From a virus (Duplodnaviria; Caudoviricetes): a stretch of 56,237 nucleotides of DNA. Numbering within the stretch: position 1 is the first letter of the stretch; every line of letters starts with the position of its first letter. Shown piece by piece: positions 1 to 56,237 of this stretch. The stretch lies in IMG/VR virus record IMGVR_UViG_3300032462_000007, positions 1 through 56,237 of that record. The stretch is one strand, 5' to 3'. Below the pieces are notes generated by a model. It was given only the letters and a program-made list of their open reading frames with translations, was not told the DNA's origin and did no database searches. The position numbers and the translations under genes are program-made.

Positions 1-71
1 TTTTATTCTTGGGTTTTAATTATTTCTCTTGTAGGAATGATTTATTTACTTTCAACAAAATACACAGACTA

Positions 72-107
72 AAAATTCTTGAGGTGCTAGCAACGCCTCA
101 AGATTTT
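72..107 (+). terminator. Hairpin, probable intrinsic terminator, immediately before the first GC box
   Basis: AAAATTCTTGAGGTG / CGCCTCAAGATTTT imperfect inverted repeat. Confidence 0.55.
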
Positions 108-223
108 AGCCGCGCCCCCCAGCTTCCGATTCTTTTAAGATAGTTAAGAGATCCCTCTGGCTTTCCCTGAAAAATGTTAGACCACTGTGCTATGATGAAA
201 TCATAACCTACTAAGGAGTTAAA

Positions 224-301
224 ATGCCAGACTTTGATGATGTCAATCCCTTCTATGATAATAATGACTACGACCTAACAGACCCGAACGAGGGGGAATG
301 A
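224..301 (+). CDS. 25-aa acidic peptide MPDFDDVNPFYDNNDYDLTDPNEGE
   Basis: AAGGAG RBS, own promoter at 175-196, stop codon abuts the next GC box. Confidence 0.55.
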   Translation: MPDFDDVNPFYDNNDYDLTDPNEGE

Positions 302-457
302 GCCGCGCCCCGATCTCGTTACTAATCCGTTATAAGAAACACCCATTATTTCCCCTAAATTGTCAGACCCTTCTGATAAGATAATCTTATGTTGAAAGGA
401 ATTAAATTGAAATTATTACCTACTAAAAAGTCCCAACCGTATTTATCTAGAGGTGCT

Positions 458-655
458 ATGCAATTTCGTATCTATGAGATTGCTAAGATTGTAAATCTTG
501 ATTCAAAAGATGTAAGAAATTATTGTGAGTTAGTTGGCTTACCTTCAAAATCTGCTAGCAATAGTGTTTCTTATCTTGAGGGTTTAACTGTCATAGCAAG
601 GTTGAAAGAGTTAAAAAAAGATTTTGCACCTATTTATGTCAAGTCCCCCTTTTAA
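458..655 (+). CDS. Stand-alone IF2 N-terminal-domain-like protein (65 aa)
   Basis: RIYEIAKIVNLDSKDVRNYCELVGLPSKSASNSV resembles the IF2_N pattern RVYELAKELG..SKE...LG..VKS.SS.L; GAGG RBS before ATG 458 (track ORF starts at 389). Confidence 0.6.
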   Translation: MQFRIYEIAKIVNLDSKDVRNYCELVGLPSKSASNSVSYLEGLTVIARLKELKKDFAPIYVKSPF

Positions 656-713
656 AACTGTCAGACCTATCTGATAGAATAATCTTATACCTACAAAAGA
701 AAGTTAGCCAAGA

Positions 714-1436
714 ATGACTAAACTCAAACGCTCAAAAGACCGCAAGGTCGCCAACCTTGTAACGCCCAACGGCAAGCAGGCAAGTATCGCTAATTCCTTT
801 GGATTGCCCGCAGGTAAAGAATTCTCCTGCCCTAGTGCTACAAGCGTATGTGAAAAAATTTGCTATGCAGGGAAATTAGAAAAAGTCTTTCCAAGTGTTA
901 GAGAAACAATTACACACAATTGGGATTTGCTTAGAAATGCTAATCAAGATGAAATGTATTTATTGTTATCTGAAATGATTGCAGAATTTCTTGGTGATTG
1001 TGATAGGCGTAATGCTGAAAAGTTATTTCGTATTCATTGGGACGGTGACTTTTTTAACGAGGATTATACATTAGCGTGGAAAAGGGTTATTCTTGATTAC
1101 CCCGAAATTAAATTTTGGGTTTATACTCGGGTAGCAAACTCTGCACTAATTCTAAAAGACATTAGCAACTTATCGCTTTATTTTAGTACTGACTCTGAAA
1201 ATTCTGAAATAGGAAAGACTTTACTAAAAGATGAGGGCATAAAATTAGCCTACCTAGCAGAAACTTTTGCTATTGGAAAAGCACACCTAGCAGAAATTGT
1301 TAAAAAGACCGCTACCCGTTGCCCAGAAAATAATAAAGCCCTACCGCTTATTTCAACTAAGGGTAGTGCCTGTGCCGTATGTCGCTTATGTATTGACGGT
1401 AAAAATAGCGTTTTATTCTCGTCAAGTAAAAAATAA
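714..1436 (+). CDS. GP88-like Cys-rich phage protein (radical-SAM-related, probably Fe-S binding)
   Basis: SFGLPAG..CP....CEKICYA, RIHWDGDF, WVYTR and C-terminal CP...CAVCRLC motifs. Confidence 0.7.
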   Translation: MTKLKRSKDRKVANLVTPNGKQASIANSFGLPAGKEFSCPSATSVCEKICYAGKLEKVFPSVRETITHNWDLLRNANQDEMYLLLSEMIAEFLGDCDRRNAEKLFRIHWDGDFFNEDYTLAWKRVILDYPEIKFWVYTRVANSALILKDISNLSLYFSTDSENSEIGKTLLKDEGIKLAYLAETFAIGKAHLAEIVKKTATRCPENNKALPLISTKGSACAVCRLCIDGKNSVLFSSSKK

Positions 1437-1461
1437 TTAACTCACAACAAAAGGAAATTAA

Positions 1462-1608
1462 ATGGCTAACTTTGTTTTATTCATAATGGGATTTATTTTT
1501 ATAGGAATTCCAATTTTATTTATTGTAATGGGTGCAGGTGTCGCTATTCAAAATGTAAAGATTGAAGACGAATATTTAGATAGTGCAGGAATGATTGACG
1601 GAAAATAA
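1462..1608 (+). CDS. Small membrane protein (48 aa)
   Basis: AAGGA RBS; hydrophobic MANFVLFIMGFIFIGIPILFIVMGAGVAI. Confidence 0.6.
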   Translation: MANFVLFIMGFIFIGIPILFIVMGAGVAIQNVKIEDEYLDSAGMIDGK

Positions 1609-1616
1609 ATTAATAT

Positions 1617-1690
1617 CCCCAATTAGCTCAGCTGGATAGAGCAACAAACTTCTAATTTGTAGGCCGCTGGTTCGAATCCAGCATTGGGGG
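1617..1690 (+). tRNA. tRNA-Arg (anticodon TCT), no encoded CCA
   Basis: Acceptor CCCCAAT/ATTGGGG, anticodon arm ACAAA-CT-TCT-AA-TTTGT, T arm GCTGG-TTCGAAT-CCAGC. Confidence 0.92.
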
Positions 1691-1782
1691 CCGCGCCCCG
1701 TTACCAAATTGTTATTTAAGAAGGTTAAGAGATCACCCTGATTTCCCCTAAAATTGTCACACCTCTGTGGTAAGATAAATCT

Positions 1783-1917
1783 ATGATGAAATTTGTTGCC
1801 ACCCCTGAACAACTTCGAGCAAGGCTTGAGTTGCGTAGGAGTAATGCGTCAGCAAAACACATAAATAAAAAGAAATACACAAGAACTCAAAAACACAAAT
1901 ACCTACAAGGAGAATAA
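1783..1917 (+). CDS. Small basic protein (44 aa), leaderless
   Basis: MMKFVATPEQLRARLELRRSNASAKHINKKKYTRTQKHKYLQGE; ATG 6 nt after TAAGAT. Confidence 0.65.
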   Translation: MMKFVATPEQLRARLELRRSNASAKHINKKKYTRTQKHKYLQGE

Positions 1918-1918
1918 A

Positions 1919-2212
1919 ATGGGAATGATGAAAGCACTTGCTTATGGAGAATTAGACTTAACCCTTGAGACTCAACTGCAATTACACTTTGTTAGTAACT
2001 GCTACCCACCAGTACCACTACTAATGATTCCAGTTGCGGTGGACGCTATTTACGCATACAGCGATGAGGACTATTTCAGAATGGTTGAATTGCCTTCTGG
2101 TGTTGAATTTAGAAACGGTGAAAAAGAAGTTTCAGCCGCCCAGATCGTTGAGTCTCTTAGACTTGATGCTTTCGTAATGGGTGACGGCTATGACTATGAC
2201 GTTGAATTATAA
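1919..2212 (+). CDS. Hypothetical phage protein
   Basis: AAGGAG RBS, 97-aa ORF, LHF..NCYPPVP motif. Confidence 0.75.
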   Translation: MGMMKALAYGELDLTLETQLQLHFVSNCYPPVPLLMIPVAVDAIYAYSDEDYFRMVELPSGVEFRNGEKEVSAAQIVESLRLDAFVMGDGYDYDVEL

Positions 2213-2266
2213 AACTGTCACACCTCTATGCTAAGATAAAATCCTACCTACAAGAAATGAGAAAAA

Positions 2267-2506
2267 ATGTTTACATTAAATAACCCAATGAAAGTGATGA
2301 GTGATCATTATTCCGTCACCTCACAGCCTTGCCCTTATTGCAAGGATACCAAGACAGTAGCGATTAGTTCTAAAAAATTATTTGATTATAGAAATGGTGG
2401 AAACGTTCAAGATGTCTTAAGTAATTTTGATGCAAGTATTCGTGAAAGATTTATTTCAGGTGTTTGCAACCCTTGTTGGAATAATTTTTTTGCAGATGAG
2501 GATTAA
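2267..2506 (+). CDS. Small zinc-finger protein
   Basis: CPYC...RERFISGVCNPCW; own promoter at 2216. Confidence 0.7.
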   Translation: MFTLNNPMKVMSDHYSVTSQPCPYCKDTKTVAISSKKLFDYRNGGNVQDVLSNFDASIRERFISGVCNPCWNNFFADED

Positions 2507-2507
2507 A

Positions 2508-2780
2508 ATGCAAATAGAACTATTAGATATAAATTCAACTGGAAATTATTTAGTTGAAACTGCAAGTGGAACTGTCTACCTTTTAAATATGGACGAGAAG
2601 ACTGGTACACGATACCCTGATGAAGATGCAGGAGAACTTTGGGCTGACGGTGAGCCGTGGGTGTTTGACTATATATTTTGTGAGTTAAAAAATTCAATGA
2701 TGTTTGACATTCCAAAAGGTGAGGGTGAATACACTTGGCGTACATCTACTTATGTTACAAAGATAACACCTACAAGATAA
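2508..2780 (+). CDS. Hypothetical protein (likely start MQIELL)
   Basis: GAGG RBS before ATG 2508, 2 nt after the previous stop. Confidence 0.65.
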   Translation: MQIELLDINSTGNYLVETASGTVYLLNMDEKTGTRYPDEDAGELWADGEPWVFDYIFCELKNSMMFDIPKGEGEYTWRTSTYVTKITPTR

Positions 2781-2935
2781 GGGACGGAAGTAAACCCCCT
2801 CCAGATTCGGAAGCTGGCCGCGCCCCGTTACCAAATTGTCATTTAAGATAGTTAAGAAAAGCCCCTGAATAGTGCCAAAATTGTCAGACCCTTATGGTAT
2901 AGTAAAACTATAACCTGCTAAGAAATGAGATAATA

Positions 2936-3085
2936 ATGGAAACAAAGAAAAATCTAACAGATGTGCTAAGGGAATTTCACCCTGACGGTATGTTCAACGA
3001 ACAACAACTATGGGAAGCCATAGCAGAAGCAGACGGACACGAAAGAGACTACTACGAAGACGGAGATTTGGCGGAATGGCTATGA
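2936..3085 (+). CDS. Small acidic protein (49 aa)
   Basis: METKKNLTDVLREFHPDGMFNEQQLWEAIAEADG...; follows the promoter at 2882; ATGA overlap with the next gene. Confidence 0.65.
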   Translation: METKKNLTDVLREFHPDGMFNEQQLWEAIAEADGHERDYYEDGDLAEWL

Positions 3086-3309
3086 GAGTAGATGCTTTAA
3101 TAAAACAATTACAAGATAATTATAAAGATAGTGATGAATTAATTGTTACCTATTGGGATAAAGAATGGGTAGCGGCTTTTGTTAGAGATAAAGATTTAGT
3201 TGATGAAATTTATCAGTCGGTATTAGATGAATTTGAAGACTTTGAAACTACCTTTGGAAATCAGTTAATGAATTTTGTAGATGAGTTAGCAGGTAGATTT
3301 TATGAGTAA
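3082..3309 (+). CDS. Hypothetical acidic protein (starts MRVDAL)
   Basis: ATGA coupling to the upstream gene. Confidence 0.65.
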   Translation: MRVDALIKQLQDNYKDSDELIVTYWDKEWVAAFVRDKDLVDEIYQSVLDEFEDFETTFGNQLMNFVDELAGRFYE

Positions 3310-3439
3310 AGAGGGAGTTCACATAGAACTTAAAGAGGGAGACCTGTTTGCAGATGTAATAAATGAAGATTGGTTTGAAAATGCAAGCAATGAAGAAATG
3401 CAAAGAGTCTTAGATATTTTGATTGGGGCGGGCTACTAA
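3302..3439 (+). CDS. Small protein (45 aa)
   Basis: MSKEGVHIELKEGDLFADVINEDWFE...; overlaps the upstream stop and ends 2 nt before the GC box. Confidence 0.55.
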   Translation: MSKEGVHIELKEGDLFADVINEDWFENASNEEMQRVLDILIGAGY

Positions 3440-3473
3440 GAGCCGCGCCCCCCAGGAATAAAGCTTTTAAGAA

Positions 3474-3489
3474 TGTGACGTAGATCACC
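3474..3489. promoter_or_regulatory. CRP/GlxR-type site
   Basis: TGTGA-CGTAGA-TCACC, 9/10 match to TGTGA-N6-TCACA, upstream of a consensus promoter. Confidence 0.55.
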
Positions 3490-3509
3490 TTGAATATTGG
3501 CGAATGGAT

Positions 3510-3538
3510 TTGACATTTGCCCCAAAAAGTGCTAAGAT
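3510..3538 (+). promoter_or_regulatory. SigA-type promoter
   Basis: TTGACA-N17-TAAGAT with extended TG. Confidence 0.85.
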
Positions 3539-3586
3539 AGTACTATAAATAAGGGAATAATCCCAAGAAAAGAAAAGGAAGCAATT

Positions 3587-3742
3587 ATGGCAAAATCAAC
3601 TGCCCCGACTGTTGGCTCACAGTTCGTAACCACTAAGTCAAAGGTAAAGGGAGAAGTTATGGAAGTTATCAAAAACTCAAATGGCTCTTTCCGTATCCGC
3701 CTTGACGTAAATGGTCAAGACCGTTGGACTACTGCTAAGTAG
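3587..3742 (+). CDS. Small beta-rich basic protein (51 aa)
   Basis: AAGGA RBS; MAKSTAPTVGSQFVTTKSKVKGEVMEVIKNSNGSFRIRLDVNGQDRWTTAK. Confidence 0.75.
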   Translation: MAKSTAPTVGSQFVTTKSKVKGEVMEVIKNSNGSFRIRLDVNGQDRWTTAK

Positions 3743-3754
3743 TTAAACAGACAT

Positions 3755-3829
3755 AATCTGGTGTCTAAGCCGTGTTCCTTTATAGGGTGTGTTGGACGAA
3801 GCACAAACGGCTAGGAGTCCCACCAGATT
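3755..3829 (+). ncRNA. Candidate structured RNA (multi-stem, possible pseudoknot)
   Basis: AATCTGGTG/CACCAGATT closing stem, AGCCGT/ACGGCT inner stem, TGTGTT/AGCACA hairpin whose loop GGAC can pair with GTCC. Confidence 0.5.
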
Positions 3830-3886
3830 TTTGTCAGACCCTTATGATAGAATAAACTTAATAAACCTACTAACAAAGGAAATACA

Positions 3887-4366
3887 ATGGGATTAGACCA
3901 GTATCTAAAAGGTGAAATTTACATCTCACAAGACCGATACAAAGACGGGACTCATTCAGACAATCCTGAATACAAAATTATTTCATCATTATTTGGATTG
4001 AAAGATTTAGTAAGTAAAGATAGTCACGCTGGAATTGAAATTACATTTCCTGTCGGCTATTGGCGTAAGGCAAATCAAATTCATAATTGGTTTGTTCAAA
4101 ACATTCAAAACGGTAATGATAATTGTGGTAATTATTATGTGTCAAGAGAAAACTTAGAAACACTAAAAGGTTTATGTGTTGAAGTCTTATCTAAAAAAGA
4201 CTATGATACCGCTAAGGAACTATTGCCAAATGGTGAGGGTTTCTTCTTTGGGGGAACGGGCTTTGACGAATGGTATTTTGAAAGTGTTGAAAAGACTATC
4301 GAGATACTTTCAAGATGTTTAGAAATGCCTGCTGAAGTTAGTTTTGAATACCAATCAAGTTGGTAA
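3887..4366 (+). CDS. Conserved phage protein (MGLD...YWRKANQIH.WF family)
   Basis: MGLDQYL, YWRKANQIHNWF, GFFFG and YQSSW motifs. Confidence 0.8.
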   Translation: MGLDQYLKGEIYISQDRYKDGTHSDNPEYKIISSLFGLKDLVSKDSHAGIEITFPVGYWRKANQIHNWFVQNIQNGNDNCGNYYVSRENLETLKGLCVEVLSKKDYDTAKELLPNGEGFFFGGTGFDEWYFESVEKTIEILSRCLEMPAEVSFEYQSSW

Positions 4367-4376
4367 TAGCCCTTAA

Positions 4377-4404
4377 ACAATCTGAGTAAATTGTAAAACT
4401 GCTC
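4377..4404 (+). ncRNA. Compact pseudoknot motif, copy 1
   Basis: ACAAT-CTGAGTAA-ATTGT-AAAAC-TGCTC. Confidence 0.55.
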
Positions 4405-4410
4405 ACACTT

Positions 4411-4487
4411 GGTGTAGTGGTGCAATTGGTTAGCATATCTCCCTGTCGAGGAGAGGGTTGCGAGTTCGAGCCTCGCCTACACCGCCA
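4411..4487 (+). tRNA. tRNA-Asp (GTC) with encoded CCA
   Basis: GGTGTAG/CTACACC acceptor, TCTCC-CT-GTC-GA-GGAGA anticodon arm, GCCA end. Confidence 0.92.
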
Positions 4488-4604
4488 GCTTTTTGGCCGC
4501 GCCCCGTTACCCAACCGTTATTTAAGAAGGATCATAAATCCCCCTAAAATGTCAGACCTCTATGGTATGATGAAATCATAACCTACTAATGAAAGAAGTA
4601 TAAA

Positions 4605-5360
4605 ATGCCTAATTGGGTGTATAACTCTTTAGCCGTATCTGGTGATAAAGAAGAATTAACAAAATTAGTTAATAAGATGAATAAGCCTTATGAGGCTAAT
4701 CATTGGCAGTATAACAAAATGGGAGAGTATGTAGAAGAAACTACAATTTATTCAAATCCCGTTTTTTCTTTTAGAAACATTATCTGTCCAACAAATTTAG
4801 ACTCTTACAACACCAAGCCAGAATTTAATAAGCCAACAGGGAATGTTGTGGCAGATTTAATGGAGGGAATTAGAACTGGTGAAGATTGGTATAATTGGAA
4901 CTTACGCAACTGGGGAACTAAATGGGACGTTTCAGTTGCAGACGATTTCGAGTATTCAGATACGTCAATGGAACAGCAATCTGAAACTGATTTAATTTAT
5001 TATTTCAATACTGCTTGGAGTCCTGTTGATAGTGGTATGCTAATTCTATTATCAGAAGAATTTCCAACTCTTGAAATGGAATACCATTGGGAAGAAGAAC
5101 AAGGTTGGGGTGGCGAAGCCGACATTTCTGACGGTGGCTTTATAGTCACTAAAGAATGGGACATTCCAGAATCACACGCAGATAATTTAGCGGTTCGTGA
5201 TTATTGCCATAACTGTGAGAGTATGGAAATCTTAGACCTTAAGACAGCAACAGAGAAAGAATTAAAAGGGTCGTTAGAAGATATTTATTCTGACTGCCCA
5301 CCATTTGCCGAGTACAAAGAAGTACTTGACAAATTACAACTGCCTACAGAAAAAGGATAA
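4605..5360 (+). CDS. DUF1281/YubB ferredoxin-like domain protein
   Basis: MPNW..N, DWYNWN..NWGTKWD, FNTAWSP and EEEQGWGG motifs. Confidence 0.75.
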   Translation: MPNWVYNSLAVSGDKEELTKLVNKMNKPYEANHWQYNKMGEYVEETTIYSNPVFSFRNIICPTNLDSYNTKPEFNKPTGNVVADLMEGIRTGEDWYNWNLRNWGTKWDVSVADDFEYSDTSMEQQSETDLIYYFNTAWSPVDSGMLILLSEEFPTLEMEYHWEEEQGWGGEADISDGGFIVTKEWDIPESHADNLAVRDYCHNCESMEILDLKTATEKELKGSLEDIYSDCPPFAEYKEVLDKLQLPTEKG

Positions 5361-5365
5361 AAAAA

Positions 5366-5821
5366 ATGGAACTTTCAACAACAACAGTAGAACCAGAAAT
5401 TCTGGAGTATGTAGAAAATGCAAGTATTGTTTTAATAGATACGCCTTATGTTTATAGCACTACTAAGACAGAATTATTTACAGCAAACGAATTATCTTTT
5501 ATAGTCCGTGACCAAAAACGGGTAAATTTAGTTCTTGCTGGTCGTCATAAAGATACTGAATTACTCAAAGAATACCTCATAGAAAACTATGAGGAAATTG
5601 GGGAAGACCACGCTGTTGCTATTGCAGAAATAATGGAAATTGACTTAACAACAGAACACGAAGTAACTTTAAATCTCTCAATTACTGCAACCCTAACACT
5701 ACCAATGGGTAAGACACCAGATGACTATTCAACTTATGATTTTGATGTTGAATTATCTGCAAATGATTCTGAAATTGAAATTCAATACTTTGATTCAAAC
5801 ATAGATAGTATGGATTATTAA
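5366..5821 (+). CDS. Hypothetical acidic protein
   Basis: AAGGA RBS, 151-aa ORF. Confidence 0.75.
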   Translation: MELSTTTVEPEILEYVENASIVLIDTPYVYSTTKTELFTANELSFIVRDQKRVNLVLAGRHKDTELLKEYLIENYEEIGEDHAVAIAEIMEIDLTTEHEVTLNLSITATLTLPMGKTPDDYSTYDFDVELSANDSEIEIQYFDSNIDSMDY

Positions 5822-5844
5822 AGTGTCCTTTAGTAGGTAGAGGA

Positions 5845-5872
5845 GATTCCTGGGTATGAATTAAAACTGCCC
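5845..5872 (+). ncRNA. Compact pseudoknot motif, copy 2
   Basis: GATTC-CTGGGTAT-GAATT-AAAAC-TGCCC. Confidence 0.55.
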
Positions 5873-5966
5873 CCATAAAATTGATCCAGCTCTTTTGAGC
5901 CGCGCCCCCGTTACCCAATCGTTATTTAAGAAGATTGAGAAATCCCCCTAGATATATATAATAAAC

Positions 5967-5995
5967 TTGACAAACACCCCAAAATATGATAAGAT
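5967..5995 (+). promoter_or_regulatory. SigA-type promoter
   Basis: TTGACA-N17-TAAGAT with extended TG. Confidence 0.85.
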
Positions 5996-6034
5996 AAACT
6001 TATTAAACAATCTACCTTATAGGAGAAAATAAAA

Positions 6035-7024
6035 ATGGCTGATAACATAGAAATTATAAATGGTGTTGGGTCTTTCTATTCCCTGCGTGAACCTGCTTGG
6101 CATGGTTTGGGCACAGTAGTAAATGATGAACACACTACAAAAGAAGTTTTAGGAATTGCAAATCTATCTAATTGGAATGTTAGATTAGAGGACATTGTTC
6201 TACCTAAAAACTACACAACAAGCAAATCTAATTACATGGTTGTTCGTGACCACCCAGAAACTGGACAGCCAGACGTGCTATCCATTGTTGGTGACCGCTA
6301 CCAAACTTTGCAGAATGAAGAATTGTTTGCTTTTGCAGATAACTTACTTGACGGGGCTCGTTGGGAAACAGCAGGTTCATTAAAGAATGGACGAGTTGTA
6401 TTTGGCTCTCTTGCTCTTGAGCGTGAGACCGTACTTGACCCAACAGGTGTTGCAGATGTAGTAAATACTTACTTACTTGTAAATACCTCACACGATGGCT
6501 CGGTTGCAGTTCAGGCAAGCATTACACCTGTTCGTGTTGTATGTTCAAATACTCTTAATCTTGCTCTGCAAGGCGTTAAGCAGTCTTTCAAAATGCGACA
6601 CACCTCAACACTTGACGGACGTATTCTAATGGCTCGTGAGGCTCTGGGGCTTGCAAACACCTACATGGACGAGTTTGACAAAATGGCACAAGAACTTATT
6701 GAACAAGAAATCACTAAGTCTACTTTTGCTAAGATTGTTGCAACTGCTTACCCAATGCCTAATTTGGAAACAAAAGGTGCTATGACAAAATGGGAGAACA
6801 AAATTGAATTGCTTGATGAGATTTTTTCATCAGATACAAATGCAATGATTAACAATACCGCTTGGGGTGCTTTCAATACCCTGACAGAACGCCTTGACTG
6901 GTATCGTCCTGCACGAGGTGGGAACAACGAGGGTATCCTCGCAAGTGCAAGTGGCTTCGACCCTGTAATAAATGCAGAAAAGAATAGACTGCTAAGCATT
7001 GTGCGACAGGTTGCTTTTGCATAA
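6035..7024 (+). CDS. DUF932 family phage/plasmid protein (TIGR03299-like)
   Basis: PAWHGLG, Y..LQN, ETAGSL..G, NTSHDGS, TPVRVVCSNT, RHT and TAWGAFN motifs. Confidence 0.85.
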   Translation: MADNIEIINGVGSFYSLREPAWHGLGTVVNDEHTTKEVLGIANLSNWNVRLEDIVLPKNYTTSKSNYMVVRDHPETGQPDVLSIVGDRYQTLQNEELFAFADNLLDGARWETAGSLKNGRVVFGSLALERETVLDPTGVADVVNTYLLVNTSHDGSVAVQASITPVRVVCSNTLNLALQGVKQSFKMRHTSTLDGRILMAREALGLANTYMDEFDKMAQELIEQEITKSTFAKIVATAYPMPNLETKGAMTKWENKIELLDEIFSSDTNAMINNTAWGAFNTLTERLDWYRPARGGNNEGILASASGFDPVINAEKNRLLSIVRQVAFA

Positions 7025-7034
7025 ATAAAAATAT

Positions 7035-7138
7035 TCCACCTGAGCAAGTGGATACTAAAATAAACTACTCACTCCCCACTGACACGGGAGTCTAATCAAA
7101 AGGTGACTAAGCCCTGAGCATGGCAGTGGAAAAGGCTC
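7035..7138 (+). ncRNA. Cluster of three small RNA structures (pseudoknot copies 3 and 4 flanking a different hairpin)
   Basis: TCCAC-CTGAGCAA-GTGGA...AAAC-TACTC; ACTCCC-CACTGACAC-GGGAGT; GCC-CTGAGCAT-GGC...GCTC. Confidence 0.5.
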
Positions 7139-7324
7139 ACTTTTTGCACCGCGCCACTAATTATCTTATTAGTCATTTAAGAACAATTAAGAGCAGCTCT
7201 GGATTTCTCTGGATCAATCAATCTTATTAGATTAAAAATGTTTATTAAGTAATATGCCAAATGCCCTTGAAATTGTCAGACCCTTGTGGTAGGATACAAG
7301 TATCTACTAAGAAATGGAAAATAT

Positions 7325-7588
7325 ATGACATCTTTAACTACAAGATTTGAAGTTGTATTTGACGAGGACTTTATTATAAAGTCTATGTTGGAAACAGGAG
7401 AATATGGAATTGGTGGCTACCCGATTTCCGAGGAGGCAATGATTGAGTTTGTAAAAAATATATCATTTGGACTTGACCACGAAGCAAATTTTGAGGACGA
7501 GTACCCTGGGCAATCCAAGTCCCTGTCTATAACGAATGACAATGGAGATTGTTATTTCTATTGGGCAAAAGATCAGCAGGTAAACTGA
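7325..7588 (+). CDS. Hypothetical protein (likely start MTSLTT)
   Basis: Downstream of the promoter at 7274-7295; the track start 7286 lies inside that promoter. Confidence 0.6.
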   Translation: MTSLTTRFEVVFDEDFIIKSMLETGEYGIGGYPISEEAMIEFVKNISFGLDHEANFEDEYPGQSKSLSITNDNGDCYFYWAKDQQVN

Positions 7589-7840
7589 CAATGAATAAAG
7601 AATTAGACTATTTATTTAATTCAGATGAAGATGACACCGTTAGTTTTGATTGGGGAACTCAACCAATATTAGTTGTTGGCAAAACCAAGAAGCAAATCTG
7701 GAATGAAAAGAAAAACAAATTTGAATGGAAAGAGGTAAAGAAGTGATTACAGTAAAATATGGGAAATATAAATATATGTGTGACTATGGACATGGCAGTG
7801 ATAGAGATGAAGATAGTTTGATTAGATATTTCTGTGGCAA

Positions 7841-8125
7841 GTGTATACAACTAACAATGAACAAGAAGGGGAAGTAATGGAACTAGTAACAGCATCAACC
7901 TATGACTTAGTTGCAACCTATCAAATTGAAGCAGAAGCAACATACTCTATGATAGTAGATTTTGATGAACTTAATGAATATATTGCTGCTTATAAATTAA
8001 ATATAAATGGTGAGGTAGATAGAATTCAGATTTATGAACATTTCCTGGAAAAATACGGGTATGAAGAATGTTCAGACTCACAAGACCTACGCAGAACTAT
8101 TGAAGAAGTAGAGGTATACCGATAA
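7841..8125 (+). CDS. Hypothetical acidic protein
   Basis: ORF in a tightly packed + strand operon. Confidence 0.6.
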   Translation: MYTTNNEQEGEVMELVTASTYDLVATYQIEAEATYSMIVDFDELNEYIAAYKLNINGEVDRIQIYEHFLEKYGYEECSDSQDLRRTIEEVEVYR

Positions 8126-8316
8126 TGTATATGTATAACTACACAGTAGAGTTCGTATTAGAAAGTGCAGTCATTCTTACACACCTATCTTTTGATGAGC
8201 CAGATCAGCCTCACGATGTTGTAATCGAAGAAGCCCGTCAGAACTTGATTAAAGACTACAAGATTGACCCAGAAGTTTTATACCTACAAGACACAATTGT
8301 GCATGAGGAGAACTAA
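8125..8316 (+). CDS. Hypothetical protein
   Basis: TAATG coupling, GAGG RBS. Confidence 0.65.
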   Translation: MYMYNYTVEFVLESAVILTHLSFDEPDQPHDVVIEEARQNLIKDYKIDPEVLYLQDTIVHEEN

Positions 8317-8384
8317 TGACATTAGTACTGGAAGTTATGACCTGCAAGACTGAGAACTATCTAATGCCTCTGGAGGTAAGTTAA

Positions 8385-8819
8385 GTGATTGATTTATCAG
8401 ATGTAGTTATTGACTATGTAATGGCTATTCCCACCTCCTGCCAGGCTCCAGAGTTCTATATTGGTCCGAATGGGTTCGAAGTATATGCAACCGTCTCTAA
8501 GGGCGACAGAGAAATCAACGTGGCTTGTAATGGAGAGATGTACTTAACCGTGCCCAACATTTATAGTGACGGACTATTAGTAGATACTGATAATATCATT
8601 AGATACCCTTCAGACCTCCATGAATATGGTATAGATGATGATATCCGATTGAACCAGTTTATTAAAACAGTTAGTAATGCTGGCTTTCAGGTATGCCACG
8701 AAAATCCTTGGTGGGAGATATTCTCTGATAATGACCCTGACGGTATCATATGTGAGACATTCTATGGTGCTATTGATCAGGCAACCGAATTACTATTCGA
8801 TGAGGAGTATTGGGCATGA
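8385..8819 (+). CDS. Hypothetical acidic protein
   Basis: GGAGGT RBS, GTG start. Confidence 0.7.
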   Translation: MIDLSDVVIDYVMAIPTSCQAPEFYIGPNGFEVYATVSKGDREINVACNGEMYLTVPNIYSDGLLVDTDNIIRYPSDLHEYGIDDDIRLNQFIKTVSNAGFQVCHENPWWEIFSDNDPDGIICETFYGAIDQATELLFDEEYWA

Positions 8820-9028
8820 ACTTAAATCACTATGATGTCTTTGACCATATTCTACCAAATTGTTTAGAAGCTGGGGACATAATTAAATGGGAAGGGGAAG
8901 TCTATACAGTTAAGGACTTTGATATGCTATCTGATGGTTTTATGATATATGCCATAGATGAAATGGAAGAAGCAGTAGAACTACTAATACCCGATGATAC
9001 CGTACTTTCATTAATGGAAGAACAATAG
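8816..9028 (+). CDS. Small acidic protein
   Basis: GAGGAG RBS, ATGA overlap with the upstream gene. Confidence 0.65.
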   Translation: MNLNHYDVFDHILPNCLEAGDIIKWEGEVYTVKDFDMLSDGFMIYAIDEMEEAVELLIPDDTVLSLMEEQ

Positions 9029-9030
9029 GA

Positions 9031-9060
9031 TTTGACAATTCTGTCAAAATAGTGTAAAAT
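9031..9060 (+). promoter_or_regulatory. SigA promoter overlapped by a palindrome
   Basis: TTGACA-N17-TAAAAT; TTTGACA-ATTC-TGTCAAA inverted repeat covers the -35. Confidence 0.7.
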
Positions 9061-9321
9061 TGATACAAGACAACCTTCAGGAGAAAAATGACAAGAGAAA
9101 CACTACGCAAGTTAAAGAAACAACGATACACCTCATTAGAAAAATGGGGAGAGACTGATCGTGTGGTTATCCGAGACGGCTTAGGTCATTTCGTATACAA
9201 CACCAACCTAACTTCATTACGCCGCAACAAGGTAATGCGTTCCCGCTAACCAGGCATACAGGTGGGCAGGGAGATCCTCTGCCCCCTAAATGTCAGACCT
9301 CTATGATAGAATGAGAGAACT

Positions 9322-9564
9322 ATGGGAAAATCACAAATAGAAAGCATTTCAAACAAAATCGTTGCACTTTTAGCAGACGGTAGAATAAGTCAGGCGGATT
9401 GGAGAATTTGGATACCAAAACGATTGACAGAACATAATAAAATGATAGTTGCAAATGCAAAGAACTTAGCAGACGGAATAAACGAGGCATTGGAAAATGA
9501 CGAAATTGAAATTAGTAAAGAACTCTTATTCGATTACCAGACAGGAAAACAAAATGGACAATAG
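9322..9564 (+). CDS. Hypothetical protein
   Basis: Follows the promoter at 9291-9312. Confidence 0.65.
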   Translation: MGKSQIESISNKIVALLADGRISQADWRIWIPKRLTEHNKMIVANAKNLADGINEALENDEIEISKELLFDYQTGKQNGQ

Positions 9565-9832
9565 AGAAATGGGTAATGTTGAAAAAGCAGAAATCATTGT
9601 GCAATTTACTCAAGATGCTTTTAATGATGATTTGTATTCTGACTTTTTTGATTATAATGATTTAGGTGTACCACTTTCTATTGCTGTTCAGCAAGAAATG
9701 GTTATTCTAACTGATGCTGGAGAAGGAGTATTACAAGAAACTTGGAAAGAATTATGCACAATGTTTAATGCAGACCCAGAAAAAGAATATGAAAGTATTG
9801 ATGATTTAATGTTGCTAGAAGAATTAGAATAA
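9554..9832 (+). CDS. Hypothetical protein (YNDLGVPL motif; likely start MDNREM)
   Basis: AGGA RBS before ATG 9554. Confidence 0.65.
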   Translation: MDNREMGNVEKAEIIVQFTQDAFNDDLYSDFFDYNDLGVPLSIAVQQEMVILTDAGEGVLQETWKELCTMFNADPEKEYESIDDLMLLEELE

Positions 9833-9840
9833 AATTCTTG

Positions 9841-9915
9841 GGGGTGGTAGCTCAGTTGGTTTAGAGCAAATGACTCATAATCATTCGGTCGTCAGTTCAA
9901 GTCTGACCCACCCCA
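9841..9915 (+). tRNA. tRNA with CAT anticodon (Ile2-like or elongator Met)
   Basis: GGGGTGG/CCACCCC acceptor, AATGA-CT-CAT-AA-TCATT, GTCAG-TTCAAGT-CTGAC; lacks the initiator GGG/CCC anticodon stem. Confidence 0.9.
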
Positions 9916-10013
9916 CCTACAATGCCAAAAAAGACCGCGCCCACATTTTAAACATTCAACATTATTAAGAATAAGCCATTTTTCCCCTGGATATTTTGGG
10001 GAATATTAGATAT

Positions 10014-10042
10014 TTGACAAATAAAGACATAAGGAGTATAAT
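10014..10042 (+). promoter_or_regulatory. Perfect SigA promoter, leaderless transcript
   Basis: TTGACA-N17-TATAAT, ATG 6 nt later. Confidence 0.85.
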
Positions 10043-10048
10043 AGATAT

Positions 10049-10576
10049 ATGACCATTGTAATAGGGCTTATTCAAGAGGGTATTATATATATGGGATCAG
10101 ATAGAAGTATGAGTGATTTATATAGTATATCTTCTCCTATTACCCCGAAAATAAAAAAGAATGGTCAATTTTTAATTGGTTATGCATCTTCAAGAGGTAC
10201 TGGTCAAATAGCTCATTATATGGATTTTCCAAATGTTCTTAAAAAGGATGTTGATAAATATATGAGAACTGAATTTATATTTGCCCTTAAAAAAGAGATT
10301 GATAAATTTGGTTTAGATATATCAGATGATGATAAAGCTGCTGCAGATTTTCTGGTAGGAATTCATGGAAGACTATTTGATATCTCTACTAATGAATGGC
10401 AGGTAAATGAATATGATAAATATACTGCTATTGGAGCTGGTAGTTCATTTGCAATAGGTTCATTAGATACCTCAGAATCATGGAAAGATCCTGTTAAGAA
10501 AATAAAGAAAGCTTTAGATGTAGCTATTAATAACAATCCTAATTGTAAATATCCTATTGACATTTTACATTCATAG
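10049..10576 (+). CDS. Ntn-hydrolase, proteasome-beta/HslV-like peptidase
   Basis: N-terminal M-T-I-V-I-G nucleophile Thr, GSDR, AIGAGSSFAIGSL. Confidence 0.75.
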   Translation: MTIVIGLIQEGIIYMGSDRSMSDLYSISSPITPKIKKNGQFLIGYASSRGTGQIAHYMDFPNVLKKDVDKYMRTEFIFALKKEIDKFGLDISDDDKAAADFLVGIHGRLFDISTNEWQVNEYDKYTAIGAGSSFAIGSLDTSESWKDPVKKIKKALDVAINNNPNCKYPIDILHS

Positions 10577-11185
10577 ACATATTACGAAGTAATCAAATAT
10601 ACCCTGGAAATATTTTGGGGATCAATTAAATATCCTATAACAAATCTCTATATAGTTATAGTAAATATCATTATCCTATATATACTATTAAGAAGATGTT
10701 TATATGCCCTGAAAATTTTGGCGGGTAGAAATAAAATATCCTTATACCATTTCTCCCATAACTACCATTAAGAAGATAACAAAATAGCCTGGATATTTAA
10801 AATATTTATAGGAAGATCAAATATCTTGCAGAATGTATATAGAATATAAAGATTTGATATATGTATTTGAAAGAATTACCTTAAAAACCCATTGGATAAA
10901 GGGGATTAAGAAGGATTTTTATATATTTCTGAATCTCCAAATATCTCCATTAAAATCCATTTATCTCCACTTATAAACAATAGATATCTTCATTCATTAA
11001 AATAGAGTATTTTCCTGTATCAAATCAGGGTATTCAAAGGGTATTACAGGGACATCTTCTATGTCATAAAAGCCCATATAGCTCATATCAGACACTTTCT
11101 GGTATATATGATATCCCAAGACAATGTATATATAGTTATAGTAGTTATGGTAAGAGTGTTATAATTTGCTATCCCCGAAATTTAC

Positions 11186-11542
11186 CTAGATATTTAAATA
11201 GAAGATAGCTCTCATCATTCTATCTTTATCATCCTTAAATATTCCAATTCCTCTATTGCAATTGTGACATAGGTGTCCTCTAAATTCTCCAGATATATGG
11301 TCATGATCAACAACCCAAACACTTGCATTTCCGCCAGTACCTTTTAGACTATCTTCATCTTTTAAACATATCGGACATATGTGTCCAGATTCAGGATATC
11401 CATATATGCTTCTAAGATGCTTTCTTTCCTTAGATAGTTTCTTAGCACATTGTTTGCATTCAGGTCTTAAATACTTCCCGCCAGAAGAGGGTGAGAAATA
11501 GGAGTGCTCAAGAGTCTCAAGGCACTTAGAACATTGTTTCAT
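11186..11542 (-). CDS. Endonuclease VII-family nuclease
   Basis: CPIC...VDHDHISGEFRGHLCHNCNRGIG, N-terminal CxxC pairs. Confidence 0.85.
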   Translation of the reverse strand: MKQCSKCLETLEHSYFSPSSGGKYLRPECKQCAKKLSKERKHLRSIYGYPESGHICPICLKDEDSLKGTGGNASVWVVDHDHISGEFRGHLCHNCNRGIGIFKDDKDRMMRAIFYLNI

Positions 11543-11617
11543 GTCTTATCCTTATAAAGAAATTCTGCCCTTGCACCACATCTTTCAGTGGGCAGAGGGG
11601 CAGAACAATACATCTTA

Positions 11618-11646
11618 ATTATACCAGCTTTAATCAACATTGTCAA
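11618..11646 (-). promoter_or_regulatory. Perfect SigA promoter followed by a long hairpin (11563-11605)
   Basis: TTGACA-N17-TATAAT on - strand; TTCTGCCC...GGGCAGAA stem. Confidence 0.8.
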
Positions 11647-11963
11647 TAGGCTCTTCAAGATCTGGATAGTATACCATTTCATCATTTGTTGCAAAACAAA
11701 TAGAGCAGGTAATTTGACCATCTAGATCTAATACAAAATCACAACTATGCATATCTTATCCTATCTTATATAGATGCTTGTTTCAAGCAAAGGGTATACT
11801 ATTTCTGCCGATTTTTCGAGTTAAATAAAAGGCTTCCCACATTTACAATTTAAGAGATATTTATTTTTAATTGGAAATGAGCAATAGTGTTTTAAGCTAA
11901 AGGTATTGCTTAAATAGATAGCGACATAGTAATATGCATTAATTAGTTTATTAAACAATCCCA

Positions 11964-12311
11964 TCATGAGAAGGAGTCCCCACAAGCGCATGAGCCACCA
12001 GAATTTGGGTTGTCTATTGTGAAACCTTGCTTCTCAAGAGTGTCGTCATATTCGATCACAGAGCCGCTAAGATACGGTATACTCGTCCGATCTACGACCA
12101 AATCTACGTCATTTACTTTTGTGTTGAAGTCACCATCAAGGACTCTATCATCAAAGAATAGCTGGTAACGTAATCCAGAGCAACCTCCAGGTTGAACGGA
12201 TATGCGAAGGCTTAAGTCATCTCTACCCTCTTGGTCTAAAAATTGCTTAACTTTTGTAGCAGCAGTTTCTGTAATTAAAATGCTATTTTCTTGAATCGTC
12301 TCTGTTGTCAT
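11964..12311 (-). CDS. iscA: A-type Fe-S carrier, IscA/ErpA/HesB family
   Basis: GGCSGLRYQL.FD and NPN..GSCACGDSF with all three Cys. Confidence 0.92.
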   Translation of the reverse strand: MTTETIQENSILITETAATKVKQFLDQEGRDDLSLRISVQPGGCSGLRYQLFFDDRVLDGDFNTKVNDVDLVVDRTSIPYLSGSVIEYDDTLEKQGFTIDNPNSGGSCACGDSFS

Positions 12312-12317
12312 ATTTTA

Positions 12318-12346
12318 ATTATACTCTCTATTGGTAAAATTGTCAA
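12318..12346 (-). promoter_or_regulatory. Perfect SigA promoter, leaderless iscA mRNA
   Basis: TTGACA-N17-TATAAT-TAAAAT-ATG. Confidence 0.85.
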
Positions 12347-12567
12347 ATTATAAAAGTCAGTTTGCCAGGCCATTACCTGTGGGAATATGTGCAACTGACA
12401 AACACATATTGCTAAAAAAATAGGAGGTTCTTAGTAGTATAACTATTGACGAGATAATTACTTGCTAGGATTTATCCTACAAAACTGCAACAGCCCCTTT
12501 ATGAATTCAGTGTGTCACACCTATCCAATAGTCTCCCTCTGGAGACGTTCGTGTTGATCAGTTTTAG

Positions 12568-12640
12568 CTCTCAGAGCAAGATTCGAACTTGCGACAAATC
12601 GATTAACAGTCGATCACTCTACCAGCTGAGTTATCCGAGA
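12568..12640 (-). tRNA. tRNA-Asn (GTT)
   Basis: Reverse complement: TCTCGGA...ATCGA-CT-GTT-AA-TCGAT...GCAAG-TTCGAAT-CTTGC-TCTGAGA-G. Confidence 0.92.
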
Positions 12641-12756
12641 TTGGCTATCAAACCTTTGCATATCCAGTTTTTTTCTTATTCATAGATCCAGGCTTATTGT
12701 ACCCATTATTATTTGGTACATGGCTTTTACGGATTTCTAAGGCTTTAAGAACTTTT

Positions 12757-12936
12757 TCATGGTGCTTTCCCACTGGTATCGCCTTTCTTTTTTAGCCCCT
12801 CAAGTTCACTTTCAAAGGCCTTAATAGCTTGGTTTGCTTGAACTTTTAATAATGCCATCTGGGTTTCGTACTGGCTTGTAATTTGGCCAATTCTTAGTTG
12901 TAATTCTTGTATTACCATTTCTAGTGTTTCAGACAT
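12757..12936 (-). CDS. Small coiled-coil protein (likely start MSETLE)
   Basis: ELQLRIGQITSQYETQMALLK; AAGGGA RBS. Confidence 0.6.
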   Translation of the reverse strand: MSETLEMVIQELQLRIGQITSQYETQMALLKVQANQAIKAFESELEGLKKKGDTSGKAP

Positions 12937-13057
12937 TTTCTTTATCCCTTTCTTAGGATGTTGTCTCCGCTTTTTTGCATTAATAATATTATTTTGTAGA
13001 ATTACTAATAGTTTGAATACTAACATTCCTACTAATACTGCAGTAAATAGTTACATA

Positions 13058-13420
13058 TTATTTCCTAATACCTTCTAAAATTGCAAGCCTTTCATCATAC
13101 CTCGTCATTTCGAGGATTAACTCTTCTACTGCGTGACGCAAATTGTACTCAGTTTCTGGAACTTCAATCTTATCCTCTATTTTATCCAGTCTTTGGAATA
13201 TTGATTCTATGGATTTTGCCGCCCAAGTATTGATTGGCTTGTACGCTTTACCGTCTCTTAGGCCATGTTTATGACCTAAGTCGTAACCTTCATGAAACCT
13301 ATCCTCTAAATTGAGATTAGATTTTTCAAGTTTACTGTTGCGTTCTTTTAGACCTGCCTTGTAACCCATGTCATATTGTTCCTTGTTATGAGCAATTAAA
13401 TCTATATATGTTACTGTCAT
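13058..13420 (-). CDS. Hypothetical protein with GYxxG repeats (likely start MTVTYI)
   Basis: AAGGA RBS before ATG 13420. Confidence 0.6.
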   Translation of the reverse strand: MTVTYIDLIAHNKEQYDMGYKAGLKERNSKLEKSNLNLEDRFHEGYDLGHKHGLRDGKAYKPINTWAAKSIESIFQRLDKIEDKIEVPETEYNLRHAVEELILEMTRYDERLAILEGIRK

Positions 13421-13435
13421 TTTGTTTCCTTTGTT

Positions 13436-13520
13436 TGTAACTATTGTCCTATTAAGGGTTATCATTGTGTAACTATTTTGCTATTAAGGGTAGTTTTATG
13501 TAACTATTTTGGCATTAAGG
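13436..13520. repeat. Three tandem 31-32 bp repeats
   Basis: TGTAACTATT..ATTAAGG units at 13436, 13468, 13499. Confidence 0.75.
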
Positions 13521-13573
13521 CAATAATCTCATCTGCCATTTTTTCCCAATTCAATTCATGCCAGGATTCAAAA

Positions 13574-13816
13574 TCAATACCCTGTAGATGCTTCTAGACA
13601 ATATTCTTGATGCCAAGCTTCATAAGCCTGTTTTCTAAGGTCATTTTCCTTTTTCGTTTCTATTAGGAAATTTGAGAAAATATCTATCGCCCTTGATGAA
13701 GTTAGAATAGTTTCTCCAACTATCTTTTCAAGTCTAATAAGTCTTTTAATAAGAAACCATACTGCTACCACCAATGAAAATTGGGATAACAATATACATC
13801 CAATAACAATATTCAT
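13574..13816 (-). CDS. Membrane-anchored small protein
   Basis: N-terminal hydrophobic helix. Confidence 0.6.
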   Translation of the reverse strand: MNIVIGCILLSQFSLVVAVWFLIKRLIRLEKIVGETILTSSRAIDIFSNFLIETKKENDLRKQAYEAWHQEYCLEASTGY

Positions 13817-14031
13817 TATTTATTTGACTTATCTGCTTTGTACTTCCAAGATGCAATACTAAAATTAGGCTTTAAATCTTTCTTAATACCTTTTACAATT
13901 TCTTTTGCTTCCGCCTCAGTTTTCACATTGTAGTGAAAAGACCGTCTTGAACCCAAAGGTTCTATAACAATTACTTTTAATGAATCCATATCTTAATAAT
14001 ACCACTTTTCTATTAGGTTGTCAAGTTATAA

Positions 14032-14058
14032 AGGCAGTTTATTATCTTACCCAGGATA
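14032..14058 (-). ncRNA. Compact pseudoknot motif, copy 5
   Basis: TATC-CTGGGTAA-GATA-ATAAAC-TGCCT on - strand. Confidence 0.5.
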
Positions 14059-14153
14059 TCTAATTAAACTATTAAATCAACAAGAGAACTTTATATTTGA
14101 CTTTACATATGTTATCTAAAGTCATGTGTTTTAGAGCTTCTCTACCTGTGTAT

Positions 14154-14747
14154 TTATGATTTAACAGGCAAAGTATATCTGGAGTAAACTACTCTTTCTG
14201 ACCAGATTTTTTCAATTCTTACATATCCACCAGGTTTGGGGGAATGAACAATTTGACCATCTCCTATAAATATTCCATTATGATATGCGTGTCCACCTTT
14301 AGTTAAGAAAAATACAAGATCTCCTGGGACTGCTTCCTCAGCAGATATTCTTGTCATTTTTTCTAATTGCTCACCTGTGGATCTTGGAATTAATATTCCT
14401 TGCTTCTTATAGACATATTTAGTATATCCAGAGCAGTCAAAACCTCTTGGTGTAGTTCCGCCCCATGAATATGGGGTTCCAATATAGGATTTTCCTGTTT
14501 TAACGATATCTTCACTTAAAGATATTCTTTTAAGAGACCTTGAAGAGTCTACTCTGGCTCTTGTAATTAAATATTTATCAATATCTAATTGTATGATGTC
14601 GGAAGAAATATATCCTTCCCTTTCTGTTGTACTATTAGCACTGTTAGGACTGTAGCCTACTGGTAGCTTTGAATCATTTGTTGTTAAAACAAACAATGCA
14701 AGAAGCGCAATAGGGGCAGTCCAAAACAAGGTTTTAGACTTCATCAT
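14154..14747 (-). CDS. Secreted NlpC/P60 (C40) peptidase
   Basis: Signal anchor; [35 protein letters not shown]. Confidence 0.9.
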
Positions 14748-14809
14748 TAAATAGTAGCACACTTAGTGGCTAAAAGTCAAGTTATGTATGAATATTAAGA
14801 CAATAAAAA

Positions 14810-15322
14810 TTATTTACTTTTCTTTTTTATAATACGACTTTTACTTTTCTTTTTTATAGGAGACCTTTTTACTTTTTTTTTTACAACTGGAGCTACAACT
14901 TTTGCTTTTACTTTATTAACAACAGAAGCTGGCTTAGTTCCAAGTATCGTGGATGGATCCAGGTCTTTTCCTGAACCCCATCTAACATTGTCTCTCATTT
15001 CAAAATGAAGGTGAGGACCTGAAGAGTTTCCAGTGTTACCTGATTTTCCAATACTTTGTCCTTCTTTAACAACATCTCCTGGTTTTACCAGCTTTTTCGA
15101 TAAGTGTGCATAAATTACCCACCCACCATTTACTTTTTGTACCAGCTGAGTGCCATAAGCAGAACCCCAGTTAGCAGACTCAATTTTTCCATCAGTAACA
15201 GCAACAATGTCTGTTCCAGTTGGAACTGCAAAGTCAACTCCTGTGTGATATCCTTTTGACCACATTTTTCCAAGTTTTTTATAAGGTGTAGTGACCTTTC
15301 CATTTTTAATTGGTGAACCCAT
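14810..15322 (-). CDS. M23 peptidase, probable endolysin
   Basis: HTGVD, YAHL, GNSSGPHLHFE; Lys-rich C-terminal tail. Confidence 0.9.
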   Translation of the reverse strand: MGSPIKNGKVTTPYKKLGKMWSKGYHTGVDFAVPTGTDIVAVTDGKIESANWGSAYGTQLVQKVNGGWVIYAHLSKKLVKPGDVVKEGQSIGKSGNTGNSSGPHLHFEMRDNVRWGSGKDLDPSTILGTKPASVVNKVKAKVVAPVVKKKVKRSPIKKKSKSRIIKKKSK

Positions 15323-15347
15323 TTAAATCATTCCTTTTTTTTATAAT

Positions 15348-15380
15348 GGAGGGGGGGGCCTTTTGAGCCCCCCCACTCTC
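15348..15380 (-). terminator. GC-rich hairpin between the holin-like and M23 genes
   Basis: G-run / C-run inverted repeat. Confidence 0.45.
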
Positions 15381-15395
15381 TTACTCTATTGTACC

Positions 15396-15707
15396 CTATT
15401 TAGATTTCTTGTCTACTGCAGCAAATGCTGAATTAATTTCATCAGAACTTAGCTTGCCATCATCAAGAAATGATCTGGCAATTTTTTCAAGCACTGTAGC
15501 AACTCCAAGAGTTCCTGCCATAATTACTGCTGTCGCTGTATCAATTCCAACAAGCGATCCTGCACCAATAATCGATAGTCCAGAAGCAGCAAATACTGCG
15601 ACTATTCTAAAAAATATATTTACTAAGCTCGTTGCCGATTTAGATCCAATTATATCTTCTCCCGTTACAGTATCAATATTGTTTATATTAATTTTACCTT
15701 TTGTCAT
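15396..15707 (-). CDS. Holin-like membrane protein
   Basis: Two hydrophobic segments, directly upstream of the M23 gene; GAGGAGG RBS. Confidence 0.6.
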   Translation of the reverse strand: MTKGKININNIDTVTGEDIIGSKSATSLVNIFFRIVAVFAASGLSIIGAGSLVGIDTATAVIMAGTLGVATVLEKIARSFLDDGKLSSDEINSAFAAVDKKSK

Positions 15708-15892
15708 TTTGTTTCCTCCTCTTTGTTTTCTCTTATTCCCATTGAAAATAACCAGACGATTGTTGCCCAAAGTATTGCCCAGCCAACAACTACTTTTGCT
15801 GAGCCATCTAACACTGCCCAGGCAATAAACATTCCAAGTAAAGTAAAGGTTTGATTCAATATTTCAAGTGACCATTTTTTTATCCATTTCAT
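15704..15892 (-). CDS. Small two-TM membrane protein
   Basis: TFTLLGMFIAWAVL...VVGWAILWATIVWLFSM. Confidence 0.7.
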   Translation of the reverse strand: MKWIKKWSLEILNQTFTLLGMFIAWAVLDGSAKVVVGWAILWATIVWLFSMGIRENKEEETK

Positions 15893-15893
15893 C

Positions 15894-17186
15894 TTATTTC
15901 CCCCTTATATTATTTTTTGTTGAAAGTCCAACGGCTATCTGTGCCACGATTACAGAAGCAACAACAACTTGCTGGGACTCTTTTCTTTTTTCTAGTGTCA
16001 TATCAACACCAATATTGGCAAGGGCTTTTATAGCTTTGCCTGGATCTGTAAAGACTGTTAGTAAAAGTTCTCCTGCGTCTTCAAATATTTCAATTGCATC
16101 AGCAACTTCAGCAGTAAGTATTACACCATTTTTCAACAGAACTGGTTGATCTGGCGGTAAATTTTCATAATCAAGTCCTGAATTTTCAAAATCCTCAAAA
16201 GAGATAGCATCCATTGAACCATATTTAGTCAAAAGTTCTTCAAGAGTTTGCTCTTTAGTTAGTTCATTATTTATGATATTATTATTAGATGAAGGAATTT
16301 CTATCTCAATTGGACCAGGAGTTATCGGGGTTGGAGTAGGTGAAGGCTCTGTCGGAAATTGTGAAGTTTGTGAGGGTTCTGGGCTTGGCTCTGATGGTTG
16401 GGGTGACGGCACTACTGTTGGCGCTGGTTCTGATTGTTGGGGTGACGGCACTACTGTTGGCGCTGGTTCTGATGATTGCTCTGTCTCAGGGATGGCAGTA
16501 GGAGTTGGAGTAGGCTCAATAGGGCAGGGAGACGGTTCATAGACTGTGCTACCATCCCAACACTGTATTGGAATAGCAGGAGGATCTGTAAAACTTGGAG
16601 ATGTTTGCTGAGGCTCCGCTTCTGTCGGTGTTCCACCGTTTACATCAAAGGCTGCTTCCATTGTTACGATAGGTCCGCCTTGTACATATCTAATGCCCCT
16701 TCTAATGTTGTTTGGTGTCCAACCAAGTGTTGTAATTTCTCCATGCCAAGATCCGTTGCTAAACTTATTAATAACCAGTCTAATTTGTGTTAGCTCACCA
16801 GTAGATTGTGGAAATGGGCGAACCGACCATTCAATACAAAATGAAGAATCGTTATATCCATACGAGGTATAAGCTCCTTCTCCGAAGGACACCCAGTCGT
16901 AACCAGCCAAGGACACAGATGGGGTTTCTGGATAGTCCCAGAATGTACCATCTGGCTGACCAAAAGTCATTGTTCCATTTGTACTATAATAAACTTGATT
17001 GTAATCAGTTTCACCCAATGTCAAACTAAATGGTAAATTCATTTGGAACGAACCATCGTCATCACCAGTTTGAGTAACCATGTTGCATGTGAGCGGGGTG
17101 CTTGCTTGCGTTGCTGGAACTACAAACAACAATATACTACCAAGTATCATTGGAATTAAAATTAGGTAGGAAGTTATTTTTTTCAA
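15894..17186 (-). CDS. Secreted/surface protein with beta-rich N domain, Pro-rich stalk and C-terminal hydrophobic anchor
   Basis: Signal peptide; GDDDGSF..NLPFSL...YYSTNGTMTFG (NIDO-like); P/T/S/E-rich linker; VVVASVIVAQIAVGL. Confidence 0.75.
   Translation of the reverse strand: MKKITSYLILIPMILGSILLFVVPATQASTPLTCNMVTQTGDDDGSFQMNLPFSLTLGETDYNQVYYSTNGTMTFGQPDGTFWDYPETPSVSLAGYDWVSFGEGAYTSYGYNDSSFCIEWSVRPFPQSTGELTQIRLVINKFSNGSWHGEITTLGWTPNNIRRGIRYVQGGPIVTMEAAFDVNGGTPTEAEPQQTSPSFTDPPAIPIQCWDGSTVYEPSPCPIEPTPTPTAIPETEQSSEPAPTVVPSPQQSEPAPTVVPSPQPSEPSPEPSQTSQFPTEPSPTPTPITPGPIEIEIPSSNNNIINNELTKEQTLEELLTKYGSMDAISFEDFENSGLDYENLPPDQPVLLKNGVILTAEVADAIEIFEDAGELLLTVFTDPGKAIKALANIGVDMTLEKRKESQQVVVASVIVAQIAVGLSTKNNIRGK
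16390..16474. repeat. 39-bp tandem duplication encoding SEPAPTVVPSPQ
   Basis: Units at 16397 and 16436. Confidence 0.85.
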
Positions 17187-17271
17187 CTTGTTCTATAGAC
17201 CCCTTGTTAGATTTATATCTAACAAGTCTATTATATCATTGGTAATTAATTCATCATGCTATTATTGATAA

Positions 17272-17445
17272 ATGGAAGATTTTTTAAAAGACTTGGATCA
17301 AGAATTAGACTCTAAGTTGAATTTAGAATTGATGGTAATGGAAATGACATCTTTGTCAAAGGAATTAAATATAGAATTACAAGATGTTCTTGAATGTGTT
17401 ACAGAGATTCTAAAAGAAGTTAAGGTTCAGAAGGATCCTGAATAG
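17272..17445 (+). CDS. Small acidic protein (57 aa), lone + strand gene in the - strand arm
   Basis: TGCTATTAT extended -10 then ATG 6 nt later; MEDFLKDLDQELDSKLNLELMVMEM... Confidence 0.5.
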   Translation: MEDFLKDLDQELDSKLNLELMVMEMTSLSKELNIELQDVLECVTEILKEVKVQKDPE

Positions 17446-17446
17446 T

Positions 17447-17474
17447 GGATAGTTTTATTACTTGTCCAGGTAAC
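17447..17474 (-). ncRNA. Compact pseudoknot motif, copy 6
   Basis: GTTAC-CTGGACAA-GTAAT-AAAAC-TATCC on - strand. Confidence 0.5.
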
Positions 17475-17505
17475 TTTCCATCCTAAGGAAACTTATACTA
17501 AAACT

Positions 17506-18045
17506 CTAAGCCTTTATTCCATAAAAATATAGGTCATGGGATACTTTGTTGTATTCAAATAAATACTCTGAGAAACTTATTTCCTTCATTACTTTTTCGA
17601 AGTCTTTTTCATTTAAATTTTTATAATATTCCCATCCCGCATTTATGGTAAAAGGTGAACATTCTGGGGCAGATCTTGAGGTTCCATGCTCCCCTCTTCC
17701 GTTTGAAGCGCATGTGAATGTAACCAAGCCTCCAGGTTTTGTAATTCTATGCATGTTTACAAAAGTTTCTTCCCAGTAAGGATTGTGCTCAAAGCATTCA
17801 GAAGATATAGAGGTGTCAAATGTATTGTCTGGTTCGTAAAATTTTTTTCCTTCACATACTACGTCAACCCCAGGACCATTTTCTAAATCTATTCCTACAT
17901 ACCTTTTTGAATTTGTAAACAGGTCTCTTACTGTTCCATTTATATTTAGAGACCCTATCTCCACAACAGAGGTGTTGTTAAAACTATCAGGAAACATAGA
18001 TTTTATTTTTATAAAATAGACTTTCTGTTCCAAATGAGCCATTAT
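17506..18045 (-). CDS. Class I SAM-dependent methyltransferase
   Basis: VVEIGSLNING, YVGIDL..GPGVD, FD..ISSECFEH, KPGG; likely start MAHLEQ just after the ftsZ stop. Confidence 0.85.
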   Translation of the reverse strand: MMAHLEQKVYFIKIKSMFPDSFNNTSVVEIGSLNINGTVRDLFTNSKRYVGIDLENGPGVDVVCEGKKFYEPDNTFDTSISSECFEHNPYWEETFVNMHRITKPGGLVTFTCASNGRGEHGTSRSAPECSPFTINAGWEYYKNLNEKDFEKVMKEISFSEYLFEYNKVSHDLYFYGIKA

Positions 18046-18046
18046 G

Positions 18047-18979
18047 CTATCTGTCGAATCCAGTTGCGACAACTGTTACTAAGATTCCTTCACCAAGCGA
18101 CTCATCATCAACTGTTCCAAATATAATAGTTGCATCCTCATGTGCCTTATTTGATACAAGAGTTGCAATATGATTAACTTCTGATAATTTTATATCTGTT
18201 GAACCTGCAATTGAAATAAGAACTCCAGTAGCACCATTTAAATCTATCTCTAATATTGGACTTGTAATTGCTTGATTACCAGCTTTTTCAGCACGATCTT
18301 CGCCTTCTGCATAGCCAATACCCATAAACGCCGTACCAGCATCTTTCATAATCTTTCTAATATCAGCAAAGTCAATATTTATTTTTCCAGGGGTTGTTAC
18401 TAAATCTGATATACATGCTACAGCCTTTAACAAAACATTGTCAGCCTCTTTAAAAGCATCTTCCATAGTAATGTCTGGATCAAGCATAGCAATTAAATTC
18501 TCATTTGGTATAGTTATTAGAGTATCTACTTCATTTTTAAGATTAGCAATACCTTCAAGAGCAAAAGCCATTCTTACTTTCCCTTCAAATGAAAATGGTT
18601 TTGTAACAACTCCAATTGTAAGAGCTCCTGTAGATTTTGCACATTTTGCAACTACTGGTGCAGACCCTGTTCCAGTTCCGCCACCCATTCCCGCAGTAAC
18701 AAATACTACATCTGCGCCTTCAACAACTTCTTTTAATTGATCAACACTATCTTTTGCAGAAAGTCTTCCAATTTCAGGATTTGAACCAGCTCCAAGTCCA
18801 CCAGTTCTTTCTCTCCCAATGTCTATTTTTACATCAGCGAAACTTGGCATCAATGCTTGTATATCAGTATTGATAGCAATGAACTCAACTCCAGAAAGTC
18901 CTGCTTCAATCATACCGTTGACAGCATTAACACCGCCACCACCGCAGCCTATAACTTTTATATTTATTAATTTACTCAT
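18047..18979 (-). CDS. ftsZ: Cell division GTPase FtsZ, core domain only
   Basis: VIGCGGGGVNAV, AINTD, GMGGGTGTG tubulin signature, T7 loop INIDFAD; ends at VATGFDR. Confidence 0.95.
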   Translation of the reverse strand: MSKLINIKVIGCGGGGVNAVNGMIEAGLSGVEFIAINTDIQALMPSFADVKIDIGRERTGGLGAGSNPEIGRLSAKDSVDQLKEVVEGADVVFVTAGMGGGTGTGSAPVVAKCAKSTGALTIGVVTKPFSFEGKVRMAFALEGIANLKNEVDTLITIPNENLIAMLDPDITMEDAFKEADNVLLKAVACISDLVTTPGKINIDFADIRKIMKDAGTAFMGIGYAEGEDRAEKAGNQAITSPILEIDLNGATGVLISIAGSTDIKLSEVNHIATLVSNKAHEDATIIFGTVDDESLGEGILVTVVATGFDR

Positions 18980-19147
18980 ATATTCTATTATACCTTAAGT
19001 CTTCTCAACGTCTTCTTTCAATCTGACCCACATTAACCGAGTCTCTTCAATCTTAACCATAGCATCGAGAACTGATAATTCCATTAATTCATCTACGTCC
19101 ATGCCCATAACTCCAGCATATTTTATCATCTTATTTAAAATCATATA

Positions 19148-19348
19148 CTATACACTCTCCGCTATGATATAAAATGCTTCTGCAAATGCGGCATTCTCAG
19201 TAGCAAGATCCACTACATGAGAAGGATCTGGACCAGTTATTCTGGCAGATAAATATACTTTTAAAGATTCTGAATAAATCTTTACAAATTCATCTACTGT
19301 GTAGTATTTTGGCACCTTTTCTTGTGTTTTCATATTCATTTTTTCCAT
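19148..19348 (-). CDS. Hypothetical protein
   Basis: ORF in the - strand operon. Confidence 0.55.
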   Translation of the reverse strand: MEKMNMKTQEKVPKYYTVDEFVKIYSESLKVYLSARITGPDPSHVVDLATENAAFAEAFYIIAESV

Positions 19349-19986
19349 TCTATTAATAGTTTATTGTGTTTACTTCTATTACAGGCTCTACAAGCTGGGA
19401 CAAGGTTGCCAATTGAGTGCTGGCCACCCCTGCTTATTGGCACAACATGATCTGCCTCAACATTTTCTCCTGATCCACAGTAGAAACATGGTGAATTATA
19501 AAGCCTTACTAGTTCTTTCTTAGATATTTTGTATGTACCATTATTAAGTTTTTGTGCTCTGCGCTTGGCATTGTTATTTCTCATCTCATCAGCGTTGTTT
19601 AGGCGATACTGCTTGTAATAAGCCCTTTTGCTATCAACATTTTCTAAATGATATTGCTTGTTATAAATCTTTTTATTTTCAGCATGATCTAATCGATACT
19701 GTTTGAACTTATCAATATTTTCTAATCTGTATCGCTTCTTTTGCTCTTTTATCATATCAATATTTTCTATGTAATACCGCTTGTAATAAGCCCTTTTGCT
19801 ATCAATATTTTCTAAATAATATTGCTTGTCATAAATCTTTATGTTTTCGGCATTTTCCAAGTCGTATTGTTTTTTATAAATCTTTACACAACTTTTACAA
19901 GAGCTCTTAAGACCACTATTATTCCTTTTGTCTTTGTGAAAGCTATCAAAAGATTTTAAGACTTTGCATGTGCTACAAATTTTCAT
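19336..19986 (-). CDS. HNH homing endonuclease
   Basis: N-terminal CxxC..CxxC, Y/K-rich repeats (about 70-bp duplication at 19611 and 19779), CFYC..DHVVPISRGG.HSIGNLVPACRACNRSK. Confidence 0.9.
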   Translation of the reverse strand: MKICSTCKVLKSFDSFHKDKRNNSGLKSSCKSCVKIYKKQYDLENAENIKIYDKQYYLENIDSKRAYYKRYYIENIDMIKEQKKRYRLENIDKFKQYRLDHAENKKIYNKQYHLENVDSKRAYYKQYRLNNADEMRNNNAKRRAQKLNNGTYKISKKELVRLYNSPCFYCGSGENVEADHVVPISRGGQHSIGNLVPACRACNRSKHNKLLIEWKK

Positions 19987-19990
19987 ATTT

Positions 19991-20188
19991 CTATTCTAAC
20001 ATTCCCCTTATGATGTCTATACACATTTTTATTTCGTATGTATGTGAGCCTACGGCATCTCTCGAATCTTTTAACCATTCAAGCTTGTGGATAACTGTTC
20101 TTAAAGTATTTTGTCTAATAAAATCAGTAGTATAAGTTAATTCTTTTACCTGATCTCGATAGTAGTAAATGTCATCACACATATTCAT
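19991..20188 (-). CDS. Hypothetical protein
   Basis: Packed, overlapping operon. Confidence 0.6.
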   Translation of the reverse strand: MNMCDDIYYYRDQVKELTYTTDFIRQNTLRTVIHKLEWLKDSRDAVGSHTYEIKMCIDIIRGMLE

Positions 20189-20393
20189 CCGATATTGTCA
20201 TTTGATTGTGTGACACAGTTAGTTTATCCTCTTCATCCTCTTCATCATCTTCATAATCATCCCAAACCGCAGTATACATTTCTGCGTATGGGTTTGCAAC
20301 TTTTGATATCCAAGAAGATAAATTCATAGCCTGATCTGCTACCCAGCTAACCAATAGTCCTTTAGTTACTTCTCTTTCCTTTTTAAATTCCAT
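20175..20393 (-). CDS. Hypothetical acidic protein
   Basis: GAGGGG RBS. Confidence 0.6.
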   Translation of the reverse strand: MEFKKEREVTKGLLVSWVADQAMNLSSWISKVANPYAEMYTAVWDDYEDDEEDEEDKLTVSHNQMTISDEYV

Positions 20394-20682
20394 TTGATTC
20401 CCCTCTCATTCTGTCAATGGTATCTGTCAAGTTAACTCTAAATATAAACATTTTAACCTTATCAAAAATACTTGGTTTTACTACATTATATCTTACTATT
20501 AATTTTAGTTTGGCAAATCCCATTGGACATCCTGGAATAATTTCTATAAATGGCTCTCCAATTAACATCGGATCTAATTTAATAACATTTATTGCATATT
20601 CTGATATTAAAGTAATGTCTAAATCTTCTGCAATGTCATAGGAGGCTGTCTTATTTACAACTCTTAATTCTTGTTCATTCAT
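20383..20682 (-). CDS. Hypothetical protein
   Basis: GGAG RBS, ATGA overlap. Confidence 0.65.
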   Translation of the reverse strand: MNEQELRVVNKTASYDIAEDLDITLISEYAINVIKLDPMLIGEPFIEIIPGCPMGFAKLKLIVRYNVVKPSIFDKVKMFIFRVNLTDTIDRMRGESNGI

Positions 20683-20954
20683 TCTAACTCCAAGGCTTGT
20701 ATAGCTTTCATAATACAGATATTTGCACCATCACCATAACGGTGCTTGAACATCAATCCCCGATCTAACCAGTTCTGAACCCACAGAGGCTCTTCCCCTT
20801 GAACTACAAGATAGGTATTAATATCATTTTCATCAGTTCCGCCTTCGTGCCTACCAATATGAATTTCATGTAGCAGAATGTCATTTAATTTAACAGCTAT
20901 ATGTAGTGGCATTTTATTTCTCCATCCATTCTTTTTTTCGGCATTAGTAGCCAT
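20679..20954 (-). CDS. Hypothetical protein
   Basis: F.HRYGDGA..C..KAI motif; start may be MPLH. Confidence 0.6.
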   Translation of the reverse strand: MATNAEKKNGWRNKMPLHIAVKLNDILLHEIHIGRHEGGTDENDINTYLVVQGEEPLWVQNWLDRGLMFKHRYGDGANICIMKAIQALELE

Positions 20955-21519
20955 TTACAACCATGTTCTACGCTACTCTGCAACCAGTTCCCTCACTACC
21001 CTCTATACCCCCCACCTTTTGTTCCCTCTTTATAGGCTTTCGCTGTTTCCTATACCTTTTAACGTATGAGTTATAGGTTTAGATAAGTTCCTTTAATGTC
21101 AGTCCGCCTTGAATTGCGTGGTGTCTCTTAATCACTTGTCATTTCTGGTGCAGTTGTTCTACACGTTCCACTTGTGCTTCTAACTCACGGATTCTTTTCT
21201 TACTAAACATTTTCTGTGTAGTGCATTTCTAATCTCTATCTAATAGTTTAATCGTTTGGCAAGGATATTCTTGATATCCACTTCTATGACAAATGACACA
21301 ATATCCATCTTCTTCTTTATGAAGATCATAGATATCACTTATTTTCTGGGATAGTTTTAATATCGTTCCCTCGAAATATTCAACTGTCTTAAACATTAGC
21401 AGTATGCTCCAACTTGTCCTTTGTGCATCGTTCTAATATGATTAATTAAATCTAAGATATCTATAAAGCTTTCTTCACACATATAACATTCGTTAAATAC
21501 TTCTTTTTTGTCAGTCATT

Positions 21520-21783
21520 TCAATACTCATCCTCTATGATATTTGGAGTATATTCGCCCAGCCAGGCACCAATACAATTATAACCTATATATTCAAGGGC
21601 TTCGTCTTCATCCATACCATCACGGTCAACAAGAACTTTTATCATGCCTGACAGGGAGTAGTTAGCCAGCCTTAACTGCCCACATCTCTGGGAGAATCCA
21701 ATAAAGGCTTCGTCAAACCCGTCTATAGTCAGGATTTCTTCATCCATAGAAGAGAATATCTCCTCTAATTGTTCCTTATTCAT
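21520..21783 (-). CDS. Conserved phage protein
   Basis: DGFDEAFIG...DGM.EDEALEY..YN..GAW.GE.TP. Confidence 0.75.
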   Translation of the reverse strand: MNKEQLEEIFSSMDEEILTIDGFDEAFIGFSQRCGQLRLANYSLSGMIKVLVDRDGMDEDEALEYIGYNCIGAWLGEYTPNIIEDEY

Positions 21784-21957
21784 TATTACTCCTTATGACA
21801 TTTACATGCACATTTGTATAATTTGTTTGTTAATTCGCTATGAAATTGTTTCTTACATATTTTGTGACTTTCTTTTTTTTCTGTTACGCCACACCAACTA
21901 AATTTTACAGTTTCAACTATTCCATATGCTGGTATTGGTGCTGATACTTTTCTCTGT

Positions 21958-22131
21958 TTAGCCACCAGTTGTATAAAATCCTTTTCCTTTGAAGTGAATT
22001 CCACTTACATTAAATACTCTTTTAATTCTGCCACCACAGTCAGGACACGAATGTGGGTCAGGGTCTTTCATTCCTTTTACCAACTCTTTATCTTCTTCAC
22101 ACACTTTGCATGAATAGATGTAAACTGGCAT
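21958..22131 (-). CDS. FmdB-family zinc-ribbon protein (57 aa, not in track), leaderless
   Basis: MPVYIYSCKVC...CPDCGG.IKRVF...GIHFKGKGFYTTGG; TTGACA-N17-TATTAT promoter 6 nt upstream. Confidence 0.85.
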   Translation of the reverse strand: MPVYIYSCKVCEEDKELVKGMKDPDPHSCPDCGGRIKRVFNVSGIHFKGKGFYTTGG

Positions 22132-22171
22132 ATCTCTATAATACCAGAATTTTAGCTATTTGTCAATATAT

Positions 22172-22197
22172 GGAAATGCCCCCCTTTCGGGGGGCAT
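22172..22197 (-). terminator. Intrinsic terminator after ssb
   Basis: ATGCCCCCC-GAAA-GGGGGGCAT followed by TT. Confidence 0.75.
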
Positions 22198-22207
22198 CCC
22201 TTAACTA

Positions 22208-22618
22208 TTAAGCCCAAACATCAGGCAGTTCGTTGTCAACAGAGACAATGTTGTTCACAACATTACTGGCCTTATTAAAAGTGCCAGCCTTGATTGATAA
22301 TGATTGTCCAATATCGCTTGCATCGATCTCAAAGGCATTTCCTCGAGTTCCGTCCTTGCGGTCAAATTCACGATACTTCAATTTGCCGTGAACAATTACC
22401 TTATTGCCCTTTGACAAGTTCTTAGAAACATTTTCTGCCAATGTTCTCCAGCATACAACATCATAGAAGGCTGTATCGCCATCAACCCATGTGCCGCTGG
22501 CATCTTGAAATCTTTCTGTACTTGCTAGCCGTAGCTTTGTTAGAACTTTGCCATTTCCCAGATCTTTTAGCTCGGGGTCTTTTACCAAATTTCCTATAAC
22601 TGTTATTTGTGTTGCCAT
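22208..22618 (-). CDS. ssb: Single-stranded DNA-binding protein (bacterial OB type)
   Basis: ITVIGNLVKDPEL, FYDVVCWR.LAEN...L.KG..VIVHGKL. Confidence 0.92.
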   Translation of the reverse strand: MATQITVIGNLVKDPELKDLGNGKVLTKLRLASTERFQDASGTWVDGDTAFYDVVCWRTLAENVSKNLSKGNKVIVHGKLKYREFDRKDGTRGNAFEIDASDIGQSLSIKAGTFNKASNVVNNIVSVDNELPDVWA

Positions 22619-22636
22619 TTCTTTCTTCTCTTTTCT

Positions 22637-22882
22637 CTACTTGTTAGGGTAGGTTATGTCGAGAATTGGGTCGAACGTTACTTGTGCTCCCAATTTCTCC
22701 AGTATTTCTCTTATACCCATCATATATTTTATGCGAGTAAGTCTTTCTGCATCAGACAAATGTCTCCAATGACTTTCATAGAATTGAATACCAAGGAATT
22801 TATCATAGTCAACTATATCCATATGAAAATCTGCAGGTGGTTTTATTGAATGTACCGCCTTTTTCATATTCGATGTATACAT
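22637..22882 (-). CDS. Hypothetical protein
   Basis: TAATG coupling to whiB. Confidence 0.7.
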   Translation of the reverse strand: MYTSNMKKAVHSIKPPADFHMDIVDYDKFLGIQFYESHWRHLSDAERLTRIKYMMGIREILEKLGAQVTFDPILDITYPNK

Positions 22883-23163
22883 TATTCTTTTTCCATTGTC
22901 ATTCCAGACCAGATATCAAACCAGTCTGTTTTTTCTTTATGACTATTAAATTCTTTAGATATCTTTCCGCCCTCTAAATAAACGCCGCCCCACACACCCC
23001 ACTCAGAATTACTAACTCCGTAAGCGAGGCACTGTCTTTGTGCTGGACAACTTATACATAATAGGTCTACTTTCTTTGAGACTTCCTTGTCTTCTTCATA
23101 TTGATCAAAAAACAAGTTGGTATCCATATTAAGACAGGATGCTTTTTCATCGAACTTGTACAT
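22882..23163 (-). CDS. whiB: WhiB-family transcription factor
   Basis: Four-Cys pattern (C, CxxC, C), LFF, GVWGG. Confidence 0.92.
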   Translation of the reverse strand: MYKFDEKASCLNMDTNLFFDQYEEDKEVSKKVDLLCISCPAQRQCLAYGVSNSEWGVWGGVYLEGGKISKEFNSHKEKTDWFDIWSGMTMEKE

Positions 23164-23377
23164 CGCCCTTCCTTAATATAGAATCTGGAATATCCCAAGA
23201 CCCATTATGATTTTTAAACACAAGTTTCTTATGCCATTTAGAATTGACAAAAGCTGCATCATTCTTTAAACTAAAACTGTCATCTTCTTGAAGGAATATT
23301 ACATTCCAACCTTCCCATCCAAGAAAGGAGCTTTTACTTACTATTGACTCCATTTCTTGCAAATCAGATATTTTCAT
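23147..23377 (-). CDS. Hypothetical protein
   Basis: WEGWNV motif, packed operon. Confidence 0.7.
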   Translation of the reverse strand: MKISDLQEMESIVSKSSFLGWEGWNVIFLQEDDSFSLKNDAAFVNSKWHKKLVFKNHNGSWDIPDSILRKGDVQVR

Positions 23378-23627
23378 TCATAGACCTTCCTGTACTAATG
23401 ATAACTGTTACAAATGTAATGATGAATTGAAATATGAACATTAAGACAAATCCTATTTGATTTGTTGCCAGTCCGTACCAGAGTATTGCTACTTGATTTA
23501 TTATCCAAAAGGATATCATCGCTGCAATTTTTGCTACACTTATTTTAAAGGTAACTGCAATAAACATTGATAGATAGAATAGTGCGTATGTTGCGAAGAT
23601 CACTAAAGACCATATTGTTAGACTCAT
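23364..23627 (-). CDS. Membrane protein
   Basis: Three hydrophobic segments. Confidence 0.7.
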   Translation of the reverse strand: MSLTIWSLVIFATYALFYLSMFIAVTFKISVAKIAAMISFWIINQVAILWYGLATNQIGFVLMFIFQFIITFVTVIISTGRSMNENI

Positions 23628-23981
23628 TTAATATCTAAATATTCCTACTTCTACACCCTCTTGGTGCTTCATGTGCGTTGCAAATTTTGACAACGGCTCT
23701 TTTGGTAGACTGAAATATGCGTAGTATGTAATATGTTCAATATTTTGCCTTACCCATTGTTCAGTAGTTTTAGAGAAAGATAATTTAAAGCCTTTACCCT
23801 TTAAATAATCTTCTGAGGTATTACAAAATCCAGCAGTGAAGTTATTAATCTTATGTGGACCAAGACTCCATACCTGAATTTCACTATCCTCATTTGGTGT
23901 TGACAAAGCCACACCCATTGCTCTCATAAAAACTTCATAATCAGAGAACATCTTTGTTCCCTCAACTACAATAACCATCAT
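23628..23981 (-). CDS. Hypothetical protein, possibly SLOG/YspA-like
   Basis: IVVEGTK.FSDY..F N-terminus; promoter TTGACA-N17-TATAAT at 24003-24031 overlaps the track start. Confidence 0.5.
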   Translation of the reverse strand: MMVIVVEGTKMFSDYEVFMRAMGVALSTPNEDSEIQVWSLGPHKINNFTAGFCNTSEDYLKGKGFKLSFSKTTEQWVRQNIEHITYYAYFSLPKEPLSKFATHMKHQEGVEVGIFRY

Positions 23982-24037
23982 AACTCTTTTCTCTCTATGT
24001 ATATTATACATTCTTCTGTGACAAATGTCAACTTACA

Positions 24038-24400
24038 TTAGCTATTTAGGCTATCGATTACTGATACCAAGGCAGTGACTTCTTTTTCTGAGAGACTAAA
24101 AACGTCTACCCTTTCGGCATCTTGATTAAGAATCTTCCCATCTTTATCTATATCTGCTTTGTATAGTATATTTTCTATAGACCAGTAGGCCTTATTATCT
24201 CTAATGGCAACCTTTACAGATCCATTATCTAAAATTTTAGATACCTGACTTTGTCTTGTGTATGCCCTAAATCCTACTGGGAATTCTTCTTCTTTATATT
24301 TTTGAATTAAGCATGTTATTAAAACGATTAAGTTTATTGCAAATAAATTGATTGCTATCAAGCACCCTGACATTTTTTGCAACGGAGAAAGACTTTCCAT
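24038..24400 (-). CDS. Membrane-anchored hypothetical protein
   Basis: GGAGG RBS, N-terminal TM segment. Confidence 0.65.
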   Translation of the reverse strand: MESLSPLQKMSGCLIAINLFAINLIVLITCLIQKYKEEEFPVGFRAYTRQSQVSKILDNGSVKVAIRDNKAYWSIENILYKADIDKDGKILNQDAERVDVFSLSEKEVTALVSVIDSLNS

Positions 24401-24436
24401 TTTTAGCCTCCAATAGTTCTATACATCTATTATATC

Positions 24437-24796
24437 TTATTTTTGATTGTAACGACTTAAAATTGCTTCAAGAAAAAATCTTTCATCATCAGTAAAGGTA
24501 AGAATATTCTCTTGTATATAATCAATTTGTTCCAGCGTTACTGAGACAGAAGTCTCTCCCTCGGTAAAATCAACCTCAACTATGTCTTGCATCCAAAGAC
24601 CTTTTGCTATTTCACCCAGAGCTTCGTAGTGTGAGTAATAAAATTCTGGATACATCTCTTTACACTGTGGAGTTATCTGATAAGTAAATGTGTCCGATAT
24701 TGAATCATATCCAAAAATTTCTAGAGCCCCTAATTTAATTAAATGTTCAATAGTTTCTGACAATTCTTCCTCATAAAATTCTTCATTGTATTCCAT
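24437..24796 (-). CDS. Hypothetical acidic protein
   Basis: Overlaps the end of the IMPDH gene. Confidence 0.65.
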   Translation of the reverse strand: MEYNEEFYEEELSETIEHLIKLGALEIFGYDSISDTFTYQITPQCKEMYPEFYYSHYEALGEIAKGLWMQDIVEVDFTEGETSVSVTLEQIDYIQENILTFTDDERFFLEAILSRYNQK

Positions 24797-25811
24797 GTGG
24801 CATCGATTCTTTTACTGTCAATGGAGATACTCTAATATACATAGACTCTTGATATAAGTGAGACAAGGAGTCTACTCCAGAATAAGAACATCCACTTCCA
24901 AGACCACCCTTTATATCTTTAATGATATTAGCAACAGGACCTTTATGTGGAATCATTCCTGAAACTCCTTCTGCAACTGCAATATCTTTTGTTTTATTAG
25001 CTTCTTTGCTTGCCATACCTCTAAATGATTTATATTTTTTATTACCATTCATATATATAGACCCTGGAGATTCGTCTGTACCTGCCAGCATCGATCCAAG
25101 CATAACTGAGTCTGCTCCTGCTGCAAAAGCCTTGATCATATCTCCAGTATTGCGTATGCCACCATCAGCAACGATTCCAGCACTTAAGCTAAACTTATCT
25201 CTTGCCTGTCGGATGTTTATAATTGAAGACAGTGTTGGAACACCATGTCCTGACACAATCCTCGTTGTGCACATGCTGCCACCACCTATACCTACTCTAA
25301 TAGAGTCTGCGCCAGCATCGCTTAGTGCGAGATATCCTGCTACTGTAGAAACATTCCCAGACATGATAGATACACTATGTCCAACAACATCTTTTAGCCT
25401 TTTTGTTGCATCTATCACCATCTTACTATGACCATTAGCTGAATCAATTAGTAACAATGATGCCCCAGCATTTATAAGTTTTCTTACTTGCTCTTCAGTA
25501 AATGTAGATGAAATTGCTGCACCTACTGCAACAAGTCCTAATTCTGAAGCTTCTTCTACCATCGCAAGCTGTCTTTTAACAGACATAAATCTATGGATAA
25601 TTCCCATCCCTCCTGCGTATGCCATAGCAGATGCCATCTCAGTCTCACAAACGGTATCCATAGGGGACGCAATTACTGGAAAATCTAACCAGCAAGATCT
25701 TGCTACTAGCATTTTTAAATCAACAGAACTTCTACTAACAACTTCTGAATATTGAGGAACCATTAAGATATCATCAAAACAGATGTCATTATTTTCTAAG
25801 TATTCTTTCAA
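24783..25811 (-). CDS. guaB: IMP dehydrogenase/GMP reductase family, no CBS domains
   Basis: FDDILMVP, SPMDTV, GIIHR, GIGGGSMCTTR catalytic Cys, ADGGIR, FRGMAS. Confidence 0.9.
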   Translation of the reverse strand: MKEYLENNDICFDDILMVPQYSEVVSRSSVDLKMLVARSCWLDFPVIASPMDTVCETEMASAMAYAGGMGIIHRFMSVKRQLAMVEEASELGLVAVGAAISSTFTEEQVRKLINAGASLLLIDSANGHSKMVIDATKRLKDVVGHSVSIMSGNVSTVAGYLALSDAGADSIRVGIGGGSMCTTRIVSGHGVPTLSSIINIRQARDKFSLSAGIVADGGIRNTGDMIKAFAAGADSVMLGSMLAGTDESPGSIYMNGNKKYKSFRGMASKEANKTKDIAVAEGVSGMIPHKGPVANIIKDIKGGLGSGCSYSGVDSLSHLYQESMYIRVSPLTVKESMPHGIQ

Positions 25812-25827
25812 GGCTTTGCCATTTCTA

Positions 25828-27606
25828 CTAAACTAGTTTAAAACTATCTAAAAACATTCTAATATCTTCTGTCATCTCAGGCTTAGATTTTACCACATTT
25901 TCATCCTTCTTGTCAAGCTTAGATGATGACCATGTATGTACATCTACTTCCTGGATTTTCTCTCTTCTTGTATGGCTGATTGCATTATACACTGCCCCAC
26001 ACATAGCGTCAGCTAAATCCTTAGATTTTTTACGAGGGTGATCAACTTTATTATTATTCATAATTCTCAACTCTTGAAGTTCTTCAAGTAATAAGTCTAT
26101 TTGTGGAAGAATAACTCTTTCTTCATATACAAGCATCGATAAATCTTCATAGTGTTTCTTAGCAACAGACAACGTCTCTGTATTAATTCCAACACTCTTA
26201 AGATCTCTTTGAATATCAAAAGAGTTCCATCTATCAAATGTTACAAGCCCTAAATTAAAGCCTTTTCTTTTTAAATCAATGATCCAGTTTTTTACCTCTG
26301 ATAAATCTACTGGACCTTCTTTACGAGGCTCCCAATAAACAATTGCATCTACTATAACAAATGGAACTATCTGTTCATAGTCATTAAAAGATTGTACCTT
26401 TACCCATTTGTCAACGTGCCCAATTGCAACTGCACACTTGTCATGCTTTTGTGCAAGGTCAGCGTGGACATAGTATACCGCTTCAGGATCTGGTGTGAAC
26501 GACTCTTCAAGTCTTTTTCCAACATCGATTGGGTTATGCTTTTGAAAAGCCTTTTGTAGTTTTTCTCTATTCTTAAAGAATGCATCTGAGGAAGTTGTTG
26601 CCATACATGCAAAACGCATGAGAGCATCTATTGGATCTGTAAAAAATGAAATCTTAAAATCTTCAATACTTCTTGTTGGATTCATATTCCATGTAGTTCT
26701 TCTTAGTGCAAATACTCCAGGGTATTTATATGATTCAATATTATCTTCTTCCCATTCAATCTCAAACTTATTAGAAGGATCCTCTTCAGATAGTGTTGGA
26801 TTAATTATAAACTCATGTTTTCTAACTATTGTTTCTTTTTCTGCAATTACTTCATCATACCTTTGCGAAATAAAGTCTCCCTTGAATCGAGGGAATGATA
26901 GCAAGATTACTTTTCCAAAATCTGGAAAACGAGAATCAACAGATCCTCTAAAGGCTTTATAAATATTATCAGCAGTCTTAGCATTATCATTTCCTGCAAT
27001 AGATTCCATAGCAAAACCAGAAATCTCATCAAGTACTGCCAGCATCAAGTTTAGTCCTTCTGCAGACTCTCTTTCTGAGTGACCAGAATAGACAGTAATA
27101 GATTTATCAAACTCAATAGTATCCATTTTTGAATCATACTTGCCCGCAAACCAGGGTGAGTTTACAATCTTTGAACGGAATCCTTTGAAGAAAACATTCT
27201 TGGCCTGTTTAGCATTGATTGCAACATTCATTAAGTCGATAGCATCATCTGTTGGCTTTCCAAAATATCTTGATGGATCTTTTAAACAAAGAAGTTTGTA
27301 AACAAGATAGGCAGTTCCTACTGTAGAAGTAAAATCTTTTCCTGATCCTTTTCCGCACATGAGGATAACCTCACTCTTGGTATATTTTCTATAATGTTCT
27401 GAAGCTTTTTCAGCTCCCATGAATCTTGCCAGATCTTTTTCTAAATAAATTTGACTCATACATTCGACAAGCACATATTGGTATTCAGAAAGTGGTGGTT
27501 GCTTTAGATAATGGTCTCCCATGACGAATGTTCTGACATCTACTGGAAATTCTGCAAATGGACTTTCGTCAAGTGCTTCCATGAAGTCACTAATATCAAT
27601 TGTCAA
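25828..27606 (-). CDS. Terminase large subunit
   Basis: Walker A GKGSGKD, Walker B AVLDEISGF, nuclease HADLA..D, FDRWNS, DHP...SKD.ADA. Confidence 0.9.
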   Translation of the reverse strand: MTIDISDFMEALDESPFAEFPVDVRTFVMGDHYLKQPPLSEYQYVLVECMSQIYLEKDLARFMGAEKASEHYRKYTKSEVILMCGKGSGKDFTSTVGTAYLVYKLLCLKDPSRYFGKPTDDAIDLMNVAINAKQAKNVFFKGFRSKIVNSPWFAGKYDSKMDTIEFDKSITVYSGHSERESAEGLNLMLAVLDEISGFAMESIAGNDNAKTADNIYKAFRGSVDSRFPDFGKVILLSFPRFKGDFISQRYDEVIAEKETIVRKHEFIINPTLSEEDPSNKFEIEWEEDNIESYKYPGVFALRRTTWNMNPTRSIEDFKISFFTDPIDALMRFACMATTSSDAFFKNREKLQKAFQKHNPIDVGKRLEESFTPDPEAVYYVHADLAQKHDKCAVAIGHVDKWVKVQSFNDYEQIVPFVIVDAIVYWEPRKEGPVDLSEVKNWIIDLKRKGFNLGLVTFDRWNSFDIQRDLKSVGINTETLSVAKKHYEDLSMLVYEERVILPQIDLLLEELQELRIMNNNKVDHPRKKSKDLADAMCGAVYNAISHTRREKIQEVDVHTWSSSKLDKKDENVVKSKPEMTEDIRMFLDSFKLV

Positions 27607-28123
27607 TTACAACAACTCCGCCTTCATTTACTTGTGATAATTTTGCCAACACCTTTGGACGACAGGAATCACATGAAGATGTCACTTCCTTTAAAATAGA
27701 GATTAGAATTTCTTGCTTTCTCTCTGTCTCTAACAATTCATCAGCAAGTTCTTGATTATCTAAAAGACCTGCTTTTTGTAACATCTCAAGTCTCTTGCCC
27801 TCAATGTCTGCGATTAATTTAATAGACGTTGTCTTTGCTGTTAGATTTGCACTTGCATCTGCAGAGTCAATAACCTCATATGCTTTTTTAATCAGAGATG
27901 AGAAGTGTTGGTCTGCTCCTGCAAGGGCTTCTTTTGCTCTGGCATGGATTGCCTGATTGTTTGCAGCCATTACTCTCCAGTCAGTAAGGAGTTCGACAAC
28001 CCTTTGTCTTGGGAGACTCAATGTTTTTGCAATATCTGAGGTATCAGATCCTTTTAGGTACTCTGATGCAACCTTGTTTACAAGGTCTAAATGATTAACT
28101 AGTGCTACTTCCTCGTTTGACAC
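27596..28123 (-). CDS. Putative terminase small subunit (HTH plus coiled coil)
   Basis: HTH-like YLKG..T.DIAK.L.LPR..V; directly upstream of and overlapping terL. Confidence 0.55.
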   Translation of the reverse strand: MSNEEVALVNHLDLVNKVASEYLKGSDTSDIAKTLSLPRQRVVELLTDWRVMAANNQAIHARAKEALAGADQHFSSLIKKAYEVIDSADASANLTAKTTSIKLIADIEGKRLEMLQKAGLLDNQELADELLETERKQEILISILKEVTSSCDSCRPKVLAKLSQVNEGGVVVIDN

Positions 28124-28427
28124 GCTTACCTCTTTTCTTTACTACCTTAATTCTATCAGATTCAAACGATCTTTGCGGTCCAGAAGCACCTTTGTGTAAC
28201 TCATAACAGTCTACCCACACCTTATCATTATTTGGATTTGTTGATAGCTGTATAAACTTAAAAGTCATTCCATGTTCTCCAACTACCTTTATCAAGTCTC
28301 CTTGCTCTACCAAATGACCAGAAGTAGTTATCATAGAACACTCTCTTATGTATGGATCTAATACCTTAGACCTGTTTCTTTTAATCACTTTCTTTTTCCA
28401 AAATTCTATATAGGGTAAGATATCCAA
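28095..28427 (-). CDS. Hypothetical protein (start probably GTG 28388)
   Basis: GD.IKV.GEHG..FKF, WVDC, RSF..DRIK. Confidence 0.65.
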   Translation of the reverse strand: MDILPYIEFWKKKVIKRNRSKVLDPYIRECSMITTSGHLVEQGDLIKVVGEHGMTFKFIQLSTNPNNDKVWVDCYELHKGASGPQRSFESDRIKVVKKRGKRVKRGSSTS

Positions 28428-28719
28428 TTAGATCAAGCACAGTATCTTCTGTACCAAACTCTTTACCATTTTTAATACGATTTAGCTTATCATCAATTCT
28501 ACTACGAATCTGTTCTTTTGGACTTGCATTACTAAAAATACTTATTGGCTTATTGAAAGCACTACCATAAGAGATATTCTTACTAATTAAAAGATTTGCT
28601 ATTTCCAAACATTCTCTTAGAATACTATCTCCAGACGGTGCTTTCAAAGATAAGTCATAAAGGTCTTCAAAATCTTTTACCCAACCCTTTTTATAGTCTG
28701 GTAAATTATATTCTGCCAT
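28381..28719 (-). CDS. Nucleotide-modification-associated domain protein (DUF1599-like)
   Basis: KNISYGSAF, RIDDKLNRI, EDTVLDLIGYL. Confidence 0.75.
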   Translation of the reverse strand: MAEYNLPDYKKGWVKDFEDLYDLSLKAPSGDSILRECLEIANLLISKNISYGSAFNKPISIFSNASPKEQIRSRIDDKLNRIKNGKEFGTEDTVLDLIGYLTLYRILEKESD

Positions 28720-28865
28720 TACTTTCTCCTACTCTTTTTTAATTCAAATTTACCAAGATATACATAGATAGTTTCAGCAGACACTCCACACTCTTTTGCA
28801 ATGTCTTCTGGGGTTTTTTTATCTACCAAGTACCTTTTAGTTAACCAATTTTTATTGGTGTACAT
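28719..28865 (-). CDS. Small HTH DNA-binding protein (48 aa, not in track)
   Basis: WL.KRY..DKKTPEDIAKECGVSAETIY.YL.KF. Confidence 0.75.
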   Translation of the reverse strand: MYTNKNWLTKRYLVDKKTPEDIAKECGVSAETIYVYLGKFELKKSRRK

Positions 28866-28887
28866 TTTCATTTTATAATAATCTCAT

Positions 28888-29481
28888 CTATAAGTCAAGT
28901 TTCGTTATCTTATTCCAGTTTTTTGTTGAATACCATCCAATAGCAATTGCATCTGCAACATCGTTATCGTCTACATCCGTCATGAACTCTATGTTAACAA
29001 GTCTAATAGTTCTATTTTTTCTGAACTCTCTTTCTTTTCCTTTATACCAGGACTCTGACTTTCCAGGGGTGTCTTTCCTTAGCACAAACTTTTCTTCTTT
29101 TGTTAACACTTTGTTTCCGATCCAGTTCTGCCAAGCAACTGGTGTACAAGGATAGATATTTTTAACACCATTTAAATATGCTGCACTAACAACTGCGCCT
29201 TGTGCAAGAGCCAGTTGCATAGACACCTTTGGAGAGTTTGCAAATATAGTGTTTTCAATAACCATAGCTTCAACATTAAAATCTTTTAATATTGGAGTAA
29301 GTTTTTTACAAGCATCTCCAGCTTTTTGATAGTGGTCGTTGCCAACAAAATTAACTTTTCCAAACTTTACTAAATTATCATTTTCAAATATTGCAAATGC
29401 AACTGAAGTTGAAGAGGCATCTACAGATATAAATCTTTTTGGCTTTCCAACATCTTTCCAACTAAGTTTGCTCATAGTCAA
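28888..29481 (-). CDS. RuvC-like Holliday junction resolvase
   Basis: SVDASSTS, VIE, LALAQG, DDNDVADAIAIG. Confidence 0.8.
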   Translation of the reverse strand: MTMSKLSWKDVGKPKRFISVDASSTSVAFAIFENDNLVKFGKVNFVGNDHYQKAGDACKKLTPILKDFNVEAMVIENTIFANSPKVSMQLALAQGAVVSAAYLNGVKNIYPCTPVAWQNWIGNKVLTKEEKFVLRKDTPGKSESWYKGKEREFRKNRTIRLVNIEFMTDVDDNDVADAIAIGWYSTKNWNKITKLDL

Positions 29482-29755
29482 AGAACCCCCTAATATCTTT
29501 CAGTGTTTGTTCTAACTTTCTTTTGCTCATCATACAAATATTGCAAAAACCAATGTCGTTATAGATACTAATTTCTATTCCGCAACCACCCGCACACTTT
29601 CTACTTCTACTGGCACGGGATTTTATTTGTAAAATTTTGTGTCTTTTGACAATCTTTTCTTTTGTAGCGTTTACTCTACAATCAGAGGAACAATAGATTT
29701 GATTCTTATTGTTACTTTGAAATTGGATGTCGCAAAATTTACAAAATTTAGTCAA
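29462..29755 (-). CDS. Cys-rich zinc-binding protein
   Basis: CxxC..YCSSDC..CAGGC..CNIC. Confidence 0.7.
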   Translation of the reverse strand: MTKFCKFCDIQFQSNNKNQIYCSSDCRVNATKEKIVKRHKILQIKSRASRSRKCAGGCGIEISIYNDIGFCNICMMSKRKLEQTLKDIRGFFDYEQT

Positions 29756-30527
29756 GGTCTTTCCTTGGCTTTATTTTAATATCACCCTTTGGTTTTGCAT
29801 AACAGGCTGTCTGAAAATCACAACCCTTGCAGACCTTAGAATTTGAACGGTATGGATTCTCTGGGAGTAGTCCTTCGTCAGACGCTTTCTTAACTTCTCG
29901 CATCCAGTCAAAGAAATAGTTTATAAAATCTTTATAATGCTGACTAATTTTGATCGGGAACATAGAAATCTCATGACTATTTTTTGATTCATATAGAAGA
30001 AAAGCAAAGCCCTTCTTAAGAATCTTCATATAGATTAGAAGTTGTTCAACATGATATTTTCTTGGCTCACCCTTAACATTTAAATAATGAAATGAATCTT
30101 CATTTAATGTTTTAATTTCAGTAAGAATATCCATATCATTCCATCGAATAACTGCATCAGTTCTACCTGAGATTGGTGGATCATCGTGGGTCAATCTTTC
30201 TTCATTCGTAACCAGAATGCCAGCATGTTCCATAGCTTTTTCAATACGTCCATGCCTATCTGTACCACTATCCATATTTGCAACTGAGAACCAGTCTGTC
30301 TTAGACTCTGCCTCGTTGCCCTCAAACCAAAGATACCAAAATCTTGGACACTTTCCTGCACCATAGGTTAATGATGACGGGGTAAAACTATCTCTCTTTT
30401 TAAAAGAACCTTTTCTTTGTGCGGCATAACCTTCTTTAATCTTGTCAACAATTTCTTGACTATTGATTAAACTTTCCTCACTCTTCTTTGGTTTGTCTAC
30501 TAACTTGCTTATAAGGGTCTTAGCCAT
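29748..30527 (-). CDS. Cas4-like PD-(D/E)xK exonuclease
   Basis: CPR.WY, G...H, GRTD..EIKT, Q...Y, C-terminal CKGC.....C. Confidence 0.85.
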   Translation of the reverse strand: MAKTLISKLVDKPKKSEESLINSQEIVDKIKEGYAAQRKGSFKKRDSFTPSSLTYGAGKCPRFWYLWFEGNEAESKTDWFSVANMDSGTDRHGRIEKAMEHAGILVTNEERLTHDDPPISGRTDAVIRWNDMDILTEIKTLNEDSFHYLNVKGEPRKYHVEQLLIYMKILKKGFAFLLYESKNSHEISMFPIKISQHYKDFINYFFDWMREVKKASDEGLLPENPYRSNSKVCKGCDFQTACYAKPKGDIKIKPRKDLD

Positions 30528-30837
30528 GACTGTTCCTAACTGTATATTTTAAAGCGTCAGCCAACTTTTCGGTTGCCGCTGCTGCTGAATAGTAAATATT
30601 CTTTTTATCTCTTTCATCTTTCTTAACATTAGTATACCAGGCAGCAAGCATTGCAAATTTTGCAGAGTACGATTGTAGTCTTACAATCAACTCGATGCCA
30701 ACTGCTGCTGGAATATCTGGCTTAGAAATTAGCTTTGCAATAAGTGCAAGAGCATGAGTTAGCTCTTCGTCTTTCATATGCTCAGATATTTCATTAAAAC
30801 CATTCACCTGATTTAATAACTCAACTGTTGTTTCCAT
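30520..30837 (-). CDS. Hypothetical helical protein
   Basis: GAGGA RBS, packed operon. Confidence 0.7.
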   Translation of the reverse strand: METTVELLNQVNGFNEISEHMKDEELTHALALIAKLISKPDIPAAVGIELIVRLQSYSAKFAMLAAWYTNVKKDERDKKNIYYSAAAATEKLADALKYTVRNSHG

Positions 30838-31120
30838 TATTCCTCAATTCTTCAAAGACTTCCCATTCAATTACAGCGAGTCTGACTTTTTTACTTCCCT
30901 CACCAATTACTAACATTAGTGCTGGATTCTTTGACCGATCTACTTTCAACGTGTCTGTCACAATCTTTGCCCAATTATCTTGGCTAATGGAAAAACTTTT
31001 AGAGTATTCCTTAACGTCTACTACGAACTCGTCATCGCTACCGTCAGCTTTGACAGCACCTCTTCCAGAGTTCTTGTGAGCCTTTAGCCCTGCTCTCTTT
31101 AATTCAGCACGTTCACTCAT
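30821..31120 (-). CDS. PD-(D/E)xK nuclease / Hjc-like resolvase
   Basis: E....NSGRG..K.D......DVKE. Confidence 0.65.
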   Translation of the reverse strand: MSERAELKRAGLKAHKNSGRGAVKADGSDDEFVVDVKEYSKSFSISQDNWAKIVTDTLKVDRSKNPALMLVIGEGSKKVRLAVIEWEVFEELRNNGNNS

Positions 31121-31147
31121 CAGTACCCCTTGACATTAATATTTACT

Positions 31148-32161
31148 TTAGACATTTACTTTTGCCTCTAACTCTACTATTCTTTTTGGATCTTCTCTAA
31201 GCCATTTAATAACGCTTTCTCTACCCTGGAGTTTTTCTTCTCCAATGGTATACCAGGCTCCGCCCTTTTTAATTGCTCCAACCAGCTCTGCGGTATCAAC
31301 TAAATCTGCTACCTTGTCTACGCCCATCTCTCCGTCTCCATCGAAATAGAAATCGTAAGAACCTGCAACAAATGCTGGACCAGTTTTATTAAAATCAATA
31401 TGCCAATTAACTACACGACCAATTTTAGATTCTATAATCTTATCTCCAGAAACAATCTTGCCTTTAATTGCCTGATTATCTGATTCGCTTGACCATAGTT
31501 TTATAATTGTGCTACTGAAGAACTTAACAGCATGACCACCAGTCGGCTGATGACTTGCAAACATTGCACCGATATTATTACGTTGCTGAGATATTAAGAT
31601 AAGAAGTGTTGGCTTCTCATTATTATTAGAATAGTTAAGCATCTTGACTGCATTTGTCATATCTCTTGCTTCAGCACCAATTTGTTTTGTATTTTCTAAT
31701 TGTTTTAATTCTTCAGAATCTTTTTCAAAGTAAATTGCAGGAAGTAGTGCAGATATGGAATCAACTATTAGAATATCAACTCCAGCTTTCATAAGTTGTA
31801 CACCAACATCAACCATTTCATTAATACTTCTGGCATTTGAATAAATTAATTGTTCAACATCTACCCCAAGTTTTCTTGCCCATTCTGGATCAAATGATGC
31901 CTCAGCATCAATCCAAGCACAAATCTTTCCCTCTTTTTGTGCATCGGCAATCATCTGCAAACAAAATGATGACTTGCCAGCAGACTTGTTTCCCCAAACA
32001 AGCACTTGTCGACCATAGGCCAGCCCACCTTTTAGAGCATTGTTTAAACTAATACTTGGAGTCTTTTGCTTAGTAATTTCGATAGTAGCTCCACTTGTAA
32101 TCTTCTTTCGTAATTTTGGATCAAGTTGAGATAAAAATTCATCAAGGTCTATCTTTGTCAT
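31148..32161 (-). CDS. recA: RecA/UvsX-like recombinase
   Basis: GNKSAGKS Walker A, WIDAE, IVDSI, GGHAVKFFSS, KKGGAWY. Confidence 0.9.
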   Translation of the reverse strand: MTKIDLDEFLSQLDPKLRKKITSGATIEITKQKTPSISLNNALKGGLAYGRQVLVWGNKSAGKSSFCLQMIADAQKEGKICAWIDAEASFDPEWARKLGVDVEQLIYSNARSINEMVDVGVQLMKAGVDILIVDSISALLPAIYFEKDSEELKQLENTKQIGAEARDMTNAVKMLNYSNNNEKPTLLILISQQRNNIGAMFASHQPTGGHAVKFFSSTIIKLWSSESDNQAIKGKIVSGDKIIESKIGRVVNWHIDFNKTGPAFVAGSYDFYFDGDGEMGVDKVADLVDTAELVGAIKKGGAWYTIGEEKLQGRESVIKWLREDPKRIVELEAKVNV

Positions 32162-32484
32162 GCTAAAACCCCATGCATCTTTGGACGTTCTATATTCTTT
32201 GAAACTTTTCTTTTCAAAGATTCTTCTAAAGATATATTTGTATATTTATCTCTAACTAAACCAGCATATAGGTCTAAGACTCTAATAACGATGTCGGCTA
32301 GTTCTTCCACTACCTGCTCGTCACCCTTCTCCTTGCGTATTGCCTCGAGTACCTCAGACACTTCTGAGTGCACCATCGCAAGCTGTTTTAGATAGAAAAT
32401 TGTTCCGTTATTATCATCCCAGAATCCCTTATCTCTTGCATTTGCGTGAATCACTGCCGCAAACTCGTCAATTACAATAGCCAT
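32158..32484 (-). CDS. MazG-like nucleotide pyrophosphohydrolase
   Basis: HSEVSEVLEA...EELADIVIR. Confidence 0.85.
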   Translation of the reverse strand: MAIVIDEFAAVIHANARDKGFWDDNNGTIFYLKQLAMVHSEVSEVLEAIRKEKGDEQVVEELADIVIRVLDLYAGLVRDKYTNISLEESLKRKVSKNIERPKMHGVLA

Positions 32485-34746
32485 TTATAATACCTCCATT
32501 AGTGTAGTAGTTCCTTCTTTTGTCTTTCCAAAATTAATCTTTGCCACGCTACCTGGCTGACACTTCATGTACCCAGTCGAGAACATTGTTGGAAATACCA
32601 TTGCAGCAATCATCTCTCTTGAACTATTAGCAACAATCATATTAGCCATTCTTTTTCCAGCCTTAGTAACCCTTGGAGTAAATGATAGCACAAAGTGCTC
32701 ATCATTTGCAAATGGGACTTGCTTATAGTTTAAAAACTTAATAAGAGGACTATCTTTATGCTCTTTTAATTCATCAACTGGAATTGCTTCAGAGATTCTA
32801 TTTGCACCTGCAAGAATTAAATATGTTCTTCCAGGCTCAATTTTAGTCTCTTCTTCATCAAATATTCCGACTACTCCAGTTGAGTCCATAATTTCTACTC
32901 TTGACCAACCTTTACCACGCTTAATATTTTTTGCAATGCCAAGAAGAACAAATACATTTTCTTCATCAAATTCTTCTATCAAACTTACATAAGCATAATA
33001 GTGTTGAGGAATGCTTGTATTCAATTCAGGTAGATTAAGATACTCATAAAGATTTTCTCTTACCCTTTCTTCATCCCTCGGATTATCTGCAAATGTTAAT
33101 GCGCCAATTGAATCAAGTGCTTCGACTGCTCTTGAACTAATTCCACTTGCCTTTTCATGAGAGAAGTCTTGGAACTCTTGCTTCGACTGAAACGGTCTAC
33201 CTGAAATAATCTTCTTGGCAACTCCGTCAGATAGCCACTTGATTGCAGCAAGGCCAAATCTAATGCCATTGCCCTCAATTTTGAAGTCTGAATCTGACTC
33301 ATTGATATGTGGAAGCTTTAACGAGATTCCCATGCGCTTTGCCTCAATTAAATATTCTGTACGGGTATCGCTATCTTTCTCACTCTTTAGAATTGAGAAT
33401 ATAAATTCGATTGGGTAGTATTGCTTAAGCCAAGCAGTCCAATAGGATAGCGTTGAGTATGCGACAGCGTGAGACTTGTTAAAGGAATATCCTGCATGAG
33501 CCTCGAAATCGTGCCATAACTTTGTTGCCCTAATTCCGATATGCTTTTCTGCATTGTTAATAAACTTATCTTTAAAGAGGTCAAACTCTTTGGCATCCTT
33601 TTTCTTTCCAATAATCTTACGAACCTTGTCCGCCTCAACCATTGTCATGCCACCGAGAATAACACACGCTTGCATTACTTGCTCCTGATACAAAACACAT
33701 CCATAGGTATCTTTCAAATAATCATTCATAGACGGATGAATATATTCCACCATCTCCTTGCCATGCTTACGGGCAATGTATGATTTTCCAATGGTATTCA
33801 TAGCACCTGGTCTAACAAGAGCATTGGATGCAACTAATTCATCAAAGTTATTAACCCTCAACTTAATCAAAAGATTTGTATAAGGCCTTGCCTCACACTG
33901 GAAGACACCCTTAGTACGCCCCTCAGACAGCATTTCAAATACTTTTCTGTCATTTAGGGGTATTGCCTTTAGATCAATATCTATTCCGTGACGTTCTTTA
34001 ATTGTTTTAATAGTCTGATCAATTACAGTCAATGTTTTTAGACCAAGAATATCAAGTTTAATAAGTCCAATTTCAGCAGCTTCTTCCATATCAACTGCGA
34101 CTACTGGAATTCTTTTCTTACTACCTGGGGCTACCCGTGTTTCAAGTGGTGCATATTTAAAAATTTCATCCTTTGCAGTAACAACTCCTGCAGCATGGAT
34201 TCCAGTTCCACGGATTCTTCCTCTAAGTTGCTCACCATATTTAACAATTTCAGGGTATTTCATTCTAAACCATTGTGCTCCTGCTGATCTTGTAAAGTCT
34301 TCCCAAGTGTCAACACTCTTCAAAACTTTATTCACATCATTAAGAGGGATGTTAAATGCTCTGGCAACATCTCTTACAACACCCTTTTCTTTAAATTCTA
34401 AGAATGTAGCAATAGATGCAACATTTTTATATTCCCGTTCAAGATATGACTTTACTTCTTCTCGCCTATCATCTGCAAAGTCAGTATCTATGTCTGGGAA
34501 GTCCTCGCGGCCATGATAAACCTCTAAGCCTACAGGATAGGTCTTTGGTTCTTCATCTGTTATCCCAATCAAGTATGCAACTGAAGAAGAAATCTTGTTA
34601 GATACCTTTTCTTTACCAACATGCTTCAGATATAGATCTTCAATTTTAAGATTATTTATTGCACATATCTCGTCAACTACCCACGAATCATCTAGAACAG
34701 ATCTCTTTGATTGACTCACTAAATCCTTCAGGTCTAAAATCGACAT
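32485..34746 (-). CDS. dnaE: DNA polymerase III alpha (DnaE), C-terminal part
   Basis: FPDIDTDF, GIHAAG, KLDILGL, GVFQ, RPG, YQEQVM, YSFNKSHA; GAAAGG RBS. Confidence 0.92.
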   Translation of the reverse strand: MSILDLKDLVSQSKRSVLDDSWVVDEICAINNLKIEDLYLKHVGKEKVSNKISSSVAYLIGITDEEPKTYPVGLEVYHGREDFPDIDTDFADDRREEVKSYLEREYKNVASIATFLEFKEKGVVRDVARAFNIPLNDVNKVLKSVDTWEDFTRSAGAQWFRMKYPEIVKYGEQLRGRIRGTGIHAAGVVTAKDEIFKYAPLETRVAPGSKKRIPVVAVDMEEAAEIGLIKLDILGLKTLTVIDQTIKTIKERHGIDIDLKAIPLNDRKVFEMLSEGRTKGVFQCEARPYTNLLIKLRVNNFDELVASNALVRPGAMNTIGKSYIARKHGKEMVEYIHPSMNDYLKDTYGCVLYQEQVMQACVILGGMTMVEADKVRKIIGKKKDAKEFDLFKDKFINNAEKHIGIRATKLWHDFEAHAGYSFNKSHAVAYSTLSYWTAWLKQYYPIEFIFSILKSEKDSDTRTEYLIEAKRMGISLKLPHINESDSDFKIEGNGIRFGLAAIKWLSDGVAKKIISGRPFQSKQEFQDFSHEKASGISSRAVEALDSIGALTFADNPRDEERVRENLYEYLNLPELNTSIPQHYYAYVSLIEEFDEENVFVLLGIAKNIKRGKGWSRVEIMDSTGVVGIFDEEETKIEPGRTYLILAGANRISEAIPVDELKEHKDSPLIKFLNYKQVPFANDEHFVLSFTPRVTKAGKRMANMIVANSSREMIAAMVFPTMFSTGYMKCQPGSVAKINFGKTKEGTTTLMEVL

Positions 34747-35266
34747 GTCTTCTACCTTTCTTTAAGTTGCACCTCAGGCACATTGGCTGTATATTGTCAT
34801 AGGCGTTATGGCCCCCATTAATCAATGGAATTACATGGTCTACACTATCTGCAAAAACTTCTTCACAGGCAATGCATAGATACTTTGTTAATTGTAGTGC
34901 CGCTTCCCACTCTTTCACGCTTAGTATACCAGGATAACCCTTATTCCTACACTTTTGATTACTCCTGTGAGCGAGTAGCTGAACCCTATTCTTTTTCCTA
35001 TATATTGCTAGAGTCTCTTTTATTCTTTCGGGATTTCGATCACGCCATTCTTTATGCTTTTTTAAATAAACGGGGTCACCTCTTACTTTTTGCCAGCGAG
35101 CTTTCCCGTACTCACTCTTTTTTTCCTTGCTTCTAGTTGCTTCATATTTTTTTGACAGGACCTTCTTACACTCTTTACAATGACCCTGAACACCATTAGA
35201 TGTCTTAGAGCTTCTGTGATACTCTGAAAAATCTTTAGTAATTCCGCATAGGGGACATCTTTTCAT
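34688..35266 (-). mobile_element. HNH homing endonuclease inserted within dnaE
   Basis: CxxC..CxxC N-terminus; CIAC..DHVIPL..GG.N..DNIQPMCLRCNLKK; own extended -10 TGATATACT 6 nt before the ATG. Confidence 0.88.
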
Positions 35267-35289
35267 AATTTAAGTATATCACACATTCA

Positions 35290-36579
35290 TCAAATGGCCA
35301 AATCAAAACCTGAAAAACTTTCCCACTTAGCCTGGTCACCACTTATAAATCTAAAGAAAAGCAATCCATATTCAATAGGATCAATATCTGTAATTCCAAG
35401 TGCATAGCATACCAAAGAACCTGCAGCACTACCTCGACCTGGACCAACCATAATGCCTTGCTCTTTTGCCCAACTAATCATATTATTAACAACTAAGAAA
35501 TATGGTGAAAAGTTTTTTGACTTAATAACACTAAGTTCTAAATCTAATCTATCTAAATATTCTTTATTTTCAGAGAATCCCTTTAGATTTATTCCTCTAT
35601 AAGCAAGTGCCATAAGTTCTTGATCTGGATCTTCAACATTTATTGGAAGAAGTTCGAGCCCACTATGAATTGTATATTCTTCAACCTTGTTTGCAATCTC
35701 AACAGTATTTTCATAGATATCTTCACGCTTGATTCCCTGATTTTGCATGGCAGTTTTAATTTCTTCATAAGACAATAGGTGAATATCAAATGTTCTAAAA
35801 CTCATCATTCTATCTTCCCCATATAAATAGTCAAGTCTTTTCATTGGGTCTTCAATCTTTGAAGCCTTTTCAAAAGTTGTATCTTTCTTAACCTTTGCAT
35901 GGGTATTAAGAAGTAGCATCATTTCCTGGATTACTTTTTGACTCTTGTCAGAGTGGTGGCAATCAGGTGTTACTACTGGCTTGACATCGTAGGTGTCAGC
36001 CATTTCTAATAATTCTTTATTTAGTTCCGCAGGATTATGTGGCATAAGCTCAACATAAAAGTCATCCCCAAAGTTTTCTTTGAACCAAGTCATTAGTTTT
36101 TTTGCAGCAGCATATTCTTTATGCTCAATTGCTTTAGCAAGAAGCCCACTCATACAGGCTGACAATACTATAATTCCCTCTTTATATTTTTCTAAAATTT
36201 CAAAGTCAATTCTTGGCTTTCTGTAATATCCTTCAGTCCAAGCTAACTCATTTAACTTATTTAAATTTTCCAAACCTTTATCATTTTTTGCAAGAAGAAC
36301 TATGTGGTTATAAACCATGTCTAATGGATCAGTTCTTTCAGATTTATCTCTTGTGTCAAATCTATCTGCTGTGATATAGCCTTCAATGCCCAATATAGGC
36401 TTTATTCCATTTGCTTTTGCAGCCCTATACATTGGTCTATGGCCCGACAGAACGCCGTGGTCTGTTACTGCAATAGCAGATAGTCCAATCTCAGAAGCAC
36501 GTTTTGCATATTCTTCTGGTGTCGCAACTCCATCCATTAGGGAGTAGTGAGTGTGTACATGAAGTGGAACGTAAGTCAT
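35290..36579 (-). CDS. dnaE: DNA polymerase III alpha (DnaE), N-terminal PHP part
   Basis: LHVHTHYSLMDG, TDHG, GPGRGSAAGSLVCYALGITDIDP..LLF.RF. Confidence 0.92.
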   Translation of the reverse strand: MTYVPLHVHTHYSLMDGVATPEEYAKRASEIGLSAIAVTDHGVLSGHRPMYRAAKANGIKPILGIEGYITADRFDTRDKSERTDPLDMVYNHIVLLAKNDKGLENLNKLNELAWTEGYYRKPRIDFEILEKYKEGIIVLSACMSGLLAKAIEHKEYAAAKKLMTWFKENFGDDFYVELMPHNPAELNKELLEMADTYDVKPVVTPDCHHSDKSQKVIQEMMLLLNTHAKVKKDTTFEKASKIEDPMKRLDYLYGEDRMMSFRTFDIHLLSYEEIKTAMQNQGIKREDIYENTVEIANKVEEYTIHSGLELLPINVEDPDQELMALAYRGINLKGFSENKEYLDRLDLELSVIKSKNFSPYFLVVNNMISWAKEQGIMVGPGRGSAAGSLVCYALGITDIDPIEYGLLFFRFISGDQAKWESFSGFDLAI

Positions 36580-36594
36580 TTTAACCTTTCAATT

Positions 36595-36623
36595 AAAAGA
36601 GTGGGGGAGTATTTCTCCCCCAC
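36595..36623 (-). terminator. Intrinsic terminator
   Basis: GTGGGGGAG-AAATA-CTCCCCCAC followed by TCTTTT. Confidence 0.8.
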
Positions 36624-36628
36624 TGCAA

Positions 36629-37279
36629 TTACCAATCTACAGAAGTTGACACAGACGGATTGTCAAAACCAAGAAAGAACGATTCTTGTTCAGCATAAGG
36701 AATTTCTCTTACAACTGATTCAAGATTTGGAATCTCGTATTTTGACCAATCAAACTTTTCTGTGTCTTGCTTACCACCGATTAGAATATAGGTTGTCTCT
36801 GTTCCCTTGCCATTTCGCTTTAGCTTCCATGTCATATTTGAAAGAGCCTGTGAGTCTTGAACATATTCACGAATTGTGTCAAATGTTGCAGACTTTGCTA
36901 CGCCCATGCTCCATACTGCAATATACGGATCATTTACTCCGTCATCAGCCAGAACGTTAATATAGAAGCGTAGACGGGATCTCCATCCAGCTTTCATATC
37001 TTTTCTATGCATTTCACAACCAAAGCAGCGGCCTTCGCTCTCGGCAGAACATGCTGCCTTGCGCTTATAGTCCTTTGGATTTGAGTGTTCTGAAACTACA
37101 ATGGCAAGACCATTGTTTTCATCATAGCTTGGTGAGTCTGCATCAAGTTCGTTTACAAAACGAATTGACATACTTTGACTATCTTCTAACTTAAGCCACG
37201 TCATGCGTGGACCACTATTTTCGTACTTTGGCCTATCGAGCATTGCTTCGATATTTTTTAGCCCTTTTACAATTGCCAT
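36629..37279 (-). CDS. Phage gp32-like ssDNA-binding protein
   Basis: WLKL.D....IRF, H..C..C..C, R.GKGTETTY, acidic/aromatic C-terminus; located in the replication cluster. Confidence 0.65.
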   Translation of the reverse strand: MAIVKGLKNIEAMLDRPKYENSGPRMTWLKLEDSQSMSIRFVNELDADSPSYDENNGLAIVVSEHSNPKDYKRKAACSAESEGRCFGCEMHRKDMKAGWRSRLRFYINVLADDGVNDPYIAVWSMGVAKSATFDTIREYVQDSQALSNMTWKLKRNGKGTETTYILIGGKQDTEKFDWSKYEIPNLESVVREIPYAEQESFFLGFDNPSVSTSVDW

Positions 37280-37324
37280 ATTATTTCTCCCAATGTTTCG
37301 TCCTGTATGTGGACAGTTATTACT

Positions 37325-37353
37325 ATTATACCATTATGACTAATAGATGTCAA
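37325..37353 (-). promoter_or_regulatory. Perfect SigA promoter
   Basis: TTGACA-N17-TATAAT with TG extension. Confidence 0.85.
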
Positions 37354-37354
37354 A

Positions 37355-38308
37355 CTACTGTAAGACATTTGCTATCAAGTTATCAAATTGAGATGTAAAC
37401 TTTTTTAAATCATCTTCTGATAACTCTGATACGTCTTTTACTGATTCTGGAAGTTTTGCGTTTATTGCACTTGTTCCAAGAATGTTACATAGCTTTTTAG
37501 CCATCTCTATTCCCGCAGTATCGTTGTCTCCTAAAACTATTACATTGTTAAAATACTGTTTTAAGAGTTCCCTCTGTTTTCCCGACACAGAAGCTCCCAA
37601 AGTGGCTACAGCGTGTGCTCCTGCCTGTTCTAAGCGTATTGCATCGAATGCTGACTCAACAACAAATACCTTGTCAAACCTCTTTGCTCTAAATAGATTA
37701 AACATTGTTTTTGCTTTTGGTAGTCCAGGAGTATTCTTGAATTTCTTACCCTCTACAGACCTTCCAACAAATCCTAAACATATTCCATCTGGAGAATGAA
37801 CTGGTATTGTAACCATATCTTGATTTTCAGAATATCCAAGTAGATATTTTTGAACACTATCTTTTGTTATTCCCCGACCTAAATAATATTCTGCAGCCCT
37901 TCTTGAGGCAAGTGCCATCTGGTTTAGTCTCTGGATAACATCATTATCAAACTCTATAAATTCTGGCTTGGTATCAAGTTTTGATTCAAGACTTTCAAGA
38001 AAGTTTACATTCTCTGATTTAGAATCAACCATTCTTGCAGATTCAAAATATGATCTCTTGGTTACATACATAATAACTTCAATTAGTGAATGAGATTCTT
38101 GACATCCAAAGCAGTAGAATAATCCGCTTTCTTTTGATATTTCTGCAGCAGGAGATCTATAATTATTATGATAGGGACAAAAAATTATAAAGTCACTTTC
38201 TACTTCATAGACTACATCAATACCTGCGGTTAGCAGACTTCTTTTGATTTGATCTTCTGAGTAGAAGTAGCCATGACTGGCTTGTTTTTGTTTATTCCCA
38301 CTATACAT
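37355..38308 (-). CDS. DNA primase (CHC2 zinc finger plus TOPRIM)
   Basis: CPYH...CFGC, GFVGR, VVESAFDA, GDNDTAG. Confidence 0.9.
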   Translation of the reverse strand: MYSGNKQKQASHGYFYSEDQIKRSLLTAGIDVVYEVESDFIIFCPYHNNYRSPAAEISKESGLFYCFGCQESHSLIEVIMYVTKRSYFESARMVDSKSENVNFLESLESKLDTKPEFIEFDNDVIQRLNQMALASRRAAEYYLGRGITKDSVQKYLLGYSENQDMVTIPVHSPDGICLGFVGRSVEGKKFKNTPGLPKAKTMFNLFRAKRFDKVFVVESAFDAIRLEQAGAHAVATLGASVSGKQRELLKQYFNNVIVLGDNDTAGIEMAKKLCNILGTSAINAKLPESVKDVSELSEDDLKKFTSQFDNLIANVLQ

Positions 38309-38541
38309 TCTGCCGTTCTCTTTCCTACATATATACCGTATATCGATATTTCAAAATCGAATGTCTTACCATTATAGCTTATTGTAAAGTCTGTGTCAAT
38401 ATCATATCTTGGGACATATCCATCAGATCTCATTCCCATAACAATCATAGAGTAGTACTGCTCTTTAAGTCTAACGATGTGAGAATCATCATAAATTTCA
38501 CCATCAAGGCTAAATCTTTTTATTGACTTATGAGCGTACAT
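38230..38541 (-). CDS. Hypothetical protein, leaderless
   Basis: TGATATAAT 6 nt before the ATG; MR..GYVP..D.D..F. Confidence 0.7.
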   Translation of the reverse strand: MYAHKSIKRFSLDGEIYDDSHIVRLKEQYYSMIVMGMRSDGYVPRYDIDTDFTISYNGKTFDFEISIYGIYVGKRTAECIVGINKNKPVMATSTQKIKSKEVC

Positions 38542-38573
38542 ACTTTAATTATATCAAAGTAATTAACTTGTTT

Positions 38574-39785
38574 TTACAAGTCCTTGTAAATAAATCTACC
38601 GCTATCGAAATCAATATCAATCATAAACTCTCCACAGAATCCATGTCGGTTCTTTCTAAATACACATTCAAGAATTGTACTGCCACCAGCACGTCCCAGG
38701 GCTAAGACCCAGTCAGCATCGTACGCTAACTGCTTAGACCAAGCGACCTGTCCAAGTGACGGAACGCTCTCCATATCTGTTGCATCACTTGGTGTTGCTG
38801 AGGCAATAGCTATGATTGGAACTTCTGATGAAACGGCTAACACTTTTAACTCTCTGGAGATATTCTTAATCTTTACAACTTCATTATCAGTTTGACTATT
38901 TGGTTGCATGAGTTGAATGTAATCAACAAAAACAACATCTGGAGAATATTGATCAATCTTTCCTCTAATTATAGAGGGAGAAACTTCTCCAAGACCATCG
39001 CTAGAAACTATATAAAACGGAGGCTTGTCTTTTAAGTGCTGATTAGCCCACACCTCGAATCCTTCAACATCAATTAATCCAGAACTCAATCTTCTATGAG
39101 AGAACATTCCATCTCCCATAATTGTATAAACACGATTACGAACTTCTTTTTCTGTCATTTCAAGAGAAATAACTAGCGGAACTTTTCCTGACTTCCACGC
39201 TTGAACGGCCATAAAAATAGCGAGCCAAGACTTACCAATAGCTGGATAGGCAAGTAGAATACCAAACTGGCCAGCAGTAATCCCAGCAGGAAGATAATTA
39301 TCGAAACCTGCAAGATTAGTTTTAATACCATGAATACCTTGTTCATTTAACTCCTTAATTAAAGTAAAGTGTGCAGAGGCATCTTCAATGTCTGTTGCAT
39401 CAATATCTCTTACATTTGCACTAAGTCTTTTCAAATCTGAAGTCTTTGATATAACAGTATTCAAAGCTTCAATTGGTTGATGATTATTTAATTGTTTAGC
39501 ACCTTCCATCAAAATATTCTTAAGATTATCTTCTAAATATTTAGTTCTAAGCTCTTCAAGATGATGCTTTGTAGTTCCAACTTCACCCTCTGGTGAAAAA
39601 TCTCTAAACTTTTCTACCAATAACGATTGTGTTGGAACTGTTGAATTTTGCTCATAATAATTTTTAACAAAGTCCCAAACATCTTTATGTGTTCTAAATA
39701 GCGCATCAGGATTTGCTTGAAATAAAACATGTATCTGCTTATCTTTTAAAACAGCAGAAATTACCCTTGCTTCTAAATCTAACAC
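38574..39785 (-). CDS. DnaB-like replicative helicase
   Basis: AYPAIGKS Walker A variant, SLEM, FVDYIQLM, ISRELK, DAD, KNRHG. Confidence 0.9.
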   Translation of the reverse strand: MLDLEARVISAVLKDKQIHVLFQANPDALFRTHKDVWDFVKNYYEQNSTVPTQSLLVEKFRDFSPEGEVGTTKHHLEELRTKYLEDNLKNILMEGAKQLNNHQPIEALNTVISKTSDLKRLSANVRDIDATDIEDASAHFTLIKELNEQGIHGIKTNLAGFDNYLPAGITAGQFGILLAYPAIGKSWLAIFMAVQAWKSGKVPLVISLEMTEKEVRNRVYTIMGDGMFSHRRLSSGLIDVEGFEVWANQHLKDKPPFYIVSSDGLGEVSPSIIRGKIDQYSPDVVFVDYIQLMQPNSQTDNEVVKIKNISRELKVLAVSSEVPIIAIASATPSDATDMESVPSLGQVAWSKQLAYDADWVLALGRAGGSTILECVFRKNRHGFCGEFMIDIDFDSGRFIYKDL

Positions 39786-40093
39786 TATTTATCCAACCAT
39801 TCTTTTGCCTGTGACCTTAGGAGCTCTCTTGTTCTATCATCATTTTCTTTAATTGTTTTTGCATCATACACCTTGTCAGCATTATTTGTAAACCACTTCC
39901 AATTTGGATGTGCAGAAACCCTAACGTAATACTCGAGTAAATCGTAGCACTTCTCCATGCCATAAGATTCGATTAGTGAGTCTGAAGCCCACTGCTGAAT
40001 ATGAAGATTTATATTCTCGTCATCTAAGTTTCTTTTTTTTATCAAACTCTTATATCTGGATATTAGTGCAAAACGATATTTCTTATCGGCCAC
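39785..40093 (-). CDS. Hypothetical protein upstream of the helicase
   Basis: Translationally coupled ORF. Confidence 0.7.
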   Translation of the reverse strand: MADKKYRFALISRYKSLIKKRNLDDENINLHIQQWASDSLIESYGMEKCYDLLEYYVRVSAHPNWKWFTNNADKVYDAKTIKENDDRTRELLRSQAKEWLDK

Positions 40094-40296
40094 TAGTCTT
40101 CTAGTTCTTTTTTGGCTTCTTCTACTTTCTGAATAACTTTATTTTCTACAAATTCATAAACTCTATCAAGAGCTTGATCTGTATTTTCTCCACTACGAAC
40201 AAAATCTGTAATTCCTATATCAATCCTAAGACTTTGGAAATTTCCTAAATTAAGTGTGTAACCGAGCGTTACTGAAACATTTGTTGTTTCTGACAT
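40093..40296 (-). CDS. Conserved small phage protein
   Basis: V.LGYTLNLGNFQSLRID. Confidence 0.75.
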   Translation of the reverse strand: MSETTNVSVTLGYTLNLGNFQSLRIDIGITDFVRSGENTDQALDRVYEFVENKVIQKVEEAKKELED

Positions 40297-40305
40297 TTTG
40301 GTCTC

Positions 40306-40818
40306 CTACCATGTCTGTTCTTGCCAAGTGGGGATGAAACGTCCATCCGATGTCCTTGTATATAGCATTATAGCATCTCCTATCCGAGAACGCAAGTCCT
40401 GTTCTGTTAATACTTTGTATGAGGTAATTTTTCCATCAATTCTTGGCTTTCCCATATGAATTGTTGTCATGATTTCCCTAATTTCAAATAGATGATCTTC
40501 AGAATAATAAGCATTTATCTGGAATCCTCTTTTTCCACCAAGACTATCCCCTATTGATTCAGGAAATACGCCCCTGGCGACCCATCTTTGAAATTGAACT
40601 CTTGACCTATTTAAGATTTTTGCTGTATTGGCTACGGTATAGCACCTTCTTCTATGCTTTTTAAAATCGGAATACAACATAGTTTGACTTTTACCTTGAA
40701 TAATATTATAAAAACTAACAATATTGCTGGCTTTATTAATGTGAATAACTCTTACAAGGTCTTTATTTAAAAAGAATAACTTTTTACAAGGGACTATCTT
40801 GTCCTGCGGTTGTGACAT
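40306..40818 (-). CDS. MerR/HTH-type DNA-binding protein
   Basis: YTVANTAKILNRSRVQFQRWV..G..P; YYSED. Confidence 0.65.
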   Translation of the reverse strand: MSQPQDKIVPCKKLFFLNKDLVRVIHINKASNIVSFYNIIQGKSQTMLYSDFKKHRRRCYTVANTAKILNRSRVQFQRWVARGVFPESIGDSLGGKRGFQINAYYSEDHLFEIREIMTTIHMGKPRIDGKITSYKVLTEQDLRSRIGDAIMLYTRTSDGRFIPTWQEQTW

Positions 40819-40827
40819 TTTACCTGC

Positions 40828-41262
40828 CTAAGAACTAATTTTTTCGCCAATGGCTATAATTGAAACTTCAGCGTCAACTGACCCACTTGTTGAAGAAGAA
40901 TAAACGTTTACGCTACAAGAGCCTTGAGTAATATTGCTTAAAACACAATATAGGTTTGTAACACCAGAAACAGAGGTTACTGATGAAATTACTATTGGAG
41001 TAGTTTTAAAAATTCCATCGTAGTTAAATGATCCTGCCAGGTTTGAAGTTGTAGAAAGATTTGCATTTGCAAGCTTTATAGTTTCAGCATGAAATACTAA
41101 ATTTGATGTTAAAACTTGTGAAGCAGTTGCACGACCTACATATTTAATCTTTGACAGACTATTTCCTATCAAACTTGAAACACGATTAATTTCTTGCACC
41201 ATTCTAAAAAGATAAGATATATCTAAAGGTTGACCCCTATCGGGCGTTTCTAATTGTGGCAT
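40828..41262 (-). CDS. Putative tail/fibre-associated protein
   Basis: P.RGQPLD N-terminus; F...P.V.....V..IAIG C-terminus. Confidence 0.55.
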   Translation of the reverse strand: MPQLETPDRGQPLDISYLFRMVQEINRVSSLIGNSLSKIKYVGRATASQVLTSNLVFHAETIKLANANLSTTSNLAGSFNYDGIFKTTPIVISSVTSVSGVTNLYCVLSNITQGSCSVNVYSSSTSGSVDAEVSIIAIGEKISS

Positions 41263-41283
41263 TTGTTCTCCTACCTAATTATA

Positions 41284-41883
41284 TCAGATTAGTGACATTG
41301 TTCCAGTATCTAATATTTTAAATAAACTGTAGGCAGCCCCAGGAACTGCTTCAGGTATTGGGTCTGGTAAAACGAAGTCGACTGGGGCTCCTAAAAATTC
41401 ATCAAGTCTATTTTGAAAATCAATTTCTTCTTCATACGACTCATGATGTGGAATATTTTTTATAGGAGAAAGTACAACAACTCTTAAAGAGGTTTCTCCA
41501 TCCTTTTTCATAATACTAATTGCGTCTATAGCTACTCTATCATGATAATAAAAATCTTCTCCGCTCCACTTGGCAAAAACATCTGCATAGTGTACCTCTT
41601 GACTATGATCATGATCAAGTGCTGCCGAAGCAAGAGAGTCAGCATAGTTATAAACTTCTGGAGTATCCCATGCAAGATTTATAAAGGCCTCTGTTCCCGA
41701 AACTGGTGAAACTGTATACACTGATGGTAATGGTCGAAATTGACCAATACTTTTTATTTCATATAATTGTGACCATGCTGACCACTGGTTTTTATCAACA
41801 GATATAATTCTAAATTGAAAAAAATGATCCCCATTAGAATCTGGTGGAGGTAAATTATCCAAGGGAATTCTTATTTCTGCCAT
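41284..41883 (-). CDS. Putative virion structural protein
   Basis: FRIIS.DKN.WS.WS; located in the tail module. Confidence 0.55.
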   Translation of the reverse strand: MAEIRIPLDNLPPPDSNGDHFFQFRIISVDKNQWSAWSQLYEIKSIGQFRPLPSVYTVSPVSGTEAFINLAWDTPEVYNYADSLASAALDHDHSQEVHYADVFAKWSGEDFYYHDRVAIDAISIMKKDGETSLRVVVLSPIKNIPHHESYEEEIDFQNRLDEFLGAPVDFVLPDPIPEAVPGAAYSLFKILDTGTMSLI

Positions 41884-43028
41884 TATAAAATTCCTAATCC
41901 AAGTCTGTACTCAACATAGCTTGTTGAATTCTCTTTCTTCAAAATTGGATTACTATCTAATGTTTTCATATATTCTGCGGCTACCAAAGAATATAGTGGA
42001 TTATAACTCGAAACATTCTCAAACCTCAATCCATCATAAATAACAAAATGCTCTGCAGTATTTTCATTTAAATCATCATGAAGACAGGTGTATATTCTTA
42101 TAGCATTTATTGCACTCCATGAGAAATTTTCATTGGTAGTGAAGTCAGAAATTCTTTTTGTGACCACTTGATACCTCATGTCGTCTATATCTGTGTCCTG
42201 TATAGCAATGTTTAAATAAGCTTTAGGTGGAGAGTCGCTAACATTATTTAGAAACTCTATCCTAATCTTTACATGGTCTGGTGCTTGCGCTTCGACTCCC
42301 TCCCTTGCCTTACTAACTATTGAGAATGCTAACTTGATCTCGTCTGTTGGTAGATTTTTTCCCAAGTTTAAATTTATAGAATTATTTTCAGCGTAATAGG
42401 ACGCACTGCTTGAAGTGTCAATCAAAGAACTACTTGCAGAAACTCCCGAAACTATTGACGTGCTTCCAGAAACCATCATTCCTCTGCTCAAATATCTTGG
42501 CTGCTCGCCTCTTAACACTCTTTCTGAATATTGAAAAATTGGAGAATTGTTATTTATGAAAAGAATATCGAAGAAGTTGCTTTGACTGACATCAATATTG
42601 CCAACAATAACTTGATCAATTGGAATTGGACCTATATATAAAACAGTTGAAGAGTCGTTCTCGTTGTTAGAATATGCCCAAGGCTCTGTATTGCTAAAGG
42701 TTGAAATTACTTTACTGTCAAAAGTTCCCGCTATCTCATTCTTATTCGCTGGAAATAGTCCAATTTCAGTAATTTGATACCTTTGTTCAAGGGGAAGTTC
42801 TGCCTTGAAAACAATTTTTTCTTGACCGTCTTCTTTCAAAAGACCCTTTGATAAAATTGGGACCCTTGCTACTTCAAAATTTAGAGATTTTGCATCGTCT
42901 GTAAACGTGGCTGAAGAAGACGTTGGATAGGCTCTTCCACCAACCCCAACTGCAATATGGCTTGCAAATTCTGGAGCCTGGTTTAAAAGGTATTTTGCTA
43001 TAATATTTTTTCCATTAGTTGTAATCAT
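41883..43028 (-). CDS. Putative minor tail/baseplate protein
   Basis: MIT..GK.II.KYL, L.FE..RVPI, ITEIGLF. Confidence 0.65.
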   Translation of the reverse strand: MITTNGKNIIAKYLLNQAPEFASHIAVGVGGRAYPTSSSATFTDDAKSLNFEVARVPILSKGLLKEDGQEKIVFKAELPLEQRYQITEIGLFPANKNEIAGTFDSKVISTFSNTEPWAYSNNENDSSTVLYIGPIPIDQVIVGNIDVSQSNFFDILFINNNSPIFQYSERVLRGEQPRYLSRGMMVSGSTSIVSGVSASSSLIDTSSSASYYAENNSINLNLGKNLPTDEIKLAFSIVSKAREGVEAQAPDHVKIRIEFLNNVSDSPPKAYLNIAIQDTDIDDMRYQVVTKRISDFTTNENFSWSAINAIRIYTCLHDDLNENTAEHFVIYDGLRFENVSSYNPLYSLVAAEYMKTLDSNPILKKENSTSYVEYRLGLGIL

Positions 43029-43867
43029 GATTCCACCTTATACATTGTACCAGTTTTGTCTATCAATATTTCTACCTGTTGACTCTGTTCTAAATTAATA
43101 AGCTCTAAAACAAGGTCTCCGTTGGTATCAATATAGTAATATCCCTTTTCTCGAGTAACTAATACATCATTCTCGTCAAGATATTGATATGTTGAATTTA
43201 AGCCTTCTAAAATAATATAGTCTTCCTGCGGAATTTTGTCTTGAATTTTAACAGGGAAAATGCTGGATAAAGTATTAAACTTATCCATTGTAGTAAGTTG
43301 CTTTGTAATGTCATACCTTTTTCTTATGTCAGAAAGGTTTGATACTATCGAATACTTTTGATCAATACCCTCAATTGTGTCATGCCTTTCAATTATTGAA
43401 AGCTCTACAGCAGAAAGATTTTCAAAAAGTAACTCTGCAATCTGCTGTGCATCATACTGTGGGACTAATGAAGAAATGTCTGTAATGTTTCTTGTTGGTG
43501 TTTTTACTATAACCACTTCAGGAGTTGTTGCCGCTACTGGCATTGGAATTGGATCCATCGCTGGGTTTACAGTTTCGTATGGTCCTGAAACCTCCTTAGG
43601 ATTTCCTCCACCACCTTTGTCTATGTCAGTCGTTGGTTTAGATGTCGGTGCAGCCATAGCATCTGGCTTACGGGCAGGTGGTGCGTCATGAGCATCTCTA
43701 ACTGGTTTTTTTATTTGTGCAGCTTTAGCATCCCTGGCTCTTTGTTCTGCTGAGTCTGTTAATGAAGGAGTTTTAGCTTTTGCCACTCTTGCCCTTTCTT
43801 GAGCAGAATCGCTTAATGCAACTGGTTTAGGGGTAGCAGTACCACCACCTGATCTTTTTGCTTGCAT
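43025..43867 (-). CDS. Putative virion protein with low-complexity N-terminus
   Basis: Located in the tail module. Confidence 0.55.
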   Translation of the reverse strand: MQAKRSGGGTATPKPVALSDSAQERARVAKAKTPSLTDSAEQRARDAKAAQIKKPVRDAHDAPPARKPDAMAAPTSKPTTDIDKGGGGNPKEVSGPYETVNPAMDPIPMPVAATTPEVVIVKTPTRNITDISSLVPQYDAQQIAELLFENLSAVELSIIERHDTIEGIDQKYSIVSNLSDIRKRYDITKQLTTMDKFNTLSSIFPVKIQDKIPQEDYIILEGLNSTYQYLDENDVLVTREKGYYYIDTNGDLVLELINLEQSQQVEILIDKTGTMYKVES

Positions 43868-43868
43868 A

Positions 43869-46800
43869 CTAAACCTCCATTAACCTTAATTGACTTTTTA
43901 CATTTGAAGAAGATCTTCCATATGTGGCAGATATTACAACAAATTTCTTATTCTCATCTACCATTTTAACACCTTCTGGTAAATCAAAATTAATTTTTAC
44001 CAAATCTCCAAGTTGGATATGTTGTGTTCCAAATGTGTCAACTTCAAATACTTTTCTTGGTCTAATAGTTTTATCTAAAATCCATTTCATGATATCTTTT
44101 GCAGAATCTTCATTTTGGATATATATAGAATTTATAGAGAAAGATTTGTTTCCATGAATTGCCCTGCTATTTTTTACACTATTATAAACTTTTTCAGACC
44201 TTCCTGGAGATGTGATTAAACTATTGCTAATTACTGGATCTGAAAAGTTTGACAACTCTTTAAAATAATCATCAACTGTTAGAACATTTGAGATATTTTG
44301 CGTGAAGGTTATTCCTTGAATCATGATTCTATTAGTTGAACTTTCACTCAGGTCTATTGCTTTATCCGTTGTATTAAAGATTAAGAACTCAGCTCCATAC
44401 GACCCTGGCAAGAATCCTGATATTGCGTAAGACTTTTCGCTACTAAATGGTGGAACAATTTTTGCAATTATTGCTGGGTAGGCTTGATCATATTTAATAT
44501 TAAAGTATGCACACTCTCTCATAATAGTTCCAAATTCTTCAAAGTAATATTCAATTCTTGGAGAAGTTTCTGTAGAAATGCTGGACATATATGTTGATTG
44601 AACTATTGATGGAAGAGAATATTTTCTCAAGGATTCCGAAATAGATAGATCTATGCCAGTTCCTGCAGTTAAAGACTGAGTATTTGCTGCCTTGTTTTTT
44701 AAAGCATATATATTTTCAAACATACATTTTGACGATGCTCTTGTAAATAGGCAAACTTTTAAACCTCCTGCTGGCATATTCAAGGGCTTGTCATCGGTGA
44801 CAGTTCCAATTAACTTATTATTTAAATATAAGAAAAAGTTTATCTTTTTATCTAATATTTCTGCCTCTATGGCAAGATCGTATACTGGAATTTCTTGAGA
44901 CACAAGTCTATCTGATCCAGCAAATTTCCCTTCGTCAACAAGAATTCTTGCAAGAGATCCCCAAAGTTTTTTTGGAACAGCCATATTTATCTTTTCAGCA
45001 GGTTGAACAGAGTATGGAGTTTTTTCAACTTTATAAAAAATAATATTTTCAAGAACTTGTACAGATCCTAACAAATTAACTGAGGCACTACTATAATAAG
45101 ATAATATATCAGATGAGAGTGCTGCAATTTCCAAATAATATCCAGAATTTGTATCAGGATCTACCATATACCCTATCCCACCAGATCCTCCAGAAAGCTC
45201 TGTAAGGTTTGCATTTGAATTAGCAACATCTATATTAAGTCCTTTAAAATAGGTTGTTGAATTTAGTGCACTTTGAGTACTATCGTCTTTCTTTGTCCCG
45301 ATTATTCTCAATCTTGTGCCAACATGCTTGTAATCGCTATCCAAATCTTTATAGACATAGTTTAATAGGTCTATGGAGTCTGATCCAGATAGTGGGGTTC
45401 CTACCATCTGCTTTACTGGAGTTGGCCCTGAAAGTACTAGTGCTGATAGTTGAATTCCGCCAACATCCGTATCCTTTACAGTAGAAAAATTATATTCAGA
45501 CCTTGCAGACTGCTTCATCCAATTTACAATTTTACTGCTTACCAAAGTCTGATTTTTAGAAACTAGGTCGTCTCCAAGTGGGTACGCTGAAGCAGAGACA
45601 GATGCAGAAATAGATGCATATTCTATAAGCTCTGTTGAAGTTGTGCTAAAAAGTTTGCTAGAGTCCATTCTAAAAGATCGTTTTATTTCAGGAGTTTTCC
45701 AATAGTCGTCCAGACCATGAGGATGAGTAGCTATGCTCGTTCCAAACTGCCCCCTACCGTGAGACTTTACTTCACCATTTTTATACCTAACATTTTCTTC
45801 CAGATTATCAAAATTAGATCCAGATGCGTTTTCATAATACGGCTCTGTATAAATTCTTAATTTTCCAGTCATAGTCATTTTTCCATTAAATACAAGTTGA
45901 GAAAAATATTTCTGATACTCACTATTATCTGTTATCCAGACAATATTATTTGTTGCAGATGCAGTTTTAACATCTACAACATATTCATGAGCATCATATC
46001 TTATGATTTCTCCATTGGAAAATAGATACCCTTGGAATCTTGGAAGCCAAAATGCACTATCTCCAACATCGATTACATTATTTTTAATCTGATAGTTTTC
46101 TACATATGGTGCAAGATTGTTAAGATTTGTTGCTAAAGGAACTGCTCCAAGTGCATATCCGACATTTGCAGCTGGTTGATTTATAGTTCTTGACTCTGCC
46201 TGTTGTCCGAGCTCCCATAAAATAGAACTTTTATAGCCATAAGTTCTTTCACTTAAATCTAAACTTGCCTGTTCTAATCTGGACACTTCTCTTTGGATAT
46301 ACCTTGTAGTGTAATTAATTTGACCATCATTGATAATTTTAGTTTCAAATCCCGAAATTCCTTCAATATTTGGAACAAATCCATCAGTCTTTTGGCCATA
46401 TAGCGTTGTCAATCTTTCAGTAATTGAAGAGTTATCATCTCTTACTGAAATATTTGGCATTAGATATTCTTTTGGCATGATTACGAAGTTGTTATATTCA
46501 TCAAAGAACATGGCTGTTTGAGTTGCTTGTGCGAGTCTTTGCAAAACTTCTGCAACTGAAACGTCTGGCTCAACAAAGAAAAATGGAACTACTGGATCAT
46601 TTGCAGTATTAATATTTTTAAATATATAATTACTAAACCCAATACCGTCTAATAGTAATGCAGTTGCCATTGTTAATGTGCAGTTCTGTAAAAATATTGG
46701 AGTTGCATTGTTTGATTCTAAAAGGAAGAAGGCATCTCTTAAATTTAATGAAACATCTTGTATGCCACTAGTCGCTACTGCTGCATTTTCTGAATAAAAA

Positions 46801-48392
46801 GTTTTTAATGGAACGAACTTGTCATATCCATTTACATCTAAAATTGATTCATAGAATTCAATTTTGACCTGTGGCTTTAAATTATTTGCAATAATACTTC
46901 CAGTCTTAGTAGAACTATTAAAAGTATTAAGCTCTGTAAAGGCTCCGTCATGATTAGAAAGATTTATTGATCCAGTAGACGCTACAAGTCCACCAACAGG
47001 TAAGCCATAGTCTGTGGCAGAAATATTCTTATTTATTTCATAATCTAACGTGTAGTCTGTTAAATCAGTCTTCAATCTAGGAGATATTTCAATTAAATCA
47101 AATGGTGTATTCGGGGCATACATTGTTTCAACAACAACTCTAATTCCCTTTATAAAAATAAAGTCTCTATAAGTGTTTGTTCCTTCAACAACAAAATAAT
47201 CAGGATCTACTATTTTTTTAATTAGACCAATTCTTTTTGTATCATCATCTTCTAATAAAGAAAACCCATAATCTGCAATAGAAGTTACCCAGTCTGACTT
47301 TCCTGAACTCCAGATATACAAGGTTCCAGGATTAGACGTGGAGCTTCCAACGACATAGGCATGTCCATCTTTAACTCCATTAGCATTATAGGTGCTGGTA
47401 TCTGGTAGTTGTTCTACTGTGTCCAAATATTGAAATAGATGAAAATTTGTTCTATATTCTTCTGGTATTTTAATTCCATAATAGATTTCTACATGCCCAT
47501 TCCAAAGCACTACTCTGGAACCATCTTTTCTTCTTGACGTTTCATTAAAAGATATTGCATCATTCCAGTTATTGCTGGAGTCTAAATATTGAATCTTCCA
47601 TCTTTTTGGTACTGAAGATTTCTTTATATCTTGTAGGGGCTCGTCATACAATATATTCCCAGTTCTAACTCTTTCAGATACCAGGATCTCTCCATTTACA
47701 CCAACTGCTGATGGATCTGCTAAATTAGTCTGCATCTTTATAACTATTCTATTAGTTGCCACTTCATTTTTATAAACAACAAATGGAACACAATCGTTTA
47801 TCTTGTAAGAAGGATCTGCAGTTGTAAAAAGTGTTGCCACCTTGCTTGAAATTCCAAATTCTTCACCATTTTCTTTTCTATAAGAATTCCAATATTTAAA
47901 TTTGTCAAATCTTGAAGAGAAGTAATATCTTGGTCTTGCTCCAGATCTAATACTATCTACAAACTTTTTATTCTCAATAGCAGGTTCATCAAAGAATAGC
48001 ATCTTATTAATACCAGACCTCGGTCTAAATGGTTTAATGCAATCTTTTAAAGAATAATATAACTCTCTACTTGTTTCTTTTGTAATAAAAGTTAGTGGCT
48101 CATCTTCATCCTCTGTTCTATACTGAGAAATTATATTAGAATCCATTGCATCTGTATAAACATTTGCATTATCTTGGGAGTCATATTCTGGATAGAGTGT
48201 TCTGTATACCACGCTGGAGCTTTCTGGCCTCCATCTATAATTACCACAATTATCAAGATTAAGAAGGTCATTTTGATTCCATTCAACAATTACTAATGAA
48301 TCGATATCAATACTATTATTTGTTTCAAGATAATTTATTAAATCATTGTCTGAGAACATTAGACTTCCTCGAGAGCAATAGAAATATCCCAA
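43869..48392 (-). CDS. Large minor tail / tail-tip hub protein (start probably 48359)
   Basis: 1.5-kaa ORF two genes downstream of the TMP; AEVL..LA..TQ.AMFFDEY, IQLGDLVKI. Confidence 0.7.
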   Translation of the reverse strand: MGYFYCSRGSLMFSDNDLINYLETNNSIDIDSLVIVEWNQNDLLNLDNCGNYRWRPESSSVVYRTLYPEYDSQDNANVYTDAMDSNIISQYRTEDEDEPLTFITKETSRELYYSLKDCIKPFRPRSGINKMLFFDEPAIENKKFVDSIRSGARPRYYFSSRFDKFKYWNSYRKENGEEFGISSKVATLFTTADPSYKINDCVPFVVYKNEVATNRIVIKMQTNLADPSAVGVNGEILVSERVRTGNILYDEPLQDIKKSSVPKRWKIQYLDSSNNWNDAISFNETSRRKDGSRVVLWNGHVEIYYGIKIPEEYRTNFHLFQYLDTVEQLPDTSTYNANGVKDGHAYVVGSSTSNPGTLYIWSSGKSDWVTSIADYGFSLLEDDDTKRIGLIKKIVDPDYFVVEGTNTYRDFIFIKGIRVVVETMYAPNTPFDLIEISPRLKTDLTDYTLDYEINKNISATDYGLPVGGLVASTGSINLSNHDGAFTELNTFNSSTKTGSIIANNLKPQVKIEFYESILDVNGYDKFVPLKTFYSENAAVATSGIQDVSLNLRDAFFLLESNNATPIFLQNCTLTMATALLLDGIGFSNYIFKNINTANDPVVPFFFVEPDVSVAEVLQRLAQATQTAMFFDEYNNFVIMPKEYLMPNISVRDDNSSITERLTTLYGQKTDGFVPNIEGISGFETKIINDGQINYTTRYIQREVSRLEQASLDLSERTYGYKSSILWELGQQAESRTINQPAANVGYALGAVPLATNLNNLAPYVENYQIKNNVIDVGDSAFWLPRFQGYLFSNGEIIRYDAHEYVVDVKTASATNNIVWITDNSEYQKYFSQLVFNGKMTMTGKLRIYTEPYYENASGSNFDNLEENVRYKNGEVKSHGRGQFGTSIATHPHGLDDYWKTPEIKRSFRMDSSKLFSTTSTELIEYASISASVSASAYPLGDDLVSKNQTLVSSKIVNWMKQSARSEYNFSTVKDTDVGGIQLSALVLSGPTPVKQMVGTPLSGSDSIDLLNYVYKDLDSDYKHVGTRLRIIGTKKDDSTQSALNSTTYFKGLNIDVANSNANLTELSGGSGGIGYMVDPDTNSGYYLEIAALSSDILSYYSSASVNLLGSVQVLENIIFYKVEKTPYSVQPAEKINMAVPKKLWGSLARILVDEGKFAGSDRLVSQEIPVYDLAIEAEILDKKINFFLYLNNKLIGTVTDDKPLNMPAGGLKVCLFTRASSKCMFENIYALKNKAANTQSLTAGTGIDLSISESLRKYSLPSIVQSTYMSSISTETSPRIEYYFEEFGTIMRECAYFNIKYDQAYPAIIAKIVPPFSSEKSYAISGFLPGSYGAEFLIFNTTDKAIDLSESSTNRIMIQGITFTQNISNVLTVDDYFKELSNFSDPVISNSLITSPGRSEKVYNSVKNSRAIHGNKSFSINSIYIQNEDSAKDIMKWILDKTIRPRKVFEVDTFGTQHIQLGDLVKINFDLPEGVKMVDENKKFVVISATYGRSSSNVKSQLRLMEV

Positions 48393-48946
48393 AGGTCGTG
48401 GTTAGTCCCACCTCTTTTAACTATGTTGTAGCTAAAATTTGAAAAGAACACTTCTAAAATGTCTGAATACTTATCTAAGTTTTGATATATTTCATCAGCA
48501 AAGGTTTGTGGCTTATCGTATGATAAAAATACATAGAATGATCCAGGATTTGCAGTGTACCACTCCAGCAACTCTGCTCCACCAGCCCCACCGTCTGCTG
48601 TATATTCGGACAGTCCAGTAACTGTGGCAACTCCGTTGTCACCAAATTCTGGATCTCCATCATAAGACCTGGAGGGTAATAAATTATATGCAAAAGATAC
48701 ATCTATCTTGTCTGCAATATGATAAGAACGCATATGACCATTGACCATTCTCTTTCTATTCTCAAGTCTATTGGCACTAAAAGAAATATCGCTTCTATTG
48801 TGGTCAGAAAGGATTATGAAGTCTTCTCTTTCTATTCCCGAAATTTGTGGAACACCATTTAAAATTCCACCAGAATTGTTGGAAAAAATCATTGCTTGTG
48901 GTCTTATCCACTTTTTTCTGCTATTTAAATATGCACTACTGACCAT
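48359..48946 (-). CDS. Distal-tail-like protein
   Basis: Immediately after the TMP; R.RMVNG.MRSY..ADK, W.I...LEEV. Confidence 0.6.
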   Translation of the reverse strand: MVSSAYLNSRKKWIRPQAMIFSNNSGGILNGVPQISGIEREDFIILSDHNRSDISFSANRLENRKRMVNGHMRSYHIADKIDVSFAYNLLPSRSYDGDPEFGDNGVATVTGLSEYTADGGAGGAELLEWYTANPGSFYVFLSYDKPQTFADEIYQNLDKYSDILEVFFSNFSYNIVKRGGTNHDLWDISIALEEV

Positions 48947-51900
48947 TAGTAATTATAACTCCTTAAATTTCCTCTTGTTTGATTTGAAAGCTTTGCCATA
49001 ACAACGTTTGCAATTTCATCTGGAGAAGCATTTGTTCCAGACACATTTACATTTACGCTATATGTATTATTATACATTGGTGAGGACGTGGCAACGACAC
49101 TTGAATTATTGACTGGTATACTTGAAGATCCTCGTTCTGGAATAGAATATCTTGGAGAACCCATTCCATCCAGGAAGTTGTTAGTTGGAACCTTTGATCC
49201 TGAACCAATTCCAGGGAAGGCCTGATTATTTAGTGCTTCTAGGAATGGCATATTGTTTTTTGCTACCGATTTTCTTATAACAAATTCACCTGGAGTAAGC
49301 ATCGCTGGAACCTTGTCAGTCATGCCTACGCCTGGCACAGTGCTACCGTAAGCCATTTTTAGCGTTGGAGGTGATTCATTTGATCCTTTATATGCAACGC
49401 CTCCATAAGCCATTTTCATCATTTTTCCACCATACTGCCTATATTGATTATGGTCAACTCCAGATACGTTTTTAAAATCAGCCATCAATGATTTTAGCAT
49501 TTCTTTTTGAGCACTTGTTAAGTTTTTTTGAGCCCTTATAGCTTCTATGGTTTGCTTTTGTTGAAGCAAGTATATTCTTAGTTCTGTTGCAGCTCTTGCA
49601 TCAGCCAACTTTAGTCTTTGCTCTTCAATAATATATAATCTATCTTCAACTACCTCTATTTGTTCATTAAGAGTTTTATTTCTTCCCAATATTTGCTCTC
49701 TTGTTAACATTTCATTATTAATTGATATTGCTAAAGATTTTATTTCTGACTGCATCTTTTCTTCCAATGCTGCTCTTGTATCTTCAAGTTGATATTGTGC
49801 AGATTTATATTGCATATCATTTGCCGCACTTGCTGCTGCTGCTATATCTCCAGATGCTAGGGCGGTTGCAAGGCTTAGTCTAGATTCATCTTGACTTAAT
49901 ATTCTATCATTTGTATTAGCAACCTTATCTAATGCCTTAAATCTTTCATCATAAACTTTATTTATAGAGTCTTCTTTTTCAGAAAGTTCCTCAAGACCTC
50001 TATTATTTAATGCTAACTGTCTTTGCTTTACTCTTATAACTTTATTTTCATTTTCGGCATTTTGTTCTAATGCTTTTGTTTGGCTGTTTAGACTTGCAAT
50101 TGTTTTTTCTTCTGAACTCATTGATAGGTATGCAAAAGCTCTGTCAGCAATCAATCTTTTTTCTGCAGACTTTGTTAATTCATCTAAAATTCTTTTTCCT
50201 TCTTTTCTAATTTTAGAAGTTTTTGATTCTGTCATTGCAATTGCTTCTAGATATCTTACTTGATCTATTAATAAAATTGCTTCCATTTTTGAAGTTCCAA
50301 TAATTTCCATAGTTACTTGCAAGTATTTTTGTTTTTCTTTTGTAAACTTAATAAATTCTTCTACATATTCTTTAAGAGTTTGAGTTTTAGATCCGCCTTT
50401 GTCTTCGTTAGGATCGTCACCTTGCGTATCTATTGCCTTATTATATTCAGTCTTGAAAGCTTTGGCGGCATCTACTTCTGCTTGTTCTATAGCCTGTAAA
50501 ACTGCTTTATTCGCTCCACCTTCACCACCAGCATACTGTTCTTGCGCTGCTAAAACTTTTGTTTGATATGTTGTTGTGTAAACTAGCAGTAAATCTTTTC
50601 TTGTTTTATCATCTAATTTTAAAAATCCGTTAAGTTCTTCACCCATAAGATCATATCCAATAGTATCAAAAACTACTTGTTTTGTAATTGGAGTTTCAAG
50701 AGCATGTATTCTTGTTGCAGCAGAATATAAAGAGTCTATTTCTTCTTGACCAATTGTTGAAATATCTATAGTTGTTGTAATTGCTGAAAAACTTTCAATA
50801 AATGATAATTTATCTTTTAATTCATCCAGCTTATCTAAGTCAATATTATCAAAGTTTACTATTTTTCCTAATGCAATTCCTCCATATTGTGATATTTCTC
50901 CAGCAAGAATTGATGCAAGTATTTTTGTAGAAGCTGCAACGTTGTCAGAACCAATTGCATCTTCTAAGTCTTTTGACATTTGTTTTGCAAGTTCTTCACT
51001 AGCTCCAGAATCTATTAATGTTTTCACATATATATCTTTATATTTATTTAAATTTTCTTTTAATGCATTTAATGCTATTGAATTTTTTGCTTCAAGATCT
51101 GCTTTAATTTGTGCCTGCTCCTGTTCGCTTGCAGTAGGAACCATGGGACCTGCCTCTGTTGCTTGTGCCTGCTCCTGTTCGCTTGCAGTAGGAACCATGG
51201 GACCTGCCTCTGTTGCTCTTGTTGGATCAATTGGTTGCGTTGGGTCTAATTGACTATTTGTTTGTTGGAAGCGCCTTAAAGCATCTCCAGATTCCTTTGC
51301 AGCTTTTAAAAGATCTTCGGTTGAATTAAATCCAGAAGTTTTTGCCAATATTATCATTGACCTTGTACTTATTTTATCGGACTCTTCATTTAATATAGAA
51401 ACCTGTCTATTATATTCTTTTAAATCAATAGTTCCTTCTTGGAATGCAAGACTTATAAGGGCTCTTGCGTTTGCTTCTTTTTTATAATTTTCAACTGTTA
51501 TTTCTGAATTTTGTGATAAAATTTGTTCATCTATAAATCCTTTTCGTCCACTACCAAATAATCCCTGTAAAATCTTTTCTCCAAAATTTAATTCATTATA
51601 AACTTTTTGAGCATCTGCTTTAAGCTGAGCTAAATCTAGCTTAGCAGAGATTTCTGCATTAATTTCTACAGCATTTGTTAATAAATTTTTTCCTCCTACT
51701 CCAATTAATGAAGTCAACTCTCCAACAACTTGAACTCCAAACCTTTCGTCTCCAATGGCTTTACCAACTTCTGAAGCAATAGCTGCCGCCTCTTCTGGAC
51801 TAATTATTCCAGCAATTATTGAAGATGTTAATTGATTTCTTAAAGCTTTTACAGCATCCCCTCCAGAAGATTTTACATTTTTAATATCATCTACCATTGT

Positions 51901-54900
51901 TTTTCCAGCACTTGATTGAACAAATCCCGTTCCAGCCTGTTGATCCTCTTGCGATATAGTTGAGCCTGAAGCTTTTTCAATTGAAGATGTTAATAATTTT
52001 TGAGAATTTGTTTGTCTTCCAAAGAATTTCGCCATCTCATTAGTTTTATCAGCACTTCCATACATTGCTTTTGTAAATTCTGAAGATGCTTTTTTTGCCT
52101 TTTTTAAATCTTGATTTAAAGCATTTAATAAAAATCCTGTAGTAAGTAAACCCTGTACAGCAATACCAATTGGACCCCCTATCATTGCAAATTTTGAAAA
52201 TGTGGACACAGAGGTTGCAATTTTAGGAATTAACTTTCCCATTCCTTTTGAAGTTAATTGAGTATTTTTTGAAGCCACTACTAATGTTTTTGAAAATTTA
52301 TTAAATGCTGCTACTGCAGCTAGACTTGCTGCAGCTCCAGCTGCTTCTTTTCCAAATGCACTTTCTACTCCAGCTTTTTTTGCAATGAATTCTCCACCAG
52401 CATATCCACCAATTCCTACACCTATTTGTTTAACATTAAAACCACGCTTAAGAGCCCCTGGTCCTTTTTCTACTTTAACACCAGATGCTTTCATATCTGT
52501 AATAAATCTAGAAGCTCCACCTTTAATTGAATTTCCTGCAGAGTCTACTGTGGATACCATTCTTTGCATTGCCATTGTATGCATTGCTCCTGCTTTTGCA
52601 TATGCTGTATTGTTTGCAGATATTTTTGCAAATGTTGTTGATAGTTTTTGTGCCCCATCATTTAATGCTAAGTTAAGTTTTACAATAGCTCTTGATGGTG
52701 TCATAGATGTATCTGTTCTTAATGCTTGACCAGTTGCGGAGCTACTTGCTCTTTGATATGGATCTCTTTGTCCCATCATAATATTTGCTCTTGTATATGG
52801 AAGACCAGGAAGTGTTGGTTTTAAATATTTTACATTCTGAACTATTCTTTGAATATTTTCTTTAGCAAAATATTGCATACCTGCAACTCCGCCAGAATTT
52901 AATTTTTCACCATTATTAATTTGTTTAAGCAAATCCATATTTCCTTGTGTTGCTTGTTTGTTTACAACAAATTCTCCAGGGGTAAGCATTGCTGGAACGG
53001 TATCGGTATTTCCAACTCCAGGAACAATGGTTCCATTATTTGCTCTTAAAACATTTCCTGGTGAAACAATTTTTCCTCCAAGATTTACTCCAGTGGAGTT
53101 GCTCCAGGAATTTAAATAATCTTCGTTTGCCTTCTTTTTAATAGCCTTTTCTAAAATTGCCGCCTCTCCAACTGGATCTGATAGCTTCATTTTTTTAGGA
53201 TTCAAACCAGATATTTTAAACATTGCAGCTAGAACAAGTTTTTCAGCTTTTGTTGGATTAGAGGTTGTCATTAAAGTTTCAATAATTTTTTTACTTTCAC
53301 CAGTTGTTGAAGATGTTACTTTTCTTGTTATACTTGCTATAGAATGTAATGTTTGTGGAGAAAGTAGTACTTCATCCATGCTGAAATTTGATCCTGATGT
53401 TGGAGTGGTAAAGGGTAGAGCTTTGCCCATATCAATTCCAGCAGTACCCTTTTTAGAATTAACAAGTATTCTAGCAACCTGTGCTACTTCTCTACTTCCA
53501 GTTCCAAGATCATTTAGCCCTGCTGAAATTTGAAAAGCGTCTTCCCTATTTCTTGTAGTTGATCTAACTGATCCTGTTGAAAAAGATTTTGGATTTTTTG
53601 CAAGCAATTCGGCATCTGCTGGACTTAATGCTCTAAATAGTTGGTTTCCCTTTCCTACATTTCCTTTTTGGGTAAACTGTTCTAGTATAGATCTAGACGT
53701 GCTATTACCTTGATGTGCAAATCTTGGATTCATCCAATATTCTTGTAAGGATGACATTTCTCTTTGATTTGCCATAGGAGTTTTTATTTTACCAGTAGGT
53801 AAAACTTTTTTTAATAAGCTTGAAAATATTTCTCCTCCAAAATTATATCCTGGTATTATTCCACCATTATTTCTTTTTACAGTTTCTGTCTGTAGAACGG
53901 GAAGTTTAGTTTTTAAATCACTTGATACTCCAGTTATTCTAGATGTTCTTTTACCTAAAAGCGTTTCTTGTTCTTTTTTCATTAATTCCATAGCATAGCC
54001 AGGGCTTCTATGATAAGCAGTAGGTATTCTGCTTCCAAATGCTTCCATTAAATTTAAAGCAGGAGTTCCAGCTGGTACTTTTTCATTTATTAATAATTGT
54101 TTAACCATTTTTTCTGGAAAACGGCTATTAAATGTTGCCTTACCTTCTTTATAAAATTTTAAGTAATATGAAAGTACTTCTTCAAATGTCATTTCACTTC
54201 CAGGATTTCCCCTTGTTAAAGCATTACTCCATGAAGACTGTGCAAGCAATCTTCTATAATCATCAGATCCAGGAACTAGTTTTCTTCTTTTTGCTTCTTT
54301 AATTCCTTTTCTAACTAAAGCTATATTTGTTTTATATCCTGCAAGACTATCTATACTTGATGTAAAAGCACTTGTTAATCTATTGCTTGATCCAGCTATA
54401 AACGGATTGAAATCTAAATTTCTATTACCTGTATAAGAGCCAAAACTTTTAAAATTTAAAATCATATCATGAAGTTCATCATAATTTCCAGATCTAAGTG
54501 CTCTAACAATTTTTGCTTGTTGTGCAACTGGAAGCTCATCGCTCATATTGCTTCCTACAGTAGTTGCTCTAGTAAGACTTTGTTGTTTTTGTGTAGGTTT
54601 AAACTGTGAATTTAAAGAATTTAACATAGTAAAGTCTGGATCACTTACTGTATTTTGTTTAGTTACACCATTCCACCCATGCTGTAGATCTCCCTCTCTT
54701 ATTTTTTTTGGTCCACCAGTTCTAAGATACTCATTTAAAGTTTTAAAATTTAATTTTCTTTGTTGGCTTGGAAGTCTTGTTCTTGTTCTTCTAAGAGATT
54801 TTATTGCGTTACTACCAACTTGTGAAAGAAGTTCTCCTCCAGGATTTAAATATTGAACTCCTGGAACTTTTCCACCCTTGTTTGCAAATAATGTATCTAT

Positions 54901-56237
54901 CACGTCTTGTAATGGTTTTGGTGTAGAGGTGTGTGCAAAAAGACTATTATCTTTTCTTGATCCTGCCAGCCTTCCTACTTCTACACTCTGACCATTCGGA
55001 GACCTAAATTTTAGAACTTGAGCAGTAGTTGATCTTCTTTTTGAGCTTGTGTGGGCCCCCATGCTTCGAGAAAAAAGTTTCCAAACTTCCAAAGCCTCTG
55101 AGTTTCCTCCTAGTTCTTTTCTAATGATGTCATCAGAGACTTGCCAAAATGGGTTTGCCTTATCCCCTAACCTTGATCCTTTAGATATAGTTTTAAAATA
55201 TTCTGAGTGAATGCTGTTTGATAATTTAGCAGCCGTTTTTTCATCAATAATAGGATTTCCTGTTCTTGTCAATGCATCAAGAAACTGTTGTGTAGAACTT
55301 CTGTTCTTTCCATTACTTGCTAGAAATGCAGATTTCATTAATTCAGTAGGAAGCGACCCAGTAGAAAGTAGTCCGTTAATCCTTTCTCTTGAAATAACTC
55401 CATTTTTTACAAGATCTGGAAATTTTTTCAAAACTTCTGGATCAGTTATATCTCCTATATATAGCCCCCCCGTTCCTTTGGGGACGTATCCATCACCTTC
55501 GCCTCTGAAATTTGGATGAACGACCTTCATCTGTTCTTTATTTAATTTTCCAGGAACTATTTTATTAATTTGACTAGTAGCGTTTGGACTATTTTTAGCT
55601 CTACTTATACTTGAGTTTCTTTTTAGCAAGGCCTGGACTTTAGGATTTGCGGTAGTACTTTTTAAGAAGTCGTCAAGACTCCCCATGCCACCTCTTTTTA
55701 TTAGGTCAAGAATTAACCTTGCCTGGGAAACAACTGCTCCTCTATTTAAATGCTGAATTCCTTTTGCCATTCCTCCAGAATTAAATGACTGTGATTTTCC
55801 ATTATTATTAATTTGATGTAGAAGTCCTAAATTATTTTGAGTAGCTTCTTTATTTACAACAAATTCTCCAGGGGTAAGCATTGCTGGAACGGTGTCCGTA
55901 TTTCCAACTCCAGGAACAGTAGTTCCACCTGACATAAATATTGGTCCACCAGAATTTCTTCTTAATGCTCTAACTATTAAATTACCAGGATTAATTCTTT
56001 TTGCTCCACCAGCCACTCCAGCCGTTGCCCCAGCCGCTGCAGTAGCTCCTGCGGCACCTGCAGCACCTGCAACTGCAAATGATGGCAGGCCTGCAGCAGC
56101 TCTTTGAGTAGCAATCATTGCAGAATAGGCTCTTGTCAAGTTTCCTACAGCCACTGCTGCCGCATTTGCTGATCCAGCTTGTTGGACAAGCGTGGTATTT
56201 AAAACTTGTGTGGCTCCAGATAGTTGTTGTGCGGCCA
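48946..56237 (-). CDS. Tape measure protein, 5' end beyond the window, with embedded ART-like cargo domains
   Basis: More than 2400 aa, frame open to the window end; Ala/Gly-rich and coiled-coil segments, three TD.VPAMLTPGEFV motifs, position upstream of tail genes. Confidence 0.85.
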   Translation of the reverse strand, partial: AAQQLSGATQVLNTTLVQQAGSANAAAVAVGNLTRAYSAMIATQRAAAGLPSFAVAGAAGAAGATAAAGATAGVAGGAKRINPGNLIVRALRRNSGGPIFMSGGTTVPGVGNTDTVPAMLTPGEFVVNKEATQNNLGLLHQINNNGKSQSFNSGGMAKGIQHLNRGAVVSQARLILDLIKRGGMGSLDDFLKSTTANPKVQALLKRNSSISRAKNSPNATSQINKIVPGKLNKEQMKVVHPNFRGEGDGYVPKGTGGLYIGDITDPEVLKKFPDLVKNGVISRERINGLLSTGSLPTELMKSAFLASNGKNRSSTQQFLDALTRTGNPIIDEKTAAKLSNSIHSEYFKTISKGSRLGDKANPFWQVSDDIIRKELGGNSEALEVWKLFSRSMGAHTSSKRRSTTAQVLKFRSPNGQSVEVGRLAGSRKDNSLFAHTSTPKPLQDVIDTLFANKGGKVPGVQYLNPGGELLSQVGSNAIKSLRRTRTRLPSQQRKLNFKTLNEYLRTGGPKKIREGDLQHGWNGVTKQNTVSDPDFTMLNSLNSQFKPTQKQQSLTRATTVGSNMSDELPVAQQAKIVRALRSGNYDELHDMILNFKSFGSYTGNRNLDFNPFIAGSSNRLTSAFTSSIDSLAGYKTNIALVRKGIKEAKRRKLVPGSDDYRRLLAQSSWSNALTRGNPGSEMTFEEVLSYYLKFYKEGKATFNSRFPEKMVKQLLINEKVPAGTPALNLMEAFGSRIPTAYHRSPGYAMELMKKEQETLLGKRTSRITGVSSDLKTKLPVLQTETVKRNNGGIIPGYNFGGEIFSSLLKKVLPTGKIKTPMANQREMSSLQEYWMNPRFAHQGNSTSRSILEQFTQKGNVGKGNQLFRALSPADAELLAKNPKSFSTGSVRSTTRNREDAFQISAGLNDLGTGSREVAQVARILVNSKKGTAGIDMGKALPFTTPTSGSNFSMDEVLLSPQTLHSIASITRKVTSSTTGESKKIIETLMTTSNPTKAEKLVLAAMFKISGLNPKKMKLSDPVGEAAILEKAIKKKANEDYLNSWSNSTGVNLGGKIVSPGNVLRANNGTIVPGVGNTDTVPAMLTPGEFVVNKQATQGNMDLLKQINNGEKLNSGGVAGMQYFAKENIQRIVQNVKYLKPTLPGLPYTRANIMMGQRDPYQRASSSATGQALRTDTSMTPSRAIVKLNLALNDGAQKLSTTFAKISANNTAYAKAGAMHTMAMQRMVSTVDSAGNSIKGGASRFITDMKASGVKVEKGPGALKRGFNVKQIGVGIGGYAGGEFIAKKAGVESAFGKEAAGAAASLAAVAAFNKFSKTLVVASKNTQLTSKGMGKLIPKIATSVSTFSKFAMIGGPIGIAVQGLLTTGFLLNALNQDLKKAKKASSEFTKAMYGSADKTNEMAKFFGRQTNSQKLLTSSIEKASGSTISQEDQQAGTGFVQSSAGKTMVDDIKNVKSSGGDAVKALRNQLTSSIIAGIISPEEAAAIASEVGKAIGDERFGVQVVGELTSLIGVGGKNLLTNAVEINAEISAKLDLAQLKADAQKVYNELNFGEKILQGLFGSGRKGFIDEQILSQNSEITVENYKKEANARALISLAFQEGTIDLKEYNRQVSILNEESDKISTRSMIILAKTSGFNSTEDLLKAAKESGDALRRFQQTNSQLDPTQPIDPTRATEAGPMVPTASEQEQAQATEAGPMVPTASEQEQAQIKADLEAKNSIALNALKENLNKYKDIYVKTLIDSGASEELAKQMSKDLEDAIGSDNVAASTKILASILAGEISQYGGIALGKIVNFDNIDLDKLDELKDKLSFIESFSAITTTIDISTIGQEEIDSLYSAATRIHALETPITKQVVFDTIGYDLMGEELNGFLKLDDKTRKDLLLVYTTTYQTKVLAAQEQYAGGEGGANKAVLQAIEQAEVDAAKAFKTEYNKAIDTQGDDPNEDKGGSKTQTLKEYVEEFIKFTKEKQKYLQVTMEIIGTSKMEAILLIDQVRYLEAIAMTESKTSKIRKEGKRILDELTKSAEKRLIADRAFAYLSMSSEEKTIASLNSQTKALEQNAENENKVIRVKQRQLALNNRGLEELSEKEDSINKVYDERFKALDKVANTNDRILSQDESRLSLATALASGDIAAAASAANDMQYKSAQYQLEDTRAALEEKMQSEIKSLAISINNEMLTREQILGRNKTLNEQIEVVEDRLYIIEEQRLKLADARAATELRIYLLQQKQTIEAIRAQKNLTSAQKEMLKSLMADFKNVSGVDHNQYRQYGGKMMKMAYGGVAYKGSNESPPTLKMAYGSTVPGVGMTDKVPAMLTPGEFVIRKSVAKNNMPFLEALNNQAFPGIGSGSKVPTNNFLDGMGSPRYSIPERGSSSIPVNNSSVVATSSPMYNNTYSVNVNVSGTNASPDEIANVVMAKLSNQTRGNLRSYNY
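51109..51217. repeat. Perfect 54-bp tandem duplication in the TMP
   Basis: Encodes ATEAGPMVPTASEQEQAQ twice. Confidence 0.9.
52961..55918. repeat. 66-bp direct repeats at 52961-53026 and 55853-55918
   Basis: 64/66 identical; offset 2892 bp = 964 codons. Confidence 0.9.

Follow-up and report, generated by a model that had tools for sequence, protein, structure and literature searches.

Ten clustered promoters of an uncultured actinophage carry a PafBC-type box and are probably used through the host PafBC

Introduction

PafBC-dependent (RecA-NDp) promoters share a 22-nt in vivo consensus, tGTCgg(N10)tA(N3)T, with a near-invariant GTC triplet, a box at -23 to -28 and no -35 element (PMC8635444, excerpted text). 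PafBC is activated by ssDNA (PMC11804915, abstract), and a recA promoter is part of the M. smegmatis RNAP-SigA-PafBC complex studied by cryo-EM. A parallel between PafBC and MotA/AsiA, which serve the middle promoters of phage T4 by sigma appropriation, is drawn in the excerpted text of PMC8635444. A further WYL activator, SiwR, also works through the -26 region beside the -10, at the promoter of the M. smegmatis dinS operon, where its site, an imperfect palindrome of 19 bp, has a conserved GGA (PMC10693628, excerpted text).

Here we analyse ten promoters in a 56,237-nt stretch of phage DNA (the window), which covers about half (~52%) of a genome of roughly 108 kb. Like PafBC-dependent promoters, they present TGTC(A/G)G at -28 to -23, separated by 10 nt from TAnnnT, and no -35, and their extended box recurs in identical form at recA and radA in actinobacterial genomes. 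They differ in lying on a lytic-type phage, clustered on one strand within 9 kb, in having a box that is near-invariant over 11-14 nt, in carrying at every site a TGn that most host sites lack, and in being predicted to drive small uncharacterised genes, not repair genes. Like T4 middle promoters, they form a phage class in which the -10 is normal, a -35 is missing and a stand-in for the sigma region 4 contact has its own box, but the box is at -26 and the adaptor would be a host protein, as no phage WYL was found. Unlike the SiwR palindrome, the phage box is asymmetric and contains TGTC. Extended -10 promoters can function without an activator; the phage sites resemble them in their TG (at -15/-14 in 10/10), TAnnnT and missing -35, but add a further element that is strictly conserved and fixed in its spacing. 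Damage-coupled prophage switches act through LexA or RecA-cleaved repressors. As in those switches, phage transcription would be tied to a host DNA-damage signal; here, however, an ssDNA-sensing activator would be the link, not the loss of a repressor.

Results

Ten box promoters in the left arm

The first-pass annotation had described ten promoters of the form TGTYAS-N10-TAnnnT. This pattern has 12 matches in the window against a mean of 2.96 expected from 100 shuffles, among which the maximum was 8 and 12 was never reached. Ten of the matches, all on the plus strand, stand at exactly the annotated coordinates (promoters 1 to 10 in Table 1). The remaining two, at 12513 and 43327, are also on the plus strand, outside the promoter region in an arm with its genes on the minus strand, and the former is probably no member of the promoter class. 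A tighter pattern, TGTCASACC-N7-TAnnnT, matches 10 times on the forward strand and never on the reverse strand or in the control; the matches are nine of the ten promoters plus 12513, and site 175 is missed. The reported geometry holds throughout: the box is separated from TAnnnT by exactly 10 nt at all ten sites, the TG of an extended -10 is always present, the hexamers 17 nt 5' of the -10 (CTGAAA, CCCTAA, TTTAAA etc.) are unlike TTGACA, and this arrangement equals that of the PafBC consensus given in the excerpted text of PMC8635444. The consensus of the first-pass annotation was shorter than the conserved element, which consists of an A-rich run, TGTCA(G/C)ACC, 4 nt and TGnTAnnAT. The GTC triplet is near-invariant, with TGTCA(G/C) at nine sites and TGTTAG at 175, and an A is found 7 nt past the -10 in 9/10 promoters.

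The promoter class is confined to the left contig end, where an arm of small genes and tRNAs runs on the plus strand, and an ORF lies within about 55 nt downstream of each member. Two of these ORFs are predicted to be leaderless because their ATG falls exactly at the predicted +1. Several promoters have long common flanks; those at 175 and 4550, for example, are identical 3' of the -10. Four ordinary TTGACA-N17 promoters are interspersed among the box promoters. An upstream module sits 5' of promoters of both classes; its CCGCGCCCC element occurs at nine positions (110, 303, 1691, 2818, 3443, 4497, 5900, 7149 and 9935, the last two with one mismatch each).

Table 1. Features of the window; +1 positions, targets and leaderless starts are predictions
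Feature	Coordinates	Strand	Sequence elements	Predicted targets and context
Promoter 1	175..196	+	variant box TGTTAGACC (GTT replaces GTC triplet), TGc TATGAT	+1 at 203; 25-aa ORF 224-301
Promoter 2	361..382	+	TGTCAGACC-N4-TGa-TAAGAT	+1 at 389, A of ATG; 88-aa ORF 389-655, leaderless
Promoter 3	659..680	+	TGTCAGACC-N4-TGa-TAGAAT	GP88-family gene 714-1436, small ORF, then tRNA-Arg (1617-1692)
Promoter 4	1755..1776	+	TGTCACACC-N4-TGg-TAAGAT	+1 at 1783, ATG; 44-aa ORF 1783-1917, leaderless
Promoter 5	2216..2237	+	TGTCACACC-N4-TGc-TAAGAT	ORFs 2267-2506, 2427-2780
Promoter 6	2882..2903	+	TGTCAGACC-N4-TGg-TATAGT	small ORFs 2936 to 3439
Promoter 7	3832..3853	+	TGTCAGACC-N4-TGa-TAGAAT	159-aa ORF 3887-4366, then tRNA-Asp (4411-4487)
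Promoter 8	4550..4571	+	TGTCAGACC-N4-TGg-TATGAT	4605-5360 (DUF1281_C / Api92-like domain) and 5366-5821
Promoter 9	7274..7295	+	TGTCAGACC-N4-TGg-TAGGAT	small ORFs 7325 to about 9028
Promoter 10	9291..9312	+	TGTCAGACC-N4-TGa-TAGAAT	ATG 9322, 3 nt past +1 (near-leaderless); tRNA-Met 9841-9917 downstream
Canonical promoter	3510..3538	+	TTGACA-17-TAAGAT	second promoter class in box-promoter arm
Canonical promoter	5967..5995	+	TTGACA-17-TAAGAT	5' of DUF932 gene 6035-7024
Canonical promoter	9032..9060	+	TTGACA-17-TAAAAT	
Canonical promoter	10014..10042	+	TTGACA-17-TATAAT, 12/12 positions match	5' of ORF 10049-10576
Isolated match	12513..12534	+	TGTCACACC-N7-TAGTCT, without TG	antisense to tRNA-Asn, minus-strand arm
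Upstream module	110..149	+	CCGCGCCCC (110-118), then direct repeat TTAAGA-N3-TTAAGA (135-149)	
Upstream module	1691..1730	+	CCGCGCCCC (1691-1699), TTAAGA-N3-TTAAGA (1716-1730)	directly 3' of tRNA-Arg, 5' of promoter 4
Upstream module	2818..2857	+		5' of promoter 6
WhiB-family gene	22882..23160	-		other, minus-strand arm

The box in other viral sequences

The box recurs in at least 119 other viral stretches, mostly as several clustered copies. In 119 viral loci we counted 316 distinct sites, with two or more sites in 79 loci, and the complete motif-bearing genomes have 3, 3, 3, 10 and 3 matches against 0 in the control, clustered on one strand. A TAnnnT stands at the expected offset for 310/317 boxes in viral loci, a count biased by the seeds, and TGn is present at 104 of the 118 viral sites that cannot have served as seeds. 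Conservation of the phage box over its 11-14 nt is much stricter than that of host-regulon boxes, and no conservation was seen among the 316 sites in the flanks, at positions -19 to -4 relative to the box, which is common to phage contigs of 35-50% GC whose flanks are otherwise unrelated. Among motif-bearing phage genomes, all four with a completeness of at least 90% encode WhiB (6/12 records in all). The WYL domain PF13280 had no match at E<=1 in the window, about half of its genome, and none at E<=0.1 in five motif-bearing phage genomes (completeness 100, 85, 100, 92 and 100%).

The box in bacterial genomes

In five actinobacterial genomes, none identified as that of the phage's host, TGTCAGACC-N7-TAnnnT has 15, 9, 3, 1 and 1 matches against 0 in the control, and the motif stands 5' of DNA-damage genes. 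Downstream ORFs were scanned at 20 of these 29 sites; a second scan covered them at 20 of 30 sites, three of which are shared with the first. The genes 3' of the box include recA, radA, DUF222 with or without HNH (two sites), a DnaQ-type exonuclease with GIY-YIG, a HIRAN protein and a helicase-nuclease, and also six DNA methylases, all in one actinobacterial genome. Many have their ATG 6-10 nt past the -10. Upstream of recA, TGTC(A/G)G-N10-TAnnnT is present in all four genomes in which recA was found, once in the full TGTCAGACCCC form; at the Ca. Planktophila recA the box is followed by an SOS-box-like palindrome. Adjacent WYL gene pairs occur in 5/5 of the genomes, and the one with 15 boxes has a single pair. 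The Planktophila pair matches solved PafB (E 2e-36) and PafC (E 8e-33) and is adjoined by a TatC-like ORF, named by its N-terminal residues only.

Beyond these genomes the distribution is uneven. A gammaproteobacterial family used as negative control gave 14 matches against 16 in the control (61 genomes). In one candidate freshwater family the box is sparse (12/61 genomes, 17 matches against 3 in the control), and its recA has a different tail after TGTCGG. Tails after TGTCRG vary by host lineage (GTGG, ACC(CC), GGCC, AGCC), and in one family two of five genomes have 15-16 ACC boxes and the other three have none. MAGs with a Myxococcales or Deltaproteobacteria label are likewise rich in the box, so that it is not in itself specific to Actinobacteria; Myxococcota-labelled MAGs have tandem or fused double-WYL genes as well.

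The phage and its likely host

The phage is an actinophage, as judged from its WhiB-family gene, which marks an actinobacterial host, from a terminase with 54-57% identity to its Streptomyces-phage counterparts in Stanwilliamsviridae, from a GP88 protein 57% identical to mycobacteriophage proteins and from the two ATGs at a predicted +1. M. smegmatis and Streptomyces, which the first-pass annotation had named as systems for reporter assays, are not borne out as likely hosts, since the sequence was found in freshwater and estuary metagenomes and cultured Streptomyces and Mycobacterium relatives are without the promoter class: in three cultured relatives even a looser pattern is not enriched (0, 2 and 2 matches against 0, 2 and 0 in the control). 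Among RNA data sets, none contained the sequence.

Discussion

Based on these comparisons, we propose that the phage probably switches on one gene block through the host PafBC. The ten sites would be promoters for the host housekeeping RNA polymerase, with a SigA-type -10 (TAnnnT) and, in place of a -35, a variant TGTCAGACC(C) of the host PafBC '-26 element' at -28 to -20. The host PafBC would be constantly present and turned on by single-stranded DNA; placed between sigma region 4 and the box ('sigma adaptation'), it would let the polymerase fire. The TGn of the extended -10 would add a basal, PafBC-independent level. We hold with moderate confidence that host PafBC adapts the host RNA polymerase to read the ten promoters and that the extended -10 gives basal activity. 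From the sequence we infer PafBC binding at the ten sites, activation by this binding and the time, putatively early as in the first-pass annotation, at which the arm would be expressed. The host-factor reading, raised as an inference in the first-pass annotation, has gained comparative support: the phage is an actinophage, pafBC is present in the actinobacterial genomes that share its box, no phage WYL was detected and the box precedes host recA and radA with 0 control matches. The same box 5' of recA and other damage genes makes use of the host PafBC probable. Against it stand the GTT of site 175, a box stricter in phages than in hosts and the near-constant TGn, and also the sparse box and divergent recA tail of the candidate freshwater family, the lineage-dependent tails after TGTCRG, the lack of enrichment in three cultured relatives and the abundance of the box in Myxococcales- or Deltaproteobacteria-labelled MAGs.

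Which other factor might read the box? A non-WYL phage protein could bind it, as an activator, a shut-off repressor or a phage WhiB on sigma region 4, and the likeness to PafBC would then be mimicry or coincidence. The strictness of the phage box relative to host regulons, the WhiB genes of the window and of the near-complete relatives, a TGn in 10/10 that suggests an activator is not strictly needed, and a position, -28 to -20, that suits repression all fit such a protein; we nevertheless regard it as unlikely, because it leaves the identical box and spacing at bacterial recA and radA unexplained, the WhiB gene lies in the other arm and the box is common to phage contigs whose flanks are otherwise unrelated. 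The variation of the tails in hosts, together with the three of five genomes without the ACC-type box, leaves room for a different reader of the ACC subtype, that is, a lineage-restricted host factor exploited by phages to which PafBC is not party, and the frequency of the box in Myxococcota-labelled MAGs can be counted in its favour. But the box at recA is of the ACC type in one genome and of other types, at the same place, in three, which fits one drifting regulator; the 15-box genome has one WYL pair only, double-WYL genes accompany the box in the Myxococcota-labelled MAGs too, and the site of SiwR, the second -26 activator known, is a 19-bp palindrome with GGA (PMC10693628, excerpted text). 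We give this second host factor little credence.

The boxes could also act as decoys on replicating phage DNA that sequester PafBC and so weaken the damage and defence response of the host, with transcription left to the extended -10 alone. Ten near-optimal boxes within 9 kb, each with TGn, and the link of PafBC to phage resistance (Rafique et al. 2025, as cited in the excerpted text of PMC12848934) would suit this, but the exact promoter spacing and the ORF downstream of every box are needless in a pure decoy and related complete genomes (3, 3, 3, 10 and 3 matches) have as few as three boxes, so that titration seems quite improbable. Most improbable by far is that these are plain extended -10 promoters in which the box is a passenger copied with duplicated promoter cassettes. 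Common flanks such as those of 175 and 4550 and the repeated upstream module do point to copying, but box and spacing are kept at 316 distinct sites with unconserved flanks, and both recur in bacterial chromosomes.

What would use of the host PafBC imply for these phages? In the literature we found no published report of phage promoters with a host PafBC box. It is quite possible, although we put this forward only tentatively, that uncultured freshwater actinophages of ~100 kb, a large group, have based a whole promoter class on the host PafBC, with incoming or replicating phage DNA as the inducer. If so, a constitutive host damage sensor would serve as the infection-triggered switch of the phage, and a virus that itself encodes no adaptor would be exploiting sigma adaptation. 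The optimal PafBC site would then be represented by the phage box, an A-rich run with TGTCAGACCCC, and the occurrence of this box together with double-WYL genes in genomes labelled Myxococcota would mean that PafBC-type regulation reaches beyond Actinobacteria.

Anatomy of the promoters

The first-pass annotation had placed ten copies of the pattern TGTYAS-N10-TAnnnT between positions 175 and 9312. All ten are present there on the plus strand, each with an open reading frame (ORF) downstream (see table). Across its 56,237 bases the window contains 12 matches, whereas shuffled versions (n = 100) averaged 2.96 and never exceeded 8; the two extra matches lie on the plus strand inside the long arm of minus-strand genes and are probably due to chance. 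When the ten sites are read side by side, a common order emerges: an A-rich run, the 9-mer TGTCA(G/C)ACC (at site 175 the variant TGTTAGACC), four variable bases, a TG, one base and then TAnnAT or TAnnGT. The TG precedes the -10 in all ten sites, an A is found 7 nt past the hexamer in nine, and wherever the 9-mer occurs in this arm, its distance to the -10 is the same. The sites had also been described as lacking TTGACA at -35, and indeed none of the ten hexamers at the canonical -35 distance is TTGACA-like. After seven of the ten sites comes a leader of 21-27 nt that contains a purine-rich ribosome site, while two ATG codons coincide with the predicted +1 and a third lies 3 nt beyond it.

Coordinates of features in the window
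Feature	Position	Strand	Remark
TGTYAS-N10-TAnnnT sites	175, 361, 659, 1755, 2216, 2882, 3832, 4550, 7274, 9291	+	start of each site, used as its name
Extra matches to the pattern	12513, 43327	+	
ORFs with ATG at predicted +1	389-655, 1783-1917		
ATG beyond predicted +1	9322		
CCGCGCCCC copies	110-118, 303-311, 1691-1699, 2818-2826, 3443-3451, 4497-4505, 5900-5908, 7149-7157, 9935-9943	+	
WhiB-family gene	22882-23160	-	actinobacterial marker
FtsZ/tubulin-family, GMP-reductase/IMPDH-family and Fe-S assembly protein genes	15894-17186 or nearby; 24783-25811		FtsZ position approximate

Other elements are found near these promoters. The leaders of promoters 175, 659, 2216, 2882, 3832, 4550 and 7274 share a conserved element, (A)CCTAC(T/A)A, immediately 5' of the ribosome site at about +8 to +20; it recurs in the related viral loci L011, L105, L106 and L108 and may be a signal for translation or RNA stability. 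Nine copies of the GC-rich 9-mer CCGCGCCCC are present (seven exact, two with one mismatch; 0.58 expected by chance), on the plus strand of the first 10 kb only. This 9-mer heads a module of ~60 nt that continues with GTTACC, a TTAAGA-N3-TTAAGA direct repeat, retained in L011, L105 and L108, and a C-rich run. This module is located upstream of both promoter classes of the arm, and what it follows is often a stop codon, a tRNA or a terminator-like hairpin. The other class consists of four perfect or near-perfect TTGACA-N17 promoters, which might just as well form the immediate-early set. At the box-bearing promoters the -10 hexamer frequently makes up the left half of a short inverted repeat, with the right half spanning +1 to +8, as in sites 175, 361, 2882 and 4550 (four of ten). 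At least six of seven bases are complementary in 28 of 294 viral sites (loci L009-L128) against 8.6 +/- 2.8, with a largest value of 18, in 300 partner permutations, although common descent of the sites may inflate the observed 28. Only a minority of sites fit, and a -10 that doubles as one hairpin arm was rejected as a general reading.

The phage and the spread of its box

The window is a linear IMG/VR virus record, estimated to be ~52% complete, with ~36% G+C and four tRNA genes. Its first 10.6 kb consist of small plus-strand genes, among which GP88, DUF932 and an Api92-like domain are the families recognised. The remainder, on the minus strand, encodes a split DnaE-type polymerase, DnaB, a RecA/UvsX-like protein, a terminase, tail proteins, a tape-measure-like protein of 2,402 aa, WhiB, FtsZ, SSB, a primase, a GMP-reductase-like enzyme and HNH nucleases. 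Gene content and position make it plausible that the ten-promoter arm is early. In the control set, WhiB matches were confined to Corynebacterium; the terminase shares 54-57% identity with those of ~131-kb Streptomyces phages of the Stanwilliamsviridae and also matches Gordonia phages, and GP88 shares 57% identity with mycobacteriophage proteins of the cluster-A type. Given these likenesses, the phage is an actinophage. The DNA sequencing runs that contain the stretch come from freshwater and estuary metagenomes, and no RNA run was listed for it. A megablast of positions 1-9600 against cultured phages returned a tRNA-Arg match only, and thus no close relative at the DNA level; the GMP-reductase-like protein retrieved mostly viral clusters in an Atlas search and gave no clue to the host.

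The phage box, TGTCAGACC, is widespread. When IMG/VR was scanned for the box plus TGnTAnnAT, at least 120 stretches matched. Among the matches listed, 119 loci, all fetched by a seed that already contains the motif, hold 316 distinct TGTCAGACC-N7-TAnnnT sites; 79 of these loci have two or more and one has 25. The flanks of the listed sites are unrelated (-19 to -4), A is mostly found at the three bases before the box and C at the two bases past ACC, and TG stands at -15/-14 in 104 of the 118 listed sites that could not be seeds. Five large phage genomes have 3, 3, 3, 10 and 3 matches, one-stranded and within 2-7 kb, versus none for the control. WhiB is encoded in six of 12 motif-bearing records and in all four of those at least 90% complete. 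In the cultured relatives Starbow, Daubenski and Maminiaina the box pattern does not rise above the control. In a different subgroup of phages the box is preceded, ~25-30 nt 5', by a further conserved element, ATGTCCGAWTT-like (viral loci such as L019, L020, L034, L035 and L097; MAG contigs L144, L145, L151 and L158), which is absent from the window.

The box in bacterial genomes

A scan of 185,579 species genomes with the extended phage form (two A before the box, CC after) yielded 30 loci, assigned to organisms by record title. Fourteen are Actinomycetota: Ca. Planktophila (2), Rothia (3), Williamsia, Kibdelosporangium, Zimmermannella, Trebonia, an Acidimicrobiales MAG and four other MAG loci. 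Seven are Myxococcales or Deltaproteobacteria MAGs, and the other nine comprise one Pseudoalteromonas and eight MAG contigs of short length or low GC, the majority of which resemble phage DNA caught up in a bin. Low-GC contigs with several boxes occur in MAGs titled Methylococcus (G084 contig C4; three boxes in 6 kb of a 55-kb contig) and Bacteroidia (G085; eight over six contigs of one bin), with none in the control, and are most simply misbinned actinophage contigs.

In five actinobacterial genomes TGTCAGACC-N7-TAnnnT occurs 15, 9, 3, 1 and 1 times, versus 0 for the backwards-read control. Pfam searches of the ORFs downstream of host boxes identified recA, radA, DUF222 with or without HNH (two sites), a DnaQ-like exonuclease with GIY-YIG, a HIRAN protein, a helicase-nuclease of 1,230-1,285 aa in Rothia and six DNA methylases in the Acidimicrobiales genome. 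A luciferase-like oxidoreductase, an M48 peptidase, a deacetylase, a beta-lactamase-fold protein, PNPase and a 5'-nucleotidase have no obvious link to DNA, and several ORFs belong to no Pfam family. Many of these genes start 6-10 nt past the hexamer, a spacing that fits leaderless transcripts and shows the hexamer to be a working -10. Upstream of recA, TGTC(A/G)G-N10-TAnnnT is present in all four genomes in which recA was found, once in the full TGTCAGACCCC form; in Planktophila a SOS-box-like palindrome lies directly 3' of the box promoter of recA. The loose TGTCRG-N10-TAnnnT pattern is too weak for whole-genome counts (for example 12 versus 13 in the control, 10 versus 21, 29 versus 41), for which the 9-nt box alone is informative. 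The ACC-type box is sparse in the Planktophila family (12 of 61 genomes, 17 matches versus 3 in the control). A gammaproteobacterial family shows no enrichment (61 genomes, 14 versus 16). Four Planktophila box sites (L164, L167 and L170 in genome G001, L163 in G002) are each followed by the same ~40-nt sequence, and at two of the G001 sites and the G002 site a 198-aa ORF follows, the G002 copy of which has no Pfam family. These sites represent a repeated damage-linked unit, which may be mobile.

Five MAGs titled Myxococcales or Deltaproteobacteria (G071-G075, behind loci L133, L135, L153, L154 and L159) are rich in boxes, with 11, 10, 7, 6 and 14 copies of TGTCAGACC-N7-TAnnnT versus 0 in the control. 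The genes scanned 3' of these boxes include ssb, a RecA-like gene, ftsK and an IS200 transposase. Tandem WYL domains are found in all five, in four of them within a single open frame of 651-781 aa. Boxes and tandem WYL domains together suggest a PafBC-type regulon beyond Actinobacteria.

A candidate reader of the phage promoters

Which protein would read these promoters? According to PMC8635444, the in vivo PafBC consensus is a 22-nt tGTCgg(N10)tA(N3)T in promoters without a -35, its 3' part being the SigA -10 and its 5' part, at -23 to -28, the '-26 element'. The GTC triplet, read by two PafB arginines, is described there as nearly invariant among actinobacteria, and PafBC slots between sigma domain 4 and the DNA in a 'sigma adaptation'. 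The PafBC geometry attributed to the phage sites is borne out, TGTCAG-N10-TAnnnT of the window matching this consensus exactly in its geometry (PMC8635444). Damage leaves PafBC levels unchanged (PMC6789036), and PafBC is activated by ssDNA (PMC11804915).

Two WYL genes lie side by side in each of the five actinobacterial genomes. In Planktophila they match the solved PafB (E 2e-36; RMFERDK identical in the alignment) and PafC (E 8e-33) of M. smegmatis, and adjoin an ORF that we take, from recognition of its residues, to have a TatC-like N-terminus; the Acidimicrobiales genome with 15 boxes has a single WYL pair. No WYL domain was found in the window or in five further motif-bearing phage genomes, and a phage-borne PafBC was rejected for this reason. 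Because host damage regulons have the identical box at the identical spacing, the bacteria with those regulons have pafBC and no WYL gene was found in the phages, we favor a host factor, and consider it fairly probable that the promoters are read by host RNA polymerase-SigA adapted by host PafBC. PafBC is preferred since, to our knowledge, no other protein has been described as reading a TGTC box at -26. SiwR, the second activator known to act at -26, recognizes a 19-bp palindrome with GGA (PMC10693628), whereas the phage box is of the TGTC type; a SiwR-type site was discarded on this difference. A phage protein reading the box would also fit, as the box is conserved more strictly in phages than anywhere seen in hosts. 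A different reader for the ACC-type subtype is conceivable too, given that the sequence after TGTCRG drifts among host lineages.

If host PafBC does adapt the host polymerase at phage promoters, the phage might gain a ready-made activator, turned on by ssDNA from infection or replication. Alternatively, the box could couple the phage to host damage, or it could titrate PafBC; Rafique and colleagues reportedly linked PafBC to mycobacteriophage resistance in 2025, which may bear on titration. The main structural difference is that host PafBC-type sites mostly lack TGn, whereas phage sites add it, and this TGn probably gives basal firing independent of PafBC.

Implications

PafBC promoters are known to us from bacterial damage regulons only. 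Searches of the literature on PafBC, RecA-NDp, WYL and freshwater actinophages found, by title and abstract, no phage promoters of this type among the papers listed, and a full-text search with the box as a string gave nothing relevant by title among the matches listed. If this class of phages copies the PafBC box, it would provide, as far as the literature was searched, the first known virus relying on a host sigma-adapting activator instead of supplying one itself. The box is a sequence signature for promoter annotation in well over a hundred uncultured phage contigs and, together with WhiB, helps to assign such contigs to actinobacterial hosts; its phage version also suggests what form a high-affinity PafBC box takes. 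Should the PafBC reading be true, the timing of phage gene expression would be tied to the sensing of ssDNA.

Follow-up and report, generated by a model that had tools for sequence, protein, structure and literature searches.

A putative intergenic RNA pseudoknot common to many unrelated phages

Six copies of the motif in a phage contig

Six copies of an H-type pseudoknot of 28-37 nt were identified in the window, which is the whole 56-kb phage contig (56,237 nt); four are canonical and two are divergent. The motif comprises a variable stem (S1, 3-5 bp in the window copies), an 8-nt loop of the form C-UGRRYA-U, an A-rich linker with AAAC at its 3' end and a tail, UGYYCA, which pairs with the loop over 5-6 bp (S2). 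All six were found where the initial annotation had placed them, and the mechanical ORF calls bore out its description of the copies as intergenic and in the sense of the upstream gene (6/6), with copies 1 to 6 lying 10, 23, 10, 86, 95 and 31 nt 3' of its stop codon. The covariance model used for scoring (R1) was built from 150 instances, to which the four canonical copies belong; the 29-37 bits of its spans at 4376-4407, 5844-5875, 14029-14060 and 17444-17475 are thus scores of training members.

Copy 1 (4377-4405, + strand; 37.2 bits) is canonical and follows ORF 3887-4366. Its S1 (4377-4381/4390-4394, ACAAT/ATTGT) encloses the loop CTGAGTAA at 4382-4389, and the linker AAAAC (4395-4399) leads to the S2 3' strand TGCTCA (4400-4405), giving 6 bp including one U.G. 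Directly 3' lies tRNA-Asp(GTC) at 4411-4487 (+), and the earlier remark that one copy stands 6 nt before a tRNA-Asp is correct for this copy, the 6 nt being 4405-4410 when the motif is ended at 4404. A hairpin, TACCAA-TCAAG-TTGGTA (4349-4365, +), is located 11 nt upstream, and its 3' arm overlaps the first two stop-codon bases of the ORF. Its link to the pseudoknot is uncertain, and this distance falls outside the 0-4 nt range of hairpins preceding S1 elsewhere. Copy 2 (5845-5872, +; 36.4 bits), also canonical, follows ORF 5366-5821; S1 is 5845-5849/5858-5862 (GATTC/GAATT, one U.G), the loop at 5850-5857 is CTGGGTAT, the linker AAAAC occupies 5863-5867 and the S2 3' strand TGCCC (5868-5872) forms 5 bp. 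It is followed on its 3' side by a GCCGCGCCCC box and a sigma-70-like promoter.

The two divergent copies both lie downstream of the DUF932 gene at 6035-7024. Copy 3 (7035-7071, +) has S1 at 7035-7039/7048-7052 (TCCAC/GTGGA), loop CTGAGCAA at 7040-7047, a 13-nt linker ending in AAAC (7053-7065) and the S2 3' strand TACTCA (7066-7071) with one C.A mismatch. R1 gave only two partial matches (15.0 and 10.1 bits) because the linker is 8 nt longer. Copy 4 (7111-7139, +) is the most divergent: S1 is reduced to 3 bp (GCC/GGC), the loop at 7114-7121 is CTGAGCAT, and the linker AGTGGAAAA (7125-7133) lacks AAAC. The tail GGCTCA (7134-7139) forms 5 bp with the loop, G7134 remaining unpaired and facing a loop A; a T-run follows S2, and R1 matched the hairpin only (9.5 bits).

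The remaining copies are on the minus strand. Copy 5 (14032-14058; 29.2 bits) is canonical, with S1 at 14058-14055/14046-14043 (TATC/GATA), loop CTGGGTAA at 14054-14047, linker ATAAAC at 14042-14037 and S2 3' strand TGCCT at 14036-14032 (5 bp, two wobble pairs); it follows an NlpC/P60 gene (14154-14762) and is itself followed by TTGACA-17-TATTAT. Copy 6 (17446-17474; 33.1 bits) has canonical spacing, with S1 at 17474-17470/17461-17457 (GTTAC/GTAAT, one U.G), loop CTGGACAA at 17469-17462, linker AAAAC at 17456-17452 and S2 3' strand TATCCA at 17451-17446 (5/6 pairs, one C.A), and lies past a methyltransferase gene (17506-18072).

CTGRRYAW alone was not enriched in the window (36 matches vs 36.55 expected). 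The full descriptor, in which the loop must be flanked by a stem of 3 bp or more and matched by a complementary tail, was enriched: it gave 6 matches, whereas 300 dinucleotide shuffles averaged 0.55 and reached 4 at most. A looser 28-nt tail window added a seventh site at 30785 (-), inside a called ORF.

Helix pairing and distribution across phages

When only the loop/tail pattern was fixed, 128 of 136 IMG/VR matches carried a flanking stem of at least 3 bp; a deliberately mismatched pattern gave 79 loci in total and a stem in only 18 of 67 unique matches. Loop GAG pairs with tail CUC, and mismatched loop/tail combinations stayed at background. Among stem-bearing instances, loop GGA was accompanied by tail TCC in 59 and by other tails in 5, and loop GGG by CCC in 67 vs 6 G.U-compatible tails. 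Pairs in S2 were counted in a random 150 of 271 descriptor matches with the tail left free (AU 86/GC 53; GC 120/AU 20; CG 122/UG 17/UA 4), and 89.8% of the S2 cells were paired, vs 70.6% in shuffles and 27-39% in slid registers. The distal S2 pair exchanged A-U for G-C in 16 instances, and single non-Watson-Crick S2 positions were G.U in 34 and A.C in 11. The co-variation of loop and tail initially described over 3 bp is real in its pairing but extends over 5-6 bp. Both stems covary across the wider collection, and these hundreds of independent instances lend strong sequence-based support to a functional structured RNA pseudoknot.

With one nucleotide to cross a 6-bp stem and 4-5 nt to run along a stem of 4-5 bp, the geometry of the phage motif fits the rules of classical H-type pseudoknots. 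S1 ranges from 3 to 7 bp in the wider collection, and extra linker nucleotides in phage copies sit 5' of the invariant AAAC. Each hairpin by itself is weak (S1 -1.0 to -3.6 kcal/mol; S2 -2.6 to -6.0 kcal/mol). Conservation is found at the S1/S2 junction, where the pairs are nearly constant (n=150; C-G closing 141/150, A-U 147/150, C-G/U.G 139/150) together with a junction U (87%) and AAAC, while the distal helices vary freely. S2 is followed by A (67%) and then C (45%); the first 9 nt are G-poor (2-13%), with T at 39-44% from +3 to +7.

The six repeats are copies of a tiny intergenic pseudoknot common to many unrelated phages. The family is not peculiar to this genome: 369 distinct instances were found in 263 IMG/VR loci. 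The motif was read in seven cultured phages (Mycobacterium, Arthrobacter, Synechococcus, Nostoc, Paracoccus, Lactobacillus and a gut Firmicute), and variant loops were present in Staphylococcus and Vibrio phages. Canonical carriers comprise T7-like, T4-like and siphovirus genomes and a Microviridae genome, with hosts among Actinomycetota, Cyanobacteria, Alphaproteobacteria and Firmicutes, a breadth that argues against a lineage-specific phage protein as partner. Among related cyanophages the distribution is sporadic; S-RIM4 and S-SM2 have the motif, the downstream leader and the gene in common, and their upstream genes differ. In the Lactobacillus phage phiEF-1.1 the motif is closely preceded by an intrinsic terminator and has the scaffold gene downstream, and in Staphylococcus phage B166 it lies upstream of hypothetical ORF41, itself ahead of the major capsid gene. 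A Vibrio phage and an Acutalibacteraceae phage have their annotated genes on the strand opposite to the motif, which we counted against the roadblock considered below. Rfam, including preQ1, pistol, hammerhead, twister and hatchet, gave nothing on the copies in a 61-nt search, even at E <= 10, and a match of the kind that would have removed its novelty was thus not found.

Placement relative to neighbouring genes

In the collection, 331 of 369 instances are intergenic, oriented as the upstream ORF in 296/320 and as the downstream ORF in 280/309. The distance from stop codon to loop has a floor at 9 nt (47 instances at 9, 28 at 10 and only 4 below; n=298), which indicates that the fold stays outside translated RNA. 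No reading-frame preference relative to the upstream stop was observed (0/1/2 = 85/66/54), nor was a slippery site. In all, 175 instances have a start codon with its ribosome-binding site no more than 90 nt away, mostly at 15-40 nt, and a same-strand tRNA starts 0-14 nt downstream of 36 of the 369, 21 of these being tRNA-Asp. The flanking genes are of many kinds, falling into 101 protein clusters upstream and 100 downstream, with no integrase, other common neighbour gene or recurrent toxin-like cluster seen among them. Among the neighbours it is the upstream stop codon, and not a gene downstream, that is most constant.

Of 355 instances, few have a terminator-like hairpin within 90 nt (4 upstream and 7 downstream). 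A hairpin of at least 5 bp ends 0-4 nt before S1 in 93/366 instances, and the mean fold z-score was -1.23 for the upstream 40 nt vs -0.13 for the downstream 40 nt; hairpins starting 0-5 nt after S2 were not enriched (83/365 vs a shuffled mean of 93.1).

Related elements and possible role

The luteoviral -1 frameshifting pseudoknots of BWYV and PLRV are about 28 nt long; S1 has 5 bp, the short crossing loop contains a C, the junction U is unpaired and an A-rich loop occupies the S1 minor groove. They are situated within coding sequence, a slippery site preceding them by 5-9 nt. In the phage motif the size, S1, crossing C, junction U and A-rich loop are the same, but it lies past stop codons, with no frame preference and no slippery site seen. 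The autoregulatory pseudoknot of T4/T2 gene 32 is a compact H-type fold whose crossing loop is a single nucleotide; unstructured RNA and a ribosome-binding site come next. The pseudoknot is bound by gp32 and occurs as a single copy upstream of one gene. These features of fold and 3' context are common to the phage motif, which, unlike it, occurs in many copies beside unrelated genes, with SSB genes upstream and not downstream. The luteoviral elements are cited in PMC10321173 and the gene 32 pseudoknot is mentioned in PMC10690425. The preQ1-I riboswitch (RF00522) is likewise an H-type fold of ~30 nt, whose P1 has 5 bp, whose 3' linker is A-rich and ends in C, and whose junction is conserved; unlike this element of queuosine-related 5' UTRs, the phage motif has no Rfam match, follows stop codons, precedes tRNAs and does not use its S2 3' strand as the ribosome-binding site. 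ToxI-type antitoxin RNAs (type III) are tandem 36-nt repeats beside a toxN-like gene, and phages are known to mimic them. The resemblance is that of a small pseudoknotted RNA with an A-rich segment, and the antitoxin-like decoy proposed initially found no support: the phage units are single and dispersed, form no tandem arrays, and their neighbours belong to many unrelated families.

As judged from sequence, the phage motif comes nearest, among known elements, to coremin, an Xrn1-resistant RNA of eukaryotic RNA viruses, and above all to the Watson-Crick variant of coremin. Coremin (xrRNA-C) is reported in PMC6546385 and PMC10520033 from beny- and cucumoviruses as well as from many other RNA viruses of eukaryotes, and PMC10321173 names the variant xrRNA-WCC. 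The coremin sequence, given as GUCCGAAGACGUUAAACUAC (PMC10520033), has in common with the phage motif a GUC/GAC stem (the commonest phage S1, 88/369 instances), an unpaired C as first loop nucleotide, a loop end A-D (A then U/A) and the linker UUAAACU, the coremin spacer being (G)UUAAACU. The 11-mer GACGUUAAACU is present exactly in 17/369 phage instances. The spacer adenosines of coremin are described as essential and are thought to occupy the S1 minor groove. In the xrRNA-WCC from Sanxia picorna-like virus 5, loop GGAG pairs with spacer CUCA (PMC10321173), which equals the GAG/CUC pairing of the phage motif; both pair with nucleotides after AAAC. Both elements occur in intergenic regions, coremin also in UTRs and at ends of coding regions. 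Coremin is described as stalling Xrn1 and scanning ribosomes and as stimulating frameshifting, and bacterial RNase J1 is blocked in vitro by a flaviviral xrRNA (PMC5760640). There are also differences. The phage loop is 8 nt long and has its G at position 3 (CUG), the one required in coremin being at position 2; S2 has 5-6 bp, the coremin equivalent 3 or fewer; and the carriers are DNA phages with hosts lacking Xrn1. Phages and bacteria have 0 occurrences in the available text of PMC10520033, and the available parts of PMC6546385 and PMC10321173 do not mention them.

Our favoured reading, drawn by analogy and at a probability of about 45%, is that the motif acts as a protein-independent mechanical roadblock, set at cistron borders, against processive RNA decay. 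Each copy would be transcribed together with its upstream gene and then fold into a compact H-type pseudoknot, in which S1 (3-5 bp, free in sequence, usually C-G closed) would stack on S2, in which loop nucleotides 2-7 pair with the tail over 5-6 bp. A single loop C would cross S2, another nucleotide, usually U, would remain at the junction, and the AAAC-ended A-rich linker would run along S1. The fold would halt a processive RNA-degrading or scanning machine on polycistronic phage RNA. Decay would most likely be blocked in the 5'->3' direction (that of RNase J, or of RNase E in its 5'-end-dependent scanning); as this is the direction blocked by coremin, downstream RNA would be the part protected. 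Vibrio is not known to have RNase J, and since a Vibrio phage carries a variant of the phage motif, RNase J would not be the sole target. Counting against the roadblock, the motif lacks the second hairpin that coremin needs directly 3' of its spacer, the junction core also looks as a ligand- or protein-binding site would, and the constancy of the upstream stop codon suits protection of upstream RNA equally well.

That last point leads to a somewhat unlikely alternative, a barrier to 3'->5' exonucleases that would cap the 3' end of the upstream cistron and prolong its life, like intercistronic REP hairpins and terminator hairpins. The cap would form after a downstream endonucleolytic cut, by RNase P at an adjacent tRNA or by RNase E/Y in the G-poor 9 nt after S2. 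The loop is indeed pressed on the upstream stop codon (9-20 nt in 160/298), a nearby co-directional ORF upstream is missing from only about 10 of the 331 intergenic instances, and all six window copies are at ends of promoter-defined units. Upstream genes include Hsp20 (27), DUF932-like (42), SSB and ribonucleotide reductase, for which abundance is expected. However, coremin, the nearest known relative, blocks the opposite direction, and the S-RIM4/S-SM2 pair retains the downstream and not the upstream genes. A terminator hairpin already precedes the motif in phiEF-1.1, and in six cases a terminator-like one comes within 3-10 nt after it, so that a 3' cap would be superfluous. The 3' stabiliser or processing signal first suggested is of the kind that we favour, but by analogy with coremin the protected RNA would be downstream and not the upstream 3' end.

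The conserved junction, with distal helices free to vary, might instead be the core of a very small preQ1-I-like aptamer, the operator of a conserved protein or a self-cleaving ribozyme of a new kind. The sporadic spread among cyanophages recalls that of small ribozymes in phages. We regard this as unlikely: there is no expression platform, the ribosome-binding site lying 10 or more nt beyond S2 and not within it; Rfam, ribozyme families included, was silent on the copies; the neighbouring genes are mutually unrelated; and any natural self-cleaver known to us is far larger than about 30 nt.

Recognition by a universal endonuclease, as a tRNA-like punctuation, appears quite unlikely. Here the S2-on-S1 stack would mimic an acceptor/T arm, and RNase P or RNase Z would cut beside it and separate the cistrons. 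Stacked, the helices add up to 10-11 bp and have a 3' single strand, loop U-G (positions 2-3) and the A and C after S2 recall the -1/+1 and discriminator rules of tRNA precursors, the 36 instances noted above directly adjoin a tRNA 5' end, and a universal enzyme would fit the host range. Against this, ACCA follows S2 in only 19/369, there is no T-loop equivalent, S1 length varies, RNase P cutting in the crossing loop would destroy the structure, and there is no enclosing helix (best flank helix mean 4.33 bp vs 4.24 in controls).

A DNA-level element, whose folded single strand would be a recombination, priming or module-boundary site shuffling gene modules, on the model of attC sites or the PeSL cassettes of T4-type phages, is highly improbable. 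The motif does lie at mosaic junctions (flanks similar upstream only in 308 instance pairs, downstream only in 188 and on both sides in 185) and is present in an ssDNA Microviridae genome, but mosaic phages would show such junctions for any intergenic element. Moreover, G.U exceeds A.C in S2, the motif strand follows the genes, the ribosome-sized gap after stop codons has no DNA-level rationale and no integrase or other common neighbour was seen. A terminator or attenuator made of the S2 hairpin and a U-rich stretch after it, with T-runs after some instances including copy 4, is hardly credible, as S2 alone is weak, most instances lack a U-tract, T7-like carriers use their own polymerase and the next genes or tRNAs start within 0-40 nt.

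Returning to the roadblock at cistron borders, the close resemblance of the motif to a plant-virus RNA that stops RNA-degrading enzymes suggests that the pseudoknot probably protects adjacent phage RNA against degradation. Decay that starts in one cistron would thereby be kept out of the neighbouring RNA, whether this is the next cistron or a tRNA precursor.

The six copies and the genome that carries them

The six pseudoknot copies were re-read at their sites, which lie at 4377-4404, 5845-5872, 7035-7071 and 7111-7139 on the plus strand and at 14032-14058 and 17447-17474 on the minus strand. The initial annotation was confirmed in placing each of them 3' of an ORF on the same strand and in giving 6 nt between the end of the first copy and the tRNA-Asp gene. 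By itself, the loop word CTGRRYAW was not enriched in the window (36 observed vs 36.55 expected); what set the six copies apart among its sites was that a 3-5 bp stem flanks the loop and that the tail is complementary to it. Six sites matched the combined descriptor, compared with 0.55 on average and never more than 4 when the sequence was dinucleotide-shuffled 300 times. A site at 30785 (-) was left uncounted (3-bp stem, inside a called ORF, passing only a looser 28-nt tail window).

The annotated pairing between loop and tail exists, and its extent had been underestimated. Loop positions 2-7 (U-G-R-R-Y-A) pair with a tail U-G-Y-Y-C-A that starts immediately 3' of AAAC, and the unpaired loop nucleotides are one C crossing this loop-tail helix (S2) and one U or A at the junction. 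Four window copies are canonical. The copy at 7035-7071 diverges by a 13-nt linker and one C.A mismatch, and the copy at 7111-7139 by a 5' hairpin stem (S1) of 3 bp and the absence of AAAC. Every window copy stands at the end of a promoter-defined unit, and the spacing between copies ranges from 70 nt to 7 kb. A total of 369 distinct instances were gathered from 263 loci, and given the fact that 199 of these loci hold a single copy, four to six copies per genome are unusual. The proposal of a ToxI-like type III antitoxin decoy, which would call for a tandem array next to a toxin gene, gained no support: the window copies are dispersed, most loci of the collection are single-copy and no recurrent family was seen among the clusters of neighbouring genes.

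The 56,237-base window is the complete record for its source genome, which has a G+C content of 35.6%. The genome is phage-like, and its gene content includes a split DnaE-type polymerase, DnaB, primase, RecA, proteins with NlpC/P60 and M23 peptidase domains, and four tRNA genes. When 8 kb of the window were compared with the phage collection by megablast, no deposited phage proved closely related. The runs listed for the stretch are 12 of DNA type, sampled in fresh water or estuaries, with none recorded as RNA. The polymerase is split at 32488-36579 (-) into a 429-aa PHP and N-terminal part (35293-36579) and a 753-aa finger/HhH part (32488-34746), and an HNH endonuclease gene at 34691-35266 stands between them. 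An FtsZ/tubulin homologue of 310 aa (18050-18979, minus strand) and two giant ORFs of 1507 and 2402 aa without a Pfam family (43872-56154, minus strand) were also observed.

A box of about 50 nt, GGCCGCGCCCCGTTACC...TTATTTAAGAAGG, is located at 108-158, 1689-1739, 2816-2866, 4495-4545 and 5899-5949, with weaker copies at about 300-345, 7148-7200 and 9935-9990. It is conspicuous against the 36% G+C background of the genome, is invariably preceded at close range by a pseudoknot copy, tRNA gene or hairpin, with an early promoter about 40 nt downstream, and may be a regulator-binding site or an UP-like element. In relatives, the comparable AGCTGCGCCCC is found directly 3' of the pseudoknots. The early promoters, AAA(A/T)TGTCAGACC-N-TG-TA-GAT, comprise at least ten near-identical sites of the extended -10 type, all on the plus strand of the first 10 kb (166-198, 352-384, 658-687, 1746-1778, 2207-2239, 2873-2905, 3831-3860, 4541-4573, 7265-7297 and 9282-9314). 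A 24-nt word, TGTAACTATT..(C)TATTAAGG, occurs in three copies at 13436-13522 with a spacing of 31-32 nt; this array begins within the 5' end of the ORF at 13058-13465 (-), extends upstream of it and could be an operator or iteron array. The covariance model R1, built from 150 instances, gave a weak match at 12553-12579 (-) (15.6 bits, E 0.11), which overlaps the 3' end of tRNA-Asn. At this site, UAAAACUGAUCA comes after a hairpin of 4 bp whose loop has 3 nt; linker and tail are motif-like, and the motif loop is missing.

Pairing and covariation

Covariation was analysed in a gap-free alignment of 150 instances drawn at random from 271 descriptor matches. The descriptor fixed CTG, a 4-bp S1, the spacing and AAAC and left the tail free; S1 pairing is built into this alignment, and independent support for S1 comes from the stem-free and loop/tail scans. 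The obtained results bore out the annotated pseudoknot with covarying stems, with 89.8% of cells paired under this structure. The share was 27-39% in slid registers and 70.6% in shuffles, and none of the 500 shuffles came up to the real alignment. Two-sided changes were identified at 9 of 11 pairs overall, including four of the six pairs of S2. S2 pairing was not demanded by the descriptor, and the counts at its pairs were AU 86, GC 53 and other 8; GC 120, AU 20, CG 2 and other 4; and CG 122, UG 17, UA 4 and other 7. The closing C-G pair of S1 was present in 141 of the 150 instances.

Loop and tail were further scanned in IMG/VR. Among stem-bearing instances, loop GGA, with any pyrimidine pair allowed in the tail, was accompanied by UCC in 59 cases vs 5 others, and loop GGG by CCC in 67 vs 6 others, all six of which were G.U-compatible. 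A mismatched control, loop GAG with YCC, returned 79 loci in total, with a stem in only 18 of 67 unique matches and match lengths evenly spread, as chance predicts; mismatched loop and tail combinations are at background level. A structure-only descriptor with no sequence constraint gave 1065 matches in 8.4 Mb, of which 239 carried CTG...AAAC and 15 CTA...AAAC, and a follow-up scan showed the distal S2 G-C pair changed to A-U in 16 variant instances. Single non-Watson-Crick positions in S2 were G.U in 34 cases, A.C in 11 and other in 1. The excess of G.U over A.C, together with the co-orientation with genes, favours an RNA on the given strand.

The loop lengths of an H-type pseudoknot must allow both helices to form at once. 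In the motif, S2, of 5-6 bp, is crossed by 1-2 nt, S1, of 3-5 bp, has 4-6 nt or occasionally more alongside it, and compensatory change was observed in both helices, as expected of an H-type pseudoknot. Neither hairpin is stable by itself (S1 alone -1.0 to -3.6 kcal/mol, S2 alone -2.6 to -6.0 kcal/mol). An Rfam match, which would have cost the motif its novelty, was not found on the copies in Rfam 15, whether at gathering thresholds or at E <= 10 over 14 kb or over 61 nt. Whatever its role, the motif represents a strongly covarying structured RNA family of wide occurrence for which Rfam 15 has no entry.

Occurrence in phages and placement between genes

Homologues of the DUF932 protein encoded at 6035-7021 were found in 37 IMG/VR loci at 58-87% identity. 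A loop-plus-stem descriptor with a free tail recovered the motif recurrently in these loci; AAAC, which the descriptor did not demand, and a tail that fits the loop were present in almost all cases. A scan of IMG/VR for the commonest loop and tail, with no stem demanded, gave at least 120 loci, and 128 of the 136 listed matches bear a stem of at least 3 bp with highly varied S1 sequences. The same pattern in 596 Gb of prokaryotic genomes had a stem in 28 of 120 matches, in assemblies of several phyla, and these prokaryotic matches are mostly due to chance. As a crude check on a link to RNase J-bearing hosts, with only 47 candidates per genome scored, model R1 was run on bacterial genomes and matched 4 of 151 from the phylum of a Clostridium genome, one of them the seed, and 0 of 151 from the class of a Pseudomonas genome.

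Carriers were found by BLAST with 32-nt instances, after which each site was read. The canonical motif was identified in Mycobacterium phage Labelle, Arthrobacter phage Molivia (in the order SSB gene, motif, tRNA-Gly), cyanophages S-RIM4 and S-SM2, Paracoccus phage ParMal1 and Nostoc phage NMeng1 (both Autographiviridae), Lactobacillus phage phiEF-1.1, a gut Acutalibacteraceae phage and a pig-gut Microviridae genome. A variant loop was found in Staphylococcus phage B166 (the one inspected of 83 matching Staphylococcus records) and Vibrio phage D456 (one inspected of 27). Model R1 located one full copy each in Labelle, Molivia and S-RIM4, and a BLAST match in Aeromonas phage ZPAH14 was rejected as chance. 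The motif, a downstream leader and a small ORF are common to S-RIM4 and S-SM2, whose upstream genes differ; the related S-RIM2, S-SM1 and S-P4 are without the motif at the corresponding junction, and its distribution is therefore sporadic. In Vibrio phage D456 and the Acutalibacteraceae phage NatCom_11578, the motif lies on the strand opposite annotated small genes, which reflects either wrong gene calls or antisense transcription of the motif.

By crude ORF calls, 331 of the 369 instances were intergenic, and the motif had the same orientation as the upstream ORF in 296/320 cases and as the downstream ORF in 280/309. Of the apparent exceptions in orientation, about half proved to follow a co-directional ORF that had been missed and that ended 5-17 nt upstream. 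The spacing between stop codon and loop displayed a sharp floor (47 instances at 9 nt, 28 at 10, 16 at 11 and only 4 below 9; n=298), and S1 therefore begins 4-5 nt past the stop codon. Given the dimensions of the ribosome, this is the end of the mRNA entry channel of a terminating ribosome. Neither a frame preference nor slippery sites were seen, and a readthrough or frameshift signal was rejected on these grounds. On the downstream side, a start codon with a ribosome-binding site followed within 90 nt in 175 instances, mostly at 15-40 nt, the ribosome-binding site falling 3' of S2; a same-strand tRNA gene followed at 0-14 nt in 36 instances, and the 9 nt 3' of S2 were G-poor. The flanking genes formed 101 upstream clusters, led by DUF932-like (42) and Hsp20 (27), and 100 downstream clusters, all mutually unrelated, and a gene-specific association was rejected.

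Terminator-like hairpins were rare in the vicinity (4 upstream and 7 downstream, of 355), so the motif normally lies inside polycistronic RNA. Across the collection, the 40 nt upstream of the motif were unusually structured (mean z-score -1.23; 40% below -1.5). In 93 of 366 instances, a hairpin with 5 bp or more ended 0-4 nt before S1; the stop codon is frequently part of this hairpin, which may be an optional third helix. A window hairpin at 4349-4365 lies 11 nt upstream of the first copy, beyond that range. No helix enclosing the motif was found, the best flank helix averaging 4.33 bp vs 4.24 in controls. Among instance pairs with similar flanks, 308 share the upstream flank only and 188 the downstream flank only; the motif marks mosaic junctions.

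Likeness to coremin and a possible role in RNA decay

Coremin (xrRNA-C) is an element of eukaryotic RNA viruses whose class is defined by a 5'->3' exoribonuclease stalled just 5' of its first hairpin. According to PMC10520033, the type sequence is GUCCGAAGACGUUAAACUAC, in which a 3-bp hairpin bears a loop of YGAD or YGNNAD consensus and the 10-nt spacer is conserved; Xrn1 resistance is lost when the loop G is shifted, and the surveys treated there covered RNA viruses only. The second hairpin was reported to be absolutely required for Xrn1 resistance (PMC6546385, PMC10520033). A screen yielded Watson-Crick variants with base pairing between loop and spacer, GGAG-CUCA being a natural example, and its authors' model is an H-type pseudoknot whose S1 minor groove accommodates the adenosines of the spacer (PMC10321173). 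Scanning ribosomes, too, are stalled by coremin, which also promotes frameshifting; this agrees with how strictly the phage motif is kept out of translated regions.

The phage consensus, (c)GUC-CUGAGCAU-GAC(g)-UUAAAC-UGCUCA, shares with coremin the stem, the unpaired first C, the A-U loop end, the UUAAACU spacer and the GAG/CUC pairing. The first hairpin of coremin has 3-5 bp of GUC/GAC type, and the phage S1 has 3-7 bp, with GUC...GAC in 88/369 instances. A spacer of the coremin kind (about 10 nt, an essential AAA, and 3' CUAC or the Watson-Crick partner of the loop) is likewise present, and the phage tail pairs with the loop as in the Watson-Crick variant, although the exact coremin spacer is confined to a minority (TTAAACT in 60/369); the 11-mer GACGUUAAACU occurs in 17/369. 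The phage loop, C-U-G-R-R-Y-A-U, resembles that of coremin in its first Y and last A-D, but its G is at position 3 and not at position 2. Unlike coremin, the phage motif has an S2 of 5-6 bp, and it has no counterpart of the second hairpin: a hairpin of at least 4 bp was found 0-5 nt past S2 in 83/365 instances vs a shuffled mean of 93.1, and the downstream 40 nt had a mean z-score of -0.13. The shifted G, the longer S2 and the missing second hairpin keep the phage motif outside the coremin family; by analogy, it probably works like coremin.

From this analogy and the placement of the motif, we propose, at a probability of roughly 45%, that the folded motif would act by itself, with no protein, as a roadblock that stops processive RNA decay at the borders between cistrons, the blocked direction most likely being 5'->3'. 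A cap against 3'->5' decay that protects the upstream cistron would fit the stop-codon proximity equally well, and we regard it as distinctly less probable. A small aptamer, operator or ribozyme at a conserved junction seems improbable. No copy matched the preQ1-I riboswitch (RF00522) at E <= 10, and the ribosome-binding site lies downstream of S2; the sole weak PreQ1 match (E 9.7) falls off the copies, at 15265-15303. The Rfam 15 models of hammerhead, twister, twister-sister, pistol, hatchet and HDV-like ribozymes gave no match at gathering thresholds or at E <= 10. We give slightly less credence still to tRNA-like punctuation cut by RNase P or Z, since ACCA follows S2 in just 19/369 instances and ACC in 47/369, which speaks against a minihelix with an NCCA end; ARAGORN called no tRNA at the copies. 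The flank sharing among instance pairs would agree with a module boundary at the DNA level, which we consider very improbable. A transcription terminator is the least probable reading, with stems of only -1.0 to -6.0 kcal/mol, T-runs after a minority of instances and no copy reported by the terminator scan on the motif strand (one match, 7052-7035, lies on the strand opposite the copy at 7035-7071).

The roadblock to RNA decay can be put in a more specific form, again by analogy with coremin. The motif would then be the first natural exoribonuclease-resistant RNA class of bacteriophages, a protein-independent pseudoknot of about 30 nt with the coremin fold, at which bacterial 5'->3' decay by RNase J or by scanning RNase E would come to a halt between cistrons; we advance this tentatively, as possible rather than probable. 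Bacterial RNase J1 is unable to pass a flaviviral xrRNA in vitro (PMC5760640), and the Vibrio phage variant argues against strict restriction to RNase J hosts. A full-text literature search, which took in passages of PMC10690425, found no description of the motif, of coremin or of xrRNAs in phages. The motif may appear unnamed in this 2023 catalogue of candidate viral RNAs, about 10,000 in number, in which one entry reportedly overlaps tRNA-Asp once in 27 sites (PMC10690425).

The function is directly testable, as cultured, tractable carriers exist. Coremin is without a solved structure, and hundreds of covarying natural variants with a Watson-Crick S2 would aid modelling or crystallisation. 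If the proposed function is true, the motif would also provide a very small portable element for RNA stabilisation in bacteria. The coremin fold would be a cross-kingdom solution, convergent or exchanged, of plant, fungal and insect RNA viruses and phages, and the xrRNA concept, drawn from eukaryotic RNA viruses, would come to include DNA phages and the RNases of bacteria. The motif would be an RNA-decay insulator of bacteria-infecting viruses that nobody has looked for, a 30-nt RNA that serves as a general punctuation mark of phage operons and sets the relative lifetimes of adjacent cistrons and phage tRNA precursors in hosts of several phyla.

Follow-up and report, generated by a model that had tools for sequence, protein, structure and literature searches.

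[quoted passage not shown]

Phage tape-measure proteins (TMPs) are usually seen as rulers, occasionally with a cell-wall enzyme. The locus described here raises the question of why such a protein should carry two nearly identical, in-frame repeats, and of what the protein segment held between them represents. The window (the whole stretch of DNA analyzed, 56,237 nucleotides of IMG/VR record IMGVR_UViG_3300032462_000007) is a linear fragment with a CheckV completeness of 52%, and all relatives with which it was compared are likewise metagenome-assembled contigs. The TMP gene occupies positions 48946 to 56237 on the minus strand and runs off the contig, so that its open reading frame (48946–56235, 2429 codons present) is open at the 5′ end. 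Relative to the closest relative, locus L001, the window ORF is without ~604 N-terminal residues, and as a consequence of this cut the PF10145 (PhageMin_Tail) domain is absent from it; the domain is absent from the whole record as well. PF10145 scores above the cut-off in the N-terminal part of full-length relatives (L004, E 9e-26; L059, E 2e-27), where L004 and L001 share one IMG/VR contig, and L001 matches window residues 1–169 at 88% and the C-terminal part at 92%. The assignment as a TMP draws on the ORF, the comparison with L001, PF10145 in these relatives, and the genes downstream, which encode a 195-aa protein, a 1507-aa minor tail protein (phrog_10359), and a tail protein (phrog_9983). 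This position, upstream of the distal and minor tail genes, is the one expected for a tape measure, whose gene normally follows those of the tail chaperones. In L059, two small ORFs (111 and 90 aa) lie upstream of the TMP gene. We also considered a circular record in which the TMP begins at an ATG formed across the contig ends, but rejected this as the true start because the record is a linear, incomplete fragment, because L001 runs 604 residues further upstream, and because the record holds neither PF10145 nor a homologue of the upstream genes.

The sequence VPGVGNTDTVPAMLTPGEFVVNK occurs twice in the TMP translation, at residues 107–129 (copy A, ~55849–55917) and at residues 1071–1093 (copy B, ~52957–53025). 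On the minus-strand DNA, the core repeats of A (55853–55918) and B (52961–53026) are identical at 64 of 66 nucleotides and share a 41-nt exact run, and in a repeat search the pair grows to 141 nt (82% identity, spacing 2892 nt). Because this spacing equals 964 codons, A and B are in frame. A third version, VPGVGMTDKVPAMLTPGEFVIRK (copy C, residues 2299–2321, ~49273–49341), is far more diverged, matching A at 53 and B at 52 of 72 nucleotides (24 codons). A motif HMM places the complete copies, all on the minus strand, at 55792–55929 for A (residues 103–148; 84 bits), at 52900–53037 for B (residues 1067–1112; its core A-like in DNA), and at 49213–49350 for C (residues 2296–2341). Copy C is followed by only the C-terminal 88 residues and the stop codon (48946–49212). 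The repeat pair that a first-pass annotation had singled out is thus confirmed in its identity, spacing, and frame, as is the diverged third copy that it had placed near the C terminus. The same annotation proposed that the repeats were recently duplicated or homogenized, and that the domains between them can be exchanged as cargo of a polymorphic-toxin-like slot.

To place the repeats in context, we fetched the best 80 of 234 members of the IMG/VR family. Three motif matches are present in 57 of the 58 complete TMPs among these loci, with a consensus of ~45 aa (VPGxGNTDTVPAMLTPGEFVVNK...LLxxIN). Copy A, at residues 673–752, closes a conserved N-terminal part of ~680 aa that bears PF10145, copy B starts at residues 983–1815, and copy C lies 58–108 aa from the C terminus. 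The only complete TMP that lacks B (L068) was examined as an ‘empty slot’ and rejected as too diverged, since its 719–1800 region aligns to nothing and is therefore uninterpretable. The motif matches 124 phage records and, among the rows listed, nearly all matches fall in an annotated TMP; TMPs of Gordonia, Mycobacterium, Pseudomonas, and cyanobacterial phages also carry it. In the TMP of Gordonia phage Howe, an SLT domain (1585–1675) adjoins a motif copy (1674–1718). A profile built from 16 motif copies matches Douge gp16 at 973–1013 and 1422–1461 (E 1.3e-3) and JBD30 gp46 at 1023–1066 (E 0.6, with the key residues aligned), and it gives no match to T5 pb2 at E≤10. For the TMPs of Douge and JBD30, solved structures cover only the last 42 and 33 residues, respectively. 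When cultured phage relatives of the window were sought by whole-protein tblastn and 16-kb megablast, only a motif match in Pseudanabaena phage Pan1 was recovered.

The DNA identity of A and B is unusually high in this genome. Over a 63-nt core, window A and B agree at 61 positions, the highest value of 24 genomes. A null set of 552 comparisons, each between the A copy of one genome and the B copy of another, has a mean of 51.4, a standard deviation of 2.75, and a maximum of 60, and the likeness of the window pair is not due to chance because it exceeds all of them. In the 23 other genomes, A and B agree at 47–58 of 63 nucleotides, mostly at null level. Window B matches the orthologous B of L001 at only 60 of 72 nucleotides; the B core of the window has been overwritten to resemble A, and the high A/B identity points to local gene conversion as the probable cause. 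Family-wide conservation of the motif DNA, including unusually conserved A copies, was considered and rejected, as it equals the baseline of codon usage and relatedness. Synonymous codon identity across the family is 0.59–0.61 in the A motif against 0.60 in the N-terminal region, and therefore no general DNA-level constraint on, or homogenization of, the motif is indicated. Homogenization thus describes the repeats of this one genome, whereas a recent duplication is contradicted by the three-copy layout of nearly all complete TMPs in the family and by the motif in distant cultured phages.

We then compared the interval between A and B among 45 unique complete relatives (990 pairs). The interval spans 252–1064 aa and holds one to four modules separated by a short linker, NKGGxVPGxQY, that amounts to half a motif. 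Because clustering in 50-aa bins had chained everything into one group, it was discarded and modules were split at the linkers, which yielded 77 modules in 20 mutually unalignable sequence families. Interval lengths are quasi-quantized, at about 270–345, 526, 626–700, 900–960, and 1064 aa. The variable part is internal, lying between residue ~750 and residues ~1000–1800 of proteins of 1978–3260 aa, and is followed by a homologous body and C terminus. Among the 82 pairs with 85–95% identity in the N-terminal part, 50% have less than 10% of A–B alignable and 0% have an unalignable B–C region; even among the 15 pairs with N-terminal identity of at least 95%, 20% have less than 10% of A–B alignable. 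In the 130 pairs with N-terminal identity of at least 75% and unalignable A–B, alignment from the N-terminal side stops a median of 26 aa past A, and alignment on the other side begins a median of 3 aa before B. At the DNA level, junctions fall inside A or 20–96 nt past it, and in three pairs B forms an isolated similarity island. The segment between the repeats therefore varies among relatives while its flanks are conserved, as had been predicted, and an invariant, vertically inherited segment was not what we observed.

In the window, the slot consists of three linker-delimited modules of 303, 337, and 278 aa, which correspond to the three cargo domains of the first-pass annotation. All are on the minus strand. 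Directly after A lies the linker FNSGGMAKGIQHLN (55744–55785), at the start of module 1 (54883–55791, 303 aa). This module belongs to family F10; its homologue in L010, which has no other module, is 48% identical. The linker NKGGKVPGVQYLNPGG (54835–54882) separates it from module 2 (53872–54882, 337 aa, family F6), and the linker NNGGIIPGYNFGGEI (53827–53871) leads into module 3 (53038–53871, 278 aa including linkers), an orphan assigned to family F20.

Alignment with L001 revealed how these modules move. Module 1 is replaced in L001 by an unrelated module of family F5, and the swap is located exactly between two linkers, FNSGGMAKGIQHLN forming its left and NKGGKVPGVQYLNPGG its right junction. 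Module 3 is an insertion in the window between two copies of an N(F/L)GG(E/K) microhomology, the left one within NNGGIIPGYNFGGEI, and positions 53086–53821 are missing from L001. Nucleotide identity between the two genomes is 72–80% up to the B core, 96–100% over residues ~1100–2300, and 62–86% past C. The B–C body (49351–52899) is ~99% identical to L001 against 72–90% in the alignable flanks; in 90-nt windows its identity is 96–100% except for a 54-nt tandem-repeat indel and one 93% window just before C. Its dS is 0.016, against 0.23–0.62 in neighboring segments. Relatives that are otherwise close thus differ by in-frame replacement, insertion, or deletion of modules, the exchange junctions lie in or beside motif and linker sequences, and the B–C body has been exchanged as a unit between the same motif landmarks. 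Junctions cluster at A, B, and the linkers, and the motif in this respect marks the edges of the variable region as a conserved landmark for cassette exchange.

These observations bear on a strict form of the original proposal, in which A and B arose by recent duplication and entire cassettes are exchanged between the 66-bp repeats. The in-frame likeness of A and B and the confinement of the variable region between them are what this reading predicts, but the motif triplet is family-wide, in the other genomes A and B agree mostly at null level, and the events recovered involve single modules at linkers as well as the B–C body. Cargo exchange at the repeats consequently stands as a description of a variable slot, but not with the whole A–B cassette as its only unit. 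The assembled contigs of runs X1, X4, X5, and X7 contain no precise 2892-bp A/B deletion joint, which says nothing on its absence, since contigs drop rare variants and break at repeats. What these contigs do show on the gene is a copy-number difference in an exact 54-nt tandem duplication inside the body (51109–51216, differing in run X4) and one unclear 79-nt skip. Taken together, we regard the strict form as improbable.

A further concern is that the mosaics are chimeras, created by an assembler switching between co-occurring strains at motif islands. All loci are metagenome contigs, co-occurring relatives leave loose ends inside the gene, and Logan contigs are interrupted at all three motif copies, as A and B share their long exact run. 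However, for 12 full-length TMPs the identical sequence was obtained from records whose IMG dataset numbers differ, 94% of the window stretch is present in a run from a different study, and the summed contig depth in run X1 is 94–147 in all slot and body bins. Moreover, linkers that are ~80% identical rarely share exact words of assembler length, and L001, which comes from another dataset, keeps the same order of F6, B, and body as the window. We therefore give assembly error only the faintest chance of explaining the data.

Nor is it at all likely that the slot holds one ancestral module diverging extremely fast under diversifying selection, without cassette exchange. Profile–profile matches between module families fall nearly all within the first 20–40 residues, which are the linker; those that reach beyond it (F7–F10, 73 columns; F1–F3, 71; F3–F7, 66; F3–F11, 124 columns at 75% probability) come from shallow profiles but would suit this view, as would the dN/dS of F6 between the window and L001 (0.55, against 0.2 in its neighbors). 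Speaking against it, five TMPs each combine F6 with a different first module (F3, F5, F7, F8, or F10). In addition, L020 and L022 share an F6 module at 97.7% and an N-terminal part at 95% identity and yet carry unrelated first modules (F8 versus F3), L020 having an extra module besides. Segment-wise dS between the window and L001 also differs ~15–40-fold, with sharp steps at the motifs.

We therefore consider it probable that the repeats are copies of a conserved TMP motif bounding a modular A–B slot in a large, freshwater actinophage-like siphovirus family, with exchange at motifs and linkers and with effector delivery as a presumed function. The conserved motif and linker DNA could supply in-frame homology for recombination between co-infecting relatives. 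Alternatively, selection would spare only those recombinants whose junctions lie at motifs or linkers.

What the modules do is less readily determined. No Pfam family scored above the cut-off in any of the 53 A–B segments (none for PF03496 at E≤0.01), and the 32 of these segments searched against PHROGs gave no match. Module 2 yielded the clearest lead. Its AlphaFold2 model, made from an alignment of 9 sequences, has a mean pLDDT of 67 and a core pLDDT of 80–96, the core corresponding to ~53872–54594. A Foldseek search of the PDB returned, at all listed ranks (1–49), ADP-ribosyltransferases (ARTs) of the C2/C3/iota/CDTa/VIP2 type (best E 3e-3, probability 0.98–0.99, TM ~0.22). A wide VIA-align search likewise favored ART toxins (6drh_B, Z 8.5 over 97 aa with an rmsd of 3.2; 6aqk_A, Z 8.3 over 110 aa), followed by HopU1, C3stau2, VIP2, SpvB, and Certhrax at Z 7.2–7.7, all values in the ‘middling’ range, and only ARTs span model residues 97–340. 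Four BFVD matches reached E≤1e-3, two of them named ADP-ribosyltransferase/VIP2; the matches include mycobacteriophage VIP2 proteins and a head-morphogenesis protein, with weaker ones to ADP-ribosylases of the Alt/ModA/ModB type. Predicted strands carry the invariant residues R108 and S152-Y-T154, and D/N-E270 is on a later strand, with D in one of the 7 rows. No canonical ExE/QxE was found in the sequence, which has no Pfam match, PF03496 included, at E≤10. These models suggest, with moderate confidence, that module 2 adopts an R-S-E ADP-ribosyltransferase fold like that of C2, C3, and VIP2, and we did not file it as a PF03496 member because the likeness is at the level of the fold.

For module 3, 12 of the 30 nearest ESM Atlas clusters carry PF03496-type families (scores 0.92–0.94), a weak lead to the ART fold given that the recognition value of 2083 is below the 2300 mark. 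Its single-sequence AlphaFold2 model was unusable (pLDDT 44), it has no Pfam match, and the best hit in a PDB sequence search was lysozyme (E 0.8). No homologue of it was found in 1.84 billion representatives, in the TMPs of the 80 relatives, or in a metagenome-contig scan. Module 1 has no Pfam match, and ESM Atlas gave nothing above 0.83. Given the lack of Pfam and PHROG matches, the word ‘effector’ draws on one modeled module.

Being part of the TMP, the modules would presumably ride in the tail tube and exit the virion with it at infection, and they may thereby reach the envelope or cytoplasm of the host before the DNA does. Module 2 would then act as an injected ADP-ribosyltransferase, on the model of T4 Alt or the MuF-VIP2 fusions. 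The motif copies could act as docking and/or cleavage points, by analogy with proposals for JBD30 and T5. It is possible, and we propose it tentatively, that the whole A–B slot is an effector array, polymorphic and built into the tape measure, which is injected at infection. Each motif or linker would serve to dock or cleave it, releasing one to four free modules into the host before the DNA, among them ARTs and perhaps other activities such as host takeover or anti-defense, while phage populations reshuffle the modules in frame at the motifs.

The modules could instead be structural, serving as spacers, plugs, or envelope-penetration parts in a slot that varies with tail length or host envelope. 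The quasi-quantized interval lengths and the failure of Pfam and PHROGs to name an enzyme family are in keeping with this, and known TMP inserts, such as the SLT domain of Howe, act on the cell wall rather than as cytoplasmic effectors; pb2C of T5 is reported to be muralytic. We judge this explanation rather unlikely, in that module 2 is modeled not as a coiled coil but as a compact alpha/beta ART fold whose strands bear invariant polar residues, and in that wholesale non-homologous replacement on backbones of 95–97% identity suits conflict-related cargo more than rulers.

The slot resembles several known systems in part. Motifs in the TMPs of TM4 and other mycobacteriophages are reportedly embedded enzymatic domains. 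With T5 pb2, TM4, and Howe the modules share the arrangement of a globular domain within a TMP and, presumably, transport in the tail lumen with expulsion at infection; in T5 pb2, a cleavage reportedly frees the C-terminal muralytic part. Unlike these cases, the slot is an array of one to four modules from ~20 unalignable families that are swapped between close relatives, and none of its modules matches known lysin families, whereas one has a predicted ART fold.

T4 Alt is an ADP-ribosyltransferase that is packaged in the head and injected with the DNA. The likeness lies in a virion-carried ART delivered at infection, which here is presumed, but Alt is a separate, head-packaged protein and not part of a tail protein. 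Polymorphic toxins fused to MuF form a broader class that extends beyond MuF-VIP2 fusions. MuF-VIP2 proteins and the TMPs studied here both join a conserved structural domain of the virion to a variable domain that resembles a toxin. The MuF carrier, however, is a head protein with a C-terminal toxin, whereas the present carrier is a TMP whose variable part is internal, flanked by the motif on both sides, and made of modules that can be chained. MuF fusions of actinobacteriophages, VIP2-like ARTs included, are predicted to be virion components (PMC7302621).

Polymorphic toxin systems place the variable domain at the C terminus, after the delivery domain, and a variable cognate immunity gene directly downstream. 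The variable part of these TMPs is internal, and the position downstream is taken by the conserved 195-aa tail-region gene, which is kept beside the TMP gene in the window, L001, and L002 (translated matches 54–80% identical) and followed by conserved tail genes. The suggested likeness to a polymorphic-toxin slot therefore holds for the conserved landmark at the slot boundary and for the one module with a modeled ART fold, but not for the architecture, the database matches, or the neighboring gene.

The JBD30 TMP offers a possible parallel for the motif itself. Its gp46 ‘hook’ (1022–1066 of 1158 residues) is predicted to form two helices and a beta-hairpin before a proposed cleavage site, anchoring the TMP in the baseplate, a role presented as speculation in that study (PMC11445458). 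The motif profile match coincides with this hook, and its distance to the C terminus is also similar (88 aa for copy C, 92 aa in JBD30). In contrast to the JBD30 hook and the T5 pb2* anchor, copies A and B lie within the protein on either side of cargo, an arrangement without precedent in the JBD30 and T5 papers.

For this one family, our findings establish a defined internal TMP slot, bounded by a repeated motif, where near-identical backbones trade unrelated modules, and the sharp divergence steps at the motifs illustrate in-gene mosaicism with uncommon clarity, its joints being well defined. Since cultured Gordonia, Mycobacterium, Pseudomonas, and cyanobacterial phages carry the motif, its possible roles in docking, cleavage, and recombination are testable in tractable systems. 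The phages probably infect abundant freshwater bacteria, most of them uncultured. If the effector-array reading is true, some of the ‘VIP2-like toxins’ described from freshwater actinophages, a group treated by Ghai et al. 2017 (cited in PMC6802176), could also be read as directed at the host. Should the modules reach the host, tape measures would join head-packaged Alt and MuF fusions as a second route by which virions inject effectors, and the ~20 ‘dark’ families would be candidates for host takeover or anti-defense.

The open reading frame (ORF) that carries the repeats lies on the minus strand at 48946..56235, with its 5′ end open. PAMLTPGEFV occurs in its translation at residues 117, 1081, and 2310, and the DNA copies at 55853–55918 and 52961–53026 differ at 2 positions, with similarity that reaches 141 nt at 82% and a spacing of 2892 nt, or 964 codons. 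The third copy is far more diverged, matching at 52–53 of 72 nt, and the description of a near-identical in-frame pair with a diverged third copy in the first-pass annotation is therefore correct. A Pfam search of the ORF returned no match, and a PHROGs search returned three, all restricted to the motif, with a tape-measure protein (TMP) family among them. Because the closest relative, the 2760-residue ORF of IMG/VR locus L001, aligns from its residue 605 with window residue 1, and because PF10145 (PhageMin_Tail) is present in full-length relatives at residues ∼235–433, the gene is a TMP truncated by the contig end. Tail genes lie immediately downstream. Joining the contig ends (position 1 and 56235–56237) creates an ATG in frame with the ORF, which we judged coincidental as a start codon, given that the IMG/VR record is a linear 56,237-base fragment with a CheckV completeness of 52%.

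A search with alignment A2, which covers the conserved N-terminal part, yielded 234 IMG/VR relatives, all metagenome contigs, of which the best 80 were retrieved. A hidden Markov model of the ∼45-residue motif found three copies in 57 of 58 complete TMPs: copy A at residues 673–752, copy B starting between 983 and 1815, and copy C 58–108 residues before the C terminus. After removal of 12 exact-duplicate TMPs deposited under other dataset numbers, the set comprised the window and 45 unique complete relatives. A 66-residue query around copy B matched 124 cultured-phage records, nearly all of the matches listed lying in annotated TMPs, among them those of phages of Gordonia (83 records, most with two matches), Nodularia, Burkholderia, Ralstonia, and Synechococcus. 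The motif is thus old and widespread, which excludes the earlier proposal that the repeats arose by recent duplication. In Gordonia phage Howe (KU252585.1; TMP at 10520–17068), the motif occurs at residues 999–1046 (weak), 1674–1718, and 2010–2055, and an SLT transglycosylase domain (1585–1675) ends where the second copy begins. Howe, a cultured actinophage, is a tractable system for studying the role of the motif. The sole complete family TMP with two copies instead of three is that of L068 (10001 onward, 2183 residues), whose 719–1800 region aligned to no other member. The TMP of L079 (from 7373, cut) has copies at 686–731, 1732–1777, and 1974–2019 ahead of the contig end and may possess four, with a short (∼200 residues) additional inter-motif segment.

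The alternative in that proposal, that the repeats were homogenized, is supported for the window. Within single genomes, A and B match at 47–58 of 63 nt in 23 relatives and at 61 in the window, which exceeds the maximum of 60 in a null set of 552 comparisons of A from one genome with B from another (mean 51.4, SD 2.75). Moreover, the window B core shares 64–67 of 72 nt with A cores but only 60 of 72 with its L001 orthologue. A short gene-conversion event in the window lineage, or a crossover that stopped at the B core, is our reading of this pattern; L008 (58) and L031 (57) are possibly milder examples. Family-wide, motif A and the N-region have equal synonymous codon identity (0.59–0.61 and 0.60, respectively), and so the motif DNA is under no general constraint or homogenization.

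The stretch between copies A and B (the A–B slot) ranges from 252 to 1064 residues across the family, with 918 in the window, and the stretch between B and C (the B–C body) from 822 to 1683. We compared 990 pairs of unique relatives, scoring a segment as unalignable when less than 10% of it could be aligned (blastp, E < 1e-3). When the segments preceding A (N-parts) were at least 95% identical (15 pairs), the slot was unalignable in 20% of pairs, rising to 50% at 85–95% identity (82 pairs) and 82% at 75–85% identity (106 pairs); the corresponding value for the body was 0% in every class. In the 130 pairs whose N-parts are at least 75% identical and whose slots are unalignable, the alignment on the N side ended a median of 26 residues past motif A (interquartile range 6–51, with some gapped alignments extending far), and that on the B side began a median of 3 residues ahead of motif B (interquartile range −14 to −1). 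In DNA comparisons, 90–95% identity breaks off within A or 20–96 nt beyond it, and copy B forms an isolated island of 83–86% identity in three pairs.

Slots with several modules contain a recurrent short linker, N-[KS]-G-G-x-[VI]-P-G-x-[QN]-Y, that resembles the motif's first half. Cutting 53 distinct A–B segments at this linker gave 77 modules in 20 families (F1–F20; single-linkage clustering at E < 1e-5 over at least half of the shorter module), an assignment that depends on the linker regular expression and leaves some long pieces unsplit. The window order is F10–F6–F20. F6 is always second and is preceded by five families (F3, F5, F7, F8, and F10) in five TMPs. Relatives L020 and L022 have N-parts that are 95% identical and F6 modules that are 97.7% identical in DNA, together with unrelated first modules and a third module in L020. 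Profile–profile matches between families are nearly confined to the first 20–40 residues, with longer links for F7–F10, F1–F3, F3–F7, and F3–F11.

The comparison of the window with L001 resolves individual exchanges. By blastn, the two are 91% identical as far as the end of motif A, similarity is absent across ∼850 nt (occupied by F10 in the window and by F5 in L001), F6 is 86% identical, a 759-nt segment (F20) is present in the window and absent from L001, and a single alignment then covers the remainder of the locus. In the protein sequences the junctions are exact: both proteins share ...FNSGGMAKG(I/V)Q(H/Y)LN before diverging and reconverge at (A/L)NKGGKVPG(V/T)QYL, and F20 is flanked by two N(F/L)GG(E/K) copies with 12 of 14 nt in common. 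In sliding 90-nt windows, identity is 72–80% through the B core inclusive, 96–100% from about residue 1100 to 2300 (except for a tandem-repeat indel and one 93% window just ahead of copy C), 88% at the C core, and 62–86% past C. Likewise, dS (Nei–Gojobori) is 0.016 in the body versus 0.29 in the N flank with A, 0.23 in F6, 0.37 in the B region, and 0.62 in C with the C terminus. The simplest reading is that the B-to-C body, and just that stretch, was recently swapped through joints within the motif copies.

The body also contains an exact 54-nt tandem duplication (51109–51216) that encodes ATEAGPMVPTASEQEQAQ twice; a contig of public metagenome run X4 has one copy, its joint skipping 54 nt, and the L001 alignment dips there. 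Reads of the public runs were examined as assembled contigs. Over 48946–56237, X1 and X4, runs of different studies, carry identical loose-end sequences at 52009 and 53967, which indicates co-occurring relatives that have part of the gene in common and branch at fixed points in the body and in module 2.

No Pfam match above the cut-off was found in any of the 53 A–B segments, and no PHROG match in any of the 32 tested. Against 1.84 billion representative proteins, the window slot gave 25 matches in all, covering module 1, module 2, or the slot start, mostly in proteins of 2000–3400 residues. Structural evidence on the slot modules comes from one modeled module, module 2 (F6; nine-sequence alignment, mean pLDDT 67, core at ∼100–340 mostly 80–96). 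In a Foldseek search of the PDB, ranks 1–49 among the matches listed were all ADP-ribosyltransferases (ARTs) of the iota/CDTa/C2/C3/VIP2 type (best E 3e-3, probability 0.98–0.99, TM just ∼0.22). VIA-align, searching 48,161 chains, placed the ART toxin 6drh_B first (Z 8.5) and the RHS ART domain 6aqk_A joint second (Z 8.3), followed at Z 7.2–7.9 by XopAI, HopU1, C3stau2, VIP2, SpvB, and Certhrax, with such Z values rated middling. ARTs were the sole matches spanning residues 97–340, the others covering only a long helical hairpin (166–261). Of four BFVD matches at E ≤ 1e-3, two are named ADP-ribosyltransferase/VIP2. Residue R108 and the S152-Y-T154 triplet do not vary and map to strands of the model, with a D/N-E pair on a later strand. 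The three structure searches agree on an ART fold, which we accept as a prediction for module 2; it was not assigned to PF03496, as a sequence match is absent. A language-model search gave module 3 (F20) a lead to ART clusters that falls under the recognition mark and gave module 1 (F10) no functional lead.

The window has a G+C content of ∼35%, and the public runs holding this stretch are freshwater and estuary metagenomes; together with a WhiB-like regulator gene (22882–23163), the base composition and freshwater runs suggest a low-GC freshwater actinobacterial host. A family-A DNA polymerase (phrog_405; 32485–36579) is present as two ORFs, 35290–36579 and 32485–34746, split by an HNH/endonuclease VII-like gene (34688–35266), and a similar second endonuclease gene lies at 19336–19986. 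Other genes encode a UvsX-like recombinase, a Cas4-like exonuclease, and Holliday-junction resolvases (one RuvC-like). An M23-type metallopeptidase (14810–15322) adjoins a protein with a tail-lysin-like C-terminal domain (14154–14762), and the phage therefore encodes cell-wall enzymes (14154–15322) outside the TMP.

Enzymes embedded in TMPs and polymorphic structural-toxin fusions are already known; among the best-ranked full-text literature matches listed, none describes an exchangeable module slot or an ART within a TMP. Our comparisons demonstrate a modular slot whose content is exchanged in frame at conserved landmarks. Homology for recombination among co-infecting relatives could come from the conserved DNA of the motif and linkers, and the window phage carries its own recombination genes; alternatively, selection may retain only joints at these landmarks.

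Against sequences of solved structures, a 16-copy motif profile matched two copies in the TMP of mycobacteriophage Douge (E 1.3e-3) and residues 1023–1066 of the Pseudomonas phage JBD30 TMP (E 0.6). Only the last 33–42 residues of these TMPs are resolved in structures. The JBD30 report predicts a “hook” at residues 1022–1066 and proposes, by analogy with T5 pb2*, that it holds the TMP in the baseplate once cleavage has occurred at 1066. Solely by extension of these JBD30 and T5 proposals, the motif copies might be docking or cleavage points.

VIP2-like ARTs of freshwater phages have been interpreted as anti-eukaryote “Trojan horse” toxins (PMC6802176). By analogy with TMP behavior described in the literature, the slot modules would sit in the tail lumen and exit with the TMP at infection. 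The module with the predicted ART fold would then reach the host early in infection, like the virion-borne ARTs fused to MuF in Microbacterium phages (PMC7302621).
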